Part shown: one piece after another, positions 1-64,000 of the stretch | How positions within the stretch are numbered: the first letter of the stretch is position 1 | How the letters are laid out: the number at the start of each line of letters is the position of its first letter | From: Armatimonadota bacterium | GTDB lineage: Bacteria > Armatimonadota > JAAZEB01 | Reading direction: 5' to 3' | Assembly (NCBI GenBank): GCA_012512265.1 | Contig: JAAZEM010000131.1 | Coordinates: forward strand, 1,837-65,836 | DNA length: 64,000 nt | Notes under the pieces: model-generated | Told to the model about the DNA's origin: nothing | What the model saw: only the letters and a program-made list of their open reading frames with translations | The model's database searches: none | Translations under genes and position numbers: made by a program

Positions 1-1565
1 TCATCATCGATGCCACCTATGAGGGCGACATCGCGGCCTATGCCGGCGCTGAATACCGCGTGGGCCGCGAGAGCCGCGACGACTACAACGAGCGCCACGC
101 CGGCGAGATCTTCTGGAACCTCGACGAGAAGAAGATCGTGTGGGGCAGCGGTGCTGGCGACCGTCGTGTGCAGGCCTACAACTACCGCCTCTGCATGACC
201 ACCCGCCCGGATCTCCGCCTTCCCGCCAAGCGCCCGGAAGGCTACGACCGCACGCATTACCTGAAGATCATCGGCGATGCCCGCTCCGGCTACGCCACCG
301 TGAAGCGCGTCCTCGGCTTGCAGGGCGCTCTCCCCAACGACAAGTGGGATATCAACAACAGCGGCGGCTACTGGCCCTCCACCGATTTCGTCGGCGCCAA
401 CTACGACTACCCCGAGGCGGATTGGCAGCGGCGCGAGGAGATCATCCGGGCGCACCGCGCCTATGTCCAGGGCCTCCTCTACTTCATCCAGAACGACCCG
501 GAGCTTCCCGAGGAGTTCCGGAAGGAGGCCAACCGCTGGGGGCTCTGCCGCGACGAGTTCGTCGACAACGACAATTGGCCGACGCAGCTCTACATCCGGG
601 AGGGGCGCCGGATCGTGGGCGAGGTCTGGTTCACCGAGAATGACGAGCGCCCCCGCGAGGGCGAGGAGCGCAGCCCATTGCTCCCCCACGGCATCGCCGT
701 CGGCGACTATCCGCTCGACTCGCATGCCACCCAGGTGCCCAAGCCGGACCAGCCGCACCTGATCGAGGGCTTCTTCTACGGCGGACCCACCCAGCCTTAT
801 CAGATCCCGATGGGGATCATGATCCCGCGGGGTCTCGAGGGCCTGCTGGTGCCGGTCGCGGTCTCCGCGACACACATTGCGTTCAGCACCATCCGCATGG
901 AGCCGACGTGGATGGCCTTGGGCTATGCCGCAGGCACGGCGGCCTATGTGAGCATCCGGCACAACCTTCCGATCCGCGAGGTGCCCCCGGCGCTCGTTCA
1001 GGATGTCACGCTGCTATCGCACCAGGTGACGCTCTTCCTCAAAGATGTGCCCTACCAGCACCGCGACTTCGCCGGCCTGAACTACGGCGGCCTGATCGGG
1101 CTCTTCCCCACGTACGAGGCGAAACCGGATGAGGCGCTCGACCGGGGCACGGCGGCGCAGTGGCTATGGAAGTGGATGCGCGTGCGCCGGCCAGGGATGG
1201 AAGCGCCGCGCGAGGCGCCCCAATTCTCGGATCTGGGCGAGGACTCCCCAGTGGCGCCCGCCGCGCGCGTTCTCGCCGCCACCGGGGTGATGGGGCCGGT
1301 GCCTTCCGGCGAGGCGTTCCGGCCCGACGAGGCACTGACAGCCGCCGATGCGATCCAGTGGATCGCGCGCGCGCATGGGGCTTCCGATCCCACGGGGCGT
1401 TCGCCGCGCGTGAAGGCGGAGCTGGAGCAGAGCGTGCGTGCTCTCCTGGAGGACGCGGTGCAGCGTGCTCCCGAAATCGAGGCCGAGAAGGTGACCCGCG
1501 GCCAGTTCCTGCGCTTGCTCTATCTGGCAGCTCAGGTGGGCCTCCCTGCCTCGGCCACGCGGTAA
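1..1565 (+). CDS. FAD-dependent oxidoreductase family protein (5' end lies outside the window)
   Basis: The frame is open from the window edge (frame of nt 3) to TAA at 1563-1565. The translation IIDATYEGDIAAYAGAEYRVGRE...NYRLCMTTRP...VGDYPLDSH resembles FAD_oxidored-type flavoproteins. The ORF-track GTG at 60 is only an internal codon. Confidence 0.7.
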   Translation, partial: IIDATYEGDIAAYAGAEYRVGRESRDDYNERHAGEIFWNLDEKKIVWGSGAGDRRVQAYNYRLCMTTRPDLRLPAKRPEGYDRTHYLKIIGDARSGYATVKRVLGLQGALPNDKWDINNSGGYWPSTDFVGANYDYPEADWQRREEIIRAHRAYVQGLLYFIQNDPELPEEFRKEANRWGLCRDEFVDNDNWPTQLYIREGRRIVGEVWFTENDERPREGEERSPLLPHGIAVGDYPLDSHATQVPKPDQPHLIEGFFYGGPTQPYQIPMGIMIPRGLEGLLVPVAVSATHIAFSTIRMEPTWMALGYAAGTAAYVSIRHNLPIREVPPALVQDVTLLSHQVTLFLKDVPYQHRDFAGLNYGGLIGLFPTYEAKPDEALDRGTAAQWLWKWMRVRRPGMEAPREAPQFSDLGEDSPVAPAARVLAATGVMGPVPSGEAFRPDEALTAADAIQWIARAHGASDPTGRSPRVKAELEQSVRALLEDAVQRAPEIEAEKVTRGQFLRLLYLAAQVGLPASATR

Positions 1566-1719
1566 GTCCCAGCAGCATCCCGGATCGATGCGATATGCTC
1601 GCGCCGAATCGGGTATACCTCCCGGCGTATGCGGGCGGCCCGGGCAGCAGTTGCCGCGGGCGGTGTACCCTGTTGCCGCTTTGTGCCCGGCCGCCCTGCA
1701 CGCGTGGAGGAGGATGACG

Positions 1720-1974
1720 ATGCGGGTTCGCGACAAACGCGCGGTCGATGTTGAGGAACACGGCAACATCGGTGAGAGCAGGCACCCGACCACGATAGGC
1801 ATCGGCCATATTGGCGAGACTCCGGAGACGGAGTTCGCCGTTGGCGGCGGCACGCGCACCATCCGGATTGATGAGGAGGTGAGCCAGATCGCCGCCGGCG
1901 AGCCGGGCCTGCGCACGACCAGCCCTCCAGGGGGCGTGAGCCCCTCTGAGGATGAAGAAGAAGAGGAGTTCTAA
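1720..1974 (+). CDS. small acidic hypothetical protein (ends EDEEEEEF)
   Basis: GGAGGAGG lies at 1707-1713, just before ATG 1714/1720. Third-position GC is coding-like. The TAA stop abuts the ATG of the next gene at 1975. I recognise no family. Confidence 0.4.
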   Translation: MRVRDKRAVDVEEHGNIGESRHPTTIGIGHIGETPETEFAVGGGTRTIRIDEEVSQIAAGEPGLRTTSPPGGVSPSEDEEEEEF

Positions 1975-2196
1975 ATGGACTCATGGGAGGATGCCCGCCT
2001 GGAAGCGGCAGTCCGGCAATCGCTGGAGCGGGATCCCAACATGGCGGGCTCGCATCTCCAGGTCGAAGTGAAAGCAGGACGAGTGCGCCTCCGGGGGTTC
2101 GTGCGCTCTACCCGCCAGCGCGATCGGGCATTCTCAGTGGCGCGCAACTTTGGCGGGACTGAGGGTGTGGAGGGCGACTTGCTCCTGACACCTTAA
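1975..2196 (+). CDS. BON domain-containing protein
   Basis: The 73-aa product DARLEAAVRQSLERDPNMAGSHLQVEVKAGRVRLRGFVRSTRQRDRAFSVARNFGGTEGVEGDL matches the BON-domain pattern (conserved Gly, 'v.G.V.s...r..a'). Confidence 0.75.
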   Translation: MDSWEDARLEAAVRQSLERDPNMAGSHLQVEVKAGRVRLRGFVRSTRQRDRAFSVARNFGGTEGVEGDLLLTP

Positions 2197-2620
2197 TGCC
2201 CGCGGCGGCATGGACGGTGCTCGCGGACCCAGAACTCTTCTTTCCGACACGCCGCCGCAGGCACGCTTTCCTTTGTGCAAGAGGCGTACCACTCTGCCCC
2301 TGAACGCCTCCCCGGCGAAGGAGGGCGCCCGCGAAGCGGCGAACAGAAGCCCCGGGGTGCTGCCTGCTCCTCAGGGGGGTGGAGCTCACTCATCCTGGAT
2401 TGCCACGCTGGTTCGCACGCTCCGATGCTCCCCTGGCCCCGGATCACGGCTGCCCGACGCATGGCGCCTGGCCGGGGGCTCATCCCTGGAAAGGGGCGCC
2501 CCATGATGAAGCCCGCTTTCACGAGGCGGAGGCATCCCTCGATTGGCTGCCCGGTGCGGATTGCCGGGCCAGAGGGCGCCTCACTCTCCGCATCGCACCC
2601 GTCAGGGGGGAGGATAGAGA

Positions 2621-3679
2621 ATGCGTGATGAGTCGTTAGCTTTCCTGCGCCGTCTGCTGGAGGCCCCCAGCCCTTCCGGATACGAGCGCCCGGCCCAGGA
2701 CGTGGTCCGCGATTGGGCTGGATCGTTTGCTGATGAAGTGCGCACGGACGTCCATGGCAACGTCATTGCCGCCGTGAACCCGTCGGGGCGCCCACGCATC
2801 ATGTTGGCCGGCCACTGCGACCAGATCGGGTTGATGGTCCAGCATATCGACGACGACGGCTACCTCTATGTCAACCAGATCGGTGGCCACGATATCACCG
2901 TCCTCATCGGCCAGAACGTGGTGGTGTGGACGAAGAACGGCCCTGTGTCCGGCGTGATGGCGCGCAAGCCGATCCACCTGATGAAGGATGACGAGGAGAA
3001 GAAGCCCCCCAAGATCCACGACCTCTGGGTGGATATCGGCGCGGCCAACAAGCAGGAGGCACTCGAGGCGGTGGAGATCGGCGACCCGATCACCTGGAGC
3101 CTCGGCATGAGGACGTTGCGCAACGACCTGGCCGCTTCCCCCGCCTTCGACGACAAGGCCGGCGTCTACGTCGTCATGGAGGCGCTCCGGCTTCTCACCG
3201 AGGAGCGGCCTACCGCTGCGGTCTTCGCTGTCTCGACGGTCCAGGAGGAGATCGGCCTGCGTGGCGCGGTCACCAGCACCTTCGCCGTGGAGCCCCAGGT
3301 GGGTATCGCCGTCGATGTGACCTTCGCCACTGACCATCCCGGCGCAGATAAGAAAGTGTGCGGCGACGTCTCTCTCAACAAAGGGCCGGCGATTCACCGT
3401 GGCCCGAATATGAACCCCGTGGTCGTCTCCCGCCTGATCGCCGCGGCCCAGGAGAAGGGGATTCCCTATCAGCTGGTGGGCTCCGCGCGGGCAACCGGCA
3501 CCGATGCCAACGTGATGCAGATCAGCCGCGGCGGCGTCGCGACCGGGCTGGTGAGCGTGCCCAACCGCTACATGCACAGCCCGGTGGAGACGGTTTCGCT
3601 CCGCGATATGCAGCACGCCGCCGAGCTCCTGGCGGCTTTTGTCCTCAAAGTGGAAACGGACGCGGAGTTCATCCCCTGA
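2621..3679 (+). CDS. M42 family metallopeptidase (FrvX/YpdE-like aminopeptidase)
   Basis: The N-terminus LLEAPSPSGYERPAQDVV...DVHGNVIA...IMLAGHCDQIGLMV...IGG and the later FDDKAGV, QEEIGLRGA and NRYMHSP are typical M42 motifs. A GGGGGGAGGA RBS lies upstream. Confidence 0.9.
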   Translation: MRDESLAFLRRLLEAPSPSGYERPAQDVVRDWAGSFADEVRTDVHGNVIAAVNPSGRPRIMLAGHCDQIGLMVQHIDDDGYLYVNQIGGHDITVLIGQNVVVWTKNGPVSGVMARKPIHLMKDDEEKKPPKIHDLWVDIGAANKQEALEAVEIGDPITWSLGMRTLRNDLAASPAFDDKAGVYVVMEALRLLTEERPTAAVFAVSTVQEEIGLRGAVTSTFAVEPQVGIAVDVTFATDHPGADKKVCGDVSLNKGPAIHRGPNMNPVVVSRLIAAAQEKGIPYQLVGSARATGTDANVMQISRGGVATGLVSVPNRYMHSPVETVSLRDMQHAAELLAAFVLKVETDAEFIP

Positions 3680-3807
3680 TGGCGCTTTGAGGTTCCCGTG
3701 GGCAAGGAGCGCATGGTCGCAGTGCGCCCCTTGCCTCGCGCTGTCACGGTTTAGGCGCGAGGCCTCTCGCCGATAGTCCTCGCCACCTTCCCGGAGGGAG
3801 GGAGCAA

Positions 3808-4839
3808 ATGCTTGAGAAGGAGACATGCATCCGGTTGCTGCGGACGATGTACCGCATCCGCTTCTTCGAGGAGCGTCTGAAGAAGCATTACGACTACCGG
3901 GCATATTTCGAGCGGCCCGCTTCGGGAAAGCGAGACACGAGCGACCTCGTTGGCGCGGATGGCTATGACTTCGCGAGCCACGGCCTGATCGGCGGCGCGG
4001 TTCACCTCTCCATCGGCCAGGAGGCTGTCTCGGCCGGCATTGGCGCGCACCTGGGGCCACGAGACGCCGCCTTCAGTAGCCACCGCAGTCACGGGCACGC
4101 GATTGCCAAGGGCGCCGATCTCAAGGCCGCGTTCGCAGAGCTGATGGGGAGGAAGACGGGGCTTTCGCGTGGCTACGGCGGCTCGATGCACCTCTTCGAC
4201 CCGGCGAACGGCTTCCTGGGGGGCAACGGCATCATCGGCGGGCAGATCCCGCTGGCGCTGGGGCCGGCGTTCGCGGCGAAATACCGCGGCGAGCCCCACG
4301 TCTCGGTCGTCTTTTTCGGCGATGGCGGTGCCAACCAGGGCACGCTCCTGGAGTCGCTCAACCTCGCCGCGCTCTGGAAGCTGCCGGTCCTCTTCGTCTG
4401 CGAGAACAACCTGTGGGCCAACCAGACGCCCGTCGCGCTCTCGCTTCCGACGGAGGATGTGGCCCCGCGCGCCGAGGCGTTTGGCATCCCCGGCGAGATC
4501 ATCGATGGCCAGGATGTTCTCGCGGTCTACCACCTCGCCGGCGAGGCGGTGAGCCGGGCGCGCTCCGGCGGCGGCCCCACCTTCATCGAGGCGAAGACGT
4601 TCCGGTTTGAGGGCCACTGCGGCGTCTCGCGGGGGCATGAGGACCCGGAGCAGTGCGCCGAGTGGCGCAAGCGTGACCCGATACTCCTCTTCGAGCAGCG
4701 CCTGGCCTGCGAAGGCACCGTAACCCCGGAAGAGCAGCGCGCGATCCGGACGGCGGTGCTGGCGGAGATTGATGAGGCGGAGGCGTTCGCCACGAGCAGC
4801 CCGTTTCCGGATCCCGAGGAGCTCTCGGCTTTTCTCTGA
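3808..4839 (+). CDS. thiamine-diphosphate-dependent 2-oxoacid (pyruvate/acetoin) dehydrogenase E1 alpha subunit
   Basis: YRIRFFEERL, HLSIGQEAVSAG, SHRSHGHAIAKG, GGSMH, FFGDGGANQGTLLESLNLAALWKLPVLFVCENN (TPP-binding GDG...NN motif). Confidence 0.9.
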   Translation: MLEKETCIRLLRTMYRIRFFEERLKKHYDYRAYFERPASGKRDTSDLVGADGYDFASHGLIGGAVHLSIGQEAVSAGIGAHLGPRDAAFSSHRSHGHAIAKGADLKAAFAELMGRKTGLSRGYGGSMHLFDPANGFLGGNGIIGGQIPLALGPAFAAKYRGEPHVSVVFFGDGGANQGTLLESLNLAALWKLPVLFVCENNLWANQTPVALSLPTEDVAPRAEAFGIPGEIIDGQDVLAVYHLAGEAVSRARSGGGPTFIEAKTFRFEGHCGVSRGHEDPEQCAEWRKRDPILLFEQRLACEGTVTPEEQRAIRTAVLAEIDEAEAFATSSPFPDPEELSAFL

Positions 4840-4878
4840 TCCGGCGTTCTGTGGCGCTTCTGGCGCGCGGGGAGAGCG

Positions 4879-5841
4879 ATGATGCGAGAGATCAGTTACG
4901 CGGCGGCGATTGGCGAGGCCCTCCGGGAGGAGATGGCCCGCGACGAGAGCGTCTTCGTGATCGGCGAGGATATCGGCCCGGTGCGGCAGGCAGAAGACCT
5001 CTTCGCGGCGTTTCGCGAGCGCCGGGTGTGGCAGACGCCGATCTCGGAGGCGGGATTCACCGGCCTGGCGGCGGGTGCGGCGGCGTCCGGCCTGCGCCCG
5101 GTCGTCGAAATCATGTACTGCGACTTTGTCGGTGTCGCCATGGATCAGATTTGCAACCAGGCGGCGAAGATGCACCTGATGTCTGGCGGGCAGGTGAAGG
5201 TGCCGATGGTGATCAAGACGCCCGCCGGGTGCGGCACGCGCGAGGGCGGGCACCACAGTGGCAGCCTGGAAGCGTGGTTCATCCATTCGCCCGGGATCAA
5301 GGTGGTGATGCCCGCCACCGCCTACGACGCCAAGGGATTGCTGAAGTCGGCGATCCGCGACGACGGCCTGGTGCTCTTCATCCAGCATCGCCTGCTCCAT
5401 CCGCTGACGCAGCAGGTGCCGGAAGGCGAGTGGATTGTGCCGCTCGGCAAGGCGGAGGTCAAGCGGACCGGCCGGGAGATCACCGTCGTCTCCTACTCCT
5501 ACGCGCTTACCAAGGTGCTCGCTGCGGCCGAGGAGCTCGCCGGGAGCATCGATGTCGAAGTGGTGGACCCGCGCACGCTCGTGCCGCTCGACGTCGAGAC
5601 CATTCTGGACTCGGTGGCGAAAACCGGCCGGCTGCTGGTCGTCCACGAGGCGCCCGCCCAGGGCGGAGCCGGCGCGGAGATCGTCCGGCAGGTGTCCGAG
5701 AGGGGCCTCAAGCTGCTGAAAGCCCCCCCCAGGGTGCTCGGGGCCAGGCATGTGCCGATGCCCTACAGCCCGCCGCTGGAGGACGCCTGCATTCCGCAGG
5801 TCGCTGATATCATTCGGACGATCCGCGAGATGGTCGAGTAA
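4879..5841 (+). CDS. 2-oxoacid dehydrogenase E1 beta subunit
   Basis: REALREEMARDESVFVIGEDIG, ISEAGFTGLAAGAA..GLRPVVEIM, GGHHSGSLEAWF, and the C-terminal transketolase-like VVDPRTLVPLD. It follows the alpha subunit after a 39-nt gap. Confidence 0.9.
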   Translation: MMREISYAAAIGEALREEMARDESVFVIGEDIGPVRQAEDLFAAFRERRVWQTPISEAGFTGLAAGAAASGLRPVVEIMYCDFVGVAMDQICNQAAKMHLMSGGQVKVPMVIKTPAGCGTREGGHHSGSLEAWFIHSPGIKVVMPATAYDAKGLLKSAIRDDGLVLFIQHRLLHPLTQQVPEGEWIVPLGKAEVKRTGREITVVSYSYALTKVLAAAEELAGSIDVEVVDPRTLVPLDVETILDSVAKTGRLLVVHEAPAQGGAGAEIVRQVSERGLKLLKAPPRVLGARHVPMPYSPPLEDACIPQVADIIRTIREMVE

Positions 5842-5960
5842 CGCCCCAGGCGAAGCTAGCGCGCTCTTCCTGGCAAGGCATGGCTTCTCGCTGCCTGGCG
5901 AGCGCGGGGAATTGGCAGCGCACGCCCGGGATCGGGCCCTGTTGCGAGTGGAGGAAAGAG

Positions 5961-7007
5961 ATGCAAGCCCCTATCGGCTGCGCGGTCATCGGCTATGGGC
6001 CGATGCACAACTTCGGATGGGCGCACTCGGCGTGGATCGATGCCACGCCGGAGTTGCGCCTGGTGGCCGTGTGTGACTGCGACCCGGCACGTACGGCGGC
6101 GGCGAAGGATGCCTTTCCGCATATTCGCACCTATAACGACGTGGCGCAGGTGTGGGAAGACCGCGAGATCCAGCTCGTCTCTATCGTCACGCCCCACTAC
6201 ACGCATTGTCCCCTCGCGTTGCAGGCGTTCGATGCGGGCAAGCACGTGGTGGTGGAGAAGGCGATGTGCCTCAATGTCGCCGAGGCGACCGCGATGGTTG
6301 AGGCCTCACAACGTGCCGGGCGCATGTTCGCCGTCCACCACAACCGCCGCCATGATGGCAACTACCGGCGCATCAAGGAGATCGTGAGCAGCGGCGCGAT
6401 TGGCGAGGTGTTTCATATCGAGCTCACGGCGGGGAGCTACTCAGAGTTTCGCCACGGGTGGTACTCGGAGAAGGAGAAGTCCGGCGGCGCGTTCTACTTC
6501 TGGGGGCCGCACGCGGTGGACTGGGTGCTCGACCTGGTGCCGCAACGGATCACAGGCGTCAACGGTTTCTTCCACAAGCTCGTCTGGCACAACATCTCGA
6601 ACGAGGACCAGGTGCGCGCGATTATCCGCTTCGAAGGCGGCGCCGTGGCCGACGTGACGTGGTCGCACATCGCCGCGATTGGCAAGCCGCTGTGGCGGAT
6701 CCTCGGCACGAAGGGGGCGATCCTCGATACGGGCGCCGGCGGCAATGTGGGCTATGAGAAGCAGATACATGGTCCCTCCGGGGGTAGCCTCACTCTGGTG
6801 ACCGTGGGCGAGGATGGGCGCAAAGAGGAGAAGGTGCCCTATCTGGAGTCCGACTGGGAGCAGTATTGGCAGGACGTGGCGGACCACCTCCTGCGCGGTG
6901 GCCCCGTTCCTGTGCCGGGCACTGTTGGCCGCCGGGTGATCGGCGTCTTCGAGGCGGCCGAACGCTCCTCCCGGACCGGCCAGACAGAGCAGGTGCCGTA
7001 CGAGTAG
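5961..7007 (+). CDS. Gfo/Idh/MocA family oxidoreductase
   Basis: Rossmann N-terminus IGCAVIGYGPMHNFGWAH, then VVVEKAMCLNVAEA and AVHHNRRHD. ATG 5961 is preceded by GGAGGAAAGAG, so the longer ORF-track start at 5880 is unlikely. Confidence 0.85.
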   Translation: MQAPIGCAVIGYGPMHNFGWAHSAWIDATPELRLVAVCDCDPARTAAAKDAFPHIRTYNDVAQVWEDREIQLVSIVTPHYTHCPLALQAFDAGKHVVVEKAMCLNVAEATAMVEASQRAGRMFAVHHNRRHDGNYRRIKEIVSSGAIGEVFHIELTAGSYSEFRHGWYSEKEKSGGAFYFWGPHAVDWVLDLVPQRITGVNGFFHKLVWHNISNEDQVRAIIRFEGGAVADVTWSHIAAIGKPLWRILGTKGAILDTGAGGNVGYEKQIHGPSGGSLTLVTVGEDGRKEEKVPYLESDWEQYWQDVADHLLRGGPVPVPGTVGRRVIGVFEAAERSSRTGQTEQVPYE

Positions 7008-7035
7008 GCCCGAAACGCCACGGAAGACCCCCGTA

Positions 7036-8559
7036 ATGTCTGAATTCTCCGCCCGGTATGGCGAGCGCGTAGGCCTGGAGCGCAGGAAGCAGTTTGGGCA
7101 GTTCTTCACCCCGGAGCCCATCGCGCGATGGATGGTGCGATGGGTTCTGGCGGGCGGAGCGGGGCGGGTGTACGATCCTGCGTTCGGGTTGGGCGCGTTC
7201 CACCAGGCGGCGGGAGAGATAGCCGAGGGCGTTGCCTTCGAGGGCTCCGAGGTCGATCCGGTGATCCTCGGATTCTGGCGTGCGCGAGGGGATGAGAATG
7301 GCGCGGTCGTTCGCCAAGAGGACTACCTGCGCGCGTGGGGCCGACAGTGGCCGGCCATCGTCTGCAATCCGCCCTACAGGCGGTTTCAGAAGTTCCTCGG
7401 GCGCGAGGAGGTGTTCGCGGCGTTCGAGGAACACCTGGGGGTGAAGCTCTCCGGCTACACCAACATCGCCTCGGCGTTCCTGCTCAAGTCGATCTCGGAG
7501 CTGTGCGACGGGGGAAGACTGGCCTACATCCTCCCGCTGGAGTTCCTGAACACCGGGTATGGCGCCGTGGTCAAGCGGCAAATGCTGGCGCGTGGGCAGC
7601 TGCACGCCATCATCCGGCTGGATTGCGAGAAGGCGGCGTTCCCGGACGTGGTCACCAGCGTGGGAATCCTCCTCTTCGAGAAGCGCGCGCCGCGTTTCCC
7701 TACGCGATTCTATGTGGTTTCCCGGCTGGATGCCTTGGAGACGGTGCTGGATACGCCTCCGGTGAACAGCATCCCGCCCGAAGAGCTGCGGCCCGGCGAG
7801 AAATGGCTGCGCCACTTTGAAGCAGGAACGCTCCCACCGCGCTCGCCGCACCTGGTGCCCCTCTCCACCTACGGCACGTTTAGCCGCGGGATCGCCACGG
7901 GGGCGAACGCCTTCTTTGTCCTTCGGCCCTCGCAGGTCACGGCACTGGGACTGGCTCCCGAGGAGGTCGTGCCATGCATCACGCGCAGCGTGCAGATCCG
8001 CGATCCACTCTTCACCGAGAGCGAGTTTCGCCGCCTGGTTGAGGAGGATGCCCCGGTTTACCTCCTGCGCGCGGGCGATCCCCCGTCTGCGGCGGCGGCG
8101 TGCTACATCCGGCGCGGGGAGGCAGAGGGTTACCATAGGCGCTACCTGACGCGTTTCCGCGATCCCTGGTATCGCCTGGAGAGGCGCCGGCCGGCGCCGA
8201 TCCTCTTCGGCGCCTTCTCCCGCGATGGCTACAAAGTGATCCGCAACCACTCCCAGGCGCTGAACCTGACCTGTTATCATGGCTTCCAGCCTGCCGGGCA
8301 GGGAGCGCGTTACGTGGAGCGGCTCTTCCTCTACCTCTTATCGCGGGTGGGGAGGGAGACCGTGGCGCTCAACGTGCGCCAGTACGGGGCCGCTCTGGGA
8401 AAATACGAGCCGAACGACCTCAACCAGGCGCTGGTGCCCTCAATGGAGTGGCTGGATCGGCTCGATGAGGAGCAGGCGGCCGTGGAGATCGAGCATGCGC
8501 GGCACGGCTACCTCTCCTCCGAAATGGAAGCCCTCTTCGAGACGCTGATCGATCCCTGA
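7036..8559 (+). CDS. N6-adenine DNA methyltransferase (gamma-class, Eco57I/TaqI-like), solitary
   Basis: FGQFFTPEPIARWM, an AdoMet motif YDPAFGLGAF, then the catalytic motif IV CNPPY, plus a C-terminal target-recognition-like region. No nuclease-like ORF lies on either side. Confidence 0.85.
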   Translation: MSEFSARYGERVGLERRKQFGQFFTPEPIARWMVRWVLAGGAGRVYDPAFGLGAFHQAAGEIAEGVAFEGSEVDPVILGFWRARGDENGAVVRQEDYLRAWGRQWPAIVCNPPYRRFQKFLGREEVFAAFEEHLGVKLSGYTNIASAFLLKSISELCDGGRLAYILPLEFLNTGYGAVVKRQMLARGQLHAIIRLDCEKAAFPDVVTSVGILLFEKRAPRFPTRFYVVSRLDALETVLDTPPVNSIPPEELRPGEKWLRHFEAGTLPPRSPHLVPLSTYGTFSRGIATGANAFFVLRPSQVTALGLAPEEVVPCITRSVQIRDPLFTESEFRRLVEEDAPVYLLRAGDPPSAAAACYIRRGEAEGYHRRYLTRFRDPWYRLERRRPAPILFGAFSRDGYKVIRNHSQALNLTCYHGFQPAGQGARYVERLFLYLLSRVGRETVALNVRQYGAALGKYEPNDLNQALVPSMEWLDRLDEEQAAVEIEHARHGYLSSEMEALFETLIDP

Positions 8560-8631
8560 CTGCCGGCCCGAGGGCAGGAAAGAACACTGGTCCGGCCTCC
8601 TCTCGGAACCCCGATGGGCATGCCGCTTTGT

Positions 8632-8661
8632 TTGACAGGCTACGGCCCGCTTCGGTATAAT
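8632..8661 (+). promoter_or_regulatory. consensus sigma70-like promoter upstream of scpA
   Basis: Exact TTGACA (8632-8637), an 18-nt spacer, exact TATAAT (8656-8661), in the 163-nt gap before scpA. Confidence 0.4.
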
Positions 8662-8722
8662 GGACAAGGAGGTAGGGGACCTCCAGGGCTTTCCTGCAGC
8701 GGGCAGGTGAGCCTCTCTTTTC

Positions 8723-9502
8723 TTGGGGCGCCAATCGGCGGAGCGAGGCGGAACTTTGGCTTATGTGGTTGAGTTGGACGCGTTTTCGGGCCCCCTGGAT
8801 CTGCTTCTGCACCTGATTCAGAAGCAGGAAATTGATATCTACGACATCCCGATCGCCCGCATCACCGACCAGTACCTCGCCTATCTGCAGCTTCTGGAAG
8901 CCCTCGACATTGAGGTTGCCGGCGAATTCATCGTCATGGCGGCGACTTTGATGGAGATCAAGTCACGCATGTTACTGCCGCCGGCGCCCAAGCAGGAGGA
9001 TGAGGAGGAAGGTCCCGACCCTCGCGCCGAGTTGGTGCAGATGCTCGAGGAGTACCGGCGCTATAAGGAGGCCGCCGAGCAGTTCAAGAAGCGCTCGGAG
9101 GTGTGGGGGCGCGTCTTCCCGCGCGGGAGCGAGCTGCCGGCGGAGATTGCGAGTCTGGTCCCCGAGGCAGGGTTTGCCAACCTCTCCGTGCCGGCGCTGC
9201 TCGAAGCGTTGCAGCAGGTGCTCCTGGAGGCGGAGACCGAGCACGGCGCGCGCACCGTTCAGCGTGAGAAGGTGACGGTGCGCATGAAGATCGCCGAGCT
9301 GTGGCACCGTCTCAGCGTGCATCCGGAGGGGGTCACCTTCCGGTCGCTCTTCGATCGCCCCTTCACCCGGGTGGATGTCATCGCGACCTTCCTGGCCGTG
9401 CTGGAGCTGCTCCGCCTTGGGCGAATCGTCGTCTGCCAGGCGCACGCCTTCGCGGAGCTGCACATTCAAAAGGTCCAGGCGGCTGCCGACGCGACCGCTT
9501 GA
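8723..9502 (+). CDS. scpA: segregation and condensation protein A
   Basis: LDAFSGPLDLLLHLIQKQEIDIYDIPIARITDQYLAYL is the ScpA signature. The real start may be the in-frame GTG at 8765. Confidence 0.9.
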   Translation: MGRQSAERGGTLAYVVELDAFSGPLDLLLHLIQKQEIDIYDIPIARITDQYLAYLQLLEALDIEVAGEFIVMAATLMEIKSRMLLPPAPKQEDEEEGPDPRAELVQMLEEYRRYKEAAEQFKKRSEVWGRVFPRGSELPAEIASLVPEAGFANLSVPALLEALQQVLLEAETEHGARTVQREKVTVRMKIAELWHRLSVHPEGVTFRSLFDRPFTRVDVIATFLAVLELLRLGRIVVCQAHAFAELHIQKVQAAADATA

Positions 9503-9506
9503 GTGA

Positions 9507-10010
9507 GTGAATATGGAAGATAGAGAGCTGAGTGAGGTGCTGGAAGCCCTTCTCTTTGCCTCGGGCGAACCGGTGTCACTGGACCGGCTGATAGATGCGA
9601 CGGAGGAGCCGAGGGAGCGCGTGGCTCGCGTGCTGGAGGAGATGCGCGCCCAGCCGCGGGGCGGGCTCCTGGTGGCCGAAGTCGCCGGAGGCTGGATGCT
9701 TTGCACGCGTCCGGAGTATGCGCCCTTCATCACCCGACTTCTGCGAGTGCAGCCTCAGCGCCTCTCGCGGGCGGCATTGGAGACGCTGGCCATTATTGCC
9801 TACCGCCAGCCAATCACGGGTCCGGAGATAGAAGCGATCCGCGGGGTTTCAATCGACGGCGTGTTGGGAACGTTATTGGCCCGAGGGTTGGTCTGCGAAG
9901 CAGGGCGCAAACAGGCTCCCGGTCGCCCGATCCTCTACAAGACAACGGAGGAGTTTTTGCGGTATCTCGGCATACGGGATCTGGCCGAGCTGCCACCCTT
10001 GGAAGAATAG
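9507..10010 (+). CDS. scpB: segregation and condensation protein B
   Basis: LEALLFASGEPVSLDRL..., ALETLAIIAYRQPITGPEIEAIRGV, RPILYKTTEEFLRYLG. It lies immediately after scpA. ATG 9513 is an alternative start. Confidence 0.9.
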   Translation: MNMEDRELSEVLEALLFASGEPVSLDRLIDATEEPRERVARVLEEMRAQPRGGLLVAEVAGGWMLCTRPEYAPFITRLLRVQPQRLSRAALETLAIIAYRQPITGPEIEAIRGVSIDGVLGTLLARGLVCEAGRKQAPGRPILYKTTEEFLRYLGIRDLAELPPLEE

Positions 10011-11324
10011 ATGGCAAGAGACAGGTTGTTCGCCCCAAGACGTCGTAGGCGCCGGCTCTGGCCCTGGCTGCTGCTGTTAGCCGCCGCTCCGGCGCTTCTT
10101 GTTGCGCGCCCGCGCGCCGAAAGGCGCATGACAGCACGCGAGGTCGAGGTGGTGCGAGAAGTCCTGTTTACCGAGCGCGCGGTGCCTCCTCCGCCGCCGA
10201 TCACCGCCCAGAGCGCCATCCTCGTCGATGCGGATACCGGGAAGGTCCTCTATGAGCGGCATGCCCATGAGCGCCGGCCTATGGCATCGACGACGAAGAT
10301 CATGACCGCCCTCCTCGCGCTCGAGCACGCCCGGATGAACGACACGGTGGTGGTGAGCGAGCATGCCTCGAAGACGCCCTACACCGGGCTCTACCTCAAG
10401 CCGGGCGAGAAACTGACGGTGGGTGACCTCCTCTGGGCGCTCCTCCTGCGTTCCGCGAATGATGCGTGCGTCGCCATCGGCGAGCACATTGCGGGAAGCG
10501 AGGAGAAGTTCGTCGAGATGATGAACGCCCGGGCGCTGGAGATGGGCCTGAAGAACACGCACTTCAAGAACCCCCATGGCCTCCACGCCGAGGATCATTA
10601 CTCGACGGCATATGATCTCGCTCAGATGACGCGCGTGGCGATGCAGCACCCGCTCTTCGCACAGATCGTGGCGCGCAAGCGAAAGCGGATCGACCGCTCT
10701 ATCGAAAAGCAGGATGTGGTGGTGGTGAATAAGAACCGCCTGCTCTTCCGCTGGGATGCCGTGGATGGCGTGAAGACGGGCTACACGCGCCAGGCCGGGC
10801 ATTGCCTGGTTGCGTCCGCTTCCCAGGATGGATGGCGGCTGATCTCTGTTGTGTTGAAGAGTGGAAACTCGTGGGGCGACTCGCGCACGCTGCTCGAGCA
10901 CGGCTTCCGGCAGTACGAGCGCGTCCTGGTAGCCCGGAAGGGCACGCCCCTGTTACAGGTGCGCGTCGTGAACGGGCTTCAAGATTCCGTTCAGGCGATG
11001 TTGGTGAAAGACCTTTCAGTGGTGGTGCCGCGTGGCACGAAGGTTGATGTGCGCACGGAGGTGACCCCGGGCATGGCGCGCGCCCCGCTCTGGCGCGGCG
11101 ATTCCCTCGGCATTGTGGTCGCCCGTCAGGGCGAGACCGAGCTGGGACGCAGTCTGCTCCTTGCCGCCGATCCGGTGGAGCCGGCGCCAAAGCCCCTTCT
11201 CTCTCGCTTCCTGTTCTTTGGATTGGCCGGGTTCACCGGTCTTCTCGCCCTCTCAGTAGTGGTACGCCATGGAAGAAAGGCTGCACAAAGTACTGGCCGC
11301 CGCCGGCGTCGCCTCGCGCCGTGA
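10011..11324 (+). CDS. D-alanyl-D-alanine carboxypeptidase (S11 peptidase, PBP5-like) with N- and C-terminal hydrophobic anchors
   Basis: SAILVDADTGKVLYERHAHERRPMASTTKIMTALLA contains the SxxK active site (STTK). LLLRSANDA contains SxN, and a KTGYT motif is present. Confidence 0.9.
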   Translation: MARDRLFAPRRRRRRLWPWLLLLAAAPALLVARPRAERRMTAREVEVVREVLFTERAVPPPPPITAQSAILVDADTGKVLYERHAHERRPMASTTKIMTALLALEHARMNDTVVVSEHASKTPYTGLYLKPGEKLTVGDLLWALLLRSANDACVAIGEHIAGSEEKFVEMMNARALEMGLKNTHFKNPHGLHAEDHYSTAYDLAQMTRVAMQHPLFAQIVARKRKRIDRSIEKQDVVVVNKNRLLFRWDAVDGVKTGYTRQAGHCLVASASQDGWRLISVVLKSGNSWGDSRTLLEHGFRQYERVLVARKGTPLLQVRVVNGLQDSVQAMLVKDLSVVVPRGTKVDVRTEVTPGMARAPLWRGDSLGIVVARQGETELGRSLLLAADPVEPAPKPLLSRFLFFGLAGFTGLLALSVVVRHGRKAAQSTGRRRRRLAP

Positions 11325-12222
11325 AGCGGAGCGGCTGATCGCCGCAGGCCAAGTGGCCGTCGACGGGAAGACCGTCACCGAGATGGGCGTGAAGGTTGAC
11401 CCGGAGAAACACGCGATCAGCGTCGCGGGTCGCCCGGTGACGATCCCGCGGCGCAAGACGTACGTGCTCCTCAATAAGCCCGGAGGCTACGTCACCACCC
11501 GCGCCGATCCTCATGCCGGGCGCACGGTGATGGATCTGCTGCGCGATCTTGACGTGCCCGTGCATCCAGTGGGCCGGCTGGACAAGGATACCGAAGGCGC
11601 GCTGATCGTCACGAATGATGGGGAGCTCACGCAGTTGCTTACCCATCCCCGGCATGGGGTGCCGAAGATCTATCAGGCGCACGTTCAGGGCGTTCCCGAC
11701 GAAAAGGCGTTGGAAGCACTGCGCACCGGGGTCCGATTGGAGGATGGACTGACCGCGCCCGCTCAGGTGCGGCTACTCTACGCGGGCGAGGATCGCGCTG
11801 TGTTGGAGATCACGCTGCATGAGGGCCGCAAGCGCCAGGTGCGCCGGATGCTCGATGCGGTTGGGCATCCGGTGCGCTATCTGCGGCGCGTCGCCATCGG
11901 ACCGGTCAGCGTGCGCAAGCTGCCGCTCGGCGCGTGGCGCTATCTCACCCAGAAGGAAGTGCATGCGCTGATGCGCATGGCCAAAGGCGAAGTAACTCCG
12001 CAGGCGGCCATGCCGCGCCCGCAAGGAGGCGCTGCGGCCCGCCCCGGGAAAGCTCCACAGAGACGCGCGGCGCGTGCTCCGGCCAAAAACCTCGCAAGCC
12101 ACTCCGCTGCTCCCAAAGAGCGAGACGGGAGTGGACAGAGCGGTGATGGGGCAGGGGGCAGGCTCGCGCCACGCCGGGATGGCCGGATGAGCGGTAGGCC
12201 ACGCGATGCACGCAATCCTTGA
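11269..12222 (+). CDS. rluB: rRNA pseudouridine synthase (RluB/RsuA family) with a basic low-complexity tail
   Basis: S4 domain RLHKVLAAAGVASRREAERLI..G.V.V.G, catalytic VHPVGRLDKDTEGALIVTNDGEL, and HEGRKRQVRRM. Confidence 0.9.
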   Translation: MEERLHKVLAAAGVASRREAERLIAAGQVAVDGKTVTEMGVKVDPEKHAISVAGRPVTIPRRKTYVLLNKPGGYVTTRADPHAGRTVMDLLRDLDVPVHPVGRLDKDTEGALIVTNDGELTQLLTHPRHGVPKIYQAHVQGVPDEKALEALRTGVRLEDGLTAPAQVRLLYAGEDRAVLEITLHEGRKRQVRRMLDAVGHPVRYLRRVAIGPVSVRKLPLGAWRYLTQKEVHALMRMAKGEVTPQAAMPRPQGGAAARPGKAPQRRAARAPAKNLASHSAAPKERDGSGQSGDGAGGRLAPRRDGRMSGRPRDARNP

Positions 12223-13510
12223 GGTAGACCGGATTCGCTGTGGCTACACTGCGGCTCCGGTGTTGGAGGAGGTTTCTTTCTCTCTCGCGCCCGGCGAATT
12301 GGTGGCCGTCATTGGTCCGAACGGCTCCGGGAAATCGACGCTGCTGCGCGCGGTGAGCCGTACCCTGCGCCCGCAATCGGGCGAGGTCCGAGTGGAAGGC
12401 CGCGAGATCTACTCGGCGACGCCCCAGTGGGTGGCGCGGCGGATTGCCGTCGTGCCCCAGGAGACGCGTGTCGATTTTGCGTTCACCGTGCGCGAGATCG
12501 TGCTCATGGGCCGGCTCCCCCACCTTGGCCGCTTCGCGACGGAAAGCGCCACCGATTTCGCGATTGCCCGCGAGGCGCTCCAGCGTACCGGCGTGCTGAA
12601 GCTGGAGGATCGCTCTATTCTGGGGATCAGCGGCGGCGAGCGCCAGCGGGTGATGATCGCCCGCGCGTTGGCGCAACAGACACCCATCCTCCTCCTCGAC
12701 GAGCCGACAGCGCACCTCGATATCAACTACCAGATCGAGATCATGCGCCTGGTGAACACTCTGCGTGCCGATGGCGCGCGCGCGATCCTTGTCGTGCTTC
12801 ATGACCTCAACCTGGCCGCTCAGTTCTGCGACCGGCTTCTCATCCTTCATCGGGGCCGGATCTTCGCGGATGGCCCCCCGGAGAGTGTGCTCACGCGCGA
12901 GAATGTGCATCTGGCCTATGGCGCGGATGTTCTGGTGCGGCGGCACCCGCAGACCGGCCGGCCCTACGTGGTCGCGGAGGCCGGCCGCGGCCTGCCGCAG
13001 TTTGCCGAAGCCGAGGAGAGGCCGCTGGTCCATGTGATCTGCGGCGCGGGCACGGGCGAGGCCGTCTTTGAGAGCCTCCTGGAGCGCGGATGGCGCGTGA
13101 CCGCGGGCGTCGTCAACACGGGCGATAGCGATCAGGTGGCCGCGAAGCGCCTGAACGTGCGCTACGTGGACGAGGCGCCCTTTACGGCGATCACCGAGGA
13201 CACGCACCACGCTCACCTGCGCTTCATCGAGGACGCGGACGCGGTGCTCCTGACGCCCTTCCCGATGGGCCCGGCGAACCTGCGCAACCTGGACGCGGCG
13301 CATCACGCCCTCTCGCTGGGAAAGCCGGTGTGGCTTCTGGATGCAGCGGGCGCTCGGGCACGCGACTTCAGCGGAGGCGCCGCAGGAGATCGCTATGAGG
13401 CACTCCTCACTGCCGGCGCGTGCCCCATCGCATCGATCGCGGAGCTGCCGGTGCCTGCGGCCAGCAATAGCGCATCCGGTGACCGCTCTGGAACCCAGCC
13501 GAATGGGTGA
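12206..13510 (+). CDS. ABC transporter ATP-binding protein (FepC/FecE-like) fused to an uncharacterised C-terminal domain of about 165 aa
   Basis: Walker A GPNGSGKSTLL, signature ISGGERQRV, Walker B ILLLDEPTAHLD, and H-loop VLHDLN. After about aa 265 comes an extra domain (PLVHVICGAGTGEAVF...LLTPFPMGPANL...) that standard FepC lacks. Confidence 0.85.
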   Translation: MHAILEVDRIRCGYTAAPVLEEVSFSLAPGELVAVIGPNGSGKSTLLRAVSRTLRPQSGEVRVEGREIYSATPQWVARRIAVVPQETRVDFAFTVREIVLMGRLPHLGRFATESATDFAIAREALQRTGVLKLEDRSILGISGGERQRVMIARALAQQTPILLLDEPTAHLDINYQIEIMRLVNTLRADGARAILVVLHDLNLAAQFCDRLLILHRGRIFADGPPESVLTRENVHLAYGADVLVRRHPQTGRPYVVAEAGRGLPQFAEAEERPLVHVICGAGTGEAVFESLLERGWRVTAGVVNTGDSDQVAAKRLNVRYVDEAPFTAITEDTHHAHLRFIEDADAVLLTPFPMGPANLRNLDAAHHALSLGKPVWLLDAAGARARDFSGGAAGDRYEALLTAGACPIASIAELPVPAASNSASGDRSGTQPNG

Positions 13511-13610
13511 GTGAAAGGCCGGAGATAGACGCGTGGCGGAGAGGCTGCTCCCCCATCTGCTATCCGTCCGTTCCATCGCCTGACACGCCTGGATGCCGGA
13601 TGGACCGGAT

Positions 13611-14555
13611 TCAAGGCGCTGAGGAGACCCGATTGCGACCCGTCACCTTGGCATGGTAGAGGGCGCGGTCGGCTTCGGCGATCAGGTGGCCGGCATCCGG
13701 CACATCCCCATCTGACGCCGCGGCCACACCGATGCTGGTCGTGCAGTGGATAGTTTGCCCGCCGATGTCGAAGAGCTCCTGCTCGACGCGCTGGCGAATC
13801 CGCTCGGCCAGCACACGGGCGCCCTCGGCACCTGTCTGTGGAAGGATGATCAAGAACTCTTCGCCGCCATAACGGCCCACCACGTCCACCGAGCGCACGG
13901 AGGTGCGCAAGATGTCGGCGACCTGGCGGAGGACCGCATCGCCCGCTGGATGGCCATATGTGTCATTGATCCGCTTGAAGTGATCGAGATCGAGCATCAG
14001 GCAGGAGAGGGGCAGGCGATACCGCTTTGCCCGGGGCACCTCCTCGGAGAGGCGTTGCTCGAGGTAGCGGCGGTTATGCAGTCGGGTGAGCTCATCGTGG
14101 GTAGCCAGCTCGGCGAGGAGCCGGTTGCGCTCTCGAAGCGCATCCTGTAACGCCTTGAGACGCAGGGCCACGTTGACGCGGGCGAGTAGCTCCTCACGGT
14201 GAAACGGCTTTGTGATGTAGTCATTGGCGCCCTCGCGCAGCGCACGGAGCTTGTTCTCCAGGGCGGCCGAGGCGGTCACGAAGATCACCGGAATATGCTG
14301 GGTGCGCTCGTCGTGCCGGAGTGCCTGCGCCACGCTGAGACCGTCCATCCCGGGCATCTCCAGATCCATCAGGATGAGATCAGGTTGGTGAAGGCGGGCC
14401 TGGTGGAGTACCTCGTCGCCGTGGGTTGTCGAGAGGACCTGGTAGTCTTCGCTCACCAGGATGGTGCTCACCAGGTCGATACTCTCAGGCTCGTCATCAG
14501 CTACCAACACGCGCCGTCCTCGAAGTACGATGAGGGGTTCGCCTGTTTGGTCCAT
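13611..14555 (-). CDS. response regulator-diguanylate cyclase (REC + GGDEF, PleD-like)
   Basis: The receiver shows VLVADDEPESID...DLILMDLEMPGMDG...KP. The GGDEF domain has RYGGEEF preceded by an RSVD (RxxD) I-site. The start lies 1 nt after the tadC stop. Confidence 0.9.
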   Translation of the reverse strand: MDQTGEPLIVLRGRRVLVADDEPESIDLVSTILVSEDYQVLSTTHGDEVLHQARLHQPDLILMDLEMPGMDGLSVAQALRHDERTQHIPVIFVTASAALENKLRALREGANDYITKPFHREELLARVNVALRLKALQDALRERNRLLAELATHDELTRLHNRRYLEQRLSEEVPRAKRYRLPLSCLMLDLDHFKRINDTYGHPAGDAVLRQVADILRTSVRSVDVVGRYGGEEFLIILPQTGAEGARVLAERIRQRVEQELFDIGGQTIHCTTSIGVAAASDGDVPDAGHLIAEADRALYHAKVTGRNRVSSAP

Positions 14556-14556
14556 C

Positions 14557-15486
14557 TCAGCGACCTCCTGCTCCCAGGTTGTCTAGCATCTGGATGACCG
14601 CCGGGCCAAGAATCACCGCGAAGAGCGCTGGCAAGATGAGGAAGACGAGCGGGAAAAGCATCTTCACGGGGATCTTCATGGCCGCCTCCCTTGCGCGCTC
14701 GCGGCGGAGATTGCGCATCAGATCCGCCTGTACCCGCAGCACCTGGCCGATGCCCAGGCCGAGGCGTTCGGCCTGGACAATCGCCGCGACGAAGGTGTTC
14801 AGGTCCTCCACGGCGCATCGGTCGCGCATGTCGCGGAGGGCATCGCGGCGCGGCTTACCAATGCGGACCTCATAGGCCACTTGCTGAAACTCCTGCGAGA
14901 GGGGCCCTTCCACCTTCTCGGTCACCTTCTGCATCGCCGCATCGAACGCCAGCCCGGCCTCGACGCTCACGCAGAGGAGGTCGAGGACGTAGGGCAGAGA
15001 GTGCTGGATCTGCTTGCGCCGCTGCTTCGTCTTCTGCAGGATCATCCAATCGACCAGGAGAAAGCCGACGGCGGAGCCGCCCAGTGCGAACAGCACGGAC
15101 TGCTCGGGCTTCTTATGCAGCACCGCGGCGCCCAGCGCGAGGCCTACGATCGCGCCGGTGGCGGCGAGCACGATCTTGGCGAAGATTACCTCCTCTGAGT
15201 GGGCGCGCCAGGGATTGCCCGCGATCTGCAGGCGGCGTCGGATGCTGTCCTTGAGGCCGGGTGGTGAGAAGCGGGCCACCAGCAGGAGGGCGCGCTGCGC
15301 GACGGGGCCGATGAGGCGCGCAAGGACCGGCCGGCGCAGTTCCGCCTCTTCCGGGGTCAGCTCCTGAGTCTCCTTCGTCTGGCGCTGCAGCCGCGCCAGA
15401 GGGGAAGTACTCTCCCGCTCGATCCGGATTCCGATCGTCAAGAAGATGATCGACAGGAAGAAGGTGAGAGCGATGAGAACCAGCAT
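14557..15486 (-). CDS. tadC: type II secretion system F family protein (TadC)
   Basis: Polytopic membrane protein with a T2SSF-type core (LPYVLDLLCVSVEAGLAFDAAM...REAAMKIPVKMLFPLVFLILPALF). It follows tadB. Confidence 0.85.
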   Translation of the reverse strand: MLVLIALTFFLSIIFLTIGIRIERESTSPLARLQRQTKETQELTPEEAELRRPVLARLIGPVAQRALLLVARFSPPGLKDSIRRRLQIAGNPWRAHSEEVIFAKIVLAATGAIVGLALGAAVLHKKPEQSVLFALGGSAVGFLLVDWMILQKTKQRRKQIQHSLPYVLDLLCVSVEAGLAFDAAMQKVTEKVEGPLSQEFQQVAYEVRIGKPRRDALRDMRDRCAVEDLNTFVAAIVQAERLGLGIGQVLRVQADLMRNLRRERAREAAMKIPVKMLFPLVFLILPALFAVILGPAVIQMLDNLGAGGR

Positions 15487-15494
15487 CGTTCCTG

Positions 15495-16490
15495 CTATAC
15501 CTCGATCTTGACCACGCGCATGATGGCCAGAATCCCTATCACTTGCAGCACGCCGCCCGCGATCAGCATTCCCTTGCCCATCGCGGTGGTTAAGAGCAGA
15601 TTCATATAGTCTGGGTTCACGGATGTGAGTAACAGTGTCAGCCCGATCGGGAGCGCGCAGAGGATGCCCCCGGATAGCTTTCCCTGAGCCGTCAATGTCT
15701 GGATCTCACGCTTCAGCTTCACGCGCATCCGGATCGTCTCGGCGATGTTTTCCAAGATCTCCGCCAGGTTGCCGCCCACCTCCCTCTGGATCATGAACGC
15801 AGTGACCGCGAGGTCCAGGTCCTCGCTGTGACAGCGCTGAGTCATCTTGAGGAAGGCTTCCTGGACCGGCACGCCGAGTGTGATATCACGTAGCGTGCGC
15901 TCGAACTCCTCGCTGATCGGTGGAGGCATCTCGCGCGACACCACCTCCATCGCATCCAGGAAGCTCGTTCCCGAGCGCAACGAGTTCGTCATCAGGAGCA
16001 GGGCATCCGAAACCTGGAGATCGATCTTCGCGAACCGCATCCGTTGGCTGATCCGCAAGACGTAAAAAGGCGCGAAGCCGGCCACTAGGGCGACCGTCAA
16101 CGCCACAAAGAGGTTGCTCGAAAAGAACTGTACGATCGCCAGCGTCAGGAAGAGCGCGGTGACGGTGATGTAGAGAAACTCTACCGCCTTCAGTGGAATG
16201 CGCGCCAGGGCCAATGCATGGTCCAATTGAGCGAGGATGGGCCGAATCCGCGTCCGAGAGAGGATGCGCGTGAGCATCGGAAGCAGGGTGCGCGGTTTTT
16301 GCGGGGCAGAGGCGTCTGACTCGGGGGCATCTTTCTGGCTCTTTTTGCCCAGCCGCTCTTGCAGGATCCGCTTCGATCGCCGGTGCAGCAGGATGCTTGC
16401 GATTGGGACGATCTGCATCAGGCCCCTGATGGAGAGGTACGCGCCCGCGATCCCGAACAAGATGCCATAGATAAGCAGCCGGCTGTTCAC
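15495..16490 (-). CDS. tadB: type II secretion system F family protein (TadB)
   Basis: T2SSF core (LLMTNSLRSGTSFLDAM...LTAQGKLSGGILCALPIGL). GTG 16490 is preceded by GGAGG (16496-16500) and begins just after the cpaF stop, so the ORF-track start at 16592 is an overextension. Confidence 0.85.
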   Translation of the reverse strand: MNSRLLIYGILFGIAGAYLSIRGLMQIVPIASILLHRRSKRILQERLGKKSQKDAPESDASAPQKPRTLLPMLTRILSRTRIRPILAQLDHALALARIPLKAVEFLYITVTALFLTLAIVQFFSSNLFVALTVALVAGFAPFYVLRISQRMRFAKIDLQVSDALLLMTNSLRSGTSFLDAMEVVSREMPPPISEEFERTLRDITLGVPVQEAFLKMTQRCHSEDLDLAVTAFMIQREVGGNLAEILENIAETIRMRVKLKREIQTLTAQGKLSGGILCALPIGLTLLLTSVNPDYMNLLLTTAMGKGMLIAGGVLQVIGILAIMRVVKIEV

Positions 16491-16500
16491 CGAAACCTCC

Positions 16501-18474
16501 TCAACGCCCTGGCGCAAAGAGCGAAGCGGGAAGGCTGATTCCCGCCTGTTCAAACTTCTCCAGGCATTTCGGGCGCAATCCGGTTGCCTCATGCCGGGCG
16601 ATCACCTTGTTGTTCTTGTCGACGCCGAGTTGGCGCAGGACGAAGATATCCTGCAGCGTGATCACATCGCCCTCCATCCCGACGACTTCGGTGATCTGGA
16701 TAATCTTGCGCGAGCCATCGCGCAATCGCGCCTGCTGGATGATGAGGTCAATCGCCGCGGCGATCTGCTCGCGAATGGCGCGCACCGGCAGCTCCATGCC
16801 CGACATCAGGGCCATCGTTTCCAGGCGCGAGAGCATCTCGCGAGGCGAGTTGGCGTGGCCAGTCGTCAATGAGCCGTCGTGGCCGGTGTTCATCGCCTGA
16901 AGCATATCGAGGGCCTCGCCGCGTCGGCACTCGCCGACGACGATCCGGTCAGGGCGCATGCGGAGCGAGTTCACTACCAGGTCCCGGATGGTGACCGCAC
17001 CTTTGCCCTCGATGTTCGGCGGGCGCGCCTCCAGGGTGACGACGTGAGGCTGCTTGAGCTGCAGCTCTGCGGCATCCTCGATTGTGACGATCCGCTCATC
17101 CGCCGGGATGAACCCGGAGAGACAGTTGAGGAGCGTCGTCTTCCCCGATCCCGTGCCTCCGGAGACCACGATGTTCAGCTTGGCGAGCACTGCGGCGCGC
17201 AGAAAATCGGCCATGCCATGGGTCAGGGTGCCGAAGGAGATCAAGTCTTCGATGGTGAGCGGGTCGCGCGAGAACTTGCGGATCGTGAGCGATGCCCCGC
17301 GCAGGGCGATGGGTGGGATGACGGCATTCACGCGCGAGCCATCCTGGAGACGCGCATCCACGAGCGGGCTTGCCTCATCGATGCGCCGGCCCACCGCCGA
17401 ACAGATCTTCTGGATGATGCCGATCAGGTGCTCGTCGTCGCGGAATTGCTTCTCCGAAAGCTGCAACCGCCCGTCGCGCTCGTACCAGATCTGCTTCGGG
17501 CCATTCACCATGATCTCGCTCACGGACGGGTCGTTCAGGAGGGCCTGAAGTGGTCCGAGACCCGTCACCTCGTCCAGGAGCTCGAAGACAAGCTGGTTGC
17601 GCTGCGTGCGGCTGACGGCGACGCCCTGTTCGTCCAGCAGGTTGAGGATGATCTCCTGCACCTGGCGACGGAGGGCCATCTCGTCGCCGCGCGCTAGAAA
17701 CTCCTGATCGAGTTGTGCGATCAGGCGGTCGAGAAGGCGGTATTTTAGCTCGTAGAACGACTCGATGGCGGTGACGGAGGCTGTCTCGCGTTGGGTTTGC
17801 AGGTTCTGGAAGGGGTTGCCCAGCGCCTTGGTGATCGTCAGTGTCGGCGTGGGCGCGAGGGGCGGCAGCACGGCCTGCACCCGGGCGCCATCCTGAAGCG
17901 TGGCCGACATGCGCGGGATGCTATCATCGAGCGGGACCTCCACCAGACTGGCGATACGGCGAACGATGAGCACCAGATGGGCGTCATCCTTGAAGGCGGC
18001 ATCGGTTTTCTCCAGGCCGCTGTAACGCTCGGCGAGCACCTCGCGAGGCCCATTGACAACGATGCGCCTGACCGTGGAGTCGTCCAGGAGCGATTCGAGC
18101 GGGCCGAGGCCGAACAGCTCGTCGTAGAGGCGCGAGAAGACCTTGGTGCGTTCTGTCGGGGTGAGGCTAATCCCCTCCTGCTGTAGGATGGGGAGCGCGT
18201 GCTCCTCGATCGCGTACATCCGCTGGTCGCGCTCACCGCGCTCCACATTGCGTGAAGTCACTCCCGACGGCGCGATTACCTGGCCAACCTGCGCCATCAA
18301 TCGCCAGACGATGCCATCGAGCTCCGGGGGCTGGGTTGCCTGAGGTTGCGAGGTGCCGGCAGCAGGCAAGCGTTCGGGCGCGTCGGGGGTGGGCAATCGA
18401 TCCGCCATGGGCTGCCGGTCTGGATCCGGCAGCGGGGCACCTCCTCCTTTGCTGATGCGGGAAAGCAGCGACAT
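16501..18474 (-). CDS. cpaF: CpaF/TadA-family secretion ATPase with a duplicated N-terminal domain
   Basis: Walker [13 protein letters not shown], Asp box [10 protein letters not shown], Walker [15 protein letters not shown]-like, His box [13 protein letters not shown]. The likely start is ATG 18474 ([11 protein letters not shown]). Confidence 0.9.
17275..18222 (-). repeat. intragenic tandem duplication of the CpaF helical-bundle/N-terminal domain (copy 1 at 17827-18222, copy 2 at 17275-17673)
   Basis: Copy 1 reads [56 protein letters not shown]. Copy 2 reads [56 protein letters not shown]. Confidence 0.7.
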
Positions 18475-18618
18475 AACAGCTCCGCGGCCCGCCAGTACCC
18501 AGGCGCGTCGCAAGCTTCCGGAGCGCCTCCGGCCGGCGAGGCCAGCTCATCCCCTTTCCGAATAACGCTTCAAACCACGTGAATGCGGGTTCTGAATAAG
18601 CTCTACGCCACCGTGGGG

Positions 18619-19857
18619 TTAGCTTGAGGTGCCAGTGCCTAGCAGCTGGCGCAAAAGCATGCCAAAGCCCTTGCGCGGCGCTTCGGCAGGTGCCCGCACC
18701 GCTTCGAACTCCGGCGCGAAGAGATAGGCCAGTTGGTGAATTGCCTCGCTCACCTTTGCCTCTGGGTTCGATATCACAAAGGGAGTTCCTTGATTTACGG
18801 ACGCCACGACGGTCCGCCCCTCGCTAGGGATACGGGCGGCCACCGGGTGTTCAAGATACTCCTCCACTTCGTCTGCCTTGATCCCCATCTCGCCTGTTGC
18901 GCGGTTGATCACCAGCTTGATCTTCTCCGTCTCGTAGTGCAGGTCGTGCATCGTCTCGAGGCAGATCTTGGCGTTGCGCAGCGAGGGCACGTCGAGATTG
19001 GTGATGAGCAGGATCTCATCCGAGAGGTCGAGCGCCGCCAGGGTGGTGTCGTTCAGCACGGAGGCAGCATCCACGATGACGTAGCGATAGCTCTCCTTGA
19101 GGACGCGGAGCACTTGCTGCACGCAGTAGACGGTCACCGTCTCGGCATACTGGGGCCGCGGCGGAGCGGCGAGAAGCCGGACGCCGGACTCGTGCGGTGT
19201 CAGAAAAGTCTCAATCATGCTCGCGTCCAGGTGTTGGAACTGGGGCAGCGCATCCACGATGGTCCGCTGTGGGGCCAGATTCAGGACGAGGTCCAGATCT
19301 CCAAACTGCAGGTTGAGATCGACGAGAGCTACCGGGTCTCCCGTATCGAGCGCCAGCGCCACCGCCATGTTGGCCGAGAGCGTGGTCTTGCCCACGCCAT
19401 CATGCGGGCTGTAGAAGGTGATGATCTTGGAGTCTACGGGGGAACGCGGGGTGAGGCCGCGCTCGCGCTGCTTGCGCCGGCGCTCTTTGTCCCACACGCG
19501 TTGGGTGGCGGTCACCACCTCGTCACTGGTGAACGGCTTGATGAGATAGTCGCGTGCGCCGGCCTGCATCGCCTTGCGGAGGTACTCCTGGTCTCCCGCC
19601 GCGGACATGACGATCACGCAGGAGTCGGGGTGGTCGGTGGTAATGCGCTCGGTCGCCTGGATCCCATCGACGCCCGGCATATTCACATCCATGATGACCA
19701 CGTCAGGATGAAGCTCGGCCACCCGCTGAACGGCCTCCTGACCGTCCGACGCCTCGCCGACCACCTGGATCTCCTTTTCGAGGGAGAGAATGTTTCGCAA
19801 CGTCTCCCTCGTCTGCTCGGAGTCATCCACAATCAGGACTTTGATGTCCTCTTGCAT
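18619..19857 (-). CDS. cpaE: response-regulator receiver fused to a CpaE-like (MinD/ParA family) pilus assembly ATPase
   Basis: Canonical REC residues (VDDSEQ...VIMDVNMPGVDG...MSA...IKP), followed by the deviant Walker A SPHDGVGKTTLSANMA and a MinD-like core. Confidence 0.85.
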   Translation of the reverse strand: MQEDIKVLIVDDSEQTRETLRNILSLEKEIQVVGEASDGQEAVQRVAELHPDVVIMDVNMPGVDGIQATERITTDHPDSCVIVMSAAGDQEYLRKAMQAGARDYLIKPFTSDEVVTATQRVWDKERRRKQRERGLTPRSPVDSKIITFYSPHDGVGKTTLSANMAVALALDTGDPVALVDLNLQFGDLDLVLNLAPQRTIVDALPQFQHLDASMIETFLTPHESGVRLLAAPPRPQYAETVTVYCVQQVLRVLKESYRYVIVDAASVLNDTTLAALDLSDEILLITNLDVPSLRNAKICLETMHDLHYETEKIKLVINRATGEMGIKADEVEEYLEHPVAARIPSEGRTVVASVNQGTPFVISNPEAKVSEAIHQLAYLFAPEFEAVRAPAEAPRKGFGMLLRQLLGTGTSS

Positions 19858-19885
19858 CGCCTTCTACACGCTCCTTTGGCGGCCG

Positions 19886-22039
19886 CTATCGGGTGCCGCC
19901 GCTGCTTGTTCCAACACCACTTCCCTGCATGGATGTGCTCGTGCTGAGGTTGAACGGGTTGGTGGACCCACCGCCGGGCTTCAGTACGGGAGTCTGCCGC
20001 AGACCAGCAGGCGGCTCCGGGCCGGGCAGGAGTTCCGGCGTCAGGAAAAGCACCAACTCGCGCGCGAACTTCTCCTTGCGGATCGACCGGAAGAAGCTGC
20101 CGAAGATCGGGATGTCGGCCAGGATCGGGAACCTGTGCACGGTGGATGCCTCTTCGTGCGAGATCAGGCCGCCCACCACCAGAGTTTCGCCTGCCTTTAG
20201 GCGAAGCTCGTTCAGCGCGCGCTTGGTTGAGAAGCCGGGGATCTCGCTGCCGTTGACGGTGACCGCGTTGTTGCGATCGATGCTGCTTACCTCCACCAGA
20301 AGCCGCAGCGTGATCTCATCGCCCGGTTCGGCCACCGGCTCGATGCCGAGCAGGACGCCGAAGTTGCGGTAGGTCACCGTCGTGGTAAGTACCGAGTCGG
20401 TGCCTCCCGTCGCTCCGCTCAGTTGTGGGATCGGAACCTCGCCGCCAATGTGAATGTAGCCGGTTCCGCCACTATTGACCACCGTGCTGGGTGCCGAGAG
20501 GAGTTCGGCGTGTGCATCCTCGAGCAGAGTTTTGATATTGGCCTGGATGCTGGTCAGCAGCTGGAACCCGCCCGTCGGCGTCGTCTGCCCAAAGAGCGTT
20601 GGCCCGGTGGTGGAGGTATCCATCCAGCGCACGCCCAACTCGCGGAGCCGCCGCGAGTCCACATTCAGCATGCGCGCTTGAACTCGCACCTGCCGCGGCT
20701 GGGCCAGCTGGACCAGGTTGATCACCGTGCCGTTGACGGGAGCCACCACCTTCTCTGCGATCGCGACCAGGCCATCGATATCCTCAACGCGAGGGGCCTG
20801 CCCACGGAGCACCACCGTGGTTGGCTGGCCGGGGAGGAGCTCCGCCGTTACCTCGCCAGCCGGAAGGACCGCCTGGAGTTGCTCCAAAAGGCTTGGCCCG
20901 CCGGGGGCCGGGGGCTGCGCCGGCGGTGGCGCGGGTAGCTGCAGCAGATTGACCACCTGGACCGAGAACGCCTCCGCGATCCTTTGGGCGCGCATCATCT
21001 GCTCTACGCTGCCTACCTCGCCTTCTAGGATGCAGGTGTTCTCCACGACGCGCACGGTGATCTTGCTATCATTGATGGCTTCCTGGATCATCTGCTGCCG
21101 GCGCGCCGGACCCGGCTCCACTGTGAGCTCATACTCGGTGCGGCCGCGTCGATCCCAGACGCGAACCATTGTTACCCCCGGACCCTTCGCCAGGAGCAGG
21201 ATCTCGGTATCACTCACCGGCTGTACTTCAGCGACGGCGCCCGACGGGTCGTCAATCTGGATGGTGCGCACACCCTGCGTTGGCAAGATGCGCGATTTGC
21301 CCTCCACCATGCGAAGACGTACCACCCCATCAGATGGCTCGGCACCAGGGTGAGCGGGCTCTGGGGCGAGAGGGGTCGCGTCTGAAACGGCGCGAGCCCC
21401 CGCGAGCAGGGTGATGGCGTCCCTCGCTCCCTGGGCCACCATCTGCTCACGGGGCGCGGCGATGCGCACGACCGGGTTGGATACTCGCGCCCCGGCCGCA
21501 TCTTTAAGGGCCGGCGTGGTCTGCGATACCGGTGCCACGGCATCGGGGGGCCTGTGTGCCCCGGCCCCCGTCGGAACCGTGAGGCGCCAGCCGCTTGGCG
21601 TTGCTTTCAGGCGCGGAGCACGGACGAGTCGCGATGCGAAGACCGGCACGGATGGGACGCGCATGCTGCCTTCCAACACCGATCGGGGCGCGCTCAGACG
21701 GGGTGGCACCGGCGTGGGTGGAATACGGGTGCCTGCGACCGTGCTCGAGAACGCCAGACGGTGCGTGGGTGCCGGAACGGTGATCGTCGCCGCCCCACGC
21801 CGGCACATCCGCGCGCTTCCATCGGCGAGCATGACAGCACCGAGGGAGTGTTGGCCGGCGATCCCCGGCGCCTGATGGAGGGCAGGGGAGGGGAGCGCGG
21901 TGGAGGAGTGACTGGGCGGGCACGGCGACACGCTGCATCGCGATGCGCCTCGGGAACCGGCATCCGAAACGCCGGTGCCGAGAAGCAGCACCACGCTGAT
22001 CCACAGCGTGGCCGCCCTTCCAAGATAGGTTGCCCGCAT
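19886..22039 (-). CDS. cpaC: secretin (CpaC/RcpA-like type II/III secretion system protein), paralog 1
   Basis: C-terminal secretin core LLSAPSTVVNSGG...FGVLLGIEP...IPGFSTKRALNELRLKAGETLVVGGLI...FPILADIPIFGSFFRS. ATG 22039 (MRATYLGRAATLWISVVLLLG, signal-like) is preceded by GGAGGG. Confidence 0.85.
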   Translation of the reverse strand: MRATYLGRAATLWISVVLLLGTGVSDAGSRGASRCSVSPCPPSHSSTALPSPALHQAPGIAGQHSLGAVMLADGSARMCRRGAATITVPAPTHRLAFSSTVAGTRIPPTPVPPRLSAPRSVLEGSMRVPSVPVFASRLVRAPRLKATPSGWRLTVPTGAGAHRPPDAVAPVSQTTPALKDAAGARVSNPVVRIAAPREQMVAQGARDAITLLAGARAVSDATPLAPEPAHPGAEPSDGVVRLRMVEGKSRILPTQGVRTIQIDDPSGAVAEVQPVSDTEILLLAKGPGVTMVRVWDRRGRTEYELTVEPGPARRQQMIQEAINDSKITVRVVENTCILEGEVGSVEQMMRAQRIAEAFSVQVVNLLQLPAPPPAQPPAPGGPSLLEQLQAVLPAGEVTAELLPGQPTTVVLRGQAPRVEDIDGLVAIAEKVVAPVNGTVINLVQLAQPRQVRVQARMLNVDSRRLRELGVRWMDTSTTGPTLFGQTTPTGGFQLLTSIQANIKTLLEDAHAELLSAPSTVVNSGGTGYIHIGGEVPIPQLSGATGGTDSVLTTTVTYRNFGVLLGIEPVAEPGDEITLRLLVEVSSIDRNNAVTVNGSEIPGFSTKRALNELRLKAGETLVVGGLISHEEASTVHRFPILADIPIFGSFFRSIRKEKFARELVLFLTPELLPGPEPPAGLRQTPVLKPGGGSTNPFNLSTSTSMQGSGVGTSSGGTR

Positions 22040-22330
22040 TGAAGTCACCCTCCTGCCGGCCGCACGCGATTGGACGAAACACTGTCGATGCTGCGGTATA
22101 GGCCGGCGGCCCTCAAAAGTTCGGTCTGGTGACCTGTGGCCACCAACCTCATTATACATCAACTCCTTGAACGCGCCAAGGCAGTCCTGGATTGGGTCAC
22201 GGCAGCGCCCTCTTGCGGTCGCTGCGAAGATGCGCGCCTGGGAGAGTGACCCATGCTCTCTCCCAGCGCGTGGGCAGCGGCTCCGCGAAAGGGCAGGAGC
22301 CGGACGCCCGATTGCCGACGTCAACAGCCA

Positions 22331-22373
22331 GGCAGGAGGCGGGCAGCTGGATACTCACCGCTCGCCTCCTGCC
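22331..22373 (-). terminator. strong stem-loop in the inter-secretin gap (possible terminator, attenuator or processing site)
   Basis: Perfect 11-bp inverted repeat GGCAGGAGGCG (22331-22341) / CGCCTCCTGCC (22363-22373), located 60 nt downstream of the upstream secretin stop. There is no clear U-tract. Confidence 0.3.
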
Positions 22374-22432
22374 TCCACGTCGCCAAGCTCAATCTCTCTC
22401 AACACCCTGGGGTGCGAACCCACGAGGTGTTG

Positions 22433-24466
22433 TCAGTGTGCGGTCGTCACTCCAGGCGCCGGATGGAGGTCGCCCGTCTTGGCAGAGGCAACCGAGCCAT
22501 CCGTGACCAGTTGCGGCGTGACGAAAATGATCAGCTCGCGCTCGGCGCTATCCTTGCGCACCGACTGGAAGAACTTGCCCAGCACCGGAATGTCCGCGAG
22601 GATCGGGAACTTATGCACCGCCTTGGCCTCTTCCTTCGAGATCAGGCCACCGATCACGAGCGTTTCCCCGTCGCGGATTCGGAACGCTGTCTCCGTGCGC
22701 TTCGTGCTGAACCCGGGAACAACGCTCCCGTTGATCGTGACGGCGGTCGAACGATCGATGGCGCTGACCTCGGTGCCCAGTTTGAGCGCGATCTCGTTGC
22801 CGGCCAACACTACCGGTGCCAGCTGCAGCTTCACCCCGAAGTCGACGAACTCGACACTCTGGCCGAGCAGGCCGTTGCCAACGGTGCTGTTGCCCGTGGC
22901 TGGGGCGACCAGACCGCCGTTTGCCCCGGTGTAGCCGGTAATGAGCGCGGGAATCGGCAATCGACCACCGATGACGATCTCACCCTTTTCACCGCTGGCC
23001 ACGAGGAGGCTCGGCGTAGCGAGTGTGTTGGCACGGTTCTCCTCCAGGAGAGCGTGTATGCTCGCGGTGAGGCTCGTCAGCATTCGAAACTCGCCTTCGG
23101 GCGTTGCCTGGCCATACGTCGCCTGATCCGGCCAGCGGATGCCCAGCTCGCGCAAAACGCGCCGGTCCACGTCCACCATGCGCACCTGAACGCGCACCTG
23201 GTCGGGGCGGGTGACCTGGATCTGGTTCACTACTGTCTGCGCGAAGGCGCTGGCGGTCTTCTGCGCGCGCTCCACGTCCTCGATCCGCCCGACGGTGCCG
23301 CGCAAGATGATGACATCCGAGCGTCCGGGCACTCCCTCGACGGTGAGCCGGGGGTCACCCAGCGCGGCGCGTACCTGGGCAGCGACATCGGGGGTTGGCG
23401 CGGGCTTGGGGGCCGGCGTCGCGGGCGCTTGCAGCAGGTTGAGCACCTTGGACGAAAAAGCCCCCGCGATCTGCTCTGCGCGAGTCGCTTCTGCGGCGCT
23501 CGTGACACGCCCTTCGAGAAGCACCGTGTCGTTGACCATGCGCGCCGTGATAGTGGGCGAGCCGATGGTGCGCGTGATCTGAGCGTCCAGATCCGCCGAT
23601 GGAGCGATCACCTGGATCTCATGCTCGATGATGCCGCGCTCGTCCCAGACACGCAGCATGGTGGTGCCCGGCGTGTTGGCCAGAATGAGCAGCTCACGCG
23701 TAGAGAGAGGCTGCACCTCCGCGATTGCCCCGGCGGCATCGTCGATCTGCACCCGCTTTGCACCCTGGACCGCAAGCAGCCGCGAGCGCGACGGCGTGAT
23801 GACGATGGTCTCTCCTTTTCGGCGAGTCACATCCGTGCGGGGCGCCGTGGTCGCTTTGGCGACAGTTGCTATGGGCACCTCCTTGCGCACCGCGGGCTCT
23901 ACGGGAATGGGCGATGCTTCCGCCATGCGCGCCGTAGTGGGCGCGGCCGGCTTCGAGGGCATCGCCGCAACGTCGGTCGCGCGCGTCGTCGCAGGCGCGG
24001 CCGGCTTCGGGGGCTTCACCGCGGCCTCGGTTTTGGCCGGAGCGGGCTTGGCGGGAGCGGCCTGGGCAGTTGCCGCTTTGGCATCGGCGGGCGCAGCCTT
24101 GGGAGACGCGGGCTTCGCCTTGGCGACGCGCGCGGCGTAACCGGCCTTCGGGATCACCAGGAGAGAGCCCGCCAGGACTCTATCGGGATCGGTGATCTTG
24201 TTGGCTTGCAGGAGATCCTGAAGCGAGATGCCGTAACGCTTGGCGATGCGCACTGCCGTTTCGCCCTTCGCCACCCGGTGCGTGCGCTGTATGGTAACGC
24301 GCGCTTTTGATGCGCGCGCGGGTGCGCTTGCCACACCGCCGGTAGGCGTCAAGACGACCAGTAACCCCAGGGCTGCCGCAGCCAGGCGGTGCGGAAGGCC
24401 AGAAGCCCCAGGGCACATGGACCGAGAACCATGAAGAGTATCAGCGTTGGTCCTGTTCGGGTTCAT
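22433..24466 (-). CDS. secretin with an N-terminal LysM peptidoglycan-binding domain, paralog 2
   Basis: LysM HRVAKGETAVRIAKRYGISLQDLLQANKITDPDRVLAGSLLVIP (about 24149-24295), then an Ala/Pro/Lys-rich linker and the secretin core TLATPSLLVASGE...FGVKLQLAP...VPGFSTKRTETAFRIRDGETLVIGGLI...FPILADIPVLGKFFQS. ATG 24418 is an alternative start. Confidence 0.85.
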   Translation of the reverse strand: MNPNRTNADTLHGSRSMCPGASGLPHRLAAAALGLLVVLTPTGGVASAPARASKARVTIQRTHRVAKGETAVRIAKRYGISLQDLLQANKITDPDRVLAGSLLVIPKAGYAARVAKAKPASPKAAPADAKAATAQAAPAKPAPAKTEAAVKPPKPAAPATTRATDVAAMPSKPAAPTTARMAEASPIPVEPAVRKEVPIATVAKATTAPRTDVTRRKGETIVITPSRSRLLAVQGAKRVQIDDAAGAIAEVQPLSTRELLILANTPGTTMLRVWDERGIIEHEIQVIAPSADLDAQITRTIGSPTITARMVNDTVLLEGRVTSAAEATRAEQIAGAFSSKVLNLLQAPATPAPKPAPTPDVAAQVRAALGDPRLTVEGVPGRSDVIILRGTVGRIEDVERAQKTASAFAQTVVNQIQVTRPDQVRVQVRMVDVDRRVLRELGIRWPDQATYGQATPEGEFRMLTSLTASIHALLEENRANTLATPSLLVASGEKGEIVIGGRLPIPALITGYTGANGGLVAPATGNSTVGNGLLGQSVEFVDFGVKLQLAPVVLAGNEIALKLGTEVSAIDRSTAVTINGSVVPGFSTKRTETAFRIRDGETLVIGGLISKEEAKAVHKFPILADIPVLGKFFQSVRKDSAERELIIFVTPQLVTDGSVASAKTGDLHPAPGVTTAH

Positions 24467-25487
24467 GAGGAATGCCCTTGCTTTCCGTTACCCGGAGCGT
24501 CACAGTCTCGCGCTGTGTGCCCCGAATGACCTCCACCGTATGCGGTGGAGTGGCCGCCGGGAGTGCTGGCCCATCACTGATACTTCTCGCCATCGTGGGG
24601 CGAGAGGGGACCGGCGGCGGTATAGGAGTGATCAACTCCGGCTTGGCCGGAGGCAGCACAGGGGGCGCCAGGCTCAGTGCCGGGGTGGAACTCGGCGGCT
24701 GAGACCGGCGCACGCCGGAGCGCGTCGTTCGGGCACGAGCACGCGTTGATTGCCGTGCGCGTGGCTGGCTTGGGCGCGCGACGATCCGGACGGACTCTTG
24801 GGGGATGGGAGGCGGTGATGGCTCGAGGGCCATCTCCGACTCCGTGAGAGGGCGGAGCACCAACTGGATGGTCGCCTTCGTTTGCGCGAAGGTGAGCGCC
24901 CGGGCTTCGCTCGGCGTGACCGCGAGGGTGACCAGGTTGTTGGGCTCCACCGCGTTAAGCGATTTTTGGTCCAGCGCCTTGCCTACCGCGATCACCTGCA
25001 CCCCCTGAAGCAGCGTGTCGGTAACCGGCGTCTCTCCCGTGAAAGTGCCGAGAACATCCACCCGATCTCCCGGACGGAGGAAGCCAGCCACGGCGGTCGT
25101 ATCGGAGACCTGGATCGTCATGGCGCGTTTGCCGGGGGGCAGGTGGGCTGAGAGACCCAGCTCGTCTCCTGAGAGTAGTCCCCCCGTGGTGACAGGGCGG
25201 CCCGCACTGATCTCTGCCCGGGTGAACTTTCCTTGAGCGGCGTCGAGGGATGTCAGGGCGTCCTGGGGCACCATCTCACGGGTGGGGTCCACCTTCTGCA
25301 GCTCGATCATCTCTGGCGTGATCATCGCCCACTTGGGGATGGTCTGCCGGGCGACCACCACGTCACGCAGAACGGCGCTCTCTTCCCGGGCGCGCGCGTG
25401 CCGCTCGCGGTGCAGGTAGGCGCGCACCAGGATTAGGGAGAGGATCAGGAGGAGGACTCCCGTCATCAGGTATTTGTTTCTACGCAT
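24441..25487 (-). CDS. cpaB: Flp pilus assembly protein CpaB (RcpC-like) with a Pro-rich C-terminal extension
   Basis: N-terminal TM (LMTGVLLLILSLILV) and a SAF-like segment VVVARQTIPKWAMITPEMIE, followed by an RcpC-like beta domain. It sits between cpaA and the secretins. Confidence 0.8.
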   Translation of the reverse strand: MRRNKYLMTGVLLLILSLILVRAYLHRERHARAREESAVLRDVVVARQTIPKWAMITPEMIELQKVDPTREMVPQDALTSLDAAQGKFTRAEISAGRPVTTGGLLSGDELGLSAHLPPGKRAMTIQVSDTTAVAGFLRPGDRVDVLGTFTGETPVTDTLLQGVQVIAVGKALDQKSLNAVEPNNLVTLAVTPSEARALTFAQTKATIQLVLRPLTESEMALEPSPPPIPQESVRIVARPSQPRARQSTRARARTTRSGVRRSQPPSSTPALSLAPPVLPPAKPELITPIPPPVPSRPTMARSISDGPALPAATPPHTVEVIRGTQRETVTLRVTESKGIPHEPEQDQR

Positions 25488-25587
25488 GCTGTATCTCTCC
25501 GGCGCGCAGGCTCTTCCCGGGAACGATCTGCCAGGGGTGGGCTGGAGACGTGGGCCACAACGCGTCGTGCGCCAGGGGCGCGGTGTG

Positions 25588-26115
25588 CTATCTCAGGTAC
25601 CAGTAAGCGGCGGCGGCTCCCAGTGCGATGGCGAGCGCGTAGCTCATGCGAAAGCTTTGGGACGTCGGTTCCACCCGGCCGAGCGAGCCCGCTGCGGCCA
25701 TGCGGTAGATCGACGCACCCACGTTCCGCAGTACCTGGGCGGTGCCGCCTCTCCAGGCCAATGCGGCCAGGGCGAATATTCCCCCTGCGACGGCGCCAAA
25801 GAGCGCCGTCCAGAGTGCGAACTGAGGGCCTTGCAGCGCCCCGACCATCCCCATTAGCTTCACATCGCCTGCGCCCGTGCCCCCGTTCAGCCAGACCGGC
25901 ATCAAAAGGACCATGCCCAGCAGCAGCCCGCCGAGGCTGTTGCTCAGGCCAGACCATCCGGAGCCCCATACGTTCGCCACGACGCCCAGGAGGGCGATCG
26001 GCGCCGTCACGAGGTTCGGGATGCGGCGTGAGCGCAAATCGATGATGACCGCCGCGGCCAACCCGAGAACCAGAAGGGCATTGAGGAACACCTGCGATGA
26101 CAAGTCGTTCAGCAT
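25588..26115 (-). CDS. cpaA: A24-family prepilin peptidase (CpaA/TadV-like)
   Basis: 175-aa polytopic protein with AAAVIIDLRSRRIPN and GTGAGDVKLMGMVGA (the two catalytic Asp contexts). Confidence 0.8.
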   Translation of the reverse strand: MLNDLSSQVFLNALLVLGLAAAVIIDLRSRRIPNLVTAPIALLGVVANVWGSGWSGLSNSLGGLLLGMVLLMPVWLNGGTGAGDVKLMGMVGALQGPQFALWTALFGAVAGGIFALAALAWRGGTAQVLRNVGASIYRMAAAGSLGRVEPTSQSFRMSYALAIALGAAAAYWYLR

Positions 26116-26294
26116 CTCTCCCTAACCGCGCGCGGAGTCATCCGCCGCCCGGATCCAAAGGATCGGCCTGCATAGATGGCCGATCCCTGAGAATTCACCA
26201 CTACTATTATGCCTGAGACCCCGCGTCTCTGCCATATCACGATGGTCCTAACGGTGGTAGGCTAAAAGTCCTACGCACCAACAACCGGCTGGTA

Positions 26295-27002
26295 TCATGG
26301 GATACCCCCATCAGGTGACTTGGGCGCGCGAGGGACTCGGCTGTTGGAGGGAATCAGGTTGTGCTCGAAGGCATAGATAAGCGCCTGCATGCGATCATTG
26401 ACTTGGAGCTTGCTGAAGATGCTGCTGAGGTGGTTCTTGACCGTCTTCTCGCTAATCGAGAGCCGGAAGGCGATCTCCTTGTTGCTGAGGCCCTCGGCCA
26501 GCAGGTGAAGGATTTCGACCTCCCGCTTCGTGAGTTGCTGGAAGAGATCCGGCACCATGCGCTCTTGCTCCCGGGTCAGGCGCGTGAATTCATCCAGCAC
26601 CCGGGCGGCGATGGCCGGATGGATGAGTGATTCGCCCCGGGCAGCGCGCCGGATCGAGTCGATGAGCTGGTCGGTATCTACATCCTTAAGGATATAGCCA
26701 CATGCGCCCGCCTTGATCGCGCTGAAGATCGATGCGTCATCCTCGTACACGGTGAGGATGATCACGCGGATATGCGGGCTGGCATGCCGGATTCGGCGCG
26801 TCGCCTCGACGCCATCCTCGCCTGGCATTCGGATATCCATGAGGATAACGTCCGGTTCCAGTTCGAGTGCCTGCTTCACGGCGGTTGGCCCATCCGAGGC
26901 CTTGCCAACAACTTCGATCCCCTCCTGGCGTTCCAGGAGGCTCCACAGACCCTCCAGGATCAGAGGGTGATCATCGGCGATCAGAACGCGAACTCTATCC
27001 AT
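26295..27002 (-). CDS. LuxR/NarL-family response regulator
   Basis: MDRVRVLIADDHPLILEGL...DVILMDIRMPGEDG...IILTVYEDD, plus a C-terminal HTH LTKREVEILHLLAEGLSNKEIAFRLSISEKTVKNHLSSIFSKL. The ATG at 27002 overlaps the kinase stop. Confidence 0.9.
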   Translation of the reverse strand: MDRVRVLIADDHPLILEGLWSLLERQEGIEVVGKASDGPTAVKQALELEPDVILMDIRMPGEDGVEATRRIRHASPHIRVIILTVYEDDASIFSAIKAGACGYILKDVDTDQLIDSIRRAARGESLIHPAIAARVLDEFTRLTREQERMVPDLFQQLTKREVEILHLLAEGLSNKEIAFRLSISEKTVKNHLSSIFSKLQVNDRMQALIYAFEHNLIPSNSRVPRAPKSPDGGIP

Positions 27003-27786
27003 GGTCAGCCGTGGTCTTCTGGGCGACAAGTGGAACGGTGATGCACACTTCCGTGTGACCATCACGGCTCTCGATCTGCAGCGTGCCATTCAGAGCACGC
27101 GCACGATCCTCCATGCTGGCGAGGCCCAGGCGCTTCTCGTGTTGGGCGCGGGTCCGCGTGGTAATCACATCAAATCCCTGGCCATTATCCCGGATCGTTG
27201 CCTTGACCACCGGGCCCTGGCGGGAAAGCGTCGCATCCACCTGCGAGGCATTGGCATGCTTGCGCACATTGGTGAGCGCTTCCTGGATGATTCGGAAGAG
27301 GTTGACCTCAATATCGCGCCCAAGAGACCAATCGCTGTCTGAGAGGTGGAGCCCGACGGGGATGTGGTACTGGGCGCGGTAATCCTGCACGTACTGGCGG
27401 AGGACAGGAAGCAGCGAGAACTCTTCCAGGGAGGAGGGGCGCAGCTCGAACATGAAGCGGCGCATATCGTGCAGCGTGCTCTTGGCGAGTTGGTGCAGCG
27501 AGGCCATCTCCGTTCGCGCCTCCATGGCATCGGCCGGGATCACCTTTTGCGCCATATCCAGACGGAGGATGAGGTTTGCCAGTTGCTGGATTGGCCCGTC
27601 GTGGAGATCCACTGCTATTCGCCGGCGCTCCTCCTCGCGAGCCTCGGCGCAGCGCAGCGAGATCAGCCGTTCATCCATAACCCCAGTCTCGCTCGTGGGA
27701 GAAGCTGTTGCGGCGGAGGCAGCACCAAGACCATCGCCACGCGGGCGGAGGCGTCGAATAAACTCGCTGACAAAACCCAGGGACAT
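26995..27786 (-). CDS. cytoplasmic sensor histidine kinase (HisKA_3 + HATPase_c, DegS/NarX-like), with no TM segments
   Basis: H-box EEERRRIAVDLHDGPIQQL, N-box QEALTNVRKHANA, and G-box RDNGQGFD...LGLASM. ATG 27786 is preceded by GGAGG about 10 nt upstream. The longer ORF-track N-terminus looks non-coding. Confidence 0.85.
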   Translation of the reverse strand: MSLGFVSEFIRRLRPRGDGLGAASAATASPTSETGVMDERLISLRCAEAREEERRRIAVDLHDGPIQQLANLILRLDMAQKVIPADAMEARTEMASLHQLAKSTLHDMRRFMFELRPSSLEEFSLLPVLRQYVQDYRAQYHIPVGLHLSDSDWSLGRDIEVNLFRIIQEALTNVRKHANASQVDATLSRQGPVVKATIRDNGQGFDVITTRTRAQHEKRLGLASMEDRARALNGTLQIESRDGHTEVCITVPLVAQKTTADHG

Positions 27787-28156
27787 CGAGAGGTATCCTC
27801 CCACGGCTTGGATTGCTTCCCGACTCGCTCGTTGTAGAACGCGTGAACGGCAGGAGACAATACGATATGGCCTTCTAACCCAACTGACAGTATAGCACAC
27901 ATCCGTTAGGATGTAAAGAAGCATGCCGAGGGTGTTCTGGCTCCTCCATCTCGGCGAGTAGCGATGCGGATGGCGCGTGAGGAGGCGGGCGGCGTGGTGC
28001 CAGCGAGGGGCTGGCGCTGCAGGCGCGCCGGGCAGGTTTGGCAGCCGGAGCATCCGGGTAAGCAGGTCACAAGTGAGCTCAGGGATCGGCTTGTCTGGCT
28101 TGGGGCGATGGTGTGCTGCGCAGGCAGGAGGCGGGGCAAGGTGAGGAGGTCGCGAG

Positions 28157-28516
28157 GTGGCCAGGAAAGAGGGAAAGAAGGAGATCAGCGTCCGCGAGGC
28201 AGGACGCAAGGGTGGCGAGACAACCGCCGAGCGCCACGGCCGGGAGTTTTATGAGAGAATTGGGCGCAAGGGCGGCCCGATTGGGGGGCAGCGCCGTAAG
28301 GAGGAGTTGGGCCACGGGGGCTATGAGGAGCTGGGGCGCAAGGGCGGGAACGTGCGCAAGCGGCAGCTTGGCCCCGAAGGCTATTCGGAGCTGGGCAAGA
28401 TGGGCGGGAATGTGCGCAAGCAGCAACTGGGCCACGAGGGATACGAGGAACTGGGCCAGAAGGGCGGCCAGCGCGTCCGCGAGCTGATCGAAAAGGGGAA
28501 GCAGGCCGAGAGCTGA
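28157..28516 (+). CDS. KGG-repeat general stress protein (YciG/Con-10-like)
   Basis: Five GRKGG/GQKGG/GKMGG repeats spaced by GYEELG-type segments, a typical KGG-motif stress-induced protein. Confidence 0.8.
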
Positions 28517-28539
28517 GCGCCGCATTCGCGCGCGGGGCC

Positions 28540-28565
28540 GGGGAGGGAGACCGCGCTCTTCCTCC
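28540..28565. terminator. hairpin between the convergent KGG gene and dsbD (possible bidirectional terminator)
   Basis: 10-bp stem (GGGAGGGAGA / TCTTCCTCCC, with one G-U pair) and a 6-nt loop. No obvious U-tract. Confidence 0.35.
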
Positions 28566-28581
28566 CTAGCCCCCTGCCATT

Positions 28582-30408
28582 TCACTCGCCCTGGCCAGAG
28601 GCCGGTGGCACGAGTACCACCGTTGGCAGCCCGACGATCCCATACTCTTCCTTCAGTCGCTGGGTCTGGGCCGCGTTCCAGCGCGTCATATCCACCTTCA
28701 AAGGGAGCAGATCGCGCGTCGCGGCGACCACCTTCGGGTCGCGAAACGTCTTCGTCTCCAGCTCGCGGCATGCCGTGCACCACTCCGCACGGAAGTCGAT
28801 GAGCACGCCGCGGCCCTCGGCCAGCGCCTCCTGCAGGCGCTCCTCGCTATACGCCTCGAAGGGAATCCCGGCTGGCTGCGCGCGTGGGATGAGCAGCGAT
28901 ACGCCGGCCACGGCTACGAGTGCTCCCAGGCCGCGCTTGGCGGCGAAAAAGCCCCGCAGGCTTCGCCCGGCGGAATCGAAGAAGAGAAGGTAGACGCCGG
29001 CGCCCAGGGTGTAGAGCCCCATGAGGGTGCCCGAGATCGGCCGGTCGAGCAGCGGAGCGAGGTAGTAGACTGCCATCCCGAACAGGATCAGTCCGAAGAT
29101 GTGCTTCACTGCGTTCATCCACTCGCCGGAGCGGGGCAGGCGCTGGATGAGCCCCGAGAAGACGCCAAGGAGGAGATAGGGCGTTCCCAGCCCCAGAGCG
29201 AGCGCGAAGAAGATGCCAAAGCCCATCCCTGGATGGCCGAGCTGGCTAACGACCGCCAGGAGCGCCACGACGACCGGACCGATACAGGGCGCCGCAACAA
29301 AGCCGACGAGAAGTCCCATGAACAGCGCGCCTGCGAAGCCCGCGCGGCCGGAAACCCGGCCAGCCAGCCCTGCCGGCACGCGGAACTCCCACACACCAAA
29401 CATGGAAAGCCCCAGCGCGATCATCACCGCGGCGAAGCCCAGCAGCACATACGGGTTCTGAAGCTGGTTTCCAAAGAGTTGCCGGTTCATGGCCGCAACG
29501 ACGCCCAGCGTGGAGTACATCAGCGCCATTCCCAGCACGTAGAGCGAGGCCAGGCTCAGCAGATGCCGGCGGCTTCCGCCGCTCTGCCCGCCAAAAAAGC
29601 CGATGGTGATCGGGATCAGGGGGTAGACGCAGGGCGTCAGGTTCAAAGCCAGCCCCGCAAGATAGATGAGCGGCAATGCAAGAAGCCAATGGCCCCCCAG
29701 AATCAGGTCGCTCAAGCGGCTCTTCTCCTCGGCAGGAGCGCCCTCTTCCAGCCAATGCACGAATTCATCGGGGGGGACGAACTTCGTCAGCCGGGAATAG
29801 TGCGCCCGACTGCCGGCTGCCGCTATGGCTCCAGACTGGGGCGTGCCTTCTTCTCCCGGCCCCATCGTCGCTCCCGCGGCAAACAGCTCCGGGCGCACTG
29901 GCTTCACCGCTGCGCCGGCGACATCCACCGCCAGCTTGAGCGAGAAGGGCACTGTGGATGGGGGAAAGCACGACTCATCGTTGCATGCCTGCGCGGTGAG
30001 GGTGCCCTCCAGCACCAATGGAGCTCGCGCGAGGTTCGCGGATGCTGTTGCCGGCGCCAGCATCACCACTTCGCCCTCGTAAACCGCAATCGGCTTGGGT
30101 GTGAAGGAGAGAGCCCGCTCCCTGGCCGCGGGATACTCCACCGCGCCCACTTCGATTCCCGGGGGCGGCGTGATCTCCACCACCGTGGGGATGAGATCCG
30201 GATCGCTCGGCAGGTGCGCGTTCACGTGCAGCCCGGGCGGGAGGCTCAGGATGATGGCGATCTGGAAGGAATCCCCTGGGCGGATGCGATCCACGGAGGC
30301 CACGCTCTCAACCTTCAGCTGCGGCCCTGTGAAGCCCTGAGCGCGGGTAGGCGCGCCCGCGGACAAGACCGCGATGGCGGCGATGGCGAGTACTCTCCAG
30401 ATCGACAT
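28582..30408 (-). CDS. dsbD: protein-disulfide reductase DsbD (N-terminal DsbD-alpha-like domain, CcdA-type membrane core, C-terminal thioredoxin)
   Basis: Signal peptide, AQACNDESCF (alpha-domain Cys pair), membrane-core LTPCVYPLIPI and AAPCIGPVV, and C-terminal thioredoxin WCTACRELE. Confidence 0.85.
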   Translation of the reverse strand: MSIWRVLAIAAIAVLSAGAPTRAQGFTGPQLKVESVASVDRIRPGDSFQIAIILSLPPGLHVNAHLPSDPDLIPTVVEITPPPGIEVGAVEYPAARERALSFTPKPIAVYEGEVVMLAPATASANLARAPLVLEGTLTAQACNDESCFPPSTVPFSLKLAVDVAGAAVKPVRPELFAAGATMGPGEEGTPQSGAIAAAGSRAHYSRLTKFVPPDEFVHWLEEGAPAEEKSRLSDLILGGHWLLALPLIYLAGLALNLTPCVYPLIPITIGFFGGQSGGSRRHLLSLASLYVLGMALMYSTLGVVAAMNRQLFGNQLQNPYVLLGFAAVMIALGLSMFGVWEFRVPAGLAGRVSGRAGFAGALFMGLLVGFVAAPCIGPVVVALLAVVSQLGHPGMGFGIFFALALGLGTPYLLLGVFSGLIQRLPRSGEWMNAVKHIFGLILFGMAVYYLAPLLDRPISGTLMGLYTLGAGVYLLFFDSAGRSLRGFFAAKRGLGALVAVAGVSLLIPRAQPAGIPFEAYSEERLQEALAEGRGVLIDFRAEWCTACRELETKTFRDPKVVAATRDLLPLKVDMTRWNAAQTQRLKEEYGIVGLPTVVLVPPASGQGE

Positions 30409-30861
30409 AGTCGCTCCTCTCCTCCCGGGTGGGCAACCGCACGGGCTTGGGCTACCGCCCCTTTGTTCCGACAGCCACCGCGTGACCTCTCAGGTGCGGC
30501 GGTGCGGGCGCCCGGCGCGAGGCTCCATAGAGAAAGATACCTGCTCAGGCCCAGAGGTTGCGCCTCCTGGGGAGAGAATCGCCGGCTGCCTGGCGCGCGG
30601 AGCCGGAAGGAGAGGCGCGCGGTGTCAACGAACAGCGTACCACTCTCGCCGATGAGGCCCCCATGCAAGAGGGCAGGCCGATCTCGCGGATGTCATGAAG
30701 AGGGGAACTCTCTCGATGGCTTCCGCTATCCAGAGCGCGGCTGACTCCAGCGACCTCTACGCCTTCACTGGATGGATGCCCCGCTCGGATACGGTGCGCG
30801 CGCCTGGTTGGAGCCGAGTCCGCGGGATTTGCGAGCATCGAAATATGGAGGAGAGACCACC

Positions 30862-31077
30862 ATGAGTGAGAAAAACGGCGGCGTCAACACGGGTCTCGCG
30901 GTGGTAATCATCGCGGTGATCGTGCTCGCCATCGGCTTCTTCTACTGGCATGGCAGCACGCCCAAGCCTGCGGAGGAGATCCCTGGGCCGCCCATGTCGC
31001 AGATGATGGGCAACATGCCCGGGAGCGGTCCGGAAGGCAAACCGGCCAACGCACCGGCGGCGCCTGCGAAGCCTTGA
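30862..31077 (+). CDS. small single-pass membrane protein, Pro/Ala-rich tail (hypothetical)
   Basis: ATG 30862 is preceded by GGAGGAGAG. The product contains the TM segment GLAVVIIAVIVLAIGFFYW. I recognise no family. Confidence 0.45.
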   Translation: MSEKNGGVNTGLAVVIIAVIVLAIGFFYWHGSTPKPAEEIPGPPMSQMMGNMPGSGPEGKPANAPAAPAKP

Positions 31078-31138
31078 AGCGTGCCGGTGTGCTTCCTGGG
31101 GATCTGACGCTCGTGAGCTTTGTAGCCGGATGCTCTCG

Positions 31139-31167
31139 CAGGGGCCGCCCTTTCTGGGCAGCCCCTG
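31139..31167. terminator. hairpin between convergent genes (possible bidirectional terminator)
   Basis: CAGGGGC-C-GCCC / TTTCT loop / GGGC-A-GCCCCTG. The stem is GC-rich and no U-tract follows. Confidence 0.35.
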
Positions 31168-31219
31168 CAGGAGTGCTGACATGGCGCGCCTCCACGGCGG
31201 AGAGACGTGCCGGTGTCGC

Positions 31220-32404
31220 TCACCCGGTCGTTTCCGCCGCGTAGACAGAGCCGGAGACGCGCTCCGGCGTGGCGCGGATCACGCGCAATCCAAAGGCCTG
31301 CAGTGCTGCCGAGCTCTCGAGGTGCGCGCCCAGGCTGGCAGCGGCCTCCTCCGCGACCCTCACCTGAAGGGTGAGCACGCCCTCGGTGTAGGTCTGGCCT
31401 TCCACCCGGCGGATGGCGGGCACGGAGGAGAGCGCCTCGATGAAGGCAGTCGCATCGGTCACGCCTTCGAACCCGGAGAGGGTGAGGCACATGGCGCGTG
31501 AGGCAGCTCCCGGCAGGCGCAGCAGCGACTCGGATAGCTTGCGGCCAGCGCGGCGCAGGGTGTGCGTCATTCCGGCATGAACCGCCTTCTGCGTGGGCAC
31601 GCCGTCACCCTCGCCCGCCACCGTATCCGCCATCACCACTTCCCCCGTATCGCAGCGAATGGCGCGCAGTGCCGCTCGCACCCAACACCGGGCATAGTCG
31701 ATTCCCAGCCGCTCGCGGGATATCGAAAGCCCGGGTGCCACTCGGGCGGAGACCTGCCCCGTGATCACGACATCGAAGCCGTGCCGCCGCCCCCAATCGG
31801 AGACCTCCGCGGGGGTGGCAGACTGCAACTGCCGCGCCTCTTCCCCGGAGACCTCCGCTCCCTGGTCATCCGCATCGATCCCGAGGCTTTCCAGGTGTCG
31901 GGAGAGGAGAGCCGCCGCATCCGATGCCGCAGTGGGCACATAGCCATAGTAGGTGCTGGATGCCAGCACGATTCCCACTCGCCAGCGCCGCACGGCAGGG
32001 GATGACGAGAGCTCCCTCAGCAATGGGCGCAGGCGCACGGCGACCCTAGCGCGCACCCGATAGACGTGATCCGCGCGCCCCTCCTCCAGGACCTCCTCCA
32101 GAATGGCAAGGCCCGCGGCTCGAGTGGAGACGCGATCCTCCTGGACGATGTGGTTGTGAACCCGGACGCTGCCGGTGACGTACACCCCCACGGTGCGCAG
32201 CACGGCCTCGCGCAGGGCGCGGTCGATGGCGGCCTGCCGCGCGTTACTGATATTCCCATCAACGATTGGGGCGAACCCCTCGGCCTCGACAATTCGCAGA
32301 GGCTCTGGCTGCTCGTCCTTGGATTGGGGCGCGCCGCTGGCGCCTCCCAGGGCGCCCCATGCCAGCGCGACCACGACCAGCACGCAGAGCCGTGATGCTC
32401 TCAT
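31220..32404 (-). CDS. secreted multi-domain hypothetical protein (N-terminal LPP20/FlgT_N-like segment, tentative)
   Basis: ATG 32404 follows GGAGG. Signal peptide MRASRLCVLVVVALAWGALGGASG. The segment AEGFAPIVDGNISNARQAAIDRALREAVLRTVG resembles LPP20/FlgT_N-type domains. Confidence 0.6.
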   Translation of the reverse strand: MRASRLCVLVVVALAWGALGGASGAPQSKDEQPEPLRIVEAEGFAPIVDGNISNARQAAIDRALREAVLRTVGVYVTGSVRVHNHIVQEDRVSTRAAGLAILEEVLEEGRADHVYRVRARVAVRLRPLLRELSSSPAVRRWRVGIVLASSTYYGYVPTAASDAAALLSRHLESLGIDADDQGAEVSGEEARQLQSATPAEVSDWGRRHGFDVVITGQVSARVAPGLSISRERLGIDYARCWVRAALRAIRCDTGEVVMADTVAGEGDGVPTQKAVHAGMTHTLRRAGRKLSESLLRLPGAASRAMCLTLSGFEGVTDATAFIEALSSVPAIRRVEGQTYTEGVLTLQVRVAEEAAASLGAHLESSAALQAFGLRVIRATPERVSGSVYAAETTG

Positions 32405-32545
32405 CGCCACCTCCCACTGGCGACCCGCAATCACCGTTCGCATTCGTGGCATGCAAGGATGCAGCCAATGGAGTAGGGGCCTTCACGGTGCAATCCTCTT
32501 TACGCTGCGGGAGGTGTCGCGCGCCACGCGGCGAATCTTCTCCAC

Positions 32546-32800
32546 GTGGAACTGCGTTGTCAGCTGAGGTTTGTGGATGACGCGGATGGCAAGCGCGCTT
32601 TTCTCGAGGCGCGTGATGCCCGCGGGTGCGTTCGGGTCACCATCGAGGCGACCGGCGGGGATGAGGGGGAGGCACTCTCCGCGCTCGCGGAGCGCACGCG
32701 AGAGCTGTATGGCGCCGTCTGCGGCATCGTGGACACGGTCGAGGATGTTGTGCGCCGCTACTATGACAGCGAGCGCGTGGAGACCATTCCGACAGAGTGA
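32546..32800 (+). CDS. small acidic hypothetical protein
   Basis: Coding-like third-position GC. GTG start (alternative GTG at 32573 after GAGG). No recognisable domain. Confidence 0.35.
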   Translation: MELRCQLRFVDDADGKRAFLEARDARGCVRVTIEATGGDEGEALSALAERTRELYGAVCGIVDTVEDVVRRYYDSERVETIPTE

Positions 32801-32956
32801 TGGCCAAAGCCATCTCTTGGGCGAAGGGGCGTTCCGTTCCGGGACTTCCCGGTGGGAGAGACCGTCAGGAGCCGGGGGAGTATCCGTTCGGTGGGTTGCG
32901 ATTCCTTGTGCCGAAACCGGTGTGGCAGTTCGATTTGGCCGGCTACTGGTGCCGCT

Positions 32957-33229
32957 TCAACCCATGCAGACGAAATCGTTGCCCGGGCATTCGGCCAGGC
33001 AGCCGTGCTCATTCTTCTGGTAGCGTAGCGGGCGTCCGCAGAAGGGGCAGGGAATACGCAACTGTGGATTCCCGGTAGCGTAGGCCTCCTCGATCTGGCG
33101 CAGGACGCGAACCGCTGCGCCGGTGGCGGCATCCGCTTCGTCGTCGGGGGCCACCTCAATCTGCACCGAGTCTGGATCGATCACGCCTTGCAAGAGATCC
33201 AGCTCCGGGGCATCCGGATCGAAATCCAT
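32957..33229 (-). CDS. small acidic protein with a C-terminal Cys-rich (zinc-ribbon-like) motif
   Basis: GAGGAGAAGAGG lies immediately upstream of the ATG. The C-terminus reads CPFCGRPLRYQKNEHGCLAECPGNDFVC. Confidence 0.55.
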   Translation of the reverse strand: MDFDPDAPELDLLQGVIDPDSVQIEVAPDDEADAATGAAVRVLRQIEEAYATGNPQLRIPCPFCGRPLRYQKNEHGCLAECPGNDFVCMG

Positions 33230-33319
33230 CCTCTTCTCCTCTATGTTCCCTCGGATCGCCCGTGGTCAAGAGAGGGGCGCGGCGCGGGATGCCTCTCCAG
33301 CGCCACGCCACCGATCATA

Positions 33320-33967
33320 TCAGCGAGAGCGCTGACCAGTGGTCATGCCCTCGATCACCATGCTGCCGCTCGTTGCCTCGATGGAGTGGACGGAAACGCC
33401 CGTCTCTGCGAGGATCTTCTGCAGCTCTTGCTGGATGCGCCGGGCGGCCTCGCTGCGCATCTGCGCGGGCATGGGCATCTTCCCGATCATCATTTCATCC
33501 GGAAGAAAGGCAAGGCTCCCCGACCCATCCGGAACGACACGGCCTGACACGGTGGTGTGCACCTGCCGGCCCCAGGCGGTCACCGTGCCCGTCACGACGA
33601 TGCGGCCGCCCTCAAACGCGACGCGCACGTCGCGGACGCTTTCGATGCCGGCCGGCAACCCGTGGGCGGGCGGCGCCTGCGCGCTCAGATACGCATTGAT
33701 GTCGTCGCTGCGAATCTGCAAGCGATAGGGCGCCGGAGGGCGCGTCTGCGCGTGCCGCCGGATCGCGACCACCTGCTCCTGTAGCTGGCGCACCGACCGC
33801 TCCGCCTGCTGCGGGGAAACCTGGGGTGGCGGTGGCGGCGGGGGCGTGTAGGTCACCATCGTGTAGAGGTACGCTACGCTCCCGACGCCTGCCGCCACCA
33901 GCAACAGGGCAGCCCAGCCCAGGCGGCGTATCCAAAGCCGTCGTCTATCCGATCCGGGCGACCTCAA
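33320..33967 (-). CDS. membrane-anchored hypothetical protein
   Basis: The TTG start overlaps the trpB2 stop (TTGA). N-terminal TM segment [19 protein letters not shown] recognise no family. Confidence 0.5.
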
Positions 33968-35316
33968 AGGTTCTCCAATCGCGCCAGAGCGTCTTGGACC
34001 TTCTCCTCGGGATAGTCGTAGTCTTCGAGCTTGCCGGCCATATACGCTTCATAGGCCGATAGATCAAAGTGACCGTGGCCACTCAGGTTGAAGACAATCG
34101 TCTCCTTCCGGCCCTCGCGCTTGCACCGCTCGGCCTCATCGATCGCGGCGCGAATGGCGTGCGACGACTCGGGGGCTGGTACAATGCCTTCCGTCTTGGC
34201 GAAGAGCGTGGCTGCTGCGAAGACGGGGTTCTGGGGGTAGGCCTTGGCCTCAATCAGCCCCTGGTGGTACAACTCGCTGACCAGCGGGGCCATGCCGTGA
34301 TAGCGGAGGCCGCCGGCATGGATCGCCGTGGGCACAAAGTCGTGGCCGAGCGTGTACATCATCATCAACGGCGTCATGCGCGCCACGTCACCGAAGTCAT
34401 AGTGTCGGATGCCGCGAGTGAGCGTCGGGCACGCGGTCGGCTCCACCGCGATGATGCGGATCTTCTTGCCGCTCAGCTTATCCGGCACGAAGGGGAAAGC
34501 GAGCCCGGCGAAGTTGCTGCCGCCACCCGCGCAGCCGATGATGACGTCGGGATAGTCGTCCACCATCTCGAACTGCTTCTTGGCCTCCAGGCCGATCACG
34601 GTCTGGTGCAGCAGGACGTGGTTCAAAACGCTCCCGAGGGAATACTTGGTATCCTCGCGCCCGACGGCATCCTCGACGGCCTCGCTAATCGCCATGCCCA
34701 GGCTTCCGGGGGAGTCGGGATCGCGTGCGAGGATCTCTCGCCCGGCGTTCGTGTCCTCGCTCGGGCTGGCGACCACGTTGGCGCCCCACATCTGCATCAG
34801 CGAGCGGCGGTAAGGCTTCTGGTGATAGCTCACCTTCACCATGTAGACCTTGCACTCGATGTCAAACAGGTTGCAGGCAAGCGAGAGAGCGCTGCCCCAC
34901 TGGCCGGCGCCGGTCTCGGTGGTGATGCGCTTGGTGCCCGCCTCCTTGTTATAGTACACCTGAGCGACGGCGGTGTTTGCCTTGTGGCTGCCGGCGGGGC
35001 TGGCGCCTTCGTTCTTGTAGTAGATGTGCGCCGGGGTATCGAGCGCCTGCTCCAACCGTCGCGCGCGCACCAGGGGGGTTGGCCGCCACAGGCGGAGGAT
35101 CTCCCGCACGGGGTCCGGAATCGTGATCCACCGCTCCCGGGACACCTCCTGCTGGATCAGCTCCATGGGGAAAAGCGGCAGGAGCGCATCAGGGCCGAGC
35201 GGCTCCTTGGTCACCGGATGCAGGGGCGGAGGGACCGGTGTGCTCATATCGGCCTGAACATTATACCACTGCTCCGGCAGGTACTTCTCCGGAAGGTGAA
35301 TCCTCAACTCGGGCAT
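33964..35316 (-). CDS. trpB: TrpB-like PLP-dependent enzyme (tryptophan synthase beta chain 2 type)
   Basis: The long TrpB2-type N-terminus ([12 protein letters not shown]...[13 protein letters not shown]), the PLP lysine context GSHKANTA, and [11 protein letters not shown]. Confidence 0.9.
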
Positions 35317-35354
35317 TGCAATCCTCCTGGCAGACGGAATTCAACGTGCTCGAC

Positions 35355-35975
35355 TTACGGCCGGCACACCTTGCATGGCTGACACCCCGCGGCCACCGCG
35401 TGGGCCAAGCTCGCGAACGAAATGCGCTCGGCTGGGGCGATCTTCTCACCAAATGCACAACCCGGCCGGTGCGCCTTTTTGCTCCCGCTCCGCTTGATGA
35501 AGACGGGGCCAACATATTTCGGTTTTGATGGAGCTGCCCCAAGTGCTACTCCTGAACCGCCTGGGGCTATCGAGGGCGTCTTCGCCGCCTGCCCTGCTGA
35601 GAGCAGCGCCTTCTGCTGCAAATAGATCTGCTCTTGCAGGCGGAGTGAGAGGAGCAGCAGCTCCGTATTCAACTGCGCGCGGGCGTGCAAACGGCCCGCG
35701 TCATCTGGCGCGGCGGCCTCCTCCTCGACCGCCCTCTTTTGAAGGCGCTCGGCCTCAGCTCGCAACGCCTTGAGGAAAGGATCGGCCAAGGGATCTCCCG
35801 CCGGCACGGCAGACGGCTGAGAAACCGCGCCAGCCGCGGCCCCTGCTGCACCCGCCCGTACTTCCGTCGAGACCACCGGTTTGGAGGGAACCGATGGCGC
35901 AGCGGGCGGCGGGGCGCCCGGGGCAGCGAACAACACCCACGTCAGTGCCGCTTGAATGAGACTGGACACGGGCAT
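35355..35975 (-). CDS. secreted Ala/Pro-rich coiled-coil protein with a C-terminal Ada-like Cys4 metal-binding motif
   Basis: Signal-like N-terminus MPVSSLIQAALTWVLFAAPGA. The C-terminus HRPGCAFGEKIAPAERISFASLAHAVAAGCQPCKVCRP resembles the Ada_Zn_binding pattern. Confidence 0.55.
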   Translation of the reverse strand: MPVSSLIQAALTWVLFAAPGAPPPAAPSVPSKPVVSTEVRAGAAGAAAGAVSQPSAVPAGDPLADPFLKALRAEAERLQKRAVEEEAAAPDDAGRLHARAQLNTELLLLSLRLQEQIYLQQKALLSAGQAAKTPSIAPGGSGVALGAAPSKPKYVGPVFIKRSGSKKAHRPGCAFGEKIAPAERISFASLAHAVAAGCQPCKVCRP

Positions 35976-36141
35976 CCCTCCCCGGGGGAAGACCGCTCAA
36001 ACAGATGCGGACCGAGAGAGCCCACGGCCGACCCCCGGCAACGCGATAGCCGGCGCGGCTGCCCCGCGGGGATTCGGACGGCCAGGGGCCTGTGCGCCCG
36101 CCGCGGGCGCGGCCTCCCAACCGAGGCGCTGCGCGGCCGAA

Positions 36142-36576
36142 CTAATCCTCCAGCTCCAGATCGTCTCCTTCGGTATCCTCTTCGAGCGGACTGTACATCA
36201 AGGCGACAATCTGGCCATAGTACTTATCGTGCAGGGATGTGACATTCATCACGGCCTGTTCAAACTGCTCGACGCCGAGCGTCTCGGCGAGAACCTCGGT
36301 CATCAAGTAGACGTCACCTTCGCTATCGATGACGAACTTGGTGAGCATGATATCCATGTTCAGCTCGAGCAGGCGCTTGTAGATCCCCGCGCGATTCTTC
36401 CGTGGCGCGTTGATGAAGGGCGAAATCACGATGAGCACGGAATCGGCCAGCCGGATCTGCACGTCGATGTCTTTGACATCGCCACGGAAACCCGTCCGCC
36501 ACAACCGGTCATCCAGACGCTCATACGGGATGTTGAGGTCCTGTAGATACTGCTCAATCGTGTTCTCTGTCACCAT
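36142..36576 (-). CDS. YbjN domain-containing protein
   Basis: IEQYLQDLNIPYERLDDRLWRTGFRGD...DVQIRL...LIVISPF matches the YbjN / type III chaperone-like pattern. The C-terminal tail is acidic. Confidence 0.7.
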   Translation of the reverse strand: MVTENTIEQYLQDLNIPYERLDDRLWRTGFRGDVKDIDVQIRLADSVLIVISPFINAPRKNRAGIYKRLLELNMDIMLTKFVIDSEGDVYLMTEVLAETLGVEQFEQAVMNVTSLHDKYYGQIVALMYSPLEEDTEGDDLELED

Positions 36577-36842
36577 CTGTATGTCCCTACAGGCGGGCCA
36601 CCGAGCCGCCTGCTTGCTCCCATCTTAGCATACGGAATGGGCCCTGTCAACACACCGGCGCTTGCCATCACGGGATGCCGCCGGTTCGCATATACCCGGG
36701 ACGAACACCAATCCACCCCGATATTCGGGGGCCAAATCTCTGGCCAGGATGCGCTTGGGGAGGGCGCGGATCGTGGCGAGTGTTGCCACGCCGGCGCCCT
36801 CCCCATAGACACTCCACAGCTGCCCCTGGGTCGCGGCTGGAA

Positions 36843-37775
36843 CTACCGAAGGCGTTCCAGATGTACCTGGGGATAGATGGCCTGGATCTCCGCCTGCGTG
36901 CAGAGGCCGGCATCTGGCGAGGCAGCGGTGGCGGCGCCTGCGGCGGCGCCAAGCCGGAGAGCGTCGCCAACGCCGGCGCCCTTCGCCAGGGCGGCGGCGA
37001 TGCCGGCCAGCATCGAATCGCCGGATCCGACGGTGCTCTTCGAGGTCACGACCGGTGGCCTAACCCTCCACACCTCCTCGCTCGTGGCGCCAACGGCGCC
37101 TTTCACTCCCATCGAGATGACCGCAAAGCTCACCCCGCGCTGAACAAGCTCCAGGGCTCCGGACGCGGCATCCTCGATAGAGCGGATCGACCTTCCGAGA
37201 AGGCGCTCTGCCTCGGCGCGATTCGGCTTCACCAGATACGGCTTCGCATTCAAACCCGCCATGAGGGGCGTGCCGTCGGCATCGAGGATGGCGCGCACGC
37301 CATTGTCCTGGCAATTGCGGATCAGCGTGGCATAGACGTCGTTGGGCACTCCGGGAGGCAGGCTCCCGCCGAAGGCGATGAACTGGGCCTGTTTGAGGAG
37401 GGGCCGGATCCGGTCCCACAACTGGCGCAGGTCCTCCATGCCTACTTCCGGCCCCGGCTCATGGAGCGTCGTGGGGGGGCCGCCGCCCGCGTCCTCCACC
37501 GCGATGTTGATCCGTGTCTCGCCCTTCACCTCCACGAAGGAGGTCGCGATGCCTCGGTTCTCCAGGTAGGTCTTGATGAACTGACCCGTATGCCCGGCAA
37601 TGAAGCCGAGGGCAGTGGTCTGGACGCCGCACTCGCGGAGCACGAGCGACATGTTGATCCCTTTGCCGCCCGGATCCATCACACTACGCAGCACGCGGTT
37701 CGTATCGCCGGGCGCCAGACTGCGCACCCACAGCGTGCGGTCCACCGCCGGGTTCAGGGTGACAGTGACGATCAT
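36843..37775 (-). CDS. pfkB: 1-phosphofructokinase-family sugar kinase (PfkB family)
   Basis: MIVTVTLNPAVDRTLWV...GGKGINMS, with GSGDSMLAG and DALRLGAAAGA motifs near the C-terminus. Confidence 0.85.
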   Translation of the reverse strand: MIVTVTLNPAVDRTLWVRSLAPGDTNRVLRSVMDPGGKGINMSLVLRECGVQTTALGFIAGHTGQFIKTYLENRGIATSFVEVKGETRINIAVEDAGGGPPTTLHEPGPEVGMEDLRQLWDRIRPLLKQAQFIAFGGSLPPGVPNDVYATLIRNCQDNGVRAILDADGTPLMAGLNAKPYLVKPNRAEAERLLGRSIRSIEDAASGALELVQRGVSFAVISMGVKGAVGATSEEVWRVRPPVVTSKSTVGSGDSMLAGIAAALAKGAGVGDALRLGAAAGAATAASPDAGLCTQAEIQAIYPQVHLERLR

Positions 37776-37846
37776 CCGCTTATACCATTCTCATCGGGAC
37801 AGGACGCCCTTGCGCGCCTTAGCCGTCATGATGAGCCAAGAGGGGG

Positions 37847-38422
37847 CTACACCTCGGGTTCGATCAACCCGTAGTCGCCGCCTCGGCGCCGGTAGACCAC
37901 GTTGATCTGCTCGGTCTCGGCGTTGGCGAAGACGAAGAAGTCGTGACCAAGCAGCTCCATCTGCATCGCTGCTTCTTCTGGAGACATCGGCTTGACTGCG
38001 AAGCGCTTGGTGCGCACGACGCGGATGCTGTCGAGAGGGCTCTCGCCCGGTTCGGGCTCTGCCGGAACCTCCTCGACCAGCTCTTCCGCGGCCGCGTCTC
38101 CCAGGCGCTCCTTCATCTGGGCTGTCTGCTCGCGCGGAAGCAGAATCCGCTTCCCCTTGAACTTCTGGAGCTGGCGCTCCAACTTCTCAAGAACCTGGTC
38201 GATGGAGGCGTACATGTCCGACGTGCGCTCTTCACCCCTCAGGAGGATGCCGTCCCCCTGGACGAGGACCTCGACCACGTGCCACTGGCGCTCCACACTC
38301 TGCGTGATCTGCACCTCCTGGATGTGATGGAAGTACTTTTCGAGCTTACGCAACTTCTTCTCAGCGTAGCTCTTCAGCCCATCCGTCACTTCCATGCGCT
38401 TGCCTTTGACCGTGATTCGCAT
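37847..38422 (-). CDS. hpf: ribosome hibernation-promoting factor (long HPF)
   Basis: MRITVKGKRMEVTDGLKSYAEKKLRKLEKYF...DMYASIDQVLEKLERQLQKFK, plus the C-terminal dimerisation domain IVRTKRFAVKPMSPEEAAMQMELLGHDFFVF. Confidence 0.9.
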   Translation of the reverse strand: MRITVKGKRMEVTDGLKSYAEKKLRKLEKYFHHIQEVQITQSVERQWHVVEVLVQGDGILLRGEERTSDMYASIDQVLEKLERQLQKFKGKRILLPREQTAQMKERLGDAAAEELVEEVPAEPEPGESPLDSIRVVRTKRFAVKPMSPEEAAMQMELLGHDFFVFANAETEQINVVYRRRGGDYGLIEPEV

Positions 38423-38436
38423 CGCGCACTCCTCCT

Positions 38437-39651
38437 CTATCCGCCAGCCTCCGACTCACACACTGTGGCAACAGCCTGTGCTGCCATGCCCTCGCCTCTG
38501 CCGGTGAAGCCCATGCCTTCGGTGGTGGTGGCCTTCACGCTCACCCGGTCGAGCTCAATCTGCAGCGTCTCCGCGATAGCGGCTCGCATCTGGGGCACGT
38601 AGGGGGCGATCTTTGGGGCCTCGGCCATCAGCGTGGCATCGACGCAGAGGATGCGCATGCCACGCTCGCGCACGCACTCGCCTGCCCGGCGCAGGAAGAG
38701 GCGGCTATCGGCGTCTTTATACGCGGGGTCGGTGGGTGGGAACAGCCGGCCGATATCGCCGGCCGCGATAGCGCCGAGCAGCGCATCAGTCACGGCGTGG
38801 AGCAGCACATCGGCGTCCGAATGCCCCTCCAGCCCCCGCTCATACGGGATGCGCACGCCTCCCAGCACCAGCGCCCGCCCTGGCGCCAGGCGATGCGCAT
38901 CGTATCCGAACCCCACGCGTACGCCTGCCATGCCCGGCTTCTGCCCGCTCCTTTCGCGTAAGATCCCTTCCGCGATCGCGAAGTCCTGCGGTGATGTGAT
39001 TTTGATGTTCTCCGGTGAACCCGGCACAACCTTCACGGGATAGCCCAGGCGCTCCAGGAGATCGCAGCAATCCGTGGCCTGATAGCCTTCCGCCGCTGCG
39101 CGCCGGTGGGCATCCAACAGCCAATCGCGGCGAAACACCTGAGGCGTTTGAGCCCTCCACACGCAGCTTCGGTCGAGTGTGCGGCGTACCTGGCCCTCCG
39201 GGTCGACATCCTTCAGGGTATCGGTGACCGGGAGGGCAAGCAGGGCAGCCCCAACGCGCGCGGCTTCCTCGATACACGCCGTGATCTGACTGGGCAGGAT
39301 GAGGGGACGCGCGCCATCGTGGACGGCGACGAGGGGGATCTCGTCTGGAACCGCCTGCACGCCATGGTACACCGACTCTTGCCGCGAGGCGCCGCCGGCC
39401 ACTACCTCGCGCACCTTGCGTATCCCGTGGGCGCGCACCAAGGCGCAGATCGCCTCGCGCTCTTGTTCGCGCACGGCCAAGATGATGGCGGCGATTTCAG
39501 GACATGCGTCCAGGGCAGCCAGCGTGCGCGCAAGAACCGGTTTCCCGGCGAGCGGCAGTAGCAGCTTATTGCACGGACTGCCGACTCTTTCGCCTCTGCC
39601 CGCCGCCGGCACTACCGCTGCGCATGTTGCTCCCACCCTCTTCGCCTCCAT
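38437..39651 (-). CDS. ispDF: bifunctional 2-C-methyl-D-erythritol 4-phosphate cytidylyltransferase / 2,4-cyclodiphosphate synthase
   Basis: IspD N-terminal half [12 protein letters not shown]...VHDGARP. IspF C-terminal half [11 protein letters not shown]...[19 protein letters not shown]. Confidence 0.9.
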
Positions 39652-40744
39652 TTGCCGACTTGACCTCGGCGAAAATCATCTTGCCAGCTACCGTCTGGAG
39701 CACGCTCGTGACAGTGACATCGAGCGTCTCGCCGATGTGGCGGCGGCCGCCCTCAACCACGACCATGGTACCATCTTCGAGATAAGCGACACCCTGGTTA
39801 ATCTCTTTCCCTTCGCGAATCAGGGTGACACTCATCTCCTCGCCCGGCAGCACCACGGGCTTCAGCGCGTTCGCGAGTTCATTGACGTTGAGGACAGTAA
39901 CCCCCTCCAGCTCGGCCACCTTGTTGAGGTTGAAGTCGTTGGTGATGATGGCCCCATCCAGCTTCTTGGCCAGCTGCACCAATTGGTAGTCCACCTCGCC
40001 ATTCCCCTCCAGGGGGAGATGGTCGTAGGTACGGACAAGGAGGTGCATATCTTTCTGCATCTGCTGGAGGATATCCAGGCCGCGGCGCCCACGCGCGCGC
40101 TTGAGCGGCTCCGTGGAGTCGGCGATATGGTGTAGCTCCTCGAGGACGCAGCCCGGAACGTAGATAGGGCCCTCGACGAAGCCGGTGCGGCACACATCCG
40201 AGATCCGGCCATCGATGATCACGTTTGTATCCAGGATCTTGATCCGCTCTCGCGGCTTTTCACCCTGGTCCTGCTGTGCCTGTGCCTTGGCCAGCCCGCT
40301 CCCTGAAGGCAAGATCAGGAAGATATCCTCCTTCATGCTGAGGAACAGACGGGCGCCCAGGTAGGCGAACGCGGTGCCCGCGACCATCCACACGCACACC
40401 TTGATCGTTGCCGACAACGGCCAGGGATAGACCATGATCGTGGCCACCGTGATGCCCACCACGACGCCGATGAGTACCTCCAGCTTCTCGGCGGTGGAAA
40501 GCTTCTCGAGGTTGTTGCTCAACAGCATCACCTGGCGGTTGATCACCTGGGAGAGGTAGCTGGTCATGATGACGCCCAGGGCTATGAATGCAATCGTTGC
40601 CGTGATGGAGTAGAGCTCGGAGGTGCCCATCAGCCGCCTGACCGCTCCGATCCGGAAGTAGATATCACCCGCGGCTTTGCCAAGGATCCCCCCGATGATG
40701 CTGAAAAGAATCAGGAAGGCCCAACTCAGGTAGCGCGTTACCAC
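39566..40744 (-). CDS. yacL: PIN/TRAM domain-containing membrane protein (YacL-like)
   Basis: Four N-terminal TM helices, a PIN domain [38 protein letters not shown], and a C-terminal TRAM-like beta domain. Its 3' end overlaps the ispDF start by about 86 nt. Confidence 0.85.
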
Positions 40745-41113
40745 TCGGTGTCACCCCTCTTTCTACGCCATATCCCAGGGAACGCTGGCCCAGTCACACG
40801 CCCTCGCGCGATCTGGTCTTGCGGTTCAGGCGGTCGTCCGGGGGATAGTGGCCGGGTCGTCGCTATCCGGGGGGAAGAAACCCGGTATCAGCGAGTGGAC
40901 CCGTTCCCGGTTGCGTCTGATGGCGAGCAGGCAGAATAGACGGCATGGGATCCTCTGCCCGAGACGCACTCTTACTCTATATGTATGCGCCGGATCCTCC
41001 CGAGTCCTTCTTCGCGAGCAGGCAGGCACTGCCCCTTCCCAGGATGCGCCGGCGGGTTGCGACGGCTAGAAAGCGCGGTCGGCTGGATGCCCCGGGCAAG
41101 CCAGGATGCGAGG

Positions 41114-42514
41114 CTATTCATGGGTCTCCTGGCCATTCCCCAGTACCAGGTCGACGGCCTGATGGGCCGTTTCCACGCCCACCACACGGAGCCCGCCTCG
41201 GGGGGCGCCGGACTTCACCGCCTGACGTTCGGCGACGATGGCGCGCGTGAATCCAAGGCGCGCGGCCTCGTTTAGCCTTCGGTCGATCTGCTGCACGGCG
41301 CGCACCTCCCCGGCGAGACCCACTTCACCGATGAAGACGGTGGTCGGATCCACTGGGGCATCGAAGAAACTCGACGCGATGGAGACGGCCACGCCGAGAT
41401 CCGCCGCCGGCTCGGTGACGCGGACTCCGCCGGCGATGCTCAGGTAGACGTCGCGAGCTCCCAGACCCAGCCCGAGGCGCTTTTCGAGCACGGCGACGAT
41501 CAGACACATGCGGTTGTAATCAATGCCGGCGGCAACGCGGCGCGGCGTGCCGAAGTAGGCGGGAGATGCGAGCGCCTGCACCTCCACCAGGAGTGGCCGG
41601 GTGCCTTCCAGGGCGGCGATGACGACGGATCCCGGCACCTGCATCGGTCGCTCCGAGAGGAAGATCTCGGAGGGGTTGGCGATCTCGGTCAATCCGCTGT
41701 CGCGCATCTCGAAGATGCCCAGCTCGTCGGTGGAGCCAAAGCGGTTTTTTACGGCGCGCAGCACCTTGAACGCCTGGTGCCGGTCGCCTTCGAAGTAGAG
41801 GACGGTATCGACCATATGCTCCAGGACGCGCGGGCCTGCCAGGTTGCCCTCTTTGGTGACGTGCCCTACCAGGAAGACCGGCAGGTGAGTCGCCTTCGCG
41901 AGGCGCATCAGCCGGGCGGTGCACTCACGCACCTGGCTCACCGTGCCTGGGGCGCTCTCTATGCCCGGCGTGTACACCGTCTGGATGGAATCGATGATGA
42001 GAAACTGCGGTTGGGAAGCCGCAACCTGGCCCTCGATGAGGTCGATGTCGGTCTCCGAGAGCAGGAACAACTCGTCTGCGGCCACCGAGAGCCGGTCGGC
42101 ACGCAGCTTGATCTGCTGAGTCGACTCCTCGCCGGAGACGTAGAGGACGCGCCCGTGGCGCTCGGCCAGGACATTCGCGACCTGGAGCAACAGGGTTGAC
42201 TTGCCGATGCCGGGGTCGCCACCAACCAGGATGAGGGAGCCGGGCACGACGCCTCCCCCAAGCACGCGGTCAAACTCGCCGATGCCGGTCATGCGGCGCG
42301 GGTGCTCCTCGCGATCGATAGCGCCGATGGGCTGCGAGCGCGCCGTGGTGAGACCCCTTCCTCCAGCGGCGGCAGAGCGAGAGCCAGGCGATGCGGGCCG
42401 CACCATCTCCTCCACCAGGCTGTTCCACTCCCCACAGTCGGGGCATCGGCCCATCCATCTGGGCGCTTCATGGCCACAGGCGGAGCACACGAACTTCGTG
42501 TAGGCTTTCGGCAC
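41114..42514 (-). CDS. radA: DNA repair protein RadA
   Basis: Zn finger FVCSACGHEAPRWMGRCPDCGEWNS, Walker A GGDPGIGKSTLLLQ, KNRFG motif, and a Lon-like C-terminus. GTG 42514 is preceded by GGAG, and the upstream ORF-track extension is unlikely. Confidence 0.9.
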   Translation of the reverse strand: MPKAYTKFVCSACGHEAPRWMGRCPDCGEWNSLVEEMVRPASPGSRSAAAGGRGLTTARSQPIGAIDREEHPRRMTGIGEFDRVLGGGVVPGSLILVGGDPGIGKSTLLLQVANVLAERHGRVLYVSGEESTQQIKLRADRLSVAADELFLLSETDIDLIEGQVAASQPQFLIIDSIQTVYTPGIESAPGTVSQVRECTARLMRLAKATHLPVFLVGHVTKEGNLAGPRVLEHMVDTVLYFEGDRHQAFKVLRAVKNRFGSTDELGIFEMRDSGLTEIANPSEIFLSERPMQVPGSVVIAALEGTRPLLVEVQALASPAYFGTPRRVAAGIDYNRMCLIVAVLEKRLGLGLGARDVYLSIAGGVRVTEPAADLGVAVSIASSFFDAPVDPTTVFIGEVGLAGEVRAVQQIDRRLNEAARLGFTRAIVAERQAVKSGAPRGGLRVVGVETAHQAVDLVLGNGQETHE

Positions 42515-42624
42515 GCAAAGACTCCATCCATGAAAAAAGCGGGGGCCCGGCTCTACCGGATTCGATATCGCCGCACCCCCGCGCACCTACAGCGCGATCA
42601 CTCGCGCCTTGAAGAAGGCGGTCG

Positions 42625-45096
42625 CTAGATCGGCAGCGCTGCCTCCTTTTCGGCATCTGCCGCGTCCAGGCTCACCTTATGGAAGGTGATCTTATCGCCT
42701 TCGGCTTCGAGGCGAATCACATCGCCCCGGTGGAAGGTGCCGAGGAGAATATCCTCGGAGAGCGGATCCTCGACCAGGCGCTGGATCGCGCGCCGCAGCG
42801 GCCGCGCTCCGTAGGTCGGGTCGAAGCCCTCCCGCGCGAGCAGGTCACGCGCACTCTCGCTTGTCTCCAGCTCGATGCCGTGCTGCCGGAGCTGCTCGGC
42901 CACGCGCGAGAGCATCAGATCCACGATCTGCCGGATCTCGTACGACGTCAGCGCGTGGAAGAAGACCGTCTCATCGACGCGGTTCAAGAACTCCGGCCGG
43001 AAGGTCTTCTTCAGCTCTTCCATCACGCGCTTCTTCATCGCCTCGTACTGCTTCTCATCCGGCTCCTGCTTCTCGGGAGTGCGGCGCAGGCCCATCCGGT
43101 CTTCCTGGATCATCTGGGCGCCGACGTTCGACGTCATGATGATCACGGCGTTGCGGAAGTCCACCACGCGGCCCTGGCTATCAGTGAGCCGGCCATCCTC
43201 CATCACCTGGAGGAGGATGTTGAACACCTCGGGGTGGGCTTTCTCGATCTCGTCGAGCAAGACCACCGTGTAGGGCCGCCGGCGCACCGCCTCGGTGAGC
43301 TGGCCTCCCTCATCATACCCGACATAGCCCGGAGGCGCACCAACCAGTCGCGACACGGCGAAGCGCTCCATGTACTCAGACATGTCGATGCGCACCATCG
43401 CGGTCTCGTCATCGAAGAGGAACTCCGCGAGCGCGCGCGCCAGCTCCGTCTTCCCGACGCCGGTGGGGCCGAGGAAGATGAACGAGCCCGTGGGGCGGCG
43501 CGGATCCTTGAGGCCCGAGCGCGCCCGGCGAATCGCGCGTGCCACTGCGTTCACCGGCTCGTCCTGGCCGATGATGCGCTTGTGGAGCTGCTCCTCCATG
43601 CGCAGGAGCTTCGCCGTCTCCGCCTCCACCAGGCGTGTTACGGGCACGCCAGTCCACGAGGCGATGATCTGGGCCACCTCTTCCTCATCCACGAGGAGCT
43701 TGGCTTCGGCCTGGCGCTGGCGCCACTCCTCTTCCAGCTCGGCGATGCGCGTCTGGAGACGCTGGACACGCTCCCGAATCTGGGCCACCTCTTCGTACTC
43801 GTAGTTCTTGGTGGCCTCTTCCTTCTGTCGCTGGAGGTCCTCCAGCTCCTGCTTGGCCGTGCGGATCTCCGCCGGCGGGAGCGCCGAGCGCAGGCGCACG
43901 CGCGATGACGCCTCGTCGATCACGTCGATTGCCTTGTCCGGCAGGAAGCGGTCCGTGATGTAGCGGCTCGAAAGCCGCGCGGCCGCCGCCACGGCATCAT
44001 CACCGATGCGCACCTGGTGGTGCTGCTCGTAGCGCTGGCGCAGGCCCTTGAGGATCTCCTCGGTCTCCTCGATCGTGGGCTCATCGACCTTCACCTGCTG
44101 GAAGCGTCGGGCCAGCGCGCCATCGCGCTCGATGTACTTGCGATACTCATCCATCGTGGTCGCGCCGATGCACTGCAGCTCGCCGCGCGCCAGCGCTGGC
44201 TTGAGGATGTTCGAGGCGTCGATAGCGCCCTCGGCGGCGCCGGCGCCCACCAGGGTGTGCAGCTCATCCACAAAGAGGATGATCTCGCCCTGAGCGCGCC
44301 GGATCTCCTCCATCACGCGCTTCATGCGCTCCTCGAACTCGCCGCGATACTTTGTGCCGGCGACCAGACCGGCCAGATCCAGCGAGACAACGCGCTTGTC
44401 CTTCAGCGGCTCCGGGATGTCGCCGCGGACGATCCGCTGCGCCAGACCCTCAGCGACGGCCGTCTTGCCGACACCCGGCTCGCCGATCAGGCACGGGTTG
44501 TTCTTGGTGCGCCGGCTCAGGATCTGGATGACGCGCTCGATCTCCTTGTGGCGCCCGACCACCGGATCGAGCTTATCCTCGCGAGCCAGCTGTGTCAGAT
44601 CGCGCCCGAACTCGTCGAGAGTCGGCGTCTTCGAGCGCTGCCGCTGGGGCGCGGCCGCCACGTCGCCACCCAGGTAGGCGATCACTTCTCGCCTTGCGGA
44701 GAGAAGATCGACGCCCAGCTTGGAGAGGATGCGCGCAGCGAGGCCGTCCCCCTCGCGGATCAAGCCGAGGAGCAGGTGCTCCGTGCCTATATGGTTGTTA
44801 TTCAATTGCCGCGCCTCGTCGTAGGCCAGATCCAGCACCTTGCGCGCACGCGGGTCGAGAGTCATGTCCTGCGTCGTCCGGCCTTCGCCACGGACGATGC
44901 GGCGTTCGACCTCGGCGCGCACGCGGGAGGGCGGCACTCCTAGGCGGTCCAGCACGCGAGCAGCTACGCTATCGCCCTCGCGCACCAATCCCAGTAGGAG
45001 GTGCTCGGGGCTGACGTAGTTCTCGCCCAGGTGGGCCGCTTCTTCTTGCGCGAAGAAGACCACCCGTTTCGCCCTATCGGTAAATCGCTGCCACAT
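42625..45096 (-). CDS. clpC: ATP-dependent Clp protease ATP-binding subunit ClpC
   Basis: Clp_N repeats ([20 protein letters not shown]..., EHLLLGL twice), two AAA+ modules (GEPGVGKT and [11 protein letters not shown]), and a UVR-like middle domain. Confidence 0.95.
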
Positions 45097-45126
45097 CCTC
45101 TGCTTCCCTCCAATCCAGTGGCATAC

Positions 45127-45999
45127 TCAACGGCTGATAGGTACACCTTCCTCCGCTACGAGTGCCCGGAACTCCGCCATCAAACGCTTGGTCAGCGGGC
45201 CCGGGCGGCCGGTGCCAATCAAGCGGCCGTCCACCTTCACCGCGGGAACAATCTCGGCAGCGGTACCGGTTAGGAAACACTCGTCGGCGTTATAGATATC
45301 GTAAAGCGTCAGCATTCGCTCCGATACCGGGATTTCAAGTCTTCGGGCAAGCTCCATCGCGGCCGCGCGCGTGATTCCTTCCAGGATGCCCACATGCGCC
45401 GGCGGCGTGAACATCTCCCCCTTGCACAGGATGAAGATGTTGTCGCCGGTCGCCTCTGCGACATAGCCATCGCTGCTGAGCATCAGGCCTTCGCCCGCGC
45501 CCGCGCGGTTTGCCTCCATCTTGGCCAGGATGTTGTTGACGTACTTCCCGAGCGACTTGATGCGCGGCTCCAGCGCCTGTGCCGGAGGAACGCGCAGCGC
45601 CACGGTGACCAACTCCAGGCCGTTTTCATACATCTCTCGGGGATAGAGGGCCAGCTGGCTGGCGATAATCACCAGAGTCGGGTTGGTGATGTTCTTCGGA
45701 TCCAGCCCCAGGCCCACGCCGCGCGTCAGCGTGACGCGGATATAGCCATCCGTCAGGTTGTTGGCGCGGGCGGTGCGCAGGATCGCCTCCGCGAGGCCAT
45801 CCCGGGTCACGGGCACCTGGATCGCCAGGTGCTGCGCGGACCGGAAAAGGCGGTCGACGTGCTCGTGCAGCCGGAAGATCCGCCCACCATAGGCGCGAAT
45901 CCCCTCGAACGCCCCGTCCCCATACAGGAGACCGTGGTCGAACACCGACACCTTCGCCTCGGCTTCTGGCACCAATTCCCCGTTGATGTAGATCTGCAA
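45127..45999 (-). CDS. ilvE: branched-chain amino acid aminotransferase (class IV)
   Basis: INGELVPEAEAKVSVFDHGLLYGDGAFEGIRAY, KSLGKYVNNILA, GILEGITR. TTG start. Confidence 0.9.
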   Translation of the reverse strand: MQIYINGELVPEAEAKVSVFDHGLLYGDGAFEGIRAYGGRIFRLHEHVDRLFRSAQHLAIQVPVTRDGLAEAILRTARANNLTDGYIRVTLTRGVGLGLDPKNITNPTLVIIASQLALYPREMYENGLELVTVALRVPPAQALEPRIKSLGKYVNNILAKMEANRAGAGEGLMLSSDGYVAEATGDNIFILCKGEMFTPPAHVGILEGITRAAAMELARRLEIPVSERMLTLYDIYNADECFLTGTAAEIVPAVKVDGRLIGTGRPGPLTKRLMAEFRALVAEEGVPISR

Positions 46000-46405
46000 T
46001 GGTTTTTCACCCCATCCGTGCTGCGCCTGCGCCGGGCAGTCCGGTTCCTCGTCTCCTCGACACAGACGCCCCGGACTCGACAGCCGTCTACAATGTAAGA
46101 CGTGCTGTTCCTTCGGAATTCAGTATAACACACAATCTCCTTATAGATCAACCAAATAGGGCGGCGCGGCGGTGGCACCGCGGGCCCTCCAGATCGCTTC
46201 TGACAGGCGCTTTCGAGGCCTCCAAGCGGCCCTATTGACGGGGTCTCGGAGGCCTGCTGCGACTGCCTCTCACCCCATTCTTCCCACTTCAGCGCGCCGG
46301 CATGCACCCAGCGTCAGGAGAAGGGAGTGGGTGTGAAGGACGCCTTGCTCGCCCCGCCGAACCGGACTCGCGATAGCGCCTCTCGCGCCCACCCGGAGGA
46401 GTTCC

Positions 46406-47449
46406 ATGATTCGTGTTGGCATCATCGGTTACGGTTTCGCGGGTCGCTGCTTTCACGCTTACCTGATTGGCCTGGCGCAGGGACTGCAGCTGAGCGCAGT
46501 CGTCTCGCGCGACGCGGAGCGCCGGGCGCGCGCCCAGGCGGAGTATGGCGTGCGAACCTACGCCGCCGTCGATGACCTCCTGGCCGATCCCGATATTGAT
46601 CTGGTCGTCGTGGCAACACCGCACGACACCCACGCGGACCTCACGATCCGCGCCCTGGAAGCGGGCAAGCACGTCGTCACCGACAAGGTGATGGCGATGA
46701 CCGCCGCAGAGTGCGACGCGATGATTGCCGCGGCGCGGCGCACCGGCAGGCTGCTCAGCGTCTTCCACAATCGCCGCTGGGACTTTGATTTTGCTACCGT
46801 GCGCCAAGTGATCGCGGAGGGATGGATCGGCGAGCCTTTCCTCTACGAGTCTTCCATCACCGGCTACGGGGCGCCGCGCGGCTGGCGCGCCGATGCCGGG
46901 GCGGCCGGCACGCTCCTGGCCGATTGGGGCGCCCACCTGATTGACCAAGCGCTTCTCCTAGTCGATGCCGACGTCGAGAGCGTGTGGTGCGACGTGCAGG
47001 CGCGCAAATGGGAAGCGACCAGCGGCAGCCATGGCCTCCTGCAGATGCGGTTTGCCAACGGGGTGCTCTTCCGCGTCGAGGTGAGCCGGCTGGCGAAGGC
47101 GCCCAAGCCGCGGTGGTACATCCTCGGGGAAGAGGGGGGCCTGGTAAAGACGGGGCGTGACCCACAGGAGCCCGCCATGATCGCCGGCAACATCGATGCG
47201 GCGAGAGAAGACCCTGCCGACCGGGCCCGTGTCTTCACCCAACGCGGCGGGCTCTCCACCGAGATGGTGATCGAGAGCCTCCGCCCAAGCTGGAAATCTT
47301 ACTACCAGAACGTCGCCGACGTGCTCCTAAAGGGCGGGGAGCTGGCCGTGAAGCCGGAGGAGGCGCGCCGAGTCGTCGCCGTTCTGGACGCGGCCGCGGA
47401 GTCGCTGCGTACCCGCGCCAGCGTGGCGGTCGCCAGCACCTGGGGATAG
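46406..47449 (+). CDS. Gfo/Idh/MocA family oxidoreductase
   Basis: MIRVGIIGYGFAGRCFH, VVATPHDTH, HVVTDKVMAMT, SVFHNRRWD. GGAGGAG RBS. Confidence 0.85.
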   Translation: MIRVGIIGYGFAGRCFHAYLIGLAQGLQLSAVVSRDAERRARAQAEYGVRTYAAVDDLLADPDIDLVVVATPHDTHADLTIRALEAGKHVVTDKVMAMTAAECDAMIAAARRTGRLLSVFHNRRWDFDFATVRQVIAEGWIGEPFLYESSITGYGAPRGWRADAGAAGTLLADWGAHLIDQALLLVDADVESVWCDVQARKWEATSGSHGLLQMRFANGVLFRVEVSRLAKAPKPRWYILGEEGGLVKTGRDPQEPAMIAGNIDAAREDPADRARVFTQRGGLSTEMVIESLRPSWKSYYQNVADVLLKGGELAVKPEEARRVVAVLDAAAESLRTRASVAVASTWG

Positions 47450-47714
47450 GCGTTCTTCTCGCGCATCGCCCGCCAGCCGCCCCGCGGTTGCCCGGAGGAT
47501 GGATGGAAGCCCCCAACCCGTCCCTCCCCGCGCTGTCAAAGCTTCTCTGACCGTGACGCCCGCGCGTATCACTGGTTGCGGAAGGAGTAGCGCCACTCGT
47601 CATAGAAGTTGAAATCACGAAGAGGTGTTCTCATGCCTTCATGGAGCTACCGCACGTGAAGACCCCTTGGGCCGCGCCAATCACTCAGCGCGATCGAGTT
47701 GGGGGAACGCCGGA

Positions 47715-48644
47715 GTGACACGACCTCTTCATCCTGGGGAGGCACCTATCGTTGCGGGGCTCACCCTGGCGTTGGGAGAGCCGGCACGGGCAGCGATGTA
47801 TCAGCCCCTGCTACGCCGCGCGGTCGCGGCGGAGTGGGAGATGGCCTTTGCCCGGCTGGCCGCGGGCGGCGCGGGGGCGGTCGCCGGCATCGTGTCTCGC
47901 GAAGGCGAGGGCGATCTCCAGGAGGGGATGTTCGCTCTCCCGCGCCTCGTACACCGGACCGGCATCGAGCCCTATCGTGCCCTCTTCCTCGCGGCGCTCC
48001 ACGACCGGATCCTCGATCGCCAGGAGCACGGCGTGTGCCTCTTCATCGACTGGGATACCGGTGGGCTTGGCGTCTACGCTGTTGACTTCGCCGATGGGAA
48101 CGCGCGCATCCTCACCTCCTCATTTCAACCGGCGATCTGCACGGTGGCGCTGGGAGAGGCGGTCGCCAGGCACGTGCTCCTGCCGGCAGCCATGCCAGGC
48201 GGGGCCAGCCTCTGGAACGATCTGGAGAGCGAGGAGAGAGCGCGTCTCCGCGGGGCAGGGGAGGGCCTGCTGCGGCGGTGCTGGCTTGGAAGTCGGGAGC
48301 GGTTCGTGTGCGCGATCCCGCCGGTGCCGAGGGGCCGGGCTCTCGCCCGCGGCGCGGTACTCTCGATCACGCGCGAGGCGCTCTTCGCGCAGTGTCGGCT
48401 GGCCCTTGCGACGGCGGTTGACGCGCTGAGTGGTGCGCTGGAGACGGTGATGAGCCGCTGCGACACGCCGCTCCGGGTGGTGGTGTCGGGCGAGGCGGCC
48501 CGCTGGCACGAGTTTCAGAGCGCCGTGCGCCGGACATGCGGCGATCTTCCGGTGCATCTGGCGCCAAGGCCGGAGTCTTTCGCGGCGCGAGGCGCCGCCC
48601 TGGCGGTGGCAGAGGAGCACCTTGGAACGAAGGGAACCGTGTGA
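47715..48644 (+). CDS. degenerate Hsp70/actin-fold protein (predicted pseudo-ATPase), first gene of the Hsp70/vWA/tubulin-like cluster
   Basis: Hsp70 NBD motifs are recognisable but eroded. Phosphate-1 GIDLGT is replaced by AGLTLALG, phosphate-2 DLGGGTFD by DWDTGGLGV, and adenosine motif GGSTRIP by VSGEAARWH. The C-terminus ESFAARGAALAV corresponds to 'deaVA.GAA'. The start is uncertain (GTG 47715 or GTG 47625). The stop overlaps the next ATG (ATGA). Confidence 0.6.
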   Translation: MTRPLHPGEAPIVAGLTLALGEPARAAMYQPLLRRAVAAEWEMAFARLAAGGAGAVAGIVSREGEGDLQEGMFALPRLVHRTGIEPYRALFLAALHDRILDRQEHGVCLFIDWDTGGLGVYAVDFADGNARILTSSFQPAICTVALGEAVARHVLLPAAMPGGASLWNDLESEERARLRGAGEGLLRRCWLGSRERFVCAIPPVPRGRALARGAVLSITREALFAQCRLALATAVDALSGALETVMSRCDTPLRVVVSGEAARWHEFQSAVRRTCGDLPVHLAPRPESFAARGAALAVAEEHLGTKGTV

Positions 48645-50761
48645 TGGCAAACGCCATTTCCGTGGGGATCGATCTGGGTACCAGCACGTGCGAGGTCGCC
48701 TATTGGGACTCCGTAGCCCGGCGGATACGCAACGTCTCCTTCGGCGGTGAAGGCGGGCCCATTGTGCCCTCCGCGGTGTGGTTTGATCGCGCGCGAGGGC
48801 GCACGGTGGTTGGTGACCAGGCCTACGCGATGCGCGTGCCCAAACACCGGGAGGTCGTGCTCAACATCAAGCGCCAGATGGGCACCGACTACCGGTTCGC
48901 GCTGGGTGGGCGGGAGTACACGCCTGCCGAGATCTCGGGCGAGATCCTCAGGTACCTGAAGGCGGAGGCGGAGCGCTTTACCGATGGCGAGGTGAAGCAG
49001 GCGGTGATCACCGTGCCGGCCAAGTTTGACACGCTGGCCCGCGAGCACACCGAGGAAGCGGCGCGGATCGCCGGCCTGGAGACGCTGATGCTCCTGCCGG
49101 AGCCCGTGGCCGCGCTTATCGGCTATGAGAGCGTGGCCCAGGATCCCGAGCGCGAGTATGTCGCCATGGTCTACGACTTCGGCGGCGGCACCTTCGACTG
49201 CAGTGTTGTCCATGCCAGGGGCAGGCAGTATCGCGTTCTCTCTAAGGCGGGGGTACACCGCCTGGGCGGCGCCCAGATTGACGAGCGGATCGCCGATCAG
49301 TTGATCCGCCCCAAGGTGTTGCATGCGGGCTTCGACCTGGCCAGCGAGGAGGAGTGGGCGCTCAAGATCCGCGCGAAGATCCTCGAGGTTGCGGAGGCCG
49401 CCAAGAAAAGCCTCTCCGATGAAAGCCGGCGCTCCGTGGTCGCCGTGCTCCCCCATCTCGTGGCGCCGGGGCGGCCTCCTCAGACCGTGCGCGTGGAGAT
49501 CACCCAGGAGGATCTGCAGAAGACCATCGCTGACCTGTTGCGTGTGGCCAACGAGCAGATGGCGCTCGCCCTGGAGAACGCGGGAATCTCTCGCGCCGAG
49601 CTCGATATGGTCGTCCTTGTCGGTGGCTCGACGCGCCTGCCCGCGATTCGAGAGGCTGTTCGCCAGTTCATGGGCGAGAAGGCGTTCGACGGCAGGGATG
49701 GCGGGGTTCGCAAGGTGCTCGCCGATGCCAATCCGGATCTCGTCGTCTCGCGCGGCGCCGCGCGCGTGGCCACCTCCTATGACCTGCGCGACGAGCGAAT
49801 TGAGCTGGTCGATATCCTCCTCGACACTGTCTACCTGCGCGTGCCGGGTTCCCTCACTCAATTCAGGCCGCTCTTCGCTCGGGGCACCGAGATCGAGCAG
49901 GCGAAGCGCACGCTTCGGCTGCAGTGGCCCCGAGGCGACACCGTCGCCGTCGATCTCTATGAGGGCGAGAAGGACGGCGCCCCGGGAGCGAAGTACGTGG
50001 GCACCCTCAAGTTGGGTCCGGCCTCTGTGCCCAAAGGGACTCCCGTTGAGCTCACCATCCAGTACCGCACCGACCGCGCGCTCCCAGAGGTGACGGCGCG
50101 GGTGAGGAAGACGGGCACCCCCATCCGGGCCACGGTGGAGTACGAGCAGCATAGCGTCCAGGCATCGGGATCGGCACGGCTGCAGGTGACCCCGGAGCTG
50201 GACCTCGTCTTCTGCATCGACACCACGGGGAGCATGGTGCATGGCGACCACCTCGAGAAGCTGCGCCACTGCTGCACCCGCTTCGTCAACGCCCTTGCCG
50301 AGAGTGATCTGGATCTCCGCCTGGCGGCGATCAGCTTTGGCGACCGCGCCGGCGGCGAGCGCGAGACGGTCTACTCCTTCACCCCGGACCCGCGCCTCTT
50401 CATCACGCGCGTTGGAAGCCTGAACGAGAACGACGGGGGAGACGAGCGGGAATCGGCGCTCGATGCACTGGCCGTGGCGCTCCGGCTTCCCTTCCGCGAG
50501 GGAGACACCCGGCATCACATCGTGCTCGTTACCGACGCGCCCCCGCACCGGCCGGAGAAGGGCTCGCTAGAGCAACTGGTCTCGCAACTGGCTGCCCACA
50601 ACATTCGAGTCGATGTGGTCGGGCCGTTCTGCCAGGAGTATGACACCGTGGTCGCTGGCACGGGAGGGCGGCTCTACAACATCGACGACGAGCTGGATCA
50701 GCTGTTTGCCGATCTCGAGGAGAGTATCGGGCACGCGAGCAGCGGCACGGAAGGGGCATGA
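48644..50761 (+). CDS. Hsp70-family ATPase (NBD plus beta-sandwich substrate-binding-like domain) fused to a C-terminal von Willebrand factor A domain
   Basis: Canonical motifs GIDLGTSTCEVA, ITVPAKFD, LLPEPVAALIGY, VYDFGGGTFDCSVV, and VVLVGGSTRLPAIREAV. An SBD-beta-like segment reads VDLYEGEK...GTPVELTIQYRTD. The vWA domain carries the MIDAS motif LVFCIDTTGSM (DTTGS at 50219-50233). Confidence 0.85.
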   Translation: MANAISVGIDLGTSTCEVAYWDSVARRIRNVSFGGEGGPIVPSAVWFDRARGRTVVGDQAYAMRVPKHREVVLNIKRQMGTDYRFALGGREYTPAEISGEILRYLKAEAERFTDGEVKQAVITVPAKFDTLAREHTEEAARIAGLETLMLLPEPVAALIGYESVAQDPEREYVAMVYDFGGGTFDCSVVHARGRQYRVLSKAGVHRLGGAQIDERIADQLIRPKVLHAGFDLASEEEWALKIRAKILEVAEAAKKSLSDESRRSVVAVLPHLVAPGRPPQTVRVEITQEDLQKTIADLLRVANEQMALALENAGISRAELDMVVLVGGSTRLPAIREAVRQFMGEKAFDGRDGGVRKVLADANPDLVVSRGAARVATSYDLRDERIELVDILLDTVYLRVPGSLTQFRPLFARGTEIEQAKRTLRLQWPRGDTVAVDLYEGEKDGAPGAKYVGTLKLGPASVPKGTPVELTIQYRTDRALPEVTARVRKTGTPIRATVEYEQHSVQASGSARLQVTPELDLVFCIDTTGSMVHGDHLEKLRHCCTRFVNALAESDLDLRLAAISFGDRAGGERETVYSFTPDPRLFITRVGSLNENDGGDERESALDALAVALRLPFREGDTRHHIVLVTDAPPHRPEKGSLEQLVSQLAAHNIRVDVVGPFCQEYDTVVAGTGGRLYNIDDELDQLFADLEESIGHASSGTEGA

Positions 50762-50766
50762 CACCA

Positions 50767-52298
50767 TGGCACGGATTGCTGAGAGGCCGCCAATCGTTAT
50801 CGGCGTGGACCTGGGGAATGCCTCCTGCCGGATGGCGCCCTGGCGCAACGTGAACAGCCACTCGCCAACGCCCGATACGATGGGCTTTCGCTCCTGCCCG
50901 GCGGTGGTGGCGCGCGACCATGAGGAGGGCGGGTGGCTTGCCGGCGCCAGCGCCCTGGAGATCGCCTATCGGGATGGGGTGGAGCTGTTTGACCACCTGA
51001 AGGACGGCATCCTCCAGGAGCGCGGGGCGAACGCGCGGAAGACGGCTGTCCAGCGCCTGCTCTCCAAGCTCAAGTTTGATCTCCAGGCGGAGTGCGCCGC
51101 GCGCGTCATTGACGCCGTGCTTTCCGTTCCCTACTCGTACACGCTGAAGCAGCGCCGGGCGCTCCGCAACGCCTGCTCGCTGGCGGGTCTCCCCGTGGCC
51201 GGGCTGATCAACGAGCCGGAGGCGGCTGTTCTGGGGTATCGGATTGACGAGCAGATTGAGGAAGGCAGCGAGCGGATTCTCGTCTTCGATGCCGGGGCCA
51301 CGCGGTGCACCGCGAGCGTGGTCCGGCTGAGCAAGCAGGGGGCCTACATCGATATCGAGCTCCTGAGCGAGGCGCACGCAGTTACAGAGGAGGGAGAGCC
51401 GGTCGGCGGCGACAGGATCGACGCCCGGCTGCTCGAGATGTTCGAGAGGGGCCGGCTGCAGATCCCGCCACTGCCTTCGCCAGAGGCCCAGGCGGCCGGG
51501 GATCAGATGGACCCGGTGGAGTACGAGCGCTGGCTGCGGCAACAGCTCCGGCGTGTCCTGCGCGAGGCCCGGCACCAGTTGAGCGGCGAGACCTCCTTCG
51601 AGTTTTCGGTGCCCTGGGCCGAGGAGAGCCTCGGCCGGCTGACACGCGACCATCTGGAGCGATGGGCCAGCTTCGATACCGAGATCACCGCGGCGATCCA
51701 GATGGCGGTGCAGGGCGCGCGCGACCGCGATGCCCCGAACGGCCTCCGGAATGACCAGATAGACCGCGTCCTGATCACCGGTGGGCTCAACCGCTCGCCT
51801 TTGATCCGCCGGCTCGTGGATCACTTCCCCCATGTGGAGCCGTGCGAGGATGGGTTCGAGGAGTACGCGGTCGCCTATGGCGCGGCGCGGTGCGCGGCGA
51901 TCCTCACGGGCCGGTGCGAGGGAGTGGTCTTCCGCCCGCGCGAGACGCCCGCGTTTGGGATCCGCACCGGGATCGACACCTTCGACAAGGTGATCCCGGA
52001 AAACGCGCCGCCAGGGTTCAAGGCGAAGAAGGTCTACACCCTGCCCAACCGCTACGCCGACCGCATGGTGCTGGAGGTGTGCCAGGGCTTCTCCCGACGG
52101 TTCCAAGACGAGCTGTCGCTGGGCGCGAAGGAGCTCCCCCTCCAGTTCCCCGAGGGCGCCGGCAAGGGCACCTACCTCGAGCGTGAGATCCACGTCGAGA
52201 TGGATCTCGCCGATACCAGGCTCCTGGTCACGGTGACCGACCGCACCAAGGGGATTTCCCAGCCGGTGCCCGATAGGCTGGAGCTCGAGGTGAGGTGA
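50767..52298 (+). CDS. divergent Hsp70-like protein (NBD plus SBD-beta-like) with partly degenerate nucleotide-binding motifs
   Basis: VIGVDLGNASCRMA (phosphate 1, T to N), LSVPYSYT, LINEPEAAVLGY, VFDAGATRCTASVV (degenerate phosphate 2), VLITGGLNRSPLI. It starts 5 nt after the previous stop and follows GGAAGGGG. Confidence 0.8.
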
Positions 52299-52310
52299 AG
52301 GAGGAAGCCC

Positions 52311-52889
52311 ATGGAAGGCCGTCCGAGAACGGTGGAAGAGGTCGACGAGAGGCAGAGGACGCTGCGGGAGGAGTTTCGCCGGCTCAACGATGCGCTTGAA
52401 AGCAAGTTTGGAGAAGCGATCACGAAGCGTCAGATCCTGGATGCCGCGCAGGCGTGCGAGGTGCTCCGACAGTTAGCTCGGGAACTGAAGGTGCTGAGCG
52501 ATGAGAGTGACAGGATGCGGGAACCCGAGGCGAGGCAGAGGGCGCTCGAGAGGTTCGTCAGCGGCCGCATGGATGACAAGGTGGGTGCCATCCAGAGCGA
52601 GGAGATTGGCAAGCTCAAGGATGATCTCAACGCGATACAAGCGGAACTGGCCAATCTGAGGGAGCAGCTAGAGACTGGGGTCAACCATGCGCTTCAGAAG
52701 ATAGCGGATGCGCAAGGGAAGGTAGATGTGACCGATGGTCTCCTGAAGGAGGCCATCAGGCAGCGGGACGATCTTTCCCAGAAAATCGAGCGCCTCGAGA
52801 GGATTGCCAGGGATCTGGATGCTTGCGAAAGGATGGCGGAGGTCGCTGGGGCTGAGCCAGCCGGCGGCCAGTGGGGGGATCACGGGTAA
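52311..52889 (+). CDS. coiled-coil protein (hypothetical)
   Basis: AAGGAGGAAG RBS. The 192-aa sequence is rich in E/R/L/K/Q with a heptad-like character. I see no globular motif. Confidence 0.6.
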   Translation: MEGRPRTVEEVDERQRTLREEFRRLNDALESKFGEAITKRQILDAAQACEVLRQLARELKVLSDESDRMREPEARQRALERFVSGRMDDKVGAIQSEEIGKLKDDLNAIQAELANLREQLETGVNHALQKIADAQGKVDVTDGLLKEAIRQRDDLSQKIERLERIARDLDACERMAEVAGAEPAGGQWGDHG

Positions 52890-52953
52890 CCGCCCCGGAT
52901 GTGTGGCGCGGTTTGCTATCCCGGAACGCCAGGGAGAGAGGCTGGGCTCGAAG

Positions 52954-54495
52954 ATGAAGAACGACTGGGGCCGGGCGGACTGGAGTCGGGTATTCTATGT
53001 ATCGCTGGTGTTCGCGATCGTGCTTGTCCCTGCCGCGTTGATCCATGTTCTCTACCGCCACTGGGGAGTCCCTGCCGCGTTGATCCCGACGGTCTGGGAA
53101 GCCCCGTGGTTCGAGCACTTGGTGGTAGTCTTTGCGTTTATGTCAGTGGTCGTTGCCTGGATCAGCTCTCGGAAGGCCAGGGAGTCGCCGTTGAAACCTG
53201 AGCCCGCTCTGGAGTCGAGCCCGCGGGTAGAGCCCTGGCGGGCGGAGAGCCTGCAGGAAGAGTGGAATGGCTGGGAGCGAAAGCTCGACACCTACCGCTG
53301 GATCCTGGACGGGGATCTGCCCGCGCTGGATCCGGGAGAATTGAGCCAGGCGCAGGCTGCATTCAACAGCTTGCGGGAGGGGATCGAGCGCTTGCAGGAC
53401 CCGGGCGATTCCGAGCGGCCTCGTGCCAACGTCCCGGACCGCACCTGGGTCCGGAATAGCCTCGAGACGGGCATCAGTGCGATACTCGACCGGGAAGAGG
53501 AGAGGCAGCGCCTTCGCGCTCTCGTTGAGAAGACGGTGACGGAGTTCCGGGAGCAGGTGGAAACCCTGCGGGAAGAGGTGCGCGTGCTTCAGCGAGAGGC
53601 GGGCGTGCCGGCGGAAGAGGCAGAAGGCCCGGGCGAGTCTGACAGCGGGGCGGGCCACCTTGCCAGCTTGCAGGAGAAGATAGGAGAGCTCCAGCGGCGT
53701 GTTGAGGCGCTGGCGGGTGAGTCCGCCGATGAGACTTCGGGCGCAGGAGCAGACGTGCTCCAGACCATCGACGGCCGGCTGTCGCGGATTACCGATGCCC
53801 TGGAAGCGAGGGCGTACGAGATTTCAATCCGCGATTTTCACCGCCGGCACGAGGAGTTCACTAACCTTCGCCGCCGGCTTGCCGGGGAGGTGCTGCCGCT
53901 CCTGGAAACCGCTCCTGGGGACGAGGCGGCGCGGCATTGCCACCGCGCGCTCTCGGAGCTGCTGGAGCGCCTGGATGGCCGTCTGGCGGCTGCGAAAGAG
54001 GCGGTCCGCCACCGGGGCGAAACCCCGGGTGGAGGCGGAGAGCTGGAGCGGCGCATCGAGCGGCTGGAGACGCGCGCGCACCGGCTGAAGGATGGTGGTG
54101 ACGCCTGTCTGATGGAGCTGGCCGAGCCGCTGGTGCAGGAGCACCTGCGTCCCTTAGTCGAGATGATCATCCGCGATTTTCTCCGGCCGCTGCTGGAGGA
54201 GGCGACACCGGTGGAAGGAGAGACCGCCAGGAGTGCCCGCGCCACGTTGCTGGGCGAAGTGGTAACGCTCGCGCGTAGAGTCCTGTTGGAGAGCATCCAG
54301 TTGGAGGTGATCGACCCAAAGGCAGGCAGCAAGCTGGAGGAGGAGGCGCACGACGAGATAGAGGTACTCGCCCCGGAGGGAGACGCGAGCCCGAACACGG
54401 TGGCGGAGGTGGTCGCGCCGGGCTACCGCTGGGCGGGAGAGGTGATCCAAAGGGCGCGCGTGTGCTCCTATCGGGAGAGAATGGACAGGGCCTGA
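52954..54495 (+). CDS. membrane-anchored long coiled-coil protein with a GrpE-like C-terminal beta-domain
   Basis: Two N-terminal TM helices (VFYVSLVFAIVLVPAALIHVLY and LVVVFAFMSVVVAWISS), then about 350 aa of coiled coil. The C-terminus LEVIDPKAGSKLEEEAHDEIEV...NTVAEVVAPGYRWAGEVIQRARVCSY parallels the GrpE C-terminus (cf. E. coli VEVI...PLDPNVHQAIAMV...[23 protein letters not shown]). The start is uncertain (an ATG at 52804 is also in frame). Confidence 0.65.
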   Translation: MKNDWGRADWSRVFYVSLVFAIVLVPAALIHVLYRHWGVPAALIPTVWEAPWFEHLVVVFAFMSVVVAWISSRKARESPLKPEPALESSPRVEPWRAESLQEEWNGWERKLDTYRWILDGDLPALDPGELSQAQAAFNSLREGIERLQDPGDSERPRANVPDRTWVRNSLETGISAILDREEERQRLRALVEKTVTEFREQVETLREEVRVLQREAGVPAEEAEGPGESDSGAGHLASLQEKIGELQRRVEALAGESADETSGAGADVLQTIDGRLSRITDALEARAYEISIRDFHRRHEEFTNLRRRLAGEVLPLLETAPGDEAARHCHRALSELLERLDGRLAAAKEAVRHRGETPGGGGELERRIERLETRAHRLKDGGDACLMELAEPLVQEHLRPLVEMIIRDFLRPLLEEATPVEGETARSARATLLGEVVTLARRVLLESIQLEVIDPKAGSKLEEEAHDEIEVLAPEGDASPNTVAEVVAPGYRWAGEVIQRARVCSYRERMDRA

Positions 54496-55623
54496 ATGGC
54501 GGGCAACCGGAGCGCGCTTCTCTCGGAATCAGAGCTCCGCGAGCTGCGCGCGCTGCTCTATGCGACCCGGTCGAAGAGCATCGACACCTTGCAGCGGCAG
54601 GTGAGCCAGATCGGGATCCGCCTGGCGGATCTCCTCGTCAAGGTGGCTGCCGGGCTCGAGGCCGGCCTTCAGGAGACGCGCGGGCACCTGAAGGTGGCGG
54701 TCGAGACGATGATGGAGCAGGCGGAGGAGCTGGAGCAGATCAAGGCGTGGATCGAGGCGGCCTGCCTGACACCGGCCTCCCTCGCCAGCTCCCCCCGAGG
54801 TGGAAAAGACGCTGCCGAGGTCGCCCGCGTGGCGGAGAAGCTCTCCGAGACGGAGACGCGCCTGGCCGCCCTCGAAAGCGAGGTGGCGGATGTGAGCCAC
54901 CAGCTGCGGACCGCGGGCGAGCGTGTCGAGACGCCCGACCGGCCTGCGGGGGACGAGGCGCTGTTGGAGCGCCTGGAGGAGCACATCTCTCTTCTCGCCC
55001 TGGCGGGGGCTCGCCGGGTGGCGCGCGACCGCCAGGCGCGCATCCGGGCGCTCGAGCGTGTGGCCGAAGCGGTCGAGCAGCGGTTCATCCCGCGCGCCGT
55101 GGCCTTCCGCCGGCAGCTGAGCGGCGATGTGACGAGCTATGACGGCTGCCGGGCTCTGGAAGAGCGGGCGCGCGAGGCACGCCGCCTGGGAGAGGTGGCG
55201 GCGACGGAAGCCATGCGGTTGAGCGCCGCGCCCGACTCGGGGTCGGAGCGATGGGAGAGCGTTCGCGAGCTCCTGGCGCTGGGCGGAGTGCCCGATGGCG
55301 AGGACGACCTCGATTTTGAGATCCGGCGCGTGCTTAGCGAGTGGTTCCTCCCGCTCATCGATCTCACCGTCTCCTATCGGGAGACGGGGGCTCCAGAGGG
55401 AGAGGCTGCCTTCCAGGCGCTCCTTGGCGATCTGATGGAGGCGGGCTGGCGGGCGGACCTCGAAGCCATCGTGCCTGCACAGGGGGCGGCGTTCGATCCA
55501 GCGCTCCATGAGGCGGTGGGTTCAACCCCCGCTCGAGACGCGCGCGTGGCGCAGGTTGAGGCGCCTGGTTACTGCTGCGGCGGCGGAATCATGCGCCTGG
55601 CCAGAGTGCGTGTGCGCGAGTGA
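54496..55623 (+). CDS. coiled-coil protein with a GrpE-like C-terminal beta-domain (putative nucleotide-exchange factor)
   Basis: The ATG abuts the preceding TGA. A long helical region ends in LEAIVPAQGAAFDPALHEAVGSTPARDARVAQVEAPGYCCGGGIMRLARVRV, matching the GrpE pattern 'G..FDP..HeAv......V..v...GY...g.i.R.A.V.V'. Confidence 0.7.
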   Translation: MAGNRSALLSESELRELRALLYATRSKSIDTLQRQVSQIGIRLADLLVKVAAGLEAGLQETRGHLKVAVETMMEQAEELEQIKAWIEAACLTPASLASSPRGGKDAAEVARVAEKLSETETRLAALESEVADVSHQLRTAGERVETPDRPAGDEALLERLEEHISLLALAGARRVARDRQARIRALERVAEAVEQRFIPRAVAFRRQLSGDVTSYDGCRALEERAREARRLGEVAATEAMRLSAAPDSGSERWESVRELLALGGVPDGEDDLDFEIRRVLSEWFLPLIDLTVSYRETGAPEGEAAFQALLGDLMEAGWRADLEAIVPAQGAAFDPALHEAVGSTPARDARVAQVEAPGYCCGGGIMRLARVRVRE

Positions 55624-55644
55624 CAGGATGTGATGGGAGAAGTG

Positions 55645-57639
55645 ATGGCGGATAGTCGTTCGGCGAGCGTGGTGGAGGAGTTCCTGCCAGCGCCCTATCC
55701 GGCGCCTCTCTTCGTGGCGTGGGAGCAGCACCTCGATTTCGGGGAAGTTCGCCGGCCAGCGAGGAAGCGGTTGACATTCAAGGTCTCCAACATCGGCGGG
55801 GATGGTAACCTGGATGTGACGCTCCGACCGAACATCCCGGACCAGCAGTGGTTCCAGGTTCGCCCGACTCATCTCGTGATTCCGGCGGGCGAGGATCGCA
55901 TCGTTGACGTGGAGATCGATACGAGCCTGGAATCGTGCCCCCTCGGCCGGCACGACCTCGACATCCAGGTAGAGGCGCCCGGATCGATGGAGCCGGAGAT
56001 CCCGCGCATTCGGGTGTCGGTGGAGGTGCTCCGGGAGATTGTGCTGGTGTGCGACCCGGGCGAGATCGACCTGGGCGAAGTGCCCCTGGGCGAGAGCCGC
56101 ACCGTGACGGTGAGCATCCAGCGCAGTGATGAACGCGAGGTTTGCCTGAACGAGCGCCTGATCCAGCTGGTGGATGAAACCGGCAAGCCCCGGCCGGCGT
56201 GGGCCGACATTGAATTGGGAGCGCCGGGCCGGAAGCAGGAAGTCACGCTCACCTTCCACACGGCCAACCGGGCGATGCGCGAGTACCGCTGTGAACTGCG
56301 CCTGTGTGATACCGTCCCTGAGGTGAACCAGGTGGCGGTGCCCATCCACGTTTCCGTCAGCCCGCCGCCGCAGCTGGAGGTAGAGTGGGCGATCCCGCCG
56401 ATGCCGAACTTCACCGGCGACACCCAGGACGCGCAGCTCGCGGTGGGCAACTCCGGGGGCGGCGTCCTCCGCGGCCGAATCGCTGGCGACCAGTACTGGT
56501 TGCGTGTCCTGAATGGCGAGTTCAGCGTGGCGGCCGGCCAGATGCACACGGCGACGGTCCGAATCGGTGACGCCCGGTTGCGGGTTGGCACGTATCACGG
56601 TCATCTTGAAATCTTCTCGAATGACGGCGGGCGTAGCCGCGTGCTGCGCGTGCCAATCGAGCTGGAGGTGGTGGACCGGAGCCGCTGCCCCGTGGAGATC
56701 TACTTCGAGCCGGATCTGGGCGCGCTTCACCGCCGCCAGACGGCGGAGCGCGCGCTCACGATCACTAACCTGATGGCCCAGCCGTTTGAGGGGAGACTGA
56801 TCTCCGGGAGCCCCGACTGGATCCGGGTGAAGGGGGGCATGGAGGAGGTGCGCCTTGGCCCGGGCGAGTCCAGGCAACTCCTCCTGGAGGTCGACCCGCG
56901 GCGCCTCCCCGCGAAGGACGGCCCCACCAGGCACAAGGCGGCGTTGCAGCTGGTCGATTCCACGGGCAAGGAACGCTGGAAAAAGACCGCGACTTTGGAG
57001 CTCGTGCCCGCACCGTCCTCGCCGCTCGTGCGGTTGCTTCTGGCCTTCTGGGCGTTGGTGCTCCTCGCGGGCCTGGCATGGGGCGGAAAGCAGGTGTATG
57101 ACGGCCCGGTGCAAAGGATCCTCTCCGCGCGCACCCGGGCCGCGACGGTGGCCACGCCGGCGCCCGCACCGGCGGCACCGCCGGCTCAGCAGCAGGCGGC
57201 CACGGCCAGACCGGCCCCGGCTCAGCCGGCTCCTGAGTCGCAGAGCGCGCCTGAGGCCACGGAGAAACCACGCAGGGTAGCGCCGGATTCGGCCCGGGCG
57301 CGCTCTCTCTACGCGGAGGGGACCGCGCACTTCCAGCGGGGAGAGTGGCGCCTGGCTGCCGACCTCTTTGACCAGGCTGCGGCGGTGGATCCCGCGCCCG
57401 CTGGGTCGCTTTTGATGGTGGGCCGCAGCCGCTACCACCTCGGCGAGTGGGATGCCGCGGCGAAGGCGCTGGAGGAGGCGACGCGGCTCAAGCCCGATTC
57501 GGCGGCGGCCCACTTGTGGCTGGGCCGGGTCTATCTGGAGCAGGGCAACCGGGAAGCGGCCTCGCGTGAGTTTGAGGCCGCGCTGAAGGCAGATCCGATG
57601 AATAGGCAGGCACGCGATGAGCTTCAGAAGCTTCGGTAA
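55645..57639 (+). CDS. membrane protein with 4-5 N-terminal Ig-like (ASH/PapD-like) repeats, one TM helix, a Pro/Ala-rich linker and C-terminal TPR repeats
   Basis: Repeats take the form LDFGEV...LTFKVSNIGGDG.L, IDLGEVPLGESRTVTVSI, LAVGNSGGGVLRG and so on. The TM helix is LVRLLLAFWALVLLAGLAW, and the TPR region reads ARSLYAEGTAHFQRGEWRLAADLFDQAAAVDP...LGRVYLEQGNREAASREFEAALKADP. ATG 55645 follows GGGAG, with in-frame alternatives at 55630 and 55633. Confidence 0.7.
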   Translation: MADSRSASVVEEFLPAPYPAPLFVAWEQHLDFGEVRRPARKRLTFKVSNIGGDGNLDVTLRPNIPDQQWFQVRPTHLVIPAGEDRIVDVEIDTSLESCPLGRHDLDIQVEAPGSMEPEIPRIRVSVEVLREIVLVCDPGEIDLGEVPLGESRTVTVSIQRSDEREVCLNERLIQLVDETGKPRPAWADIELGAPGRKQEVTLTFHTANRAMREYRCELRLCDTVPEVNQVAVPIHVSVSPPPQLEVEWAIPPMPNFTGDTQDAQLAVGNSGGGVLRGRIAGDQYWLRVLNGEFSVAAGQMHTATVRIGDARLRVGTYHGHLEIFSNDGGRSRVLRVPIELEVVDRSRCPVEIYFEPDLGALHRRQTAERALTITNLMAQPFEGRLISGSPDWIRVKGGMEEVRLGPGESRQLLLEVDPRRLPAKDGPTRHKAALQLVDSTGKERWKKTATLELVPAPSSPLVRLLLAFWALVLLAGLAWGGKQVYDGPVQRILSARTRAATVATPAPAPAAPPAQQQAATARPAPAQPAPESQSAPEATEKPRRVAPDSARARSLYAEGTAHFQRGEWRLAADLFDQAAAVDPAPAGSLLMVGRSRYHLGEWDAAAKALEEATRLKPDSAAAHLWLGRVYLEQGNREAASREFEAALKADPMNRQARDELQKLR

Positions 57640-58882
57640 CCGTGGGTGGAGGCGGCTCCTTCTTGCCACGCTTGTTGGCGCGGCCAGCCTGGGCGCGTGC
57701 CCGAGGGTTTGGGCAGAGGCAGGCGAGGGCGTCGAGACTGTGCAGGAGCAGGCGGGGCAGATCGCGCAGAAGATCGCGCCGTACAAGGGGAAGTTTGTCG
57801 TCTTCGTCCTGGACGTCTCTGGGAGCATGACGAACCAGGGGCGGCTGCAGGCGAGCAACGAGGCGCTGGCCACGATCGTGCGCAATGGCACGCGGGTGGG
57901 CGACCGCGTCGCGATCTTCTCCTTCGACGTCAGCCCGGAGCTGCTGCTTAAGGAGACGGTCATCCAGAAGGAGAGCGACAAGAAGATCGTGATCGACCGG
58001 ATCCCGACGGTGAGCAGCAACACGGTGGGCTCGAACATCCGGTGGGCGCACCACGAGGCGCTCAAGCTGCTGGAGCCGTCGGAGTGTCCTTACCAGGTGT
58101 GCGTCCTGGTGAGCGACAACCTGCACGACCCGCCGGGTGAAACGGACCGCTTCTATCCGGATTACCTGAACTACTACATTCCCGGCACGATGGAGGCGCC
58201 CTCCACCCCGCAGAGTAACGACTACGCTCGCCTGCGCGAGAAGTTTCGCGGCGGCACCCGGCTCACCTTCGGGATTGGCGTCAACATCTCCGAGACGGGC
58301 GCCGTGCAGGAGCTGCCGCCACTGAAGAAGACTCCGGCCTGGGTGTGGCTGGTGGCCGCGGCGGCGGTTGTCGCGCTGGCTGGCGCCGGCTGGGTGGGAG
58401 CAAGCGCGTGGCGACGCGCCGCAGAGGCACGCCAGATCGCCAACAGTCCGATGAACGTTGTGATTCGCAACGTCACCCCGGATGGCACGGCCAGCCCCTT
58501 CAGCGCGGAGACGCATCTGGTGCTGCAGCCGAACGAGTCGTTCACCATCGGAGGCGCGCCTTTCGGTATCGGGCAGGTGGTTTCCCTCCCCGGCGCCATG
58601 ATGAAGGAACCGGTGGCGCGAGTCCACCGGCGCGGCCTTAGCTTCAGCCTCGAGGCGCTGCCCGGCCAGGAGACGGTGGCGGTTTACGTGGACGGCATCG
58701 AGGCCGTGCCTGGCGGAGATGCGATCCCTATCCGCTTGGGGCAGACGATCAGCGTGCGCTATCGGGTGATGGCTGGGATCGAGAAGAGCGTGGATCTTCT
58801 CTTCGCAGACCCGCGGGCGGCCGAAGAGCAGGCGGCAACCGAGGAAGTAGTCTTCGACGAGAGTCACCAGTCTCCCTATTGA
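57617..58882 (+). CDS. lipoprotein-like vWA domain protein with a TM helix and a C-terminal FHA-like domain
   Basis: Signal peptide with a possible lipobox (LGAC). vWA MIDAS FVVFVLDVSGSM (DVSGS at 57812-57826). TM helix AWVWLVAAAAVVALAGAGWVGA. The C-terminal segment FTIGGAPFG...VARVHRRGLSFSLE...VYVDG..V.....IRLGQTISV is FHA-like (tentative). It overlaps the previous gene by 23 nt. Confidence 0.75.
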   Translation: MSFRSFGNRGWRRLLLATLVGAASLGACPRVWAEAGEGVETVQEQAGQIAQKIAPYKGKFVVFVLDVSGSMTNQGRLQASNEALATIVRNGTRVGDRVAIFSFDVSPELLLKETVIQKESDKKIVIDRIPTVSSNTVGSNIRWAHHEALKLLEPSECPYQVCVLVSDNLHDPPGETDRFYPDYLNYYIPGTMEAPSTPQSNDYARLREKFRGGTRLTFGIGVNISETGAVQELPPLKKTPAWVWLVAAAAVVALAGAGWVGASAWRRAAEARQIANSPMNVVIRNVTPDGTASPFSAETHLVLQPNESFTIGGAPFGIGQVVSLPGAMMKEPVARVHRRGLSFSLEALPGQETVAVYVDGIEAVPGGDAIPIRLGQTISVRYRVMAGIEKSVDLLFADPRAAEEQAATEEVVFDESHQSPY

Positions 58883-58913
58883 GGGGGAGCGGCATAGCAG
58901 GGGGGAGCAGACG

Positions 58914-61900
58914 ATGGCCGTGGAGTTGGATGCCGTAGGCGTATCCCGAAGCATCATCATTGGCTGCGGGGGCACCGGACACAGGATCATCCTGGAGACG
59001 CGCAAGCGCCTGGTGGACAAGTACGGGTCGCTGAGCAAGATCCCGATAGTGCAGTTCCTACAGCTCGATACGACACCACTCAAGGAGGAAGTGCGCTACG
59101 CGAAGGAGGTCAACCTGACCCCCAACGAGTACGTCTTCATGCAGGTGCAGAACATCGCCAAGTACCGGCGTGGCCTTGAGAATGAGCCCCACCTCTACCC
59201 GCATCTGGCGTCCTGGGTGCCGCGCTCGATCCTCACGACGAACGTCGACCAGGGCGCGGGCCAGGTGCGTGCGCGGGGGCGCTTCGCCTTCTTTGAAAAC
59301 TACCCTACGATCCGCGAGCGCCTCTACGCGGCGATGAACCGCGTCACCAGCGACCAGGCGTATCGCGAGGCCACGTCGAACGGCATCCGGGTAAGCGAAG
59401 GCGGGATCTCGGTCTACATCCTCACCTCGCTGATGGGGGGCACGGGGAGCGGCATCTTCCTGGACCTGGCCTACCTGGCCAAGAATGAGTTGAGCCAGGC
59501 CGCGGGCGCGAAGACGATCGACACGATTGGCATCCTGTTGCTGCCCCCGGTGGGCGGCGACCTGGTGGGCGTCTACTTTGCGAACGCCTATGCCTCGCTG
59601 ATGGAGCTCAACCACTTCAACAACCCCGCCACCGAGTTCGTGGCCCAATACCAGCCGGGCATGCCCGAGTTGCGCGATCCGGACGACCCCTTCACCTTCT
59701 GCTACCTGATGGACTCGCGCAACGAAGAGGGAGACGTGATCGGAGAGGACAAGCTGATCCAGATGATCGGCCACTACCTCTTCCTCGATCTCACGCACGA
59801 GTTCGCGAGCAAGAAGCGCGAGAACCGCGACAACCACAAGCAGTGGCTGCGCCGCGATGAGTTCGACTGCCCCACCAAGTACCTTAGCTTCGGCCTCTCG
59901 GCGCTCTGCTTCCCCAAGGACCAGGTGCTTCACGTCTGCGCCAATCGGCTGGCAAAGGAGCTCGTCTCGGGGTGGATGGATCCCGCGGCCGTCTTCGATG
60001 ATCGCGAGCTTCACGAGGAGGCCATCAACCGCATGGCCCAGGCCAACTGGGACTGCGATCGCGTGCGGGCCGGACTGGCGGTAGAGGGCCAGAGCCAGCA
60101 TGGGAGGAGCGCGACCGATGCCGTAGGCGAGATGGTGCGCCGCGCTGAAGCCACCGCCAAACAGGCGATGAACGAGAGCGCGATTCGCGCCCTGGAGAGG
60201 CTGATCCAGCAGGATCTCCCCCCCTGGATCTCCGCCGGCGACGAGGCCAATCCGGACGTGCGCCAGCGCAGGGGGCTGGGCATCTACCCGGAAGAGATCC
60301 GCAAGGGGCTTGAACGGCGCATCGAGCACATGAGCGCGTGGCTGGTGGAGCTGGTGACGGAGCTGGTGAACGACCCGAAGTACCGCCACGAAGGCTGCCG
60401 CCGCATGCTGGCCTGCCTGGAGCGGATTGCGACCCAATCTCGCGACCGGTTGATCCGCGACAGCACCGAGCTGAAGGCGCGGATGGACGCGCTGAATGGT
60501 CAGATCCAGAAGATGCTGAGCCAGTCGCGTGGCGAGATCCGGAAGGCGATGGAATCCGCCGCCAACGGCAGCCGGCGAAAAGCCGGCCGCGGCGCGACCA
60601 CCAATCGCGGCACGGCCGAGGCGGCGATCTCCAGCTTCTGCCGGGCAGTGGCTCAGCACGCGCAGGACAGCGTGCAGGCGTTCGTCTGCGACGCCGCCCA
60701 CCGCTTCTACACCGAGATGCTCGCCTGCCTGGCCGAGCGTAATCGCGATCTGAGGCGCTACGAGGAGCATGTGGGCGGGCTGCGCGAGCGCTTCCGTGCC
60801 GAGGAGATGCGCTTCCTGGAATCCTCCCCGGCCGTCAACGGTGAGATCCTCTACACCGGCGGAGATGAGGACGCGGATGAAGCGATCAACCGCTATTACC
60901 AGCATGTGACCGCGACAGAGAGACGCCAGATAGACGACCGCGTCCAGGCGGAGCTGGGCATCACCTCCATGGGCCTCTACGGCTACTTCCTGGCCGAGGG
61001 CGCCGGCTCTATCGACACGATTGCAGGAACTATCCTGCGGCACACGACGGCGGCGTTCAAAGACGACATTGAGGCGGTCGAAGTGCTCAATCTCTTCTTC
61101 GAAAGGTACCCGGACGACCGCGCCGCCGAGGAGCAGATGAAGCGCCTCAACCGCCTCTGCTCGCCATTCGTCCACGCGAAAGCGGGCGGGATGGCCGGCT
61201 TCACCGACGACCCGCAGATGCGCCAGCGCAACATCGGCATCCCCAACGCCGAGGAGCCGAAGACATCGGCGGAGCGGCGCTTCCGGGCGATGGTCACCAA
61301 AGCCGCGTCGGTGACCGACCCGCGCACCTGGGTGACGGTGGCCTCGCGCAGTGAGGCGCTCTTCCTCCATGAGCGTTCCGGCTTTCCCCTGCGGCTCATG
61401 GAGGACGCGTTGCGTCGGTGCGAAAGCCACTACGAACACACGCGCAAGCGCCGGAAAGAGCCAGTGCACGCCCGCGTGGATTTCCAACAGTGGGAGAGTC
61501 TCACGCCGGCGCCGCCACACCTGAAGGCGGAAGCGTGGAAGATCTTCTTCATCGCGGCGGCTTCCGGCGTGCTCACGTGCCGGCCGGTGGAGGTGCAGAC
61601 CCAGCGCGGCCAGGAGGAGCGCTTCAGCTACGAGATCAGCTATTTCGATGACCAGGGCGTGCAGCATACCGAGGTGGTGGCCGACCGCCTCCCGCCCTTC
61701 GATGCCCTCCGCTTCGATGGGAGAGACTATCCGAATGGCGTGATGCAGCTCCTCCTGAAGCTGTGTCACCCCGAGGGATTGACCGATCTGGCCCGGCGCA
61801 TCCAGCGCAAGCAGGAGGAGACTGTGGCCAAAGAAGGGGTGGCGGCGATCCGGGAGCGCCTCCTCGATCTCGTCAACAACCGGCTGTCGCCTCAAGCCGA

Positions 61901-62345
61901 GTTCACGCCGCACGCGCGCGAGGTGGTGAGTGGCTACCTCCGCTCGCTTCAGAGCGCGCCAGGAGCGGGCGCGCCCGCGACTCCCCCGGCGCCGGCACCC
62001 GCGGGCGCTACAGGCGACCGGCTCGCGAAACTGCGCGGCCTCCTCGAGAAGCGCCTGATGACCGCTTCGGACTACGCCGCGAAGCTGAAGGAGATGCGCG
62101 GCGAGGGCGTGCTCACATCGGATGAGTGCCGGGCGAGCCTGAATGAACTCCGCGACGCCGGTCTCCTGACGCCGGCGGAGTACGACGCAGCTTGCCAGGC
62201 GCTCGGCCTCGAAACGGCGGAGAGCCCGGCGGAAGAGAACTCGATTGAGGCCCGCCTGATGAAGCTGAAGAGCCTCTTCGAGAAGGGATTGATCACCCAG
62301 GAGGATTACGACGCGAAGCGAACCGCGATTCTGGCGGAAATTTGA
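58914..62345 (+). CDS. giant tubulin/FtsZ-like GTPase (Tubulin_2-type) with a long helical region and C-terminal SHOCT-like repeats
   Basis: N-terminal T1-like IIIGCGGTGHRI. Tubulin signature LTSLMGGTGSGIFLDLAYL (MGGTGSG at 59433-59453). GAGQVRARGRFAFF. Three C-terminal repeats of the SHOCT type at about 62010-62342 (LAKLRGLLEKRLMTASDYAAKL, LNELRDAGLLTPAEYDAA, LMKLKSLFEKGLITQEDYDAKRTAIL). GGGGGGAG RBS. Confidence 0.8.
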   Translation: MAVELDAVGVSRSIIIGCGGTGHRIILETRKRLVDKYGSLSKIPIVQFLQLDTTPLKEEVRYAKEVNLTPNEYVFMQVQNIAKYRRGLENEPHLYPHLASWVPRSILTTNVDQGAGQVRARGRFAFFENYPTIRERLYAAMNRVTSDQAYREATSNGIRVSEGGISVYILTSLMGGTGSGIFLDLAYLAKNELSQAAGAKTIDTIGILLLPPVGGDLVGVYFANAYASLMELNHFNNPATEFVAQYQPGMPELRDPDDPFTFCYLMDSRNEEGDVIGEDKLIQMIGHYLFLDLTHEFASKKRENRDNHKQWLRRDEFDCPTKYLSFGLSALCFPKDQVLHVCANRLAKELVSGWMDPAAVFDDRELHEEAINRMAQANWDCDRVRAGLAVEGQSQHGRSATDAVGEMVRRAEATAKQAMNESAIRALERLIQQDLPPWISAGDEANPDVRQRRGLGIYPEEIRKGLERRIEHMSAWLVELVTELVNDPKYRHEGCRRMLACLERIATQSRDRLIRDSTELKARMDALNGQIQKMLSQSRGEIRKAMESAANGSRRKAGRGATTNRGTAEAAISSFCRAVAQHAQDSVQAFVCDAAHRFYTEMLACLAERNRDLRRYEEHVGGLRERFRAEEMRFLESSPAVNGEILYTGGDEDADEAINRYYQHVTATERRQIDDRVQAELGITSMGLYGYFLAEGAGSIDTIAGTILRHTTAAFKDDIEAVEVLNLFFERYPDDRAAEEQMKRLNRLCSPFVHAKAGGMAGFTDDPQMRQRNIGIPNAEEPKTSAERRFRAMVTKAASVTDPRTWVTVASRSEALFLHERSGFPLRLMEDALRRCESHYEHTRKRRKEPVHARVDFQQWESLTPAPPHLKAEAWKIFFIAAASGVLTCRPVEVQTQRGQEERFSYEISYFDDQGVQHTEVVADRLPPFDALRFDGRDYPNGVMQLLLKLCHPEGLTDLARRIQRKQEETVAKEGVAAIRERLLDLVNNRLSPQAEFTPHAREVVSGYLRSLQSAPGAGAPATPPAPAPAGATGDRLAKLRGLLEKRLMTASDYAAKLKEMRGEGVLTSDECRASLNELRDAGLLTPAEYDAACQALGLETAESPAEENSIEARLMKLKSLFEKGLITQEDYDAKRTAILAEI

Positions 62346-62387
62346 GACCGTGCCACGTTTGGTTGCTGGTGAGTGGAGGCCGGTGCA

Positions 62388-63194
62388 GTGAGTGAGTCGG
62401 ACCGGCTGAGGCGGCTTCGCAAGCTGCGGGAGGCGCTCGATGCGCCGCTCGTGCCGCGCGGCATGTCGCGCGCCTCGGTCGCTCACTATCCGACCGTGCC
62501 GCCCCGGTACACCTATCCGGGTCCGGTGGTACCGGGCACGCGCGCGGAGCTCGCCGCGGCGCCGAAGGGCTCGCGCCCGCTCCGGTGGCTCGCGGCCGCG
62601 CTCTCGCCACTCGCCGCTCTGGAGCGGTGGCACCTGCAGGCAGCCACGGTCGCGCTGGCGATCCTAGGCGCGCTGAACGCCTACTGGTTTCAGTGGGGCC
62701 TGGAAAAGGCGGCGATCACCATCATCGCCACGGCGGCGCTGCCGGCGCTACTCAGCGGCCTCTGCGACCTCCTTTTCCGGCTTACCGTCATTCCGGGGAT
62801 TCGCCTGCACGTGGCGCTGCTTCAGTGGGCGCGCGAGCGCCATCGCGCGCTCGTGATTGTGAGAGCCTGGGCCGACACCCCTCTCCGGGGGCGCTGGAAA
62901 CGGGCGGTGCAGGTTCAGTTCGCCTCGGGGGCGATCCCGGCGCGGACGCTCGACGTGGTGACGGACCTCTACGACGACAACTCGAAGCTGGATATCGCCC
63001 TCCTGGTGGAGGCGCCGGCACTCCCTTTGGACGACCTCCTTGTCTGGGTGCGCGTGCCGGATGGCCGGCTGGCTGGGATGGAGGCGAGCATCCGCCGGTT
63101 TCGAGAGGAGCGGTGCGCGCGCTGCCTGGGCGAGGAGACAGACTGCGCCCTCTGCGGCGGCACCTACCGGGTGCCAGAGGCGCAATTCCTGTGA
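62388..63194 (+). CDS. membrane protein with a C-terminal CxxC...CxxC zinc-ribbon (hypothetical), last gene of the cluster
   Basis: GTG 62388 lies 8 nt after GGAGG (alternative GTG at 62373). TM helices ATVALAILGALNAYWF and ITIIATAALPALLSGLCDLLF. The C-terminus reads RCARCLGEETDCALCGGTYRVP. Confidence 0.55.
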   Translation: MSESDRLRRLRKLREALDAPLVPRGMSRASVAHYPTVPPRYTYPGPVVPGTRAELAAAPKGSRPLRWLAAALSPLAALERWHLQAATVALAILGALNAYWFQWGLEKAAITIIATAALPALLSGLCDLLFRLTVIPGIRLHVALLQWARERHRALVIVRAWADTPLRGRWKRAVQVQFASGAIPARTLDVVTDLYDDNSKLDIALLVEAPALPLDDLLVWVRVPDGRLAGMEASIRRFREERCARCLGEETDCALCGGTYRVPEAQFL

Positions 63195-63377
63195 TTTGCC
63201 CTTTCGCGGGCAGAGGGCACGACCGGCCGCTTTCGGAAACGCCGCGTGCCCGGCGGTGGAAACCCGGGGCCGCGTGTATCGCGCGGCGATAGATCACCGC
63301 GCTGCCTGCAAGCGAAGCCCTGCCGGGCTGGTGATGGCTGTCTGCAGTGCAAAGTGGATGGGCAGGGTTGGGAGGGG

Positions 63378-63428
63378 AAGCCCCGAAGGGGCTTTGCAGG
63401 GAAGCAGCGCGGAGCTTCCAGCTCCGCG
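63378..63428 (+). terminator. two tandem GC-rich hairpins downstream of the cluster (candidate terminators)
   Basis: AAGCCCC-GAA-GGGGCTT followed by T (63378-63394), and CGCGGAGC-TTCCA-GCTCCGCG (63408-63428). They lie about 185 nt after the stop at 63194. U-tracts are poor. Confidence 0.3.
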
Positions 63429-63527
63429 TGCGCGTGTTGGCCACGCACCTGCGCAACGGCGGTTGGCTGGGCCTGGGATGTCGCGATAGACGCGCGCGGG
63501 GTAGGCTCCCAGGGGACAGGGAGGAGA

Positions 63528-64000
63528 TGGCGGAGATGGAACAACGCCGGCGAGGGCTGTTCTCACCGCGGGCGGTCGCGTGCGCGGCAGCCCTGTTGTT
63601 GCTCGGGAGTCCGGCGGGCGCCGCGCCTGAGAAGCCTGCGCCCAAACCAGCTTCCCTCTCGCCGACCAACCCCGGGTTCGAGAAAGAGCTGGTGGGATGG
63701 ACGCTCGAGCGTCCCCTCAGCCCTGAGCAGGGCCGCGTGAGCGTGGTCGAGGGCGACGCCGCCGAGGGGAAGCACGCGGCGGTGCTGCGCGCGCACTCAT
63801 CGCGGGTTACGGTGGGGCTGACGTGCGACCCGGTCGCGCTCCCAGAAGGCGGGACGAACCTCCTCCTCCGCCTGCGCTACCGGGTGGCCGGCCAGCCGGA
63901 GAGCGTCGAGCTCCACGTACGCCCGCTGGACGATAAAGGCCAGGTGCTGCTCCCGGTGGAGGAGTACCCCCAGGTGCGCGCGCGCCTGTCGATGGCTGAG
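63528..64000 (+). CDS. secreted hypothetical protein (3' end lies outside the window)
   Basis: ATG 63528 follows GGAGGAG. Signal peptide LFSPRAVACAAALLLLGSPAGAAPE. The frame stays open to the window edge, so the ORF is missing from the ORF track. NPGFEKELVGW resembles the start of a carbohydrate-binding-module-like beta-sandwich (tentative). Confidence 0.6.

Follow-up and report, generated by a model that had tools for sequence, protein, structure and literature searches.

The window, a 64,000-nucleotide stretch of DNA from an uncultured Armatimonadota bacterium, carries an operon of ten co-directional genes (ORF1 to ORF10; positions 47625-63194, all on the + strand), whose neighbours abut or overlap. 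All ten open reading frames listed in the first-pass annotation were found in place, and nearly all of its domain calls (Hsp70, GrpE, vWA, TPR, SHOCT and tubulin fold) were verified by Pfam, hhalign and AF2/Foldseek. Some junctions differ in detail. ORF1 and ORF2 have 1 nt in common in the sequence TGATG at 48644, where an ATGA overlap had been described, and the gap between ORF2 and ORF3 measures 4 nt rather than 5 nt. The junction check confirmed the 12-nt gap between ORF3 and ORF4, the TGA-ATG abutment of ORF5 and ORF6 (54495/54496) and the 23-nt overlap of ORF7 and ORF8 (57617-57639). The reported 21-nt gap between ORF6 and ORF7 holds for one start codon, the other giving 6 nt; the last two gaps are 31 nt (ORF8 to ORF9) and 27-42 nt (ORF9 to ORF10). 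Promoter-like and terminator-like matches in the scanned region were not in excess over shuffled sequence which, together with the overlapping and abutting genes, argues for a single unit. The flanks are housekeeping genes (ClpC, RadA, IspDF and hyp), and no mobile-element genes occur among those checked on both sides.

The first three genes encode Hsp70-type proteins. ORF2 (48644..50761, 705 aa; Pfam HSP70 1e-65, VWA/VWA_4) had been described as a canonical Hsp70 fused to a vWA domain. Its nucleotide-binding domain (NBD), interdomain linker and beta substrate-binding domain (SBD) are present and its catalytic motifs are intact (GIDLGTST, IKR, EPVAAL, DFGGGTFD, GGSTRLP), but the alpha-helical lid is missing, and its place is occupied by the C-terminal vWA domain (approximately 50201-50758, MIDAS motif DTTGS...D). 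ORF3 (50766..52298, 510 aa; Pfam HSP70 1.8e-35) is a divergent Hsp70 with NBD and beta SBD and no lid, and alignment shows partial decay of its phosphate-2 and adenosine motifs (DAGATRCT, GGLNRSP). ORF1 (47625..48644, 339 aa) has no Pfam match and no PDB sequence match. When ORF1 and its L026 homologue were aligned by hhalign against an Hsp70 alignment, aa 133-330 matched NBD positions 160-352 (lobe II) with 92% probability (E 6e-7), which identifies ORF1 as a degenerate, NBD-only Hsp70-like protein that has lost the catalytic motifs. Its N-terminal ~110 aa are not conserved, and the start chosen by NCBI in a near-identical MAG corresponds to 47715. Judged from these motifs, ORF2 is the sole fully competent Hsp70 of the operon, ORF3 being partly degenerate and ORF1 degenerate. 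Both ORF2 and ORF3 are under purifying selection (dN/dS ~0.2).

Three coiled-coil proteins follow. ORF4 (52311..52889, 192 aa), with AGGAGG in its 12-nt upstream context, evolves fast (27% identity to its L003 homologue) and gave weak coiled-coil-type matches only. ORF5 (52954..54495, 513 aa; alternative GTG start at 52903) begins with a two-TM hairpin (aa 15-33 and aa 53-71), both ends of which are predicted to be cytoplasmic, and continues through a long coiled coil to a C-terminal GrpE-like domain (approximately 54283-54462; Pfam GrpE 27.9 bits, GA 25.8). ORF6 (54496..55623, 375 aa) is a soluble paralogue (27% identity, E 2e-5) with a coiled coil and the same type of C-terminal domain (approximately 55456-55617; 31.4 bits, GA 25.8). 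The GrpE motifs LLPVID, DPxxH, GY and RxAxV align at these C-termini in all three lineages that carry the gene set. Strain-level hypervariability is limited to ORF4-6, with ORF5 as the hot spot, and is mosaic from strain to strain. The operon contains no J-domain partner, so that an Hsp70 cycle would need the host DnaJ or a non-canonical trigger.

A signal peptide and TM scan gave the topology of the membrane proteins. ORF7 (55645..57639, 664 aa; alternative GTG start at 55630) carries an N-terminal Ig-like array (ASH/HYDIN/PapD-like) that is predicted to be cytoplasmic, a TM helix (aa 466-484), a Pro/Ala-rich linker and C-terminal TPRs (approximately 57286-57618) that are predicted to be periplasmic (Pfam HYDIN_VesB_CFA65-like_Ig 1e-7, TPR_2 8e-16 and related families). 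At least one of its Ig-like domains has Pfam support, as have at least three in the L008 homologue, which matches ASH, PapD-like and DUF1573 families as well as TPR; the L003 homologue lacks TPRs. ORF8 (57617..58882, 421 aa) has a Sec/lipoprotein-type signal peptide, an exported vWA domain (Pfam VWA_2 2e-9) with a complete MIDAS motif (DVSGS...T...D), a TM helix (aa 243-261) and a cytoplasmic FHA-like beta-sandwich (approximately 58451-58807). Its AF2 model (pLDDT 78) matched vWA (6pyo, 3ibs) and FHA (4ejq, 2eh0, 5a8i, 1uht) structures in Foldseek; the proposed FHA-like domain is thus borne out as a fold, but the canonical pThr-binding residues are missing. ORF10 (62388..63194, 268 aa; alternative GTG start at 62373), without a Pfam match, is a membrane zinc-ribbon protein, as had been proposed, with a cytoplasmic N-terminus, a TM hairpin whose ends are both predicted to be cytoplasmic, and a C-terminal CxxCxG...CxxCGG ribbon. 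The cysteines are kept in the L060 homologue (CPRCDGGG..CPLCGGDG) and resemble the DnaJ cysteine-rich repeat. Four proteins had been predicted to sit in the membrane with domains on each face; their TM helices stand, but it is ORF7 and ORF8 alone that carry sizeable domains on the two faces.

ORF9 (58914..62345, 1143 aa) is the giant tubulin-like GTPase of the first-pass annotation, and its GGTGSG signature and SHOCT-like repeats were both upheld. A Tubulin_2/FtsZl1 domain (58953-59966, Pfam 3e-73; loops GxGGTG and GGTGSG) is followed by an alpha-helical region of ~650 aa and three C-terminal SHOCT repeats (approximately 62013-62342, Pfam 2e-11), which are also visible by eye. The AF2 model of the N-domain (pLDDT 81.6) found CetZ, FtsZ or tubulin as all of its top Foldseek matches (best 4b45, E 6e-7), and the G-box columns are invariant across 45 homologues. 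Full-length ORF9-like proteins are common in Armatimonadota (~30% identity, 92-99% coverage), and no copies of Tubulin_2 were found in phages.

Hsp70 is an established folding chaperone, and the Hsp70 paralogues and GrpE-like factors might merely fold, membrane-target or hold ORF9 and the ORF7 Ig array, with no switching or thresholding. The NBD and beta SBD of ORF2 appear competent for such work, and the long helical region of ORF9 and the Ig-like array of ORF7 would make aggregation-prone clients. We consider this quite improbable, since the ORF9-like proteins of sister operons are equally large and have no private Hsp70, only one of the three Hsp70 paralogues has escaped catalytic degeneration, and the replacement of the lid by a MIDAS vWA domain and the membrane anchoring of one exchange factor point to docking and localisation over bulk folding.

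The gene set was seen in three diverged lineages, all known from metagenomes only, and the order recurs at 63% and at 26-54% protein identity. L003/L060 have the identical ten-gene order, with ORF2, 3, 7, 8 and 9 at 58-65% identity; ORF2, 3 and 9 are at 63-65%, as against just 51% for GH123, which with hypE/D/C/F makes up a downstream synteny kept between these lineages. The more distant L008 retains the Hsp70-vWA protein (54%), the second Hsp70 (46%), one GrpE-like protein (31%) and the Ig-TPR protein (36%), and its cluster also holds a non-alignable protein of signal peptide-TM-beta type; there the module adjoins a different Tubulin_2 lineage, only 26% identical to ORF9. The operon is inherited vertically. 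It is also very rare: the Hsp70-vWA protein forms four clusters in all among 5.8 billion proteins, an exhaustive search of 1.84 billion found five representatives of the ORF3-type Hsp70 at E<1e-30, and neither type was found outside these operons. An operon so rare and lineage-restricted is not a widespread machine. These data strongly disfavour a chance juxtaposition, in which an Hsp70/GrpE stress operon would merely precede a vWA-Tubulin_2 operon of no relation to it. The vWA and Tubulin_2 pair does stand alone elsewhere, and promoters could in principle fit the ORF6/ORF7 and ORF8/ORF9 gaps, but an adjacency kept in three lineages, one with so different a Tubulin_2, and an Hsp70 bearing a vWA domain like that of the downstream partner, in genes this tightly packed, make coincidence hardly credible. 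Taken together, domains and conserved neighbourhood support the structural reading of the first-pass annotation, a dedicated membrane-associated unit in which a tubulin-fold GTPase and vWA partners are combined with an Hsp70/nucleotide-exchange module.

The conserved core is the vWA and Tubulin_2 pair (ORF8 and ORF9), to which particular lineages add the Hsp70/GrpE/Ig-TPR genes. ORF8 is 36% identical to vWA proteins adjoining Tubulin_2 in L005 and L006, and other Armatimonadota have ORF8-like and ORF9-like proteins with a kinase or a PQQ beta-propeller in place of the Hsp70 module; accessory modules are exchanged around the fixed core even between close relatives. The operon belongs to the vWA-FtsZl1 (Tubulin_2) class, itself known from prediction only; no experimental datum on any Tubulin_2 system was found in the literature. 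Operons of vWA and FtsZl1/Tubulin_2 have been described, with a proposed role in membrane remodelling (Makarova & Koonin 2010, PMC2875224), and tubulin+vWA and HSP70+GrpE+repeat-TPR are themes of thresholded DO-GTPase/GAP1-N2 conflict systems (Kaur et al. 2020, PMC7159879). The gene set had been thought uncharacterised; its parts were thus already described, and what is new is the union of both themes without the defining DO-GTPase and GAP1 pair, plus the Hsp70-vWA fusion. Where related operons have that pair or a Ser/Thr kinase as their switch, the window operon has an Hsp70 set instead.

Several observations hint at a part in conflict or cell death. In the sister lineage L060, a CHAT caspase-like protease gene, lacking in the window, is ATGA-coupled to the ORF1 homologue. 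On megaplasmids, distant vWA-Tubulin_2 pairs are surrounded by genes for caspases, BrxL, HEPN proteins and transposases. The pairs of Nostoc and Azospirillum stand among CHAT/caspase genes, and in Meiothermus a vWA-Tubulin_2-X-BrxL block, also present in Thermus, adjoins HEPN and DUF1156 genes. These neighbours, the swapped modules, the hypervariability of ORF4-6 and the assignment by Kaur et al. all argue for this reading. Against it count the lack of any recognisable effector in the operon (no protease, nuclease or pore protein), PADLOC defence models that matched nothing beyond weak coiled-coil matches, the housekeeping flanks, vertical inheritance and purifying selection. The last two are just as compatible with a housekeeping role in the envelope, namely a membrane-attached tubulin-like cytoskeleton for shape, vesicles or envelope biogenesis, in which Hsp70/GrpE would serve assembly and turnover with no part in phage conflict. 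The flanks, the missing PADLOC and phage matches, the downstream synteny that outlasts the divergence of GH123, the abundance of ORF9-like proteins across Armatimonadota and the remodelling proposed for FtsZl1/vWA operons all agree with such a role. We nevertheless regard it as somewhat less likely, in view of the translationally coupled CHAT protease, the gene company of the megaplasmid pairs, the swapping of accessory modules among close relatives, the mosaic variation of ORF4-6 and the extreme rarity of the Hsp70 module, an unexpected distribution for an essential role in cell biology.

We tentatively favour a single membrane-spanning, NTP-driven assembly system with a private Hsp70 cycle as its switch, whose most likely use would be a response of the conflict or cell-death type. 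ORF8 and ORF7 would form a transmembrane sensor or scaffold, vWA and TPR domains in the periplasm and the FHA-like domain and Ig array in the cytoplasm, and ORF9 would polymerise with GTP at the inner leaflet, its SHOCT tail acting as tether or oligomeriser. ORF2 might use its beta SBD to clamp a client, which could be ORF9 or part of the scaffold, while the MIDAS vWA in the lid position docks ORF2 onto an acidic partner, with ORF3 and ORF1 as modulating paralogues. The long-stalked ORF5, anchored in the membrane, and ORF6 would site ADP release at the membrane, and with it, we propose, client release; ORF10 may pass on clients through its DnaJ-like zinc finger. In this scheme the client, the way regulation runs and every contact between proteins are inferences. 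As output we would expect a tubulin-like polymer beneath the membrane to assemble or disassemble once a threshold is crossed.

Ten open reading frames (ORF1–ORF10) were confirmed on the + strand between positions 47625 and 63194 of the window, in DNA of about 66% G+C from an uncultured Armatimonadota bacterium. The Hsp70, GrpE-like, vWA and tubulin-fold assignments proposed in the first-pass annotation were supported by Pfam, by hhalign-type profile comparison and by AF2 models searched with Foldseek. At the first junction, where an ATGA overlap had been claimed at 48644, a single base is common to the ORF1 stop and the ORF2 start (GTGATGG, 48642–48646). The spacing is 4 nt between ORF2 and ORF3 and 12 nt, with an AGGAGG inside, between ORF3 and ORF4. 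As described before, the ORF5 stop lies directly against the ORF6 start (TGA-ATG, 54495/54496) and ORF7 overlaps ORF8 by 23 nt. ORF6 and ORF7 are separated by 6 or 21 nt, set by the choice of start codon, ORF8 and ORF9 by 31 nt, and ORF9 and ORF10 by 27–42 nt. In motif scans, promoter-like and terminator-like matches were no commoner than in shuffled sequence; an Rfam scan returned no family and a tandem-repeat scan nothing meaningful.

The 5' flank lies mostly on the opposite strand and carries housekeeping genes (ClpC, RadA, a PIN-TRAM protein, IspDF and a class IV aminotransferase); a GFO/IDH/MocA oxidoreductase gene on the + strand stops 175 nt 5' of ORF1. The operon also occurs in a MAG of 99% identity (GCA_035371725.1, labelled Armatimonadota), where a GH123 glycosidase gene comes next on the 3' side, then hypE/D/C/F on the opposite strand. 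Given these neighbours, we consider the unit bounded where it was originally drawn. Long antisense ORFs opposite ORF9 (59058–62633, − strand, 1191 aa), ORF7/8 (847 aa) and ORF2 (677 aa) were rejected as genes; none is backed by a family match, and ORFs of this kind are a typical artefact of 66% G+C DNA. Elsewhere in the window, AT skew reaches +0.21 at 28001–30000 and is about 0 outside that interval; a DsbD-like thiol:disulfide interchange gene lies in this region (28582–30408, − strand).

The three Hsp70-like proteins differ in how much of the canonical architecture they keep. ORF2 matches the Pfam HSP70 family at 1e-65, with a vWA domain at its C-terminus. Aligned to canonical DnaK, it retains the phosphate-1, K70-equivalent, E171-equivalent, phosphate-2 and adenosine motifs, the beta substrate-binding domain and, between the domains, a hydrophobic linker; a vWA domain with a MIDAS motif (DTTGS...D) takes the place of the alpha-helical lid. 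ORF3 matches HSP70 at 1.8e-35, its phosphate-2 and adenosine motifs are degenerate (DAGATRCT, GGLNRSP), and it stops after the beta substrate-binding domain, without the alpha-helical lid. ORF1 had no Pfam match, including at E values up to 10, and no PDB sequence match; a profile of ORF1 and its homologue aligned to Hsp70 over nucleotide-binding domain residues 160–352 with a probability of 92%. When judged by intact motifs together with the catalytic K/E/D residues, the nucleotide-binding domain is canonical in ORF2, canonical in part in ORF3 and not canonical in ORF1, which is best read as a degenerate relic that would keep only this domain.

ORF4 encodes a fast-evolving coiled-coil protein. 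ORF5 and ORF6 exceed the Pfam gathering score for GrpE over the C-terminal part of the model only (model positions 104–165). This segment keeps, in all three lineages in which the operon was found, LLPVID, DPxxH, GY and RxAxV as they occur in an E. coli GrpE reference sequence. A two-helix membrane hairpin occupies the ORF5 N-terminus. We describe ORF5 and ORF6 as GrpE-like, putative nucleotide-exchange factors for a partner Hsp70. Compared to the canonical DnaK–GrpE–DnaJ system, ORF2 has in common the ATPase motifs, the linker between the domains and the beta substrate-binding domain, and ORF5 and ORF6 share with GrpE the C-terminal domain that contacts the Hsp70 nucleotide-binding domain and the long helical stalks. 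However, no Hsp70 of the operon has the alpha-helical lid of DnaK, which in ORF2 is replaced by vWA; two of the three paralogues are catalytically degenerate; and ORF5 and ORF6 are 2–3 times longer than canonical GrpE, one of them being membrane-anchored. The J-domain is also missing: in any of the ten ORFs there was neither a DnaJ Pfam match nor an HPD tripeptide, and the nearest counterpart, at the level of a motif lead, is a zinc finger on membrane protein ORF10 that resembles the DnaJ cysteine repeats. The reading in which these genes do nothing beyond folding proteins as chaperones appears improbable to us.

The remaining four genes encode the tubulin-like protein and its predicted membrane partners. 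ORF7 combines ASH/HYDIN/PapD-type Ig-like domains with a single TM helix, a linker rich in Pro and Ala, and TPRs at the C-terminus; its repeats score as HYDIN/ASH/PapD-like in Pfam, with Fn3-like matches below threshold only. ORF8 opens with a Sec-type signal peptide, which may include a lipobox, and continues with a vWA domain with a complete MIDAS (DVSGS...T...D, conserved), a single TM helix and, at the C-terminus, a beta domain. The AF2 model of ORF8 (pLDDT 78) matched vWA structures, and its C-terminal domain matched the FHA domains of KIF1A/B, ArnA and 1uht; Pfam searches of the C-terminus at E values up to 10 gave nothing credible. Because the residues with which canonical FHA domains bind pThr are not conserved, the modelled domain would be FHA-like in fold only.

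ORF9 matches Tubulin_2 (PF13809, the family also named FtsZl1) at 3e-73 and has a SHOCT match, and two further SHOCT-like repeats can be discerned by eye. Its GxGGTG and GGTGSG loops are invariant over 45 homologues. By sequence, a near-invariant block, N224..Y226-A227..L229..E231 (NAYAxLxELN), falls where one would expect T7/H8; in polymerising FtsZ/tubulin GTPases an acidic residue of the T7 (synergy) loop completes the active site of the neighbouring subunit. Searches of PDB sequences returned nothing related to ORF9, and the AF2 model of residues 1–440 (pLDDT 81.6) matched CetZ, FtsZ and tubulin only, the best being 4b45 (E 6e-7). Pfam searches at E values up to 10 gave nothing credible for the helical region of ORF9 or for ORF10. 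ORF10 is characterised by a TM hairpin and, at the C-terminus, a conserved CxxCxG...CxxCGG. In its sister-lineage homologue at L060:14858–15832 the motif is CPRCDGGG..CPLCGGDG, a twofold fit to the CxxCxGxG of the DnaJ cysteine-rich repeat that suggests, as a motif-level lead only, a likeness between the two. That homologue has an additional N-terminal CxxC..CxxC. No Walker A motif (GxxxxGK[ST]) was found by motif scan, and no kinase by Pfam, in any of the ten ORFs.

From the predicted topology, the vWA domain of ORF8 and the TPRs of ORF7 should be periplasmic; the FHA-like domain of ORF8, the Ig array of ORF7, both ends of ORF5 and ORF10, the Hsp70s, ORF6 and ORF9 should be cytoplasmic. Four proteins had been thought to place domains on either side of the membrane. 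Since both ends of ORF5 and of ORF10 fall in the cytoplasm, this topology leaves two with sizeable domains on each side, ORF7 and ORF8.

A gene neighbourhood search found the operon in three diverged lineages, and we regard chance juxtaposition of these genes as highly improbable. The first lineage comprises the window and same-species contigs (L001, L002, L027–L029). In the second (L003/L026/L060), all ten genes are present in unchanged order and the downstream GH123-hyp synteny is kept; identities to the window are 65% for ORF2, 63% for ORF3, ORF7 and ORF9, 58% for ORF8, 45% for ORF6 and 27–31% for ORF5, ORF4 and ORF10, with 51% for the neighbouring GH123, and the ORF7 homologue of L003 lacks the TPRs. 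The third, L008, lacks ORF1 and has one GrpE-like gene. It encodes an Hsp70-vWA protein (54%), an Hsp70 (46%), a GrpE-like protein (31%) and an Ig-TPR protein (36%). The L008 Tubulin_2 protein is only 26% identical to ORF9, with a loop that reads GGTCSG, and a further protein has the signal peptide-TM-beta layout of ORF8, yet no BLAST similarity to it. That the Hsp70 module lies beside Tubulin_2 even where the tubulin belongs to a differing lineage argues for a functional link between them.

The gene combination is very rare. Among 5.8 billion proteins, Hsp70-vWA proteins of the ORF2 type formed four clusters, and beyond these the matches fell to ordinary DnaK, at 34% identity. When 1.84 billion representatives were searched exhaustively with ORF3, five proteins reached E<1e-30, a narrow lineage, the next-best Hsp70-like proteins having about 30% identity; against plasmids, ORF3 found generic matches at the level of DnaK/HscC only. 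A metagenome scan with the substrate-binding domain-vWA part of ORF2 recovered same-species contigs and no further instance of the operon, along with 25 loci holding a distant stand-alone vWA from which the other operon genes were absent. Look-ups for ORF9 were made with P0001, which is 99% identical to it. The ORF9 scan of genome contigs yielded nothing beyond one 1-kb contig and, in unrelated genomes, matches to the SHOCT tail. A 1083-nt contig (L011, JAKOWJ010000116.1) that is 99% identical to the ORF9 3' end is binned in a Pseudomonadota-labelled MAG, probably by a binning error.

Full-length ORF9-like proteins (about 30% identity, 92–99% coverage, often with SHOCT) are common across Armatimonadota. 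In L005, L006 and L007, their operons join Tubulin_2-SHOCT to an ORF8-like vWA gene (36%), to either a Ser/Thr kinase or a PQQ propeller, and to membrane proteins, two or three in number, with weak bPH matches. No Hsp70 or GrpE was present in the sister Armatimonadota operons examined. Because these operons keep the vWA–Tubulin_2 pair with a kinase or propeller and without Hsp70/GrpE, the pair is the ancestral core, and the Hsp70, GrpE and Ig-TPR genes are a lineage-specific module in the kinase's place. Compared to the window, the core pair of L005–L007 is orthologous (ORF8 36%; ORF9 about 30% over its full length, including SHOCT), whereas a kinase or beta-propeller regulatory module is present and Hsp70/GrpE and Ig-TPR are not. 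No description of such operons was found in the literature searched.

The family FtsZl1 was defined by Makarova & Koonin (2010, Biol Direct 5:33; PMC2875224), who found kinases, diverged GTPases and OmpA proteins in vWA/FtsZl1 operons, besides a large number of lineage-specific membrane proteins, and suggested a role in membrane remodelling. As judged from sequence, the window operon has the defining features of this class, because its Tubulin_2 protein has the GTP-binding loops and is accompanied by an adjacent co-directional MIDAS vWA gene. As in the class, Tubulin_2 directly follows a vWA gene with intact MIDAS (ORF8–ORF9), ORF8 being orthologous to the vWA genes beside Tubulin_2 in L005 and L006, and both have membrane or secreted partners, lineage-specific accessory genes and a predicted membrane-associated complex. 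The Ser/Thr kinase, the diverged P-loop GTPase and the OmpA-family protein, which often but not always accompany the pair in the class, are all missing from the window operon; its three Hsp70 paralogues, two GrpE-like factors and Ig-TPR protein are not mentioned in PMC2875224.

A second relation is to the DO-GTPase and GAP1 conflict systems defined by Kaur, Burroughs, Iyer & Aravind (2020, eLife 9:e52696; PMC7159879). Each GAP1-N2 neighbourhood there shows one of three 'non-overlapping' themes: tubulin with vWA; HSP70 with GrpE, with or without an Hsp70 of nucleotide-binding domain only, plus a protein in which rapidly evolving FNIII repeats are joined to DnaJ or TPR; or kinase with PP2C and vWA. 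Their DO-GTPases, one or two per system, are TRAFAC P-loop GTPases that often bear zinc ribbons at the N-terminus, and the neighbouring gene encodes GAP1, with GAP1-N2, -M and -C domains. The tubulin and HSP70/GrpE themes are mostly actinobacterial or firmicute (PMC7159879). The window shares with these systems a tubulin with a C-terminal helical extension, a membrane-bound vWA protein with a beta-rich domain, HSP70 and GrpE with an extra Hsp70 of nucleotide-binding domain only, zinc ribbons, a beta-sandwich-repeat protein fused to TPR and many TM components. It differs in joining the tubulin and HSP70/GrpE themes in one Armatimonadota operon, in an Hsp70-vWA fusion that is absent from PMC7159879, and in repeats whose Pfam scores favour ASH/HYDIN/PapD-like over FNIII. 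None of the ten ORFs matched a GTPase family in Pfam or NCBIfam, and the flanks are housekeeping; nor did the ten ORFs, each otherwise accounted for, show the three-globular-domain architecture of GAP1 or a Pfam match to it. No DO-GTPase or GAP1 protein was found among the plasmid loci that could serve as a Pfam positive control. Since both components appear to be missing, the window operon lies outside the family of Kaur et al.; though not a member, it very likely works like the DO-GTPase/GAP1-N2 systems.

ArnA/ArnB of Sulfolobus (FHA with zinc ribbon, and vWA; PDB 8s05, 5a8i, 5a8j) offer a case in which vWA and FHA cooperate, and the ORF8 model matches both. Unlike them, ORF8 joins the two folds in one chain with the membrane between, its pThr-binding residues are not conserved and its operon has no kinase, and the modelled likeness would be one of folds only. 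The CoCoNuT Hsp70-like systems (PMC11090510) were rejected as relatives, being McrBC-linked and having no tubulin or GrpE. In PADLOC-DB v2, ORF4 and ORF5 gave weak coiled-coil matches (JetC, ZorA, LmuB; E 1e-4 to 1e-2) and the other eight ORFs none. The literature searched held no description of this gene set and no experiment on the activity, structure or phenotype of any Tubulin_2 protein. We conclude that the window operon is a very rare new form of a class known from prediction only.

Near-identical strains (97–100% elsewhere; window compared with L027 and L001) show mosaic variation concentrated in ORF4–ORF6, chiefly at 52954–55623. In ORF5, 72 of 487 residues are changed and 32 gap columns occur, in the TM hairpin and the middle of the coiled coil; its C-terminal ~130 aa are nearly unchanged, with differences at the extreme C-terminus only. 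ORF6 changes cluster in the C-terminal beta-domain. dN/dS among these strains is 0.65 for ORF5, compared to 0.17–0.22 for ORF2 and ORF3, and pN exceeds pS in ORF4, from very few changes. The 99% identical NCBI MAG is missing a stretch of ~450 nt that takes in the GrpE-like C-terminus of ORF6 and the N-terminus of ORF7 (L001:6997–7098 against window 55460–55970), and there is a further ~170-nt indel within ORF5; the gap may be a strain-mixture assembly collapse or a real deletion. ORF7 is complete in ENA contig L002.

The first-pass annotation proposed a dedicated membrane-associated machine serving either envelope remodelling or conflict. A membrane-associated Hsp70/vWA/tubulin unit is supported; on its function, our view is divided. 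In the sister lineage, an 830-aa + strand gene ends in a CHAT caspase-like domain (L060:1–489, 3.7e-27, VISGCDAA; also in L061) and shares an ATGA overlap with the start of the ORF1 homologue, so that the operon there has eleven genes; no CHAT is present in the window. More distant vWA–Tubulin_2 pairs on megaplasmids lie in surroundings of a conflict type. On Nostoc punctiforme pNPUN01 (L055) the pair sits amid CHAT, caspase, S8 peptidase and TPR genes, and on an Azospirillum plasmid (L059) Tubulin_2 is beside three caspase-family genes and OmpA genes; DUF4384 and PEGA genes are also among the neighbours of these two. Megaplasmids of Meiothermus (L056:10306–18383) and Thermus (L057:10404–18363) share a conserved block of vWA, Tubulin_2, a ~680-aa hypothetical protein and a BrxL Lon-like protease, which adjoins Swt1-HEPN, DUF1156, helicase and transposase genes in the former and TROVE, exonuclease and RecQ genes in the latter. 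We count in favour of a conflict or cell-death response the CHAT coupling together with these caspase, BrxL and HEPN contexts, the accessory modules that vary around a fixed core, and the strain variation concentrated in ORF4–6; on this evidence such a response is plausible at a level a little short of even. A housekeeping envelope or cytoskeletal device, which we hold to be rather unlikely, would fit the vertical inheritance and conserved synteny, the purifying selection on the enzymes, the housekeeping flanks, the lack of a recognisable effector in the window version, the broad presence of the core pair across the phylum, and the failure to find Tubulin_2 in 50,697 phage records.

The mechanism that we favour is a thresholded, membrane-coupled assembly. 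ORF8 and ORF7 would sense or scaffold across the membrane, and ORF9 would polymerise at the inner leaflet. ORF2, docked via its MIDAS vWA domain and modulated by ORF3 and ORF1, would clamp the client, whose release the long-stalk GrpE-like factors would confine to the membrane and whose hand-over ORF10 would perhaps aid. A more specific version, which we put forward as speculative and doubtful, is an immune or cell-death machine without a GTPase switch, in which an Hsp70 cycle would replace DO-GTPase/GAP1 or the kinase and gate polymerisation of the membrane tubulin. Its parts would be an active Hsp70 docked by the MIDAS vWA that serves as its 'lid', a pair of pseudo-Hsp70s, and long-stalk GrpE-like factors tethered to the membrane; the trigger would be the periplasmic vWA/TPR sensor, and in the sister lineage the CHAT caspase-like protease would be licensed as well.

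FtsZl1/Tubulin_2 was recognised by comparative genomics in 2010, and its link with predicted conflict systems dates from 2020. The window operon provides the family with unusually tractable biochemical handles: the ATPase motifs of one Hsp70 are intact, there is a pair of GrpE-like factors, two proteins carry a MIDAS vWA domain, and the transmembrane topology is clear. Specific contacts and dependencies therefore become testable. Because the core pair is conserved, a kinase or GTPase is swapped for Hsp70/GrpE, and CHAT is added in the sister lineage, our data suggest a modular grammar in which kinase, GTPase and Hsp70 may be interchangeable as NTP-dependent switches for a tubulin-like output. 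If confirmed, this would extend bacterial Hsp70 biology beyond proteostasis and help to decide between immunity and envelope remodelling for bacterial relatives of tubulin. Should gating by Hsp70 prove true, the operon would be the first private Hsp70 system controlling a prokaryotic tubulin polymer, and would open a first functional way into the FtsZl1/Tubulin_2 family.

Follow-up and report, generated by a model that had tools for sequence, protein, structure and literature searches.

Hsp70s are thought to need J-domain proteins for coupling ATP hydrolysis to client capture, and many bacteria carry unexplained "DnaK derivatives" without lids or substrate-binding domains. Three adjacent Hsp70-type genes were recognized in a 64-kb stretch of Armatimonadota DNA (the window), and an earlier note had read them as tandem paralogs serving some purpose other than general folding. 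The locus raises the questions of whether an Hsp70 cycle can be driven without a J-domain, whether bacterial pseudo-Hsp70s act as Hsp110/Ssz1-like partners, and how, in predicted conflict systems, cytoskeleton-like assemblies come to be gated by chaperone modules.

The trio makes up only the 5′ third of a membrane-associated operon of ten tightly packed genes (positions 47715 to 63194, all on the + strand), the 3′ part of which encodes a vWA membrane protein, a Tubulin_2 protein, and a small CxxC protein (Table 1). Gene spacing ranges from −23 to +64 nt; the ORF1 stop and ORF2 start overlap by 1 nt, 12 nt separate ORF3 from ORF4, and no gap lies between ORF5 and ORF6. Flanking genes have housekeeping functions, ClpC among them, and the gene just downstream of ORF10 encodes an unrelated secreted protein. 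Scans for tRNAs, Rfam families, and promoters or terminators returned nothing informative. Searches of PADLOC-DB v2 matched no Hsp70, vWA, or tubulin gene and gave weak coiled-coil-type matches for ORF4 and ORF5 only. The coordinates of the trio and all nine motifs quoted in the earlier note were found in the translations, but the vWA fusion, the GrpE-like genes, and the wider operon had gone unmentioned.

Table 1. Genes of the ten-gene operon, with positions in the window and predicted products
Gene	Coordinates	Strand	Length	Predicted product
ORF1	47715..48644	+	309 aa	Putative reduced Hsp70-NBD-like pseudo-ATPase
ORF2	48644..50761	+	705 aa	Hsp70 NBD, IELVD linker, SBD-beta, C-terminal vWA
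ORF3	50766..52298	+	510 aa	Divergent Hsp70: NBD and SBD-beta, without lid
ORF4	52311..52889	+	192 aa	Charged helical, coiled-coil-type protein
ORF5	52954..54495	+	513 aa	Membrane-anchored GrpE-like protein
ORF6	54496..55623	+	375 aa	Soluble GrpE-like protein
ORF7	55630..57639	+	669 aa	Ig-like (ASH/HYDIN-type) repeats, one TM, TPR
ORF8	57617..58882	+	421 aa	Signal-peptide-like N-terminus, vWA, TM, beta-rich C-terminal domain
ORF9	58914..62345	+	1143 aa	Tubulin_2 (FtsZ-like) GTPase domain, helical region, SHOCT repeats
ORF10	62373..63194	+	273 aa	Hydrophobic, C-terminal CxxC...CxxC; final operon gene

The Hsp70 trio

By sequence, ORF2 and ORF3 are unambiguously Hsp70s. Against the Pfam HSP70 model (PF00012; cutoff, 20.6 bits), ORF2 scored 222.6 bits (E value, 1e-65) and ORF3 122.7 bits (E value, 1.8e-35), and DnaK structures in the PDB were matched by both (E values of 1.7e-59 to 2v7y for ORF2 and 3e-23 for ORF3). 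The two proteins share 25% identity. ORF2 carries the motifs GIDLGTS, DFGGGTFD, and LVGGSTRLP, and those of ORF3 read GVDLGNAS, DAGATRCT, and ITGGLNRSP. Catalytic residues were scored by alignment with E. coli DnaK, and full retention was found in ORF2 only, with D8, K70, E171, D194, T199, and D201 all kept (D10, K76, E153, D178, T183, and D185 in its own numbering). ORF3 keeps D8, K70, E171, and D194 and is substituted at T11N, T12A, G197A, G198T, T199R, and D201T (E. coli DnaK numbering); its phosphate-2 loop, DAGATRCT, is degenerate and its linker, VVFRP, non-canonical. The catalytic-residue states of both proteins are repeated in orthologues at 63 to 66% identity, and the ORF3 orthologue (63% identity) at a locus in another Armatimonadota MAG, L002, has the same degenerate loop.

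In ORF2, the Asp-terminated, partly hydrophobic linker IELVD leads to an SBD-beta that runs straight into a vWA domain, which takes the position of the helical lid (SBD-alpha). Three Pfam vWA models matched this C-terminus (E values of 7e-9 to 3e-6), and a MIDAS-like DTTGS motif is present. ORF3 ends after SBD-beta, without a helical lid. Neither protein reached the NCBIfam DnaK equivalogs (the NF001413/TIGR02350 pair): ORF2 scored 237 bits versus a cutoff of 648 and, for the second model, 234 versus 823, and ORF3 scored 104 versus 648. Both likewise fell far below the HscA and HscC cutoffs.

Such features bear on the possibility that these genes are stress-chaperone duplicates (extra dnaK/grpE) merely lying beside an unrelated tubulin/vWA cluster, with ORF1 and ORF3 decaying and functionless. 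Several DnaK-related genes per genome are common (PMC13580251), and the flanks do hold ClpC and other housekeeping functions. Against this stand the scores far under the DnaK, HscA, and HscC cutoffs (237 versus 648 bits and below), the absence of a lid from both proteins with fusion of ORF2 to a vWA domain, and the close spacing across all ten genes. In addition, L002 keeps the gene order at 31 to 66% identity, with intact frames and matching degenerate motifs, a pattern that points to purifying selection and not to decay. Duplication of this kind is thus regarded as extremely improbable, and the earlier conclusion that the trio is not a general folding chaperone was supported.

Of the three tandem paralogs described previously, ORF2 and ORF3 stand on Pfam and PDB matches, whereas ORF1 qualifies only through remote profile and fold evidence. 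The ORF1 start was set from P0001, the 309-aa gene called on near-identical contigs, and from the N-terminus of an orthologue. Orthologues were identified at L002 (syntenic, 36% identity) and at a further locus, L003; the syntenic orthologue and a codon-position GC pattern typical of coding DNA mark ORF1 as a real gene. It could nevertheless be a lineage-specific adaptor or leader unrelated to Hsp70, its motif likeness (AGLTLALG, DWDTGGLGV, and VSGEAARWH at the Hsp70-equivalent places) being due to chance, which would leave two tandem Hsp70s rather than three. Consistent with that alternative, sequence searches of Pfam, NCBIfam, PADLOC, and the PDB gave no matches (for Pfam, NCBIfam, and the PDB even at an E value of 10), hhalign of a thin ORF1 alignment with ORF2 alone was not significant, and the family has about five members among 1.8 billion representatives. 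The AlphaFold model also has a pLDDT of 50 and TM-scores to Hsp70 of only 0.32 to 0.42.

The opposing evidence came from wider alignments and from the fold. When the ORF1 and Hsp70 NBD families were compared by hhalign with wider alignments on both sides, they matched over ∼210 columns (E values of 3.8e-5 to 6.7e-5; hhalign probability, 64 to 71%), with the connect-1, phosphate-2, adenosine, and connect-2 motifs in correct register; reversed and shuffled controls scored ≤20.3 versus 43.1 for the real comparison. Foldseek searches with the model returned Hsp70 NBDs as all of the best 50 PDB matches (E values of 2e-8 to 6e-7), and the order of secondary structures in model residues 105 to 303 fits subdomain IIA with a IIB-like insertion. 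No SBD is present, and most of lobe IB is missing. One sequence (P0004/L001) was excluded from the structure alignment, as its contig is of low coverage (cov 0.65) and its alignment patchy, which suggests frameshift errors. Among the catalytic positions, only the equivalents of E171 and D194 could be matched using the hhalign register and orthologue alignment, and neither is conserved in L003; the catalytic residues and most phosphate-binding residues are absent. Profile-profile comparison and the low-confidence model therefore both place ORF1 as a putative reduced Hsp70 NBD without catalytic residues, and an unrelated origin appears improbable. The earlier note had made its reading depend on ORF1 being of actin/Hsp70 fold, for which Foldseek (at a model pLDDT of 50) and hhalign both favor an Hsp70 NBD. 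The graded loss of ATP-binding motifs that it had proposed was also borne out, with a full set in ORF2, phosphate-2 losses in ORF3, and the catalytic residues gone from ORF1.

J-domain searches and the GrpE-like genes

No Pfam DnaJ match and no HPD tripeptide was found in any of the ten operon ORFs. All six frames of the window, L001, and L002 (21.5 kb) were also searched, without filters, using an HMM made from eight J-domain sequences; the best E value was 2. The earlier observation that the cluster and its flanks lack an HPD-containing J-domain held for the 64-kb window. Residues implicated in DnaJ binding, DnaJ stimulation, and allostery (taken from PMC4022485) were then read from ORF2, which carries D148T, K155E, R167M, N170P, T173V, E217R, and Q378V and retains R151, D393, and D481. 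The L002 orthologue has the same substitutions at the J-contact positions, except for Q at the E217 position.

These data can be set against a normal J-dependent Hsp70 system in which the J partner, housekeeping or specialized, is encoded elsewhere in the genome and the degenerate paralogs are accessory. The window represents only 64 kb of that genome, canonical DnaK, DnaJ, and GrpE genes are frequently dispersed (PMC13580251), and some related systems carry DnaJ as a fusion to the repeat protein (Kaur et al. 2020, PMC7159879). The three retained residues and the partly hydrophobic linker of ORF2 are also compatible with such a partner. However, seven positions are substituted in ORF2, with the same or similar changes in L002, no J-domain was detected across the window, L001, and the 21.5 kb of L002, and the corresponding repeat protein of Kaur et al., which bears either DnaJ or TPR, bears TPR here. 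A J partner at a distance is accordingly considered rather unlikely, and independence from J-domain proteins is the reading followed below.

Downstream of the trio, the Pfam GrpE model (cutoff, 25.8 bits) was matched by both ORF5 (27.9 bits) and ORF6 (31.4 bits), the latter also matching GrpE of T. thermophilus (3a6m; E value, 2.3e-5). In each case the match covers the C-terminal beta-domain only, and NCBIfam GrpE equivalog cutoffs were not reached. ORF5 has two N-terminal hydrophobic helices that resemble TM segments (residues 15 to 33 and 53 to 71), followed by a long helical region; its paralog ORF6 consists of a helical region and then the GrpE C-terminal beta-domain. ORF5 shares 31% identity with its L002 orthologue. 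The presence of two GrpE-like exchange factors directly downstream of the trio region suggests that the module has dedicated co-chaperones. ORF4, which precedes them, gave weak coiled-coil-type matches only (Pfam and PADLOC). An L002 ORF (11751 to 12338) considered as its equivalent was rejected, since its low-complexity translation looks wrong-frame and has no match in the window.

Membrane and tubulin-family genes and their distribution

In ORF7, Pfam identified HYDIN_VesB_CFA65-like_Ig (E value, 1e-7) and TPR models (E values down to 8e-16), with a TM segment at residues 466 to 484 and a Pro/Ala-rich linker before the TPR repeats; the L002 orthologue is 63% identical. ORF8 matched VWA_2 (E value, 2e-9) and has a MIDAS motif (DVSGS) and a TM segment at residues 243 to 261. 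The membrane topology of ORF7 and ORF8 was inferred from hydrophobicity alone. ORF9 aligned with Pfam Tubulin_2 (PF13809; E value, 3.1e-73) over model positions 1 to 355 of 356, carries the tubulin signature GGTGSG at residue 175, and ends in SHOCT (E value, 2e-11). ORF10 had no Pfam or NCBIfam match; its Cys pairs lie at residues 248 and 258, and a sequence like its N-terminus follows the tubulin gene in L002. At relaxed Pfam thresholds, no J-like, FHA, or other domain was found in ORF4, the ORF8 C-terminus, ORF10, or the helical region of ORF9, so that an FHA-like C-terminus in ORF8, suspected at first from the sequence, is unsupported.

The locus has few relatives. L002 is syntenic for ORF1 to ORF3 and ORF5 to ORF9 (31 to 66% protein identity), and homologue searches with ORF1 and ORF3 retrieved only a handful of sequences. 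Genome and metagenome scans with ORF3 yielded a single syntenic MAG besides near-identical contigs; the only other locus, L011, is unrelated and looks, by gene order and ORF sizes, like a canonical dnaK operon. Scans of viral contigs with ORF2 and ORF9 gave no matches. The ORF1 orthologue of L002 overlaps at its start with a TPR-CHAT (caspase-like) gene; no TPR-CHAT gene occurs in this window.

The tubulin-family portion is more widespread. Full-length relatives of ORF9 (∼30% identity) occur in many Armatimonadota, and ORF8 homologues (34 to 40% identity) adjoin Tubulin_2 genes at three further loci (L004 to L006). Pairs of an ORF8-like vWA gene and a Tubulin_2 gene without Hsp70 exist in other genomes, accompanied instead by kinases or beta-propellers, which marks the Hsp70/GrpE genes as an interchangeable module built onto a vWA-tubulin core. 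Partnership of Hsp70/GrpE with Tubulin_2 was seen only in this narrow Armatimonadota clade.

Proposed mechanism and comparison with known systems

On balance, the reading that is modestly favored is that the trio forms the ATPase module of a self-contained, J-independent Hsp70/GrpE machine added onto a membrane-spanning vWA and Tubulin_2 system. ORF2 would be the sole hydrolyzing engine, and ORF5 and ORF6, possibly as a heterodimer comparable to the GrpE dimer, could act at the membrane to reset the nucleotide state of ORF2. The other two, ORF3 and ORF1, may be non-hydrolyzing partners or regulators of ORF2 through NBD-NBD contacts, as Hsp110 or Ssz1 are for their Hsp70s. The hetero-oligomeric or scaffolded Hsp70 assembly suggested in the earlier note is a conjecture. 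ATP-driven changes in ORF2 would control what its vWA domain and beta-domain hold; as a guess, the client would most plausibly be the tubulin-like protein itself or else ORF8, by its cytoplasmic tail. Signals sensed by the vWA and TPR domains, which are predicted to be periplasmic, could in this way gate whether a polymer assembles near the membrane.

A bolder version, possible though doubtful, would have Hsp70 take the place of a MoxR AAA+ ATPase or a DO-GTPase as nucleotide switch in a sensory or immune-type system that spans the membrane, with a J-free lidless Hsp70-vWA protein, a membrane-tethered GrpE-like heterodimer, and two NBD-binding pseudo-Hsp70s gating tubulin-like polymerization upon periplasmic vWA/TPR sensing. 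More speculative still, the role could be a thresholded conflict or defense response, or an envelope response; given the housekeeping flanks and the lack of a meaningful PADLOC match, a conflict-system role is advanced by analogy only. The family is rare and stems from uncultured Armatimonadota, and all functional statements are predictions. The operon offers a compact, genetically linked test case in which a competent-looking Hsp70, degenerate paralogs, GrpE-like factors, a tubulin-like protein, and membrane sensors occur together.

Compared with the canonical DnaK-DnaJ-GrpE system, the catalytic residues, Asp-terminated linker, and SBD-beta of ORF2 are shared, as is the GrpE C-terminal beta-domain after long helices in ORF5 and ORF6. 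The operon differs in having no J-domain gene in the 64-kb window, in its lidless ORF2 and ORF3, in the replaced J-contact and allosteric residues of ORF2, and in a vWA fusion foreign to that system. ORF5 and ORF6 are two to three times longer than canonical GrpE, one being membrane-anchored, and scores lie far under the NCBIfam DnaK, HscA, and GrpE cutoffs. Bacterial DnaK derivatives that contain an NBD, such as YegD, have been proposed as Hsp110-like co-chaperones (2026 review, PMC13580251). The operon shares with Hsp110 (Sse1), Ssz1, and YegD the presence of Hsp70-derived proteins with altered linkers, a reduced or absent SBD, and impaired cycling beside an active Hsp70. Unlike Hsp110, which still binds ATP and has a large SBD, ORF1 is without the catalytic residues, most phosphate-binding residues, and lobe IB. 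Since dedicated GrpE-like factors are already present, neither ORF1 nor ORF3 need serve as an NEF.

As in the MoxR-vWA pairs of ternary systems, an ATP-driven chaperone is coupled to a MIDAS vWA domain, plausibly gating protein-protein interaction. Here, however, the ATPase is an Hsp70 rather than an AAA+ MoxR, the vWA domain is in the same polypeptide, and no VMAP/iSTAND is present. ORF9 resembles the Tubulin_2/FtsZ-like group (PF13809; Makarova and Koonin 2010, as cited in PMC9871819) in matching the full model and in having a long C-terminal extension of non-FtsZ type, as is typical of these proteins; its partners differ from those usual in Armatimonadota, where a vWA protein is joined by a kinase or beta-propeller.

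The DO-GTPase is a TRAFAC P-loop GTPase, often with N-terminal zinc ribbons. Among predicted conflict systems, Kaur, Burroughs, Iyer, and Aravind (eLife 2020, PMC7159879) described an HSP70 and GrpE theme with a second, NBD-only HSP70, in whose neighborhoods a repeat (FNIII) protein is fused to DnaJ or TPR, as well as a tubulin and vWA theme; the two were non-overlapping and found mainly in Actinobacteria and Firmicutes. Shared with these systems are an Hsp70 with GrpE and an extra NBD-only Hsp70 in a membrane-proximal multicomponent operon, a tubulin-family protein whose C-terminal region is large and helical, and TM-bearing vWA proteins, one with a vWA domain predicted to be extracytoplasmic. 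By its domain makeup, ORF7, a membrane protein in which beta-sandwich repeats are joined to TPR and not to DnaJ, may be the counterpart of the published repeat protein. These likenesses would fit a true DO-GTPase/GAP1-N2 conflict system whose GTPase and GAP1 genes lie outside the operon. However, no P-loop ([GA]xxxxGK[ST]) was present in any operon ORF, no GTPase Pfam match was obtained in the operon or flanks, and none occurred among the scanned proteins of the syntenic L002; membership was rejected on the lack of a P-loop in the operon. Neither of the unassigned ORFs, ORF4 and ORF10, is long enough to encode the three domains of GAP1 (GAP1-N2, GAP1-M, and GAP1-C), and no GAP1 was recognizable in the operon. 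The missing P-loop and GTPase matches, together with the non-overlapping themes and different hosts of the published systems, make such a system very unlikely. Further differences are the combination of tubulin and HSP70 themes in one operon, direct fusion of an Hsp70 to vWA, three Hsp70-type and two GrpE-like genes, an Armatimonadota host, and ORF7 repeats that are ASH/HYDIN-type Ig by Pfam rather than FNIII. In the best reading, the module recalls both of the themes predicted by Kaur et al. (2020), HSP70-GrpE and tubulin-vWA, but has no DO-GTPase.

Evidence for Hsp70 kinship of the ORF1-ORF2-ORF3 trio

ORF2 and ORF3 are unambiguously Hsp70-family proteins. Both matched the Pfam HSP70 model (E values, 1e-65 and 1.8e-35, respectively) and had DnaKs as top PDB sequence matches (1.7e-59 and 3e-23), share only 25% identity with each other, and fall far below the NCBIfam equivalog cut-offs for DnaK, HscA, and related proteins. 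They were aligned, with their orthologues, to an E. coli DnaK sequence, the numbering of which was checked by D8, K70, E171, D194, T199, and D201 and by PDB alignment. In ORF2, all six of these residues are present, as are the GGG loop and the GGxTR adenosine motif. ORF3 retains D8, K70, E171, and D194 and carries T11N, T12A, G197A, G198T, T199R, and D201T; the phosphate-2 loop of its 63%-identical orthologue is equally degenerate (NAGASQVT), and the ORF3 loop therefore represents a stable state rather than recent decay. In ORF2, SBD-beta is followed at once by a vWA domain bearing a MIDAS-like DTTGS, so that no helical lid is present, and the C-terminal end of ORF3 is the end of its SBD-beta.

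ORF1 is a real gene. Its codon-position GC (0.77, 0.55, and 0.80) resembles that of neighboring genes, gene callers used the GTG at 47715 on near-identical contigs, and two other contigs each have an ORF1 orthologue (35 to 36% identity) immediately upstream of an ORF2 orthologue. No sequence match to ORF1 was identified in Pfam, NCBIfam, PADLOC, or PDB, and only ∼5 relatives were found in 1.8 billion representative proteins. Alignment of the ORF1 family to an Hsp70 NBD alignment using hhalign gave E values of 3.8e-5 to 6.7e-5 (probability, 64 to 71%) over ∼210 columns, from connect-1 to connect-2; the real pair scored 43.1, the reversed alignments 19.9 and 15.8, and 30 column shuffles at most 20.3. 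A low-confidence AlphaFold2 model (pLDDT, 50; pTM, 0.51) was used in Foldseek, where all of the best 50 PDB matches were Hsp70 NBDs (E values, 2e-8 to 6e-7; TM, 0.32 to 0.42), although the two lines of evidence are not fully independent, since Foldseek 3Di+AA scoring also uses sequence. The hhalign register places ORF1 E85-P86 at DnaK E171-P172, D112-W-D-T-G-G-L-G at D194-L-G-G-G-T-F-D, and S258-G259 at G341-G342; matching the N-terminal AGLTL to IGIDL by eye puts Thr at the D8 position. In the ORF1 orthologue on contig L003, even the E171 and D194 equivalents differ.

The lobe IB region of ORF1 is short. At the same site, the orthologue in L002, the syntenic locus of a second Armatimonadota MAG (JAAZEB010000392), carries an ∼80-residue Pro-rich low-complexity insert with a weak Pfam FH1 match. 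Judged from these sequences, lobe IB appears dispensable in the ORF1 family. A further sequence, P0004 (46% identity), came from L001 (ERZ2647901 NODE_8483; coverage, 0.65), a metagenome contig that covers this locus at low depth. Identical stretches in its ORF1 and ORF2 are interleaved with garbled sequence resembling frameshift errors, so P0004 is probably an assembly artefact rather than a divergent relative.

The nine motif strings on which the earlier note based a graded loss of ATPase motifs were all found in their places in the translated ORFs, and the gradient holds: scored against DnaK, the full catalytic set is present in ORF2 only, the phosphate-2 residues are missing from ORF3, and ORF1, which has neither catalytic residues nor an SBD, is a remnant of an NBD.

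Predicted co-chaperones and other products of the operon

The trio opens a run of ten same-strand ORFs (47.6 to 63.2 kb) with intergenic spacing of −23 to +64 nt. ORF4 encodes a charged helical protein. ORF5 and ORF6 are mutually paralogous, both with a long helical region and a C terminus matching the GrpE C-terminal beta-domain (Pfam, 27.9 and 31.4 bits, respectively; cut-off, 25.8); ORF6 also matched Thermus thermophilus GrpE 3a6m (E value, 2.3e-5), and the N terminus of ORF5 contains two hydrophobic helices. ORF7 combines Ig repeats of the ASH/HYDIN type, a single TM helix, and TPR repeats. The N terminus of ORF8 resembles a signal peptide and is followed by a vWA domain (DVSGS), a TM helix, and a presumably cytoplasmic C-terminal domain (residues ∼262 to 421), whose FHA-like look by eye was not upheld, as Pfam gave no match even at an E value of 5. 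ORF9 is a Tubulin_2 protein of 1,143 amino acids (E value, 3e-73) with GGTGSG and SHOCT repeats, and the hydrophobic ORF10 product carries two CxxC pairs. In ORF10 these pairs are C-terminal; in the L002 counterpart, CPHC...CPRC lies near the N-terminal region, and the conserved part consists of two segments, RLRRLxExREAL at the N terminus and WLAAxLSPLA.

No Pfam DnaJ model matched any of the ten ORFs, and no HPD tripeptide occurs in the operon proteins. A J-domain HMM built from eight J-domain sequences, run with all filters off against every six-frame ORF of at least 40 amino acids in the window, L001, and L002, gave a best E value of 2. The absence of a J-domain from the cluster and its flanks, as previously proposed, is thus borne out. 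A published list (PMC4022485) gives the DnaK residues linked to interdomain allostery and to the binding of DnaJ or stimulation by it. Most of these are replaced in ORF2 (D148T, K155E, R167M, N170P, T173V, E217R, and Q378V, with D211 deleted), R151, D393, and D481 being retained; the ORF2 orthologue in L002 shows identical or similar replacements. A J-domain partner of ORF2 may be encoded in another part of the genome. Together, the missing J-domain and the replaced DnaJ-linked residues point to J-independence, arguing that the ORF2 system may operate without such a partner.

Genomic setting and distribution

Features of the window (G+C, ∼66%) and of related loci
Feature	Location	Strand	Description
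ORF1	window 47715-48644		NBD remnant
ORF2	window 48644-50761		Hsp70-vWA
ORF3	window 50766-52298		degenerate Hsp70
ORF8 C-terminal domain	window 58400-58882
ORF9	window 58914-62345		Tubulin_2
ORF10	window 62373-63194		two CxxC pairs
AT skew	window 28001-30000		strong (+0.21)
DsbD-type candidate	window 28582-30408	minus	coincides with AT skew
Housekeeping block	window 38437-45999	minus	fused IspD-IspF, PIN-TRAM, RadA-like, ClpC-like AAA+, class IV aminotransferase; just upstream of operon
GFO-type oxidoreductase			housekeeping; upstream of operon
TPR-CHAT	L002:3507-6755		caspase-like protease, 1,082 amino acids
ORF1 orthologue	L002:6752-7867
ORF10-like	L002:21081-21524
Tubulin_2 locus	L004:4645-13288		full-length Tubulin_2 (25-33% to ORF9), nearby vWA gene
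Tubulin_2 locus	L005:3971-13357		as L004
Tubulin_2 locus	L006:6129-13453		as L004
Tubulin_2 locus	L008:6828-13318		as L004

The housekeeping block indicates a chromosomal rather than a mobile-element context; the downstream neighbor of the operon is an unrelated secreted protein. By its signal peptide, many TM helices, and thioredoxin-like WCxxC motif at the C terminus, the product of the gene coinciding with the AT skew farther upstream resembles a thiol:disulfide interchange membrane protein of the DsbD type; the composition of this gene probably accounts for the skew.

L002 keeps the order ORF1-ORF2-ORF3 followed by ORF5 to ORF9 (31 to 66% protein identity), with an ORF10-like start after the ORF9 equivalent, and both operons lie downstream of the same oxidoreductase gene. 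The final 4 nt of the L002 TPR-CHAT gene overlap the start of the ORF1 orthologue, and the gene hence appears part of the operon in that genome; tblastn found no counterpart in the window. Full-length ORF9 relatives (∼30% identity) are common in Armatimonadota. In four of the five loci inspected (L004 to L008), a vWA-domain gene lies near the Tubulin_2 gene, being ORF8-like (34 to 40% identity) in L004, L005, and L006. A Ser/Thr kinase is nearby in two or three (L004, L008, and, farther off, L005), L006 has a PQQ beta-propeller gene near Tubulin_2, and two or three unannotated genes also accompany Tubulin_2 in L004, L005, L006, and L008. None of the five carries an Hsp70 gene, and the Hsp70/GrpE block was seen only in this narrow clade. 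Thus, the vWA-tubulin pair looks like a conserved core, with the Hsp70/GrpE block as one of its exchangeable regulatory modules. Scans of viral contigs with ORF2 and ORF9 yielded no relatives, and PADLOC returned no meaningful defence-system match.

Proposed mechanism and comparison with known systems

As read from the gene products, the operon encodes one catalytically complete Hsp70 whose lid is replaced by a vWA domain, two degenerate paralogs, and two GrpE-like proteins, one of them putatively membrane anchored, tightly linked to probable membrane vWA and TPR proteins and a tubulin-like protein. ORF2 would be the only hydrolysing engine, with no need of a J-domain; ORF5 and ORF6 would act at the membrane to reset its nucleotide state, and ORF3 and ORF1 would be non-hydrolysing NBD partners or regulators. 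Through the ORF2 cycle, binding by the vWA domain and the beta-domain could then be controlled and assembly of the tubulin-like protein thereby gated. The earlier note's interpretation is partly supported, with its hetero-oligomeric or scaffolded assembly a hypothesis, and is considerably extended by the vWA fusion, the lost lids, the two GrpE-like genes, and the operon context. A conflict or defence role could be suggested by analogy only; the CHAT protease gene in L002 lends it weak support.

The operon is a rare, uncharacterised arrangement. Many bacterial "DnaK derivates" without lids or SBDs are described in a 2026 review, which proposes an Hsp110-like co-chaperone role and stresses that it is untested for all of them (PMC13580251). 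In GAP1-N2-type DO-GTPase systems, linked genes sort into non-overlapping themes, one centred on tubulin and vWA proteins and another on HSP70 and GrpE, sometimes with an additional HSP70 that has no peptide-binding domain and a repeat protein that carries a DnaJ or TPR fusion (Kaur et al. 2020, PMC7159879). Unlike those systems, the present operon has no P-loop protein and no recognisable GAP1, and so falls short of what defines the family; the accessory logic is alike, with both themes merged in one operon and the TPR form used.

Follow-up and report, generated by a model that had tools for sequence, protein, structure and literature searches.

A lid-less Hsp70-vWA fusion protein encoded in a conserved multi-Hsp70 operon of an Armatimonadota bacterium

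Introduction

In an Armatimonadota bacterium, a single open reading frame joins an Hsp70 to a C-terminal vWA domain. This raises the questions of whether such a fusion of a chaperone ATPase is real, and what it could do. The gene lies in a stretch of 64,000 nucleotides (hereafter the window; contig JAAZEM010000131.1), and all features described below are on its + strand, numbered from its first letter. Operons of the tubulin-like FtsZl1 typically contain vWA proteins with an intact metal site (MIDAS) and have been predicted to encode membrane-associated complexes (Makarova and Koonin, Biol Direct 2010; PMC2875224). The main text of Kaur et al. (eLife 2020; PMC7159879) predicts that HSP70+GrpE and tubulin+vWA themes form regulated cytoskeleton-like assemblies, and it describes MoxR-vWA pairs as chaperone/co-chaperone pairs.

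Results

The fusion gene (48644-50761; ORF list, Pfam and AlphaFold2 model) encodes 705 aa, and the coordinates given for the single ORF in a first-pass annotation hold. Its ATG at 48644 shares one nucleotide with the TGA of an upstream ORF, and its stop codon ends at 50761. A frameshift joining two separate genes had been raised as a possible source of the fusion. The same protein (100% identity) was found on eight independently assembled contigs (ENA, NCBI, JGI, Logan), and orthologues at 66% and 54% identity have an unchanged architecture, as do the full-length fusions of at least nine more 50%-identity clusters at ~30% identity. The fused architecture is retained from 66% down to ~28% identity. 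An intact orthologue is present in an Armatimonadota MAG (locus L012), and the orthologue P0003 is intact on seven contigs. In L011, a Logan assembly of the 66% orthologue, the N-terminus is split off as an ORF of 103 aa, and in L023, a JGI locus, the nucleotide-binding domain (NBD) and the vWA part are annotated as two overlapping genes. Such splits in other loci lie within the NBD and none is at the SBD-vWA junction. Since eight contigs carry the identical protein and both orthologues and distant relatives have the same fusion, we conclude that it is no assembly artefact. It is almost certain that a genuine Hsp70-vWA fusion without a lid is encoded here, in an operon that is conserved and has several Hsp70 genes. 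No signal peptide was found on the protein, so the vWA domain is predicted to be cytoplasmic, as had been proposed.

Pfam HSP70 matched the fusion protein with E 8.5e-66, and a phmmer search of the PDB aligned DnaK (2V7Y) to aa 7-474 (E 1e-59). The NBD comprises aa 1-382 (48644-49789; phmmer and alignment). Its catalytic residues D10, K76, E153, D178, GGGT (180-183) and GG (327-328) are present and were invariant in an alignment of 11 fusions with DnaK; judged by these residues, the NBD appears catalytically intact. The interdomain linker (aa 383-396, DERIELVDILLDTV; 49790-49831) matches the hydrophobic VLLLDVTP of DnaK in alignments. It is followed by an SBD-beta-like beta-sandwich (aa ~397-500; 49832-50143), to which Pfam HSP70 and DnaK alignments extend (aa ~498-503) and for which eight to nine beta strands were modelled (aa 387-499). 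NBD and SBD-beta are DnaK-like at 30-35% identity. The Hsp70 part had been called complete. This description holds for the NBD and the beta-sandwich, but alignment with DnaK and the model revealed neither a helical lid (SBD-alpha) nor a C-terminal tail, and the vWA domain is positioned exactly where SBD-alpha starts in DnaK. As the vWA domain occupies the place of the lid, the Hsp70 is not complete. The scores of the fusion are far below the NCBIfam equivalog cut-offs for DnaK, HscA and HscC (e.g. 237 vs 648 bits). Relatives are publicly annotated as 'molecular chaperone DnaK' or 'Hsp70 family protein'.

The full-length AlphaFold2 model had a mean pLDDT of 91.3 and a pTM of 0.81. Its NBD-SBD part best superposed on docked, ATP-like states of DnaK and BiP (3.3-3.5 Å, ~535 columns), and its least confident internal segment was the 17-residue connector between SBD-beta and vWA (pLDDT 57-73).

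The vWA domain (aa 518-699; 50195-50740) is integrin-beta-I-like according to Pfam, a domain-only model, Foldseek and a family profile. Pfam VWA_4, VWA and VWA_2 matched aa 520-661 (E 6e-9 to 2e-6), all above gathering scores. The fold itself, which the first-pass annotation had left to modelling, was recovered with a pLDDT of 90.3 and a pTM of 0.86. Foldseek matched this model to integrin beta-I domains, the top structural match, and to the TFIIH p44 vWA with probability 1.0 and TM 0.65-0.71. The family profile matched collagen VI vWA and integrins beta-8, beta-3 and beta-6.

In characterised vWA domains such as integrin I and beta-I, a fully conserved MIDAS with all five ligand positions is the hallmark of binding to an external acidic ligand. 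The first MIDAS motif, D526-T-T528-G-S530 (50219-50233), was found exactly where it had been reported. In an alignment of 29 family vWA domains D526 and S530 were invariant and T528 nearly so, and the motif aligned to VDVSASM of integrin beta-8. The motif G598-G-D600-E-R-E603-S (50435-50455) is equivalent to the integrin-beta D-x-P-E-G-G metal-ligand loop: G598, G599 and E603 were invariant in the 29-sequence alignment and D600 in a 12-sequence full-length alignment, and the profile GGDepESsLdA aligned to NIDTPEGGFDA of integrin beta-8. The last MIDAS Asp is in T630-D631 (50531-50536) at the end of beta-4, which is invariant in the family and aligned with TD in VMTDQTSH of integrin beta-8. The later vWA signatures of the first-pass annotation, NDGGDERESALDAL and LVTDAPPH, correspond to aa 596-609 and aa 628-635, and their MIDAS motifs are conserved. 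With D526, T528, S530, E603 and D631 invariant or nearly so among the 29 family members, the metal site is predicted from its residues to be complete and conserved. The earlier wording 'intact-looking' needs one correction: the predicted MIDAS is a D-x-T-x-S variant of the integrin-beta-I type, in which a D-x-P-E-S motif replaces the classical Thr. Motifs D-x-[ST]-x-S-M, D-x-P-E and T-D correspond one-to-one between the two domains at 15-18% sequence identity. Unlike integrin beta-I, the fusion vWA is bacterial and cytoplasmic, has ~180 aa and lacks the hybrid-domain insertion context.

Two further Hsp70-related genes flank the fusion. The upstream ORF (47625-48644; at most 339 aa, and 278-282 aa by gene callers on identical contigs) had zero Pfam or NCBIfam matches. 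Using the window and L012 sequences, hhalign matched its aa 109-331 to residues 147-379 of an NBD profile (96% probability, E 1.6e-9), indicating a degenerate, truncated homologue of NBD lobe II. It was found 5' of the fusion in L011/L012 and is absent in L007. Downstream, Hsp70b (50766-52298; 510 aa) is a paralogue with NBD and SBD-beta and without lid (Pfam HSP70 E 1.8e-35). Its phosphate-2 loop reads FDAGATRCT where DnaK has DLGGGTFD, and conservation is also lost at the position equivalent to K70; by sequence, its catalytic loops are degenerate. Specific orthologues of Hsp70b follow the fusion gene in L012, L007, L026 and L027. Another Hsp70 gene directly adjoins the fusion gene in 12 of 12 loci examined, and a GrpE or GrpE-like gene is present at seven of them.

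The next gene encodes a coiled-coil protein (52311-52889; 192 aa) with weak matches to coiled-coil/SMC-like models; L007, L011 and L027 have a small gene at its position. Two GrpE-like genes follow. In GrpE-L (52954-54495; 513 aa), two N-terminal TM helices assigned from hydropathy (VFYVSLVFAIVLVPAALIHVLY and LVVVFAFMSVVVAWISS) precede a long coiled coil, and the C-terminal beta-domain is that of GrpE (Pfam GrpE E 2.2e-6, 27.9 bits, cut-off 25.8, profile positions 104-161). GrpE-S (54496-55623; 375 aa) combines a coiled coil with the same beta-domain (E 1.9e-7, 31.4 bits, cut-off 25.8) and shares 45% identity with its L012 orthologue.

In the 669-aa Ig-TM-TPR protein (55630-57639; Pfam TPR families and HYDIN_VesB_CFA65-like_Ig), N-terminal Ig-like (ASH/HYDIN-type) repeats are followed by one TM helix at ~aa 464, a linker rich in Pro/Ala and TPR repeats at the C-terminus. 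Orthologues are present in L012, L007 and L027, and L026 encodes an Ig-repeat protein. The operon had also been reported to encode another vWA protein, an exported one, and this was recovered (57617-58882; 421 aa; Pfam VWA_2 E 2.1e-9). Behind its signal-like N-terminus come a vWA domain (DVSGSM) on the extracytoplasmic side, a TM helix at ~aa 239-275 and a beta-rich tail in the cytoplasm. L011/L012 carry orthologues, and L027 has a vWA gene at the equivalent position. The Tubulin_2 (FtsZl1)-SHOCT protein (58914-62345; 1143 aa; Tubulin_2 E 3.1e-73, SHOCT E 1.8e-11) has a GTPase domain with the motifs GCGGTG (aa 17) and GGTGSG (aa 175), from which a long helical stretch leads to SHOCT repeats at the C-terminus. 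A Tubulin_2 gene is at the equivalent operon position in L007 and L011/L012; the next ORF in position in L027 begins VIVGLGGTGKEI. A 273-aa protein (62373-63194), which carries a TM segment and, C-terminally, a CxxC...CxxC motif resembling a zinc ribbon, had no match in Pfam, NCBIfam or PADLOC searches. Its gene closes the tightly spaced cluster, and its membership of the system is uncertain.

The genes are separated by overlaps or near-zero spacers, and this tight spacing together with translational coupling indicates one operon. Five lineages keep the order Hsp70-vWA, Hsp70b, small protein (coiled-coil in the window), GrpE-like, Ig(-TPR), TM-vWA and Tubulin_2, and several of these operon partners have TM helices. 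The linkage between Tubulin_2 and the fusion is confined to the window's clade, and the distant loci L022-L025, L032 and L033 have no Tubulin_2, so the tubulin-like protein cannot be a universal client. No J-domain protein was detected in the window operon (no HPD motif, no DnaJ Pfam match); one distant Hsp70-vWA locus encodes a DnaJ-PEGA protein. Distant loci also adjoin CHAT (caspase-like) proteases, a CHAT-kinase fusion, bpMoxR, TPR proteins and an HNH gene. Upstream of the operon, the window encodes housekeeping functions (clpC-like, radA, PIN-TRAM, ispDF, aminotransferase, oxidoreductase).

The first-pass annotation had regarded the fusion as unusual and suggested a survey of HSP70+VWA architectures. 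An HSP70-vWA fusion goes unmentioned in the main text of the closest published description (PMC7159879), and related HSP70/GrpE/vWA/tubulin neighbourhoods are known (PMC2875224 and the main text of PMC7159879). The fusion is no one-off: Hsp70-vWA is a recurrent, unnamed family, paired with a second Hsp70 gene in all 12 loci examined.

Discussion

The closest descriptions of this locus that we found are the FtsZl1/vWA operons (PMC2875224) and, in the main text of PMC7159879, GAP1-N2 DO-GTPase systems with their tubulin and HSP70/GrpE themes. Like the former, the window combines a Tubulin_2 gene with intact-MIDAS vWA proteins and lineage-specific, TM-rich partners. It differs in having no diverged P-loop GTPase, protein kinase or OmpA component, which are frequent there, and in adding a three-gene Hsp70 module and two GrpE-like genes, which are undescribed in PMC2875224. 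With the GAP1-N2 systems it has the building blocks in common. Both include a tubulin-superfamily protein that is extended by helices at its C-terminus and two vWA proteins, one of which is membrane-bound with its vWA domain outside the cell. Both also include HSP70 with GrpE, another HSP70 and a protein in which beta-sandwich repeats are joined to TPR (in one distant locus, to DnaJ), and many of the components carry TM segments. However, the defining DO-GTPase and GAP1 are absent from the window operon and from every related locus examined. In that main text, moreover, the tubulin and HSP70 themes do not overlap and occur mainly in Actinobacteria/Firmicutes, whereas the window operon combines the two, and an Armatimonadota MAG is its closest relative that has a name.

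The fusion has the NBD with all catalytic residues, the hydrophobic linker and the SBD-beta of DnaK, and GrpE C-terminal beta-domain proteins are encoded in the same operon. In contrast to DnaK-GrpE, it has neither lid nor C-terminal tail and scores at about one third of the DnaK equivalog cut-off, the operon encodes no J-protein, and its two GrpE-like proteins (375 and 513 aa) have long coiled coils and include a membrane-anchored one. A functional analogy is offered by MoxR AAA+/vWA pairs (RavA-ViaA, CoxD-CoxE, VMAP ternary systems), which likewise combine an NTP-driven remodelling ATPase with a MIDAS vWA thought to bind the client. In the window, which encodes no MoxR, an Hsp70 with its actin-like ASKHA fold takes the place of the AAA+ ATPase and shares one polypeptide with the vWA.

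On the model of these pairs, we propose with a probability of about 0.5 that the locus encodes a dedicated Hsp70 machine whose vWA domain is an adaptor controlling a membrane-associated tubulin-like/vWA complex. The fusion protein would be the active ATPase of a multi-Hsp70 module, with Hsp70b, the upstream NBD-lobe-II fragment and the two long coiled-coil GrpE-like exchange factors (one membrane-anchored) as partners; in the window's clade this module would be embedded in an FtsZl1 (Tubulin_2)/vWA membrane operon. A specific partner may offer an acidic side chain that the MIDAS grips with the help of its metal; the vWA would then be a built-in counterpart of the vWA co-chaperones that MoxR AAA+ ATPases have as separate proteins. 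ATP hydrolysis by the NBD and GrpE-driven nucleotide exchange would then drive binding and release by SBD-beta.

It is possible, if less probable, that the operon is a biological-conflict (anti-phage/anti-invader) system of the sort that Kaur, Burroughs, Iyer and Aravind proposed. Hsp70-vWA and GrpE would then form an NTP-dependent threshold switch in place of DO-GTPase-GAP1 or MoxR-vWA, with tubulin-like/Hsp70 polymerisation as effector. The two proposals overlap in molecular mechanism and differ in biological role. The nearest published neighbourhoods, GAP1-N2 systems with tubulin+vWA or HSP70+GrpE+FNIII-TPR/DnaJ, are read as conflict systems in the main text of PMC7159879, and MoxR-vWA pathways were recently tied by experiment to threat sensing (PMC13622651). 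The CHAT, CHAT-kinase, bpMoxR, TPR and HNH genes beside distant fusion loci and the patchy, lineage-specific distribution of the family are also consistent with conflict. Against this, PADLOC models gave weak coiled-coil matches and nothing convincing among the ten operon proteins, no nuclease, TIR, pore-former or peptidase effector was recognisable in the operon by Pfam, viral contigs and plasmids had no matches, the upstream genes are housekeeping, and the defining DO-GTPase and GAP1 are missing.

We regard it as improbable that the vWA domain is instead an intramolecular lid substitute that closes or plugs the SBD-beta cleft, possibly metal-dependently, and tunes substrate kinetics. Its position at the SBD-alpha start point and the modelled docked, ATP-like arrangement fit this idea, and the full-length pTM may point to a defined inter-domain arrangement, but the conservation of all five MIDAS ligand positions argues for an external acidic ligand, and the poorly predicted connector is also unfavourable. 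Still less credible is that the gene encodes just one more DnaK paralogue with a general role in stress proteostasis and that its neighbourhood is functionally meaningless. The DnaK-like identity of NBD and SBD-beta and the public annotations would agree with it; the equivalog scores, the absent lid, a gene order conserved to ~30% identity and the coupled, tightly spaced operon would not. A sequencing or assembly artefact or pseudogene is effectively refuted: the separate ORFs of L011 and L023 are split inside the NBD, away from the SBD-vWA junction, and stand against eight contigs, the intact L012 and P0003 orthologues and at least nine distant fusions.

The dedicated Hsp70 machine that we favour would remodel or gate a membrane-associated complex in which the tubulin-like GTPase is joined by the Ig-TM-TPR and exported vWA proteins. 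Such a complex could make the assembly of polymers depend on a signal from the envelope or from outside the cytoplasm, and the biological role may lie in remodelling of the envelope or membrane, or in a response to conflict or threat.

Results

A single reading frame encodes the Hsp70 and vWA domains

The plus strand carries an uninterrupted ORF at 48536-50761, which yields a 705-aa product from the ATG at 48644. This ATG is the biologically sensible start of the Hsp70-vWA fusion (48644-50761) and shares one base with the stop codon (TGA) of the ORF upstream. A first-pass annotation had described Hsp70 and vWA domains joined in a single ORF, and Pfam assigns the first ~500 residues to HSP70 (PF00012, E 8.5e-66) and aa 520-661 to three vWA families. 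The motifs it quoted were found in place: DTTGS at aa 526-530 (nt 50219-50233), NDGGDERESALDAL at aa 596-609 and LVTDAPPH at aa 628-635.

A frameshift or assembly artefact had itself been named as a finding that would undo the fusion. In the Logan assembly locus L011 (838-2984), the N-terminus of a 66%-identical orthologue is indeed separate, as a 103-aa ORF; the same orthologue is intact in L012 (8348-10975; 'MAG: Armatimonadota bacterium isolate AS09scLD_256'). The L011 split falls within the NBD and is probably an assembly or sequencing frameshift. We reject the artefact explanation, as the identical 705-aa protein occurs on eight independently assembled contigs (ENA, NCBI, JGI and Logan data), and the 66% orthologue as well as a 54%-identical one (P0003, on seven contigs) keep the same architecture.

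The vWA domain takes the place of the Hsp70 lid

Residues 1 to 474-500 of the fusion could be aligned with DnaK structures (e.g. 2V7Y, E 1e-59). Across 11 fusions and one DnaK, D10, G12, T13, K76, E153, P154, D178, GGGT180-183, D185 and GG327-328 are invariant, and because the Hsp70 catalytic set is thus complete and invariant, we predict from the sequence that the NBD is an active ATPase. A hydrophobic interdomain linker (ELVDILLD) is followed by a beta-sandwich of eight to nine strands, modelled at aa 387-499; with Pfam and DnaK alignments reaching aa 474-503, SBD-beta is present. At the position of the lid, the helical SBD-alpha part of DnaK, the fusion carries the alpha/beta vWA domain, reached through a lower-confidence connector of 17 residues. 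The Hsp70 had been called complete, which holds for the NBD and the beta-sandwich SBD and not for the whole, because the vWA domain stands in place of the alpha-helical lid.

The full-length AlphaFold2 model had a mean pLDDT of 91.3 and a pTM of 0.81. Its Hsp70 part fits best on domain-docked, ATP-like DnaK and BiP (3.3-3.5 A, about 535 columns), and the docked, ATP-like state is a property of the model only. The fusion scored below the NCBIfam equivalog cut-offs for DnaK (237 vs 648 bits), HscA (211 vs 709) and PRK11678 (74 vs 331). With scores of about a third of the cut-offs, and with the lid and the C-terminal tail missing, it lies outside the canonical DnaK, HscA and HscC orthologues. Among the proteins of the window operon, to which the search for a cognate J-domain protein was confined, there was neither a DnaJ Pfam match nor an HPD motif.

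The predicted metal site is of the integrin-beta-I type

Three Pfam vWA families matched the C-terminal region above their gathering scores (VWA_4, 36.1 bits; VWA, 33.5; VWA_2, 28.6; E 6e-9 to 2e-6). That this region models as a vWA fold, a check on which the first-pass annotation had made its reading depend, is borne out by a confident model of the domain alone (29 family sequences; pLDDT 90.3, pTM 0.86), which Foldseek matched to integrin beta-I and TFIIH p44 vWA domains with probability 1.0 and TM 0.65-0.71. The family profile matched collagen VI vWA domains and integrins beta-8, beta-3 and beta-6. Against integrin beta-8, vDivfviDtTgSM of the profile pairs with VDLYYLVDVSASM, GGDepESsLdA with NIDTPEGGFDA and LiTDapph with VMTDQTSH; we take these integrin motifs to be the MIDAS DxSxS, the D-x-P-E metal-ligand loop and the last MIDAS Asp, respectively. 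A phmmer search of PDB sequences with the vWA domain alone returned nothing at E<=1, and the integrin-beta kinship is visible only via the family profile and the fold search.

Since D526, S530, E603 and D631 are invariant in the 29-sequence alignment and T528 is nearly so, the predicted metal site is intact and under selection. The MIDAS had been described as intact-looking; the conserved residues agree with this, and identify it as a D-x-T-x-S variant, with Thr in place of the middle Ser, of the integrin-beta-I type.

The architecture is recurrent

In an exhaustive HMMER search of 1.84 billion cluster representatives, the vWA domain alone gave 2731 matches. Among the best 150 of these were nine full-length proteins of 689-746 aa (about 28-33% identity) that begin with an Hsp70 NBD and end in a vWA domain, and four shorter proteins (430-536 aa) resembling fragments of such fusions. 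One of the nine is deposited as 'Hsp70 family protein [Deinococcus sp.]' (NCBI MBI3961808.1) and another is labelled 'molecular chaperone DnaK'. NCBIfam holds no model specific to the fusion, which obtained only sub-threshold DnaK and HscA matches there. The fusion is therefore a recurrent but unnamed family, and the earlier remark that it is unusual needs amending: with nine distant full-length members in addition to the orthologues, the architecture is not unique.

Other searches were narrower in what they could count. Word-indexed searches with the vWA domain and with an SBD+vWA profile returned few proteins and missed the input fusions themselves, and are thus no measure of how common the family is. 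The scan of a genome collection used two clade-specific peptide patterns, so that its yield of one fused locus (L012) and of small vWA proteins from Firmicutes and Anaerolineae that lack the fusion is not a census. A metagenome scan with the Hsp70b profile found near-identical contigs only, and a scan of viral contigs found no relative of the fusion. By tblastn against 72,556 plasmids, only ordinary dnaK genes were recovered, covering about 70% of the query, and none reached 80% or more.

The best relatives of the vWA subtype outside the fusion clade (protein clusters P0123, P0124 and P0127; 1032-1549 aa) contain the domain in five to seven tandem copies, and other large relatives, of up to 3393 aa, contain two to three.

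A second Hsp70 gene accompanies the fusion in all loci examined

The gene order of the window is repeated at the loci of the 66% and 54% orthologues and also at the far more distant loci L026 and L027, with fusions of about 32% identity. Both distant loci encode specific orthologues of the partner Hsp70, Hsp70b (E 1e-35 to 1e-37), and Ig-repeat proteins. L027 additionally carries a TM-vWA gene, and the next ORF there opens with VIVGLGGTGKEI, a sequence similar to the tubulin T1 loop. In L026, a Pkinase gene is found upstream.

The other distant loci (L022-L025, L032, L033 and the P0170 contig) have one to three more Hsp70 genes adjoining the fusion, usually together with a GrpE of canonical size. 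A DnaJ-PEGA or Fn3-like protein is sometimes encoded as well, and CHAT proteases, a kinase or bpMoxR sometimes nearby. None of these seven neighbourhoods contained Tubulin_2, and because distant family members lack it, the tubulin-like protein is not a universal client. All 12 loci share an invariant core of two genes, one for Hsp70-vWA and one for another Hsp70; the second Hsp70 is the universal partner of the fusion.

Several of these contigs showed further features. L033 (GCA_016199255.1, Deinococcus sp. MAG; 1-5248) consists of a 5.2-kb contig with four consecutive Hsp70-family genes, the second being the fusion. Genes for CHAT (caspase-like) proteases lie within a few kb of the distant fusions in L022 (2686-5922), L023 (3373-7878) and L025 (1-140); the fusion partner is a protein kinase in one of these proteases and TPR repeats in another. 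In L023 a bpMoxR gene is located downstream.

Gene content of the operon

The window operon (47625-63194, +) is tightly packed on one strand, with the fusion as its second gene. The upstream ORF (47625-48644, +; 339 aa) had no Pfam or NCBIfam match, and hhalign aligned its aa 109-331 with lobe II of the Hsp70 NBD (96%, E 1.6e-9), which identifies it as a truncated and degenerate homologue of that lobe. The L012 copy of this ORF contains a Pro/Gly-rich repeat insertion (PNPGGNGLA and similar).

Downstream of the fusion lies Hsp70b (50766-52298, +; 510 aa), which comprises an NBD and SBD-beta. Across five orthologues its phosphate-2 loop is degenerate (FDAGATRCT vs DLGGGTFD) and the equivalent of the catalytic Lys, K70, is unconserved, so that Hsp70b may be a pseudo-ATPase partner that binds nucleotide but does not hydrolyse it. 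A coiled-coil protein (+) is encoded between Hsp70b and the first of two consecutive GrpE-like genes (52954-55623, +), GrpE-L (52954-54495; 513 aa) and GrpE-S (54496-55623; 375 aa). Both products consist of very long coiled coils with a C-terminal GrpE beta-domain, and GrpE-L has two N-terminal TM helices. Their Pfam GrpE scores (27.9 and 31.4 bits vs a cut-off of 25.8) stem from the C-terminal beta-domain only (profile 104-165), and both are far below the cut-offs of all NCBIfam GrpE equivalogs. This composition suggests a membrane-anchored heterodimeric exchange factor.

GrpE-S is followed on the same strand by the gene for an Ig-repeat/TM/TPR protein and then by that for the second vWA protein, which had been reported from the same operon and is found there, exported and TM-anchored, with DVSGSM alongside the DTTGSM of the fusion. 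The Tubulin_2 protein (58914-62345, +; 1143 aa; Pfam E 3.1e-73) contains GGTGSG and, following a helical region of ~700 residues, about three SHOCT-like repeats at its end; no SHOCT match was recorded for the Tubulin_2 of L007, the locus of the 54% orthologue. The last gene (62373-63194, +) encodes a protein of 273 aa with a TM segment and a C-terminal zinc-ribbon-like CxxC...CxxC motif, for which neither a family match nor a P-loop was found. In total, four partners of the fusion in this operon have TM helices (those of GrpE-L from a hydropathy reading).

The upstream neighbours of the operon are housekeeping genes: a conserved run (38437-45096, -) of a ClpC-like Clp_N+AAA_2 ATPase, RadA, PIN-TRAM and fused IspD-IspF, as well as a class IV aminotransferase and a GFO/IDH/MocA oxidoreductase. 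Further upstream, a Tad/Flp-type pilus cluster (16501-25487, -) encodes a CpaF-like T2SSE ATPase, RcpC/CpaB and two secretins, one of them with LysM and BON domains. This cluster with its two secretins indicates an outer membrane and thus a diderm organism, so that the terms 'exported' and 'periplasmic' are meaningful here. The highest AT skew among the 2-kb bins of the window (0.214) was at 28001-30000, overlapping a DsbD-like gene (-). Rfam at gathering thresholds matched nothing in the whole window, and a promoter/terminator scan gave counts not above those of shuffled sequence.

Discussion

We know of no experimentally established function for FtsZl1 (Tubulin_2)/vWA operons, which were predicted in 2010. 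FtsZl1 was defined by Makarova and Koonin (PMC2875224) and is now Pfam Tubulin_2 (PMC9871819). In its operons, genes for vWA proteins with an intact MIDAS are usual and those for a diverged GTPase, kinases and OmpA proteins frequent, and membrane-remodelling complexes have been predicted for them (PMC2875224). The window operon shares with them Tubulin_2, two vWA proteins (DTTGSM and DVSGSM) and TM-rich partners, but a diverged GTPase, a protein kinase and an OmpA-domain protein were not found in it. The locus can be counted among the FtsZl1/vWA operons, to which it adds a new Hsp70 module.

Kaur et al. have reinterpreted such neighbourhoods as conflict systems whose defining feature is a DO-GTPase-GAP1 pair (PMC7159879). 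According to that paper, the GAP1-N2 type comprises three non-overlapping themes, one being a tubulin plus two vWA proteins, while another combines HSP70 and GrpE, in some cases alongside a further HSP70, with an FNIII-repeat protein that is fused to DnaJ or TPR (PMC7159879). The window operon unites both of these themes, whereas they are non-overlapping in that account; its main text does not mention an HSP70-vWA fusion (PMC7159879). We searched for the defining pair. The proteins of the window operon showed neither a GTPase Pfam match nor a Walker A motif that would point to a (TRAFAC) DO-GTPase, and the operon genes of L007 and L022-L027 likewise had no Walker A, the bpMoxR of L023 excepted. 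For GAP1 (GAP1-N2, -M, -C), the ten operon proteins gave no Pfam match at E<=0.01. The GAP1 models were presumably part of the library searched. It does contain bpMoxR (PF20030), a model that stems from this paper (PMC7159879). A GTPase or GAP1 hidden in the upstream ORF or in the long GrpE-like proteins can also be dismissed, as a P-loop is absent from these and the upstream ORF is a fragment of an Hsp70 NBD. DO-GTPases of the published systems often have zinc ribbons, but the 273-aa protein with its zinc-ribbon-like motif lacks a P-loop. Because both GTPase and GAP1 are missing, we do not file the locus under the DO-GTPase systems.

CoCoNuT/McrBC systems likewise unite Hsp70-like domains with vWA (TerY-P) proteins (PMC11090510), but the window locus is without McrB GTPase, McrC/DUF2357, kinase and phosphatase, and we reject this identity. 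In PADLOC-DB v2, the fusion, Hsp70b, the vWA protein, the tubulin-like protein and the Ig-TPR protein had no match, and two coiled-coil proteins matched only weakly, through their coiled coils (E>=1e-4). The building blocks of the locus and their co-occurrence have partial precedent in comparative-genomics papers.

Our findings confirm what the first-pass annotation observed and support its interpretation, with a lid-less Hsp70, an integrin-beta-like vWA domain and a recurrent architecture as corrections. The fusion is apparently an active Hsp70 ATPase with SBD-beta, in which a vWA domain with conserved MIDAS replaces the lid, and its gene has an obligate genomic partner, that of a further Hsp70 which is partly degenerate. 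Encoded alongside are GrpE-like factors and, in the clade of the window, membrane-spanning partners and a tubulin-like GTPase. By analogy with the vWA co-chaperones of MoxR ATPases, the MIDAS might bind a partner or client through an acidic residue of that protein and so serve as a built-in adaptor. ATP hydrolysis and GrpE-mediated exchange would then drive remodelling or gating of a membrane complex and of the tubulin-like polymer. The biological role could be envelope remodelling or a conflict response. Tentatively, and with a probability of about 0.3, we propose that Hsp70-vWA, the degenerate Hsp70 and the GrpE-like factors form an unrecognised class of Hsp70-centred switch, which would sense an extracytoplasmic or invader signal via the exported vWA and TPR/Ig proteins and respond with the ATP-gated assembly of a tubulin-like (FtsZl1) polymer at the membrane.

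Because its members bear no annotation other than 'DnaK' or 'Hsp70 family protein', the family is hidden from genome annotation. The MIDAS and ATPase residues and the candidate partners form a compact set, which makes the question directly testable. If the mechanism is right, it would provide a concrete biochemical handle on FtsZl1 (Tubulin_2)/vWA operons and a second, independent way of coupling a remodelling ATPase to a vWA/MIDAS adaptor: MoxR systems pair an AAA+ ATPase with a separate vWA protein, whereas in the present case an Hsp70 supplies the ATPase and carries the adaptor fused at the place of the lid. If the proposed switch exists, a chaperone would have been repurposed to control a bacterial cytoskeletal or immune-type response.
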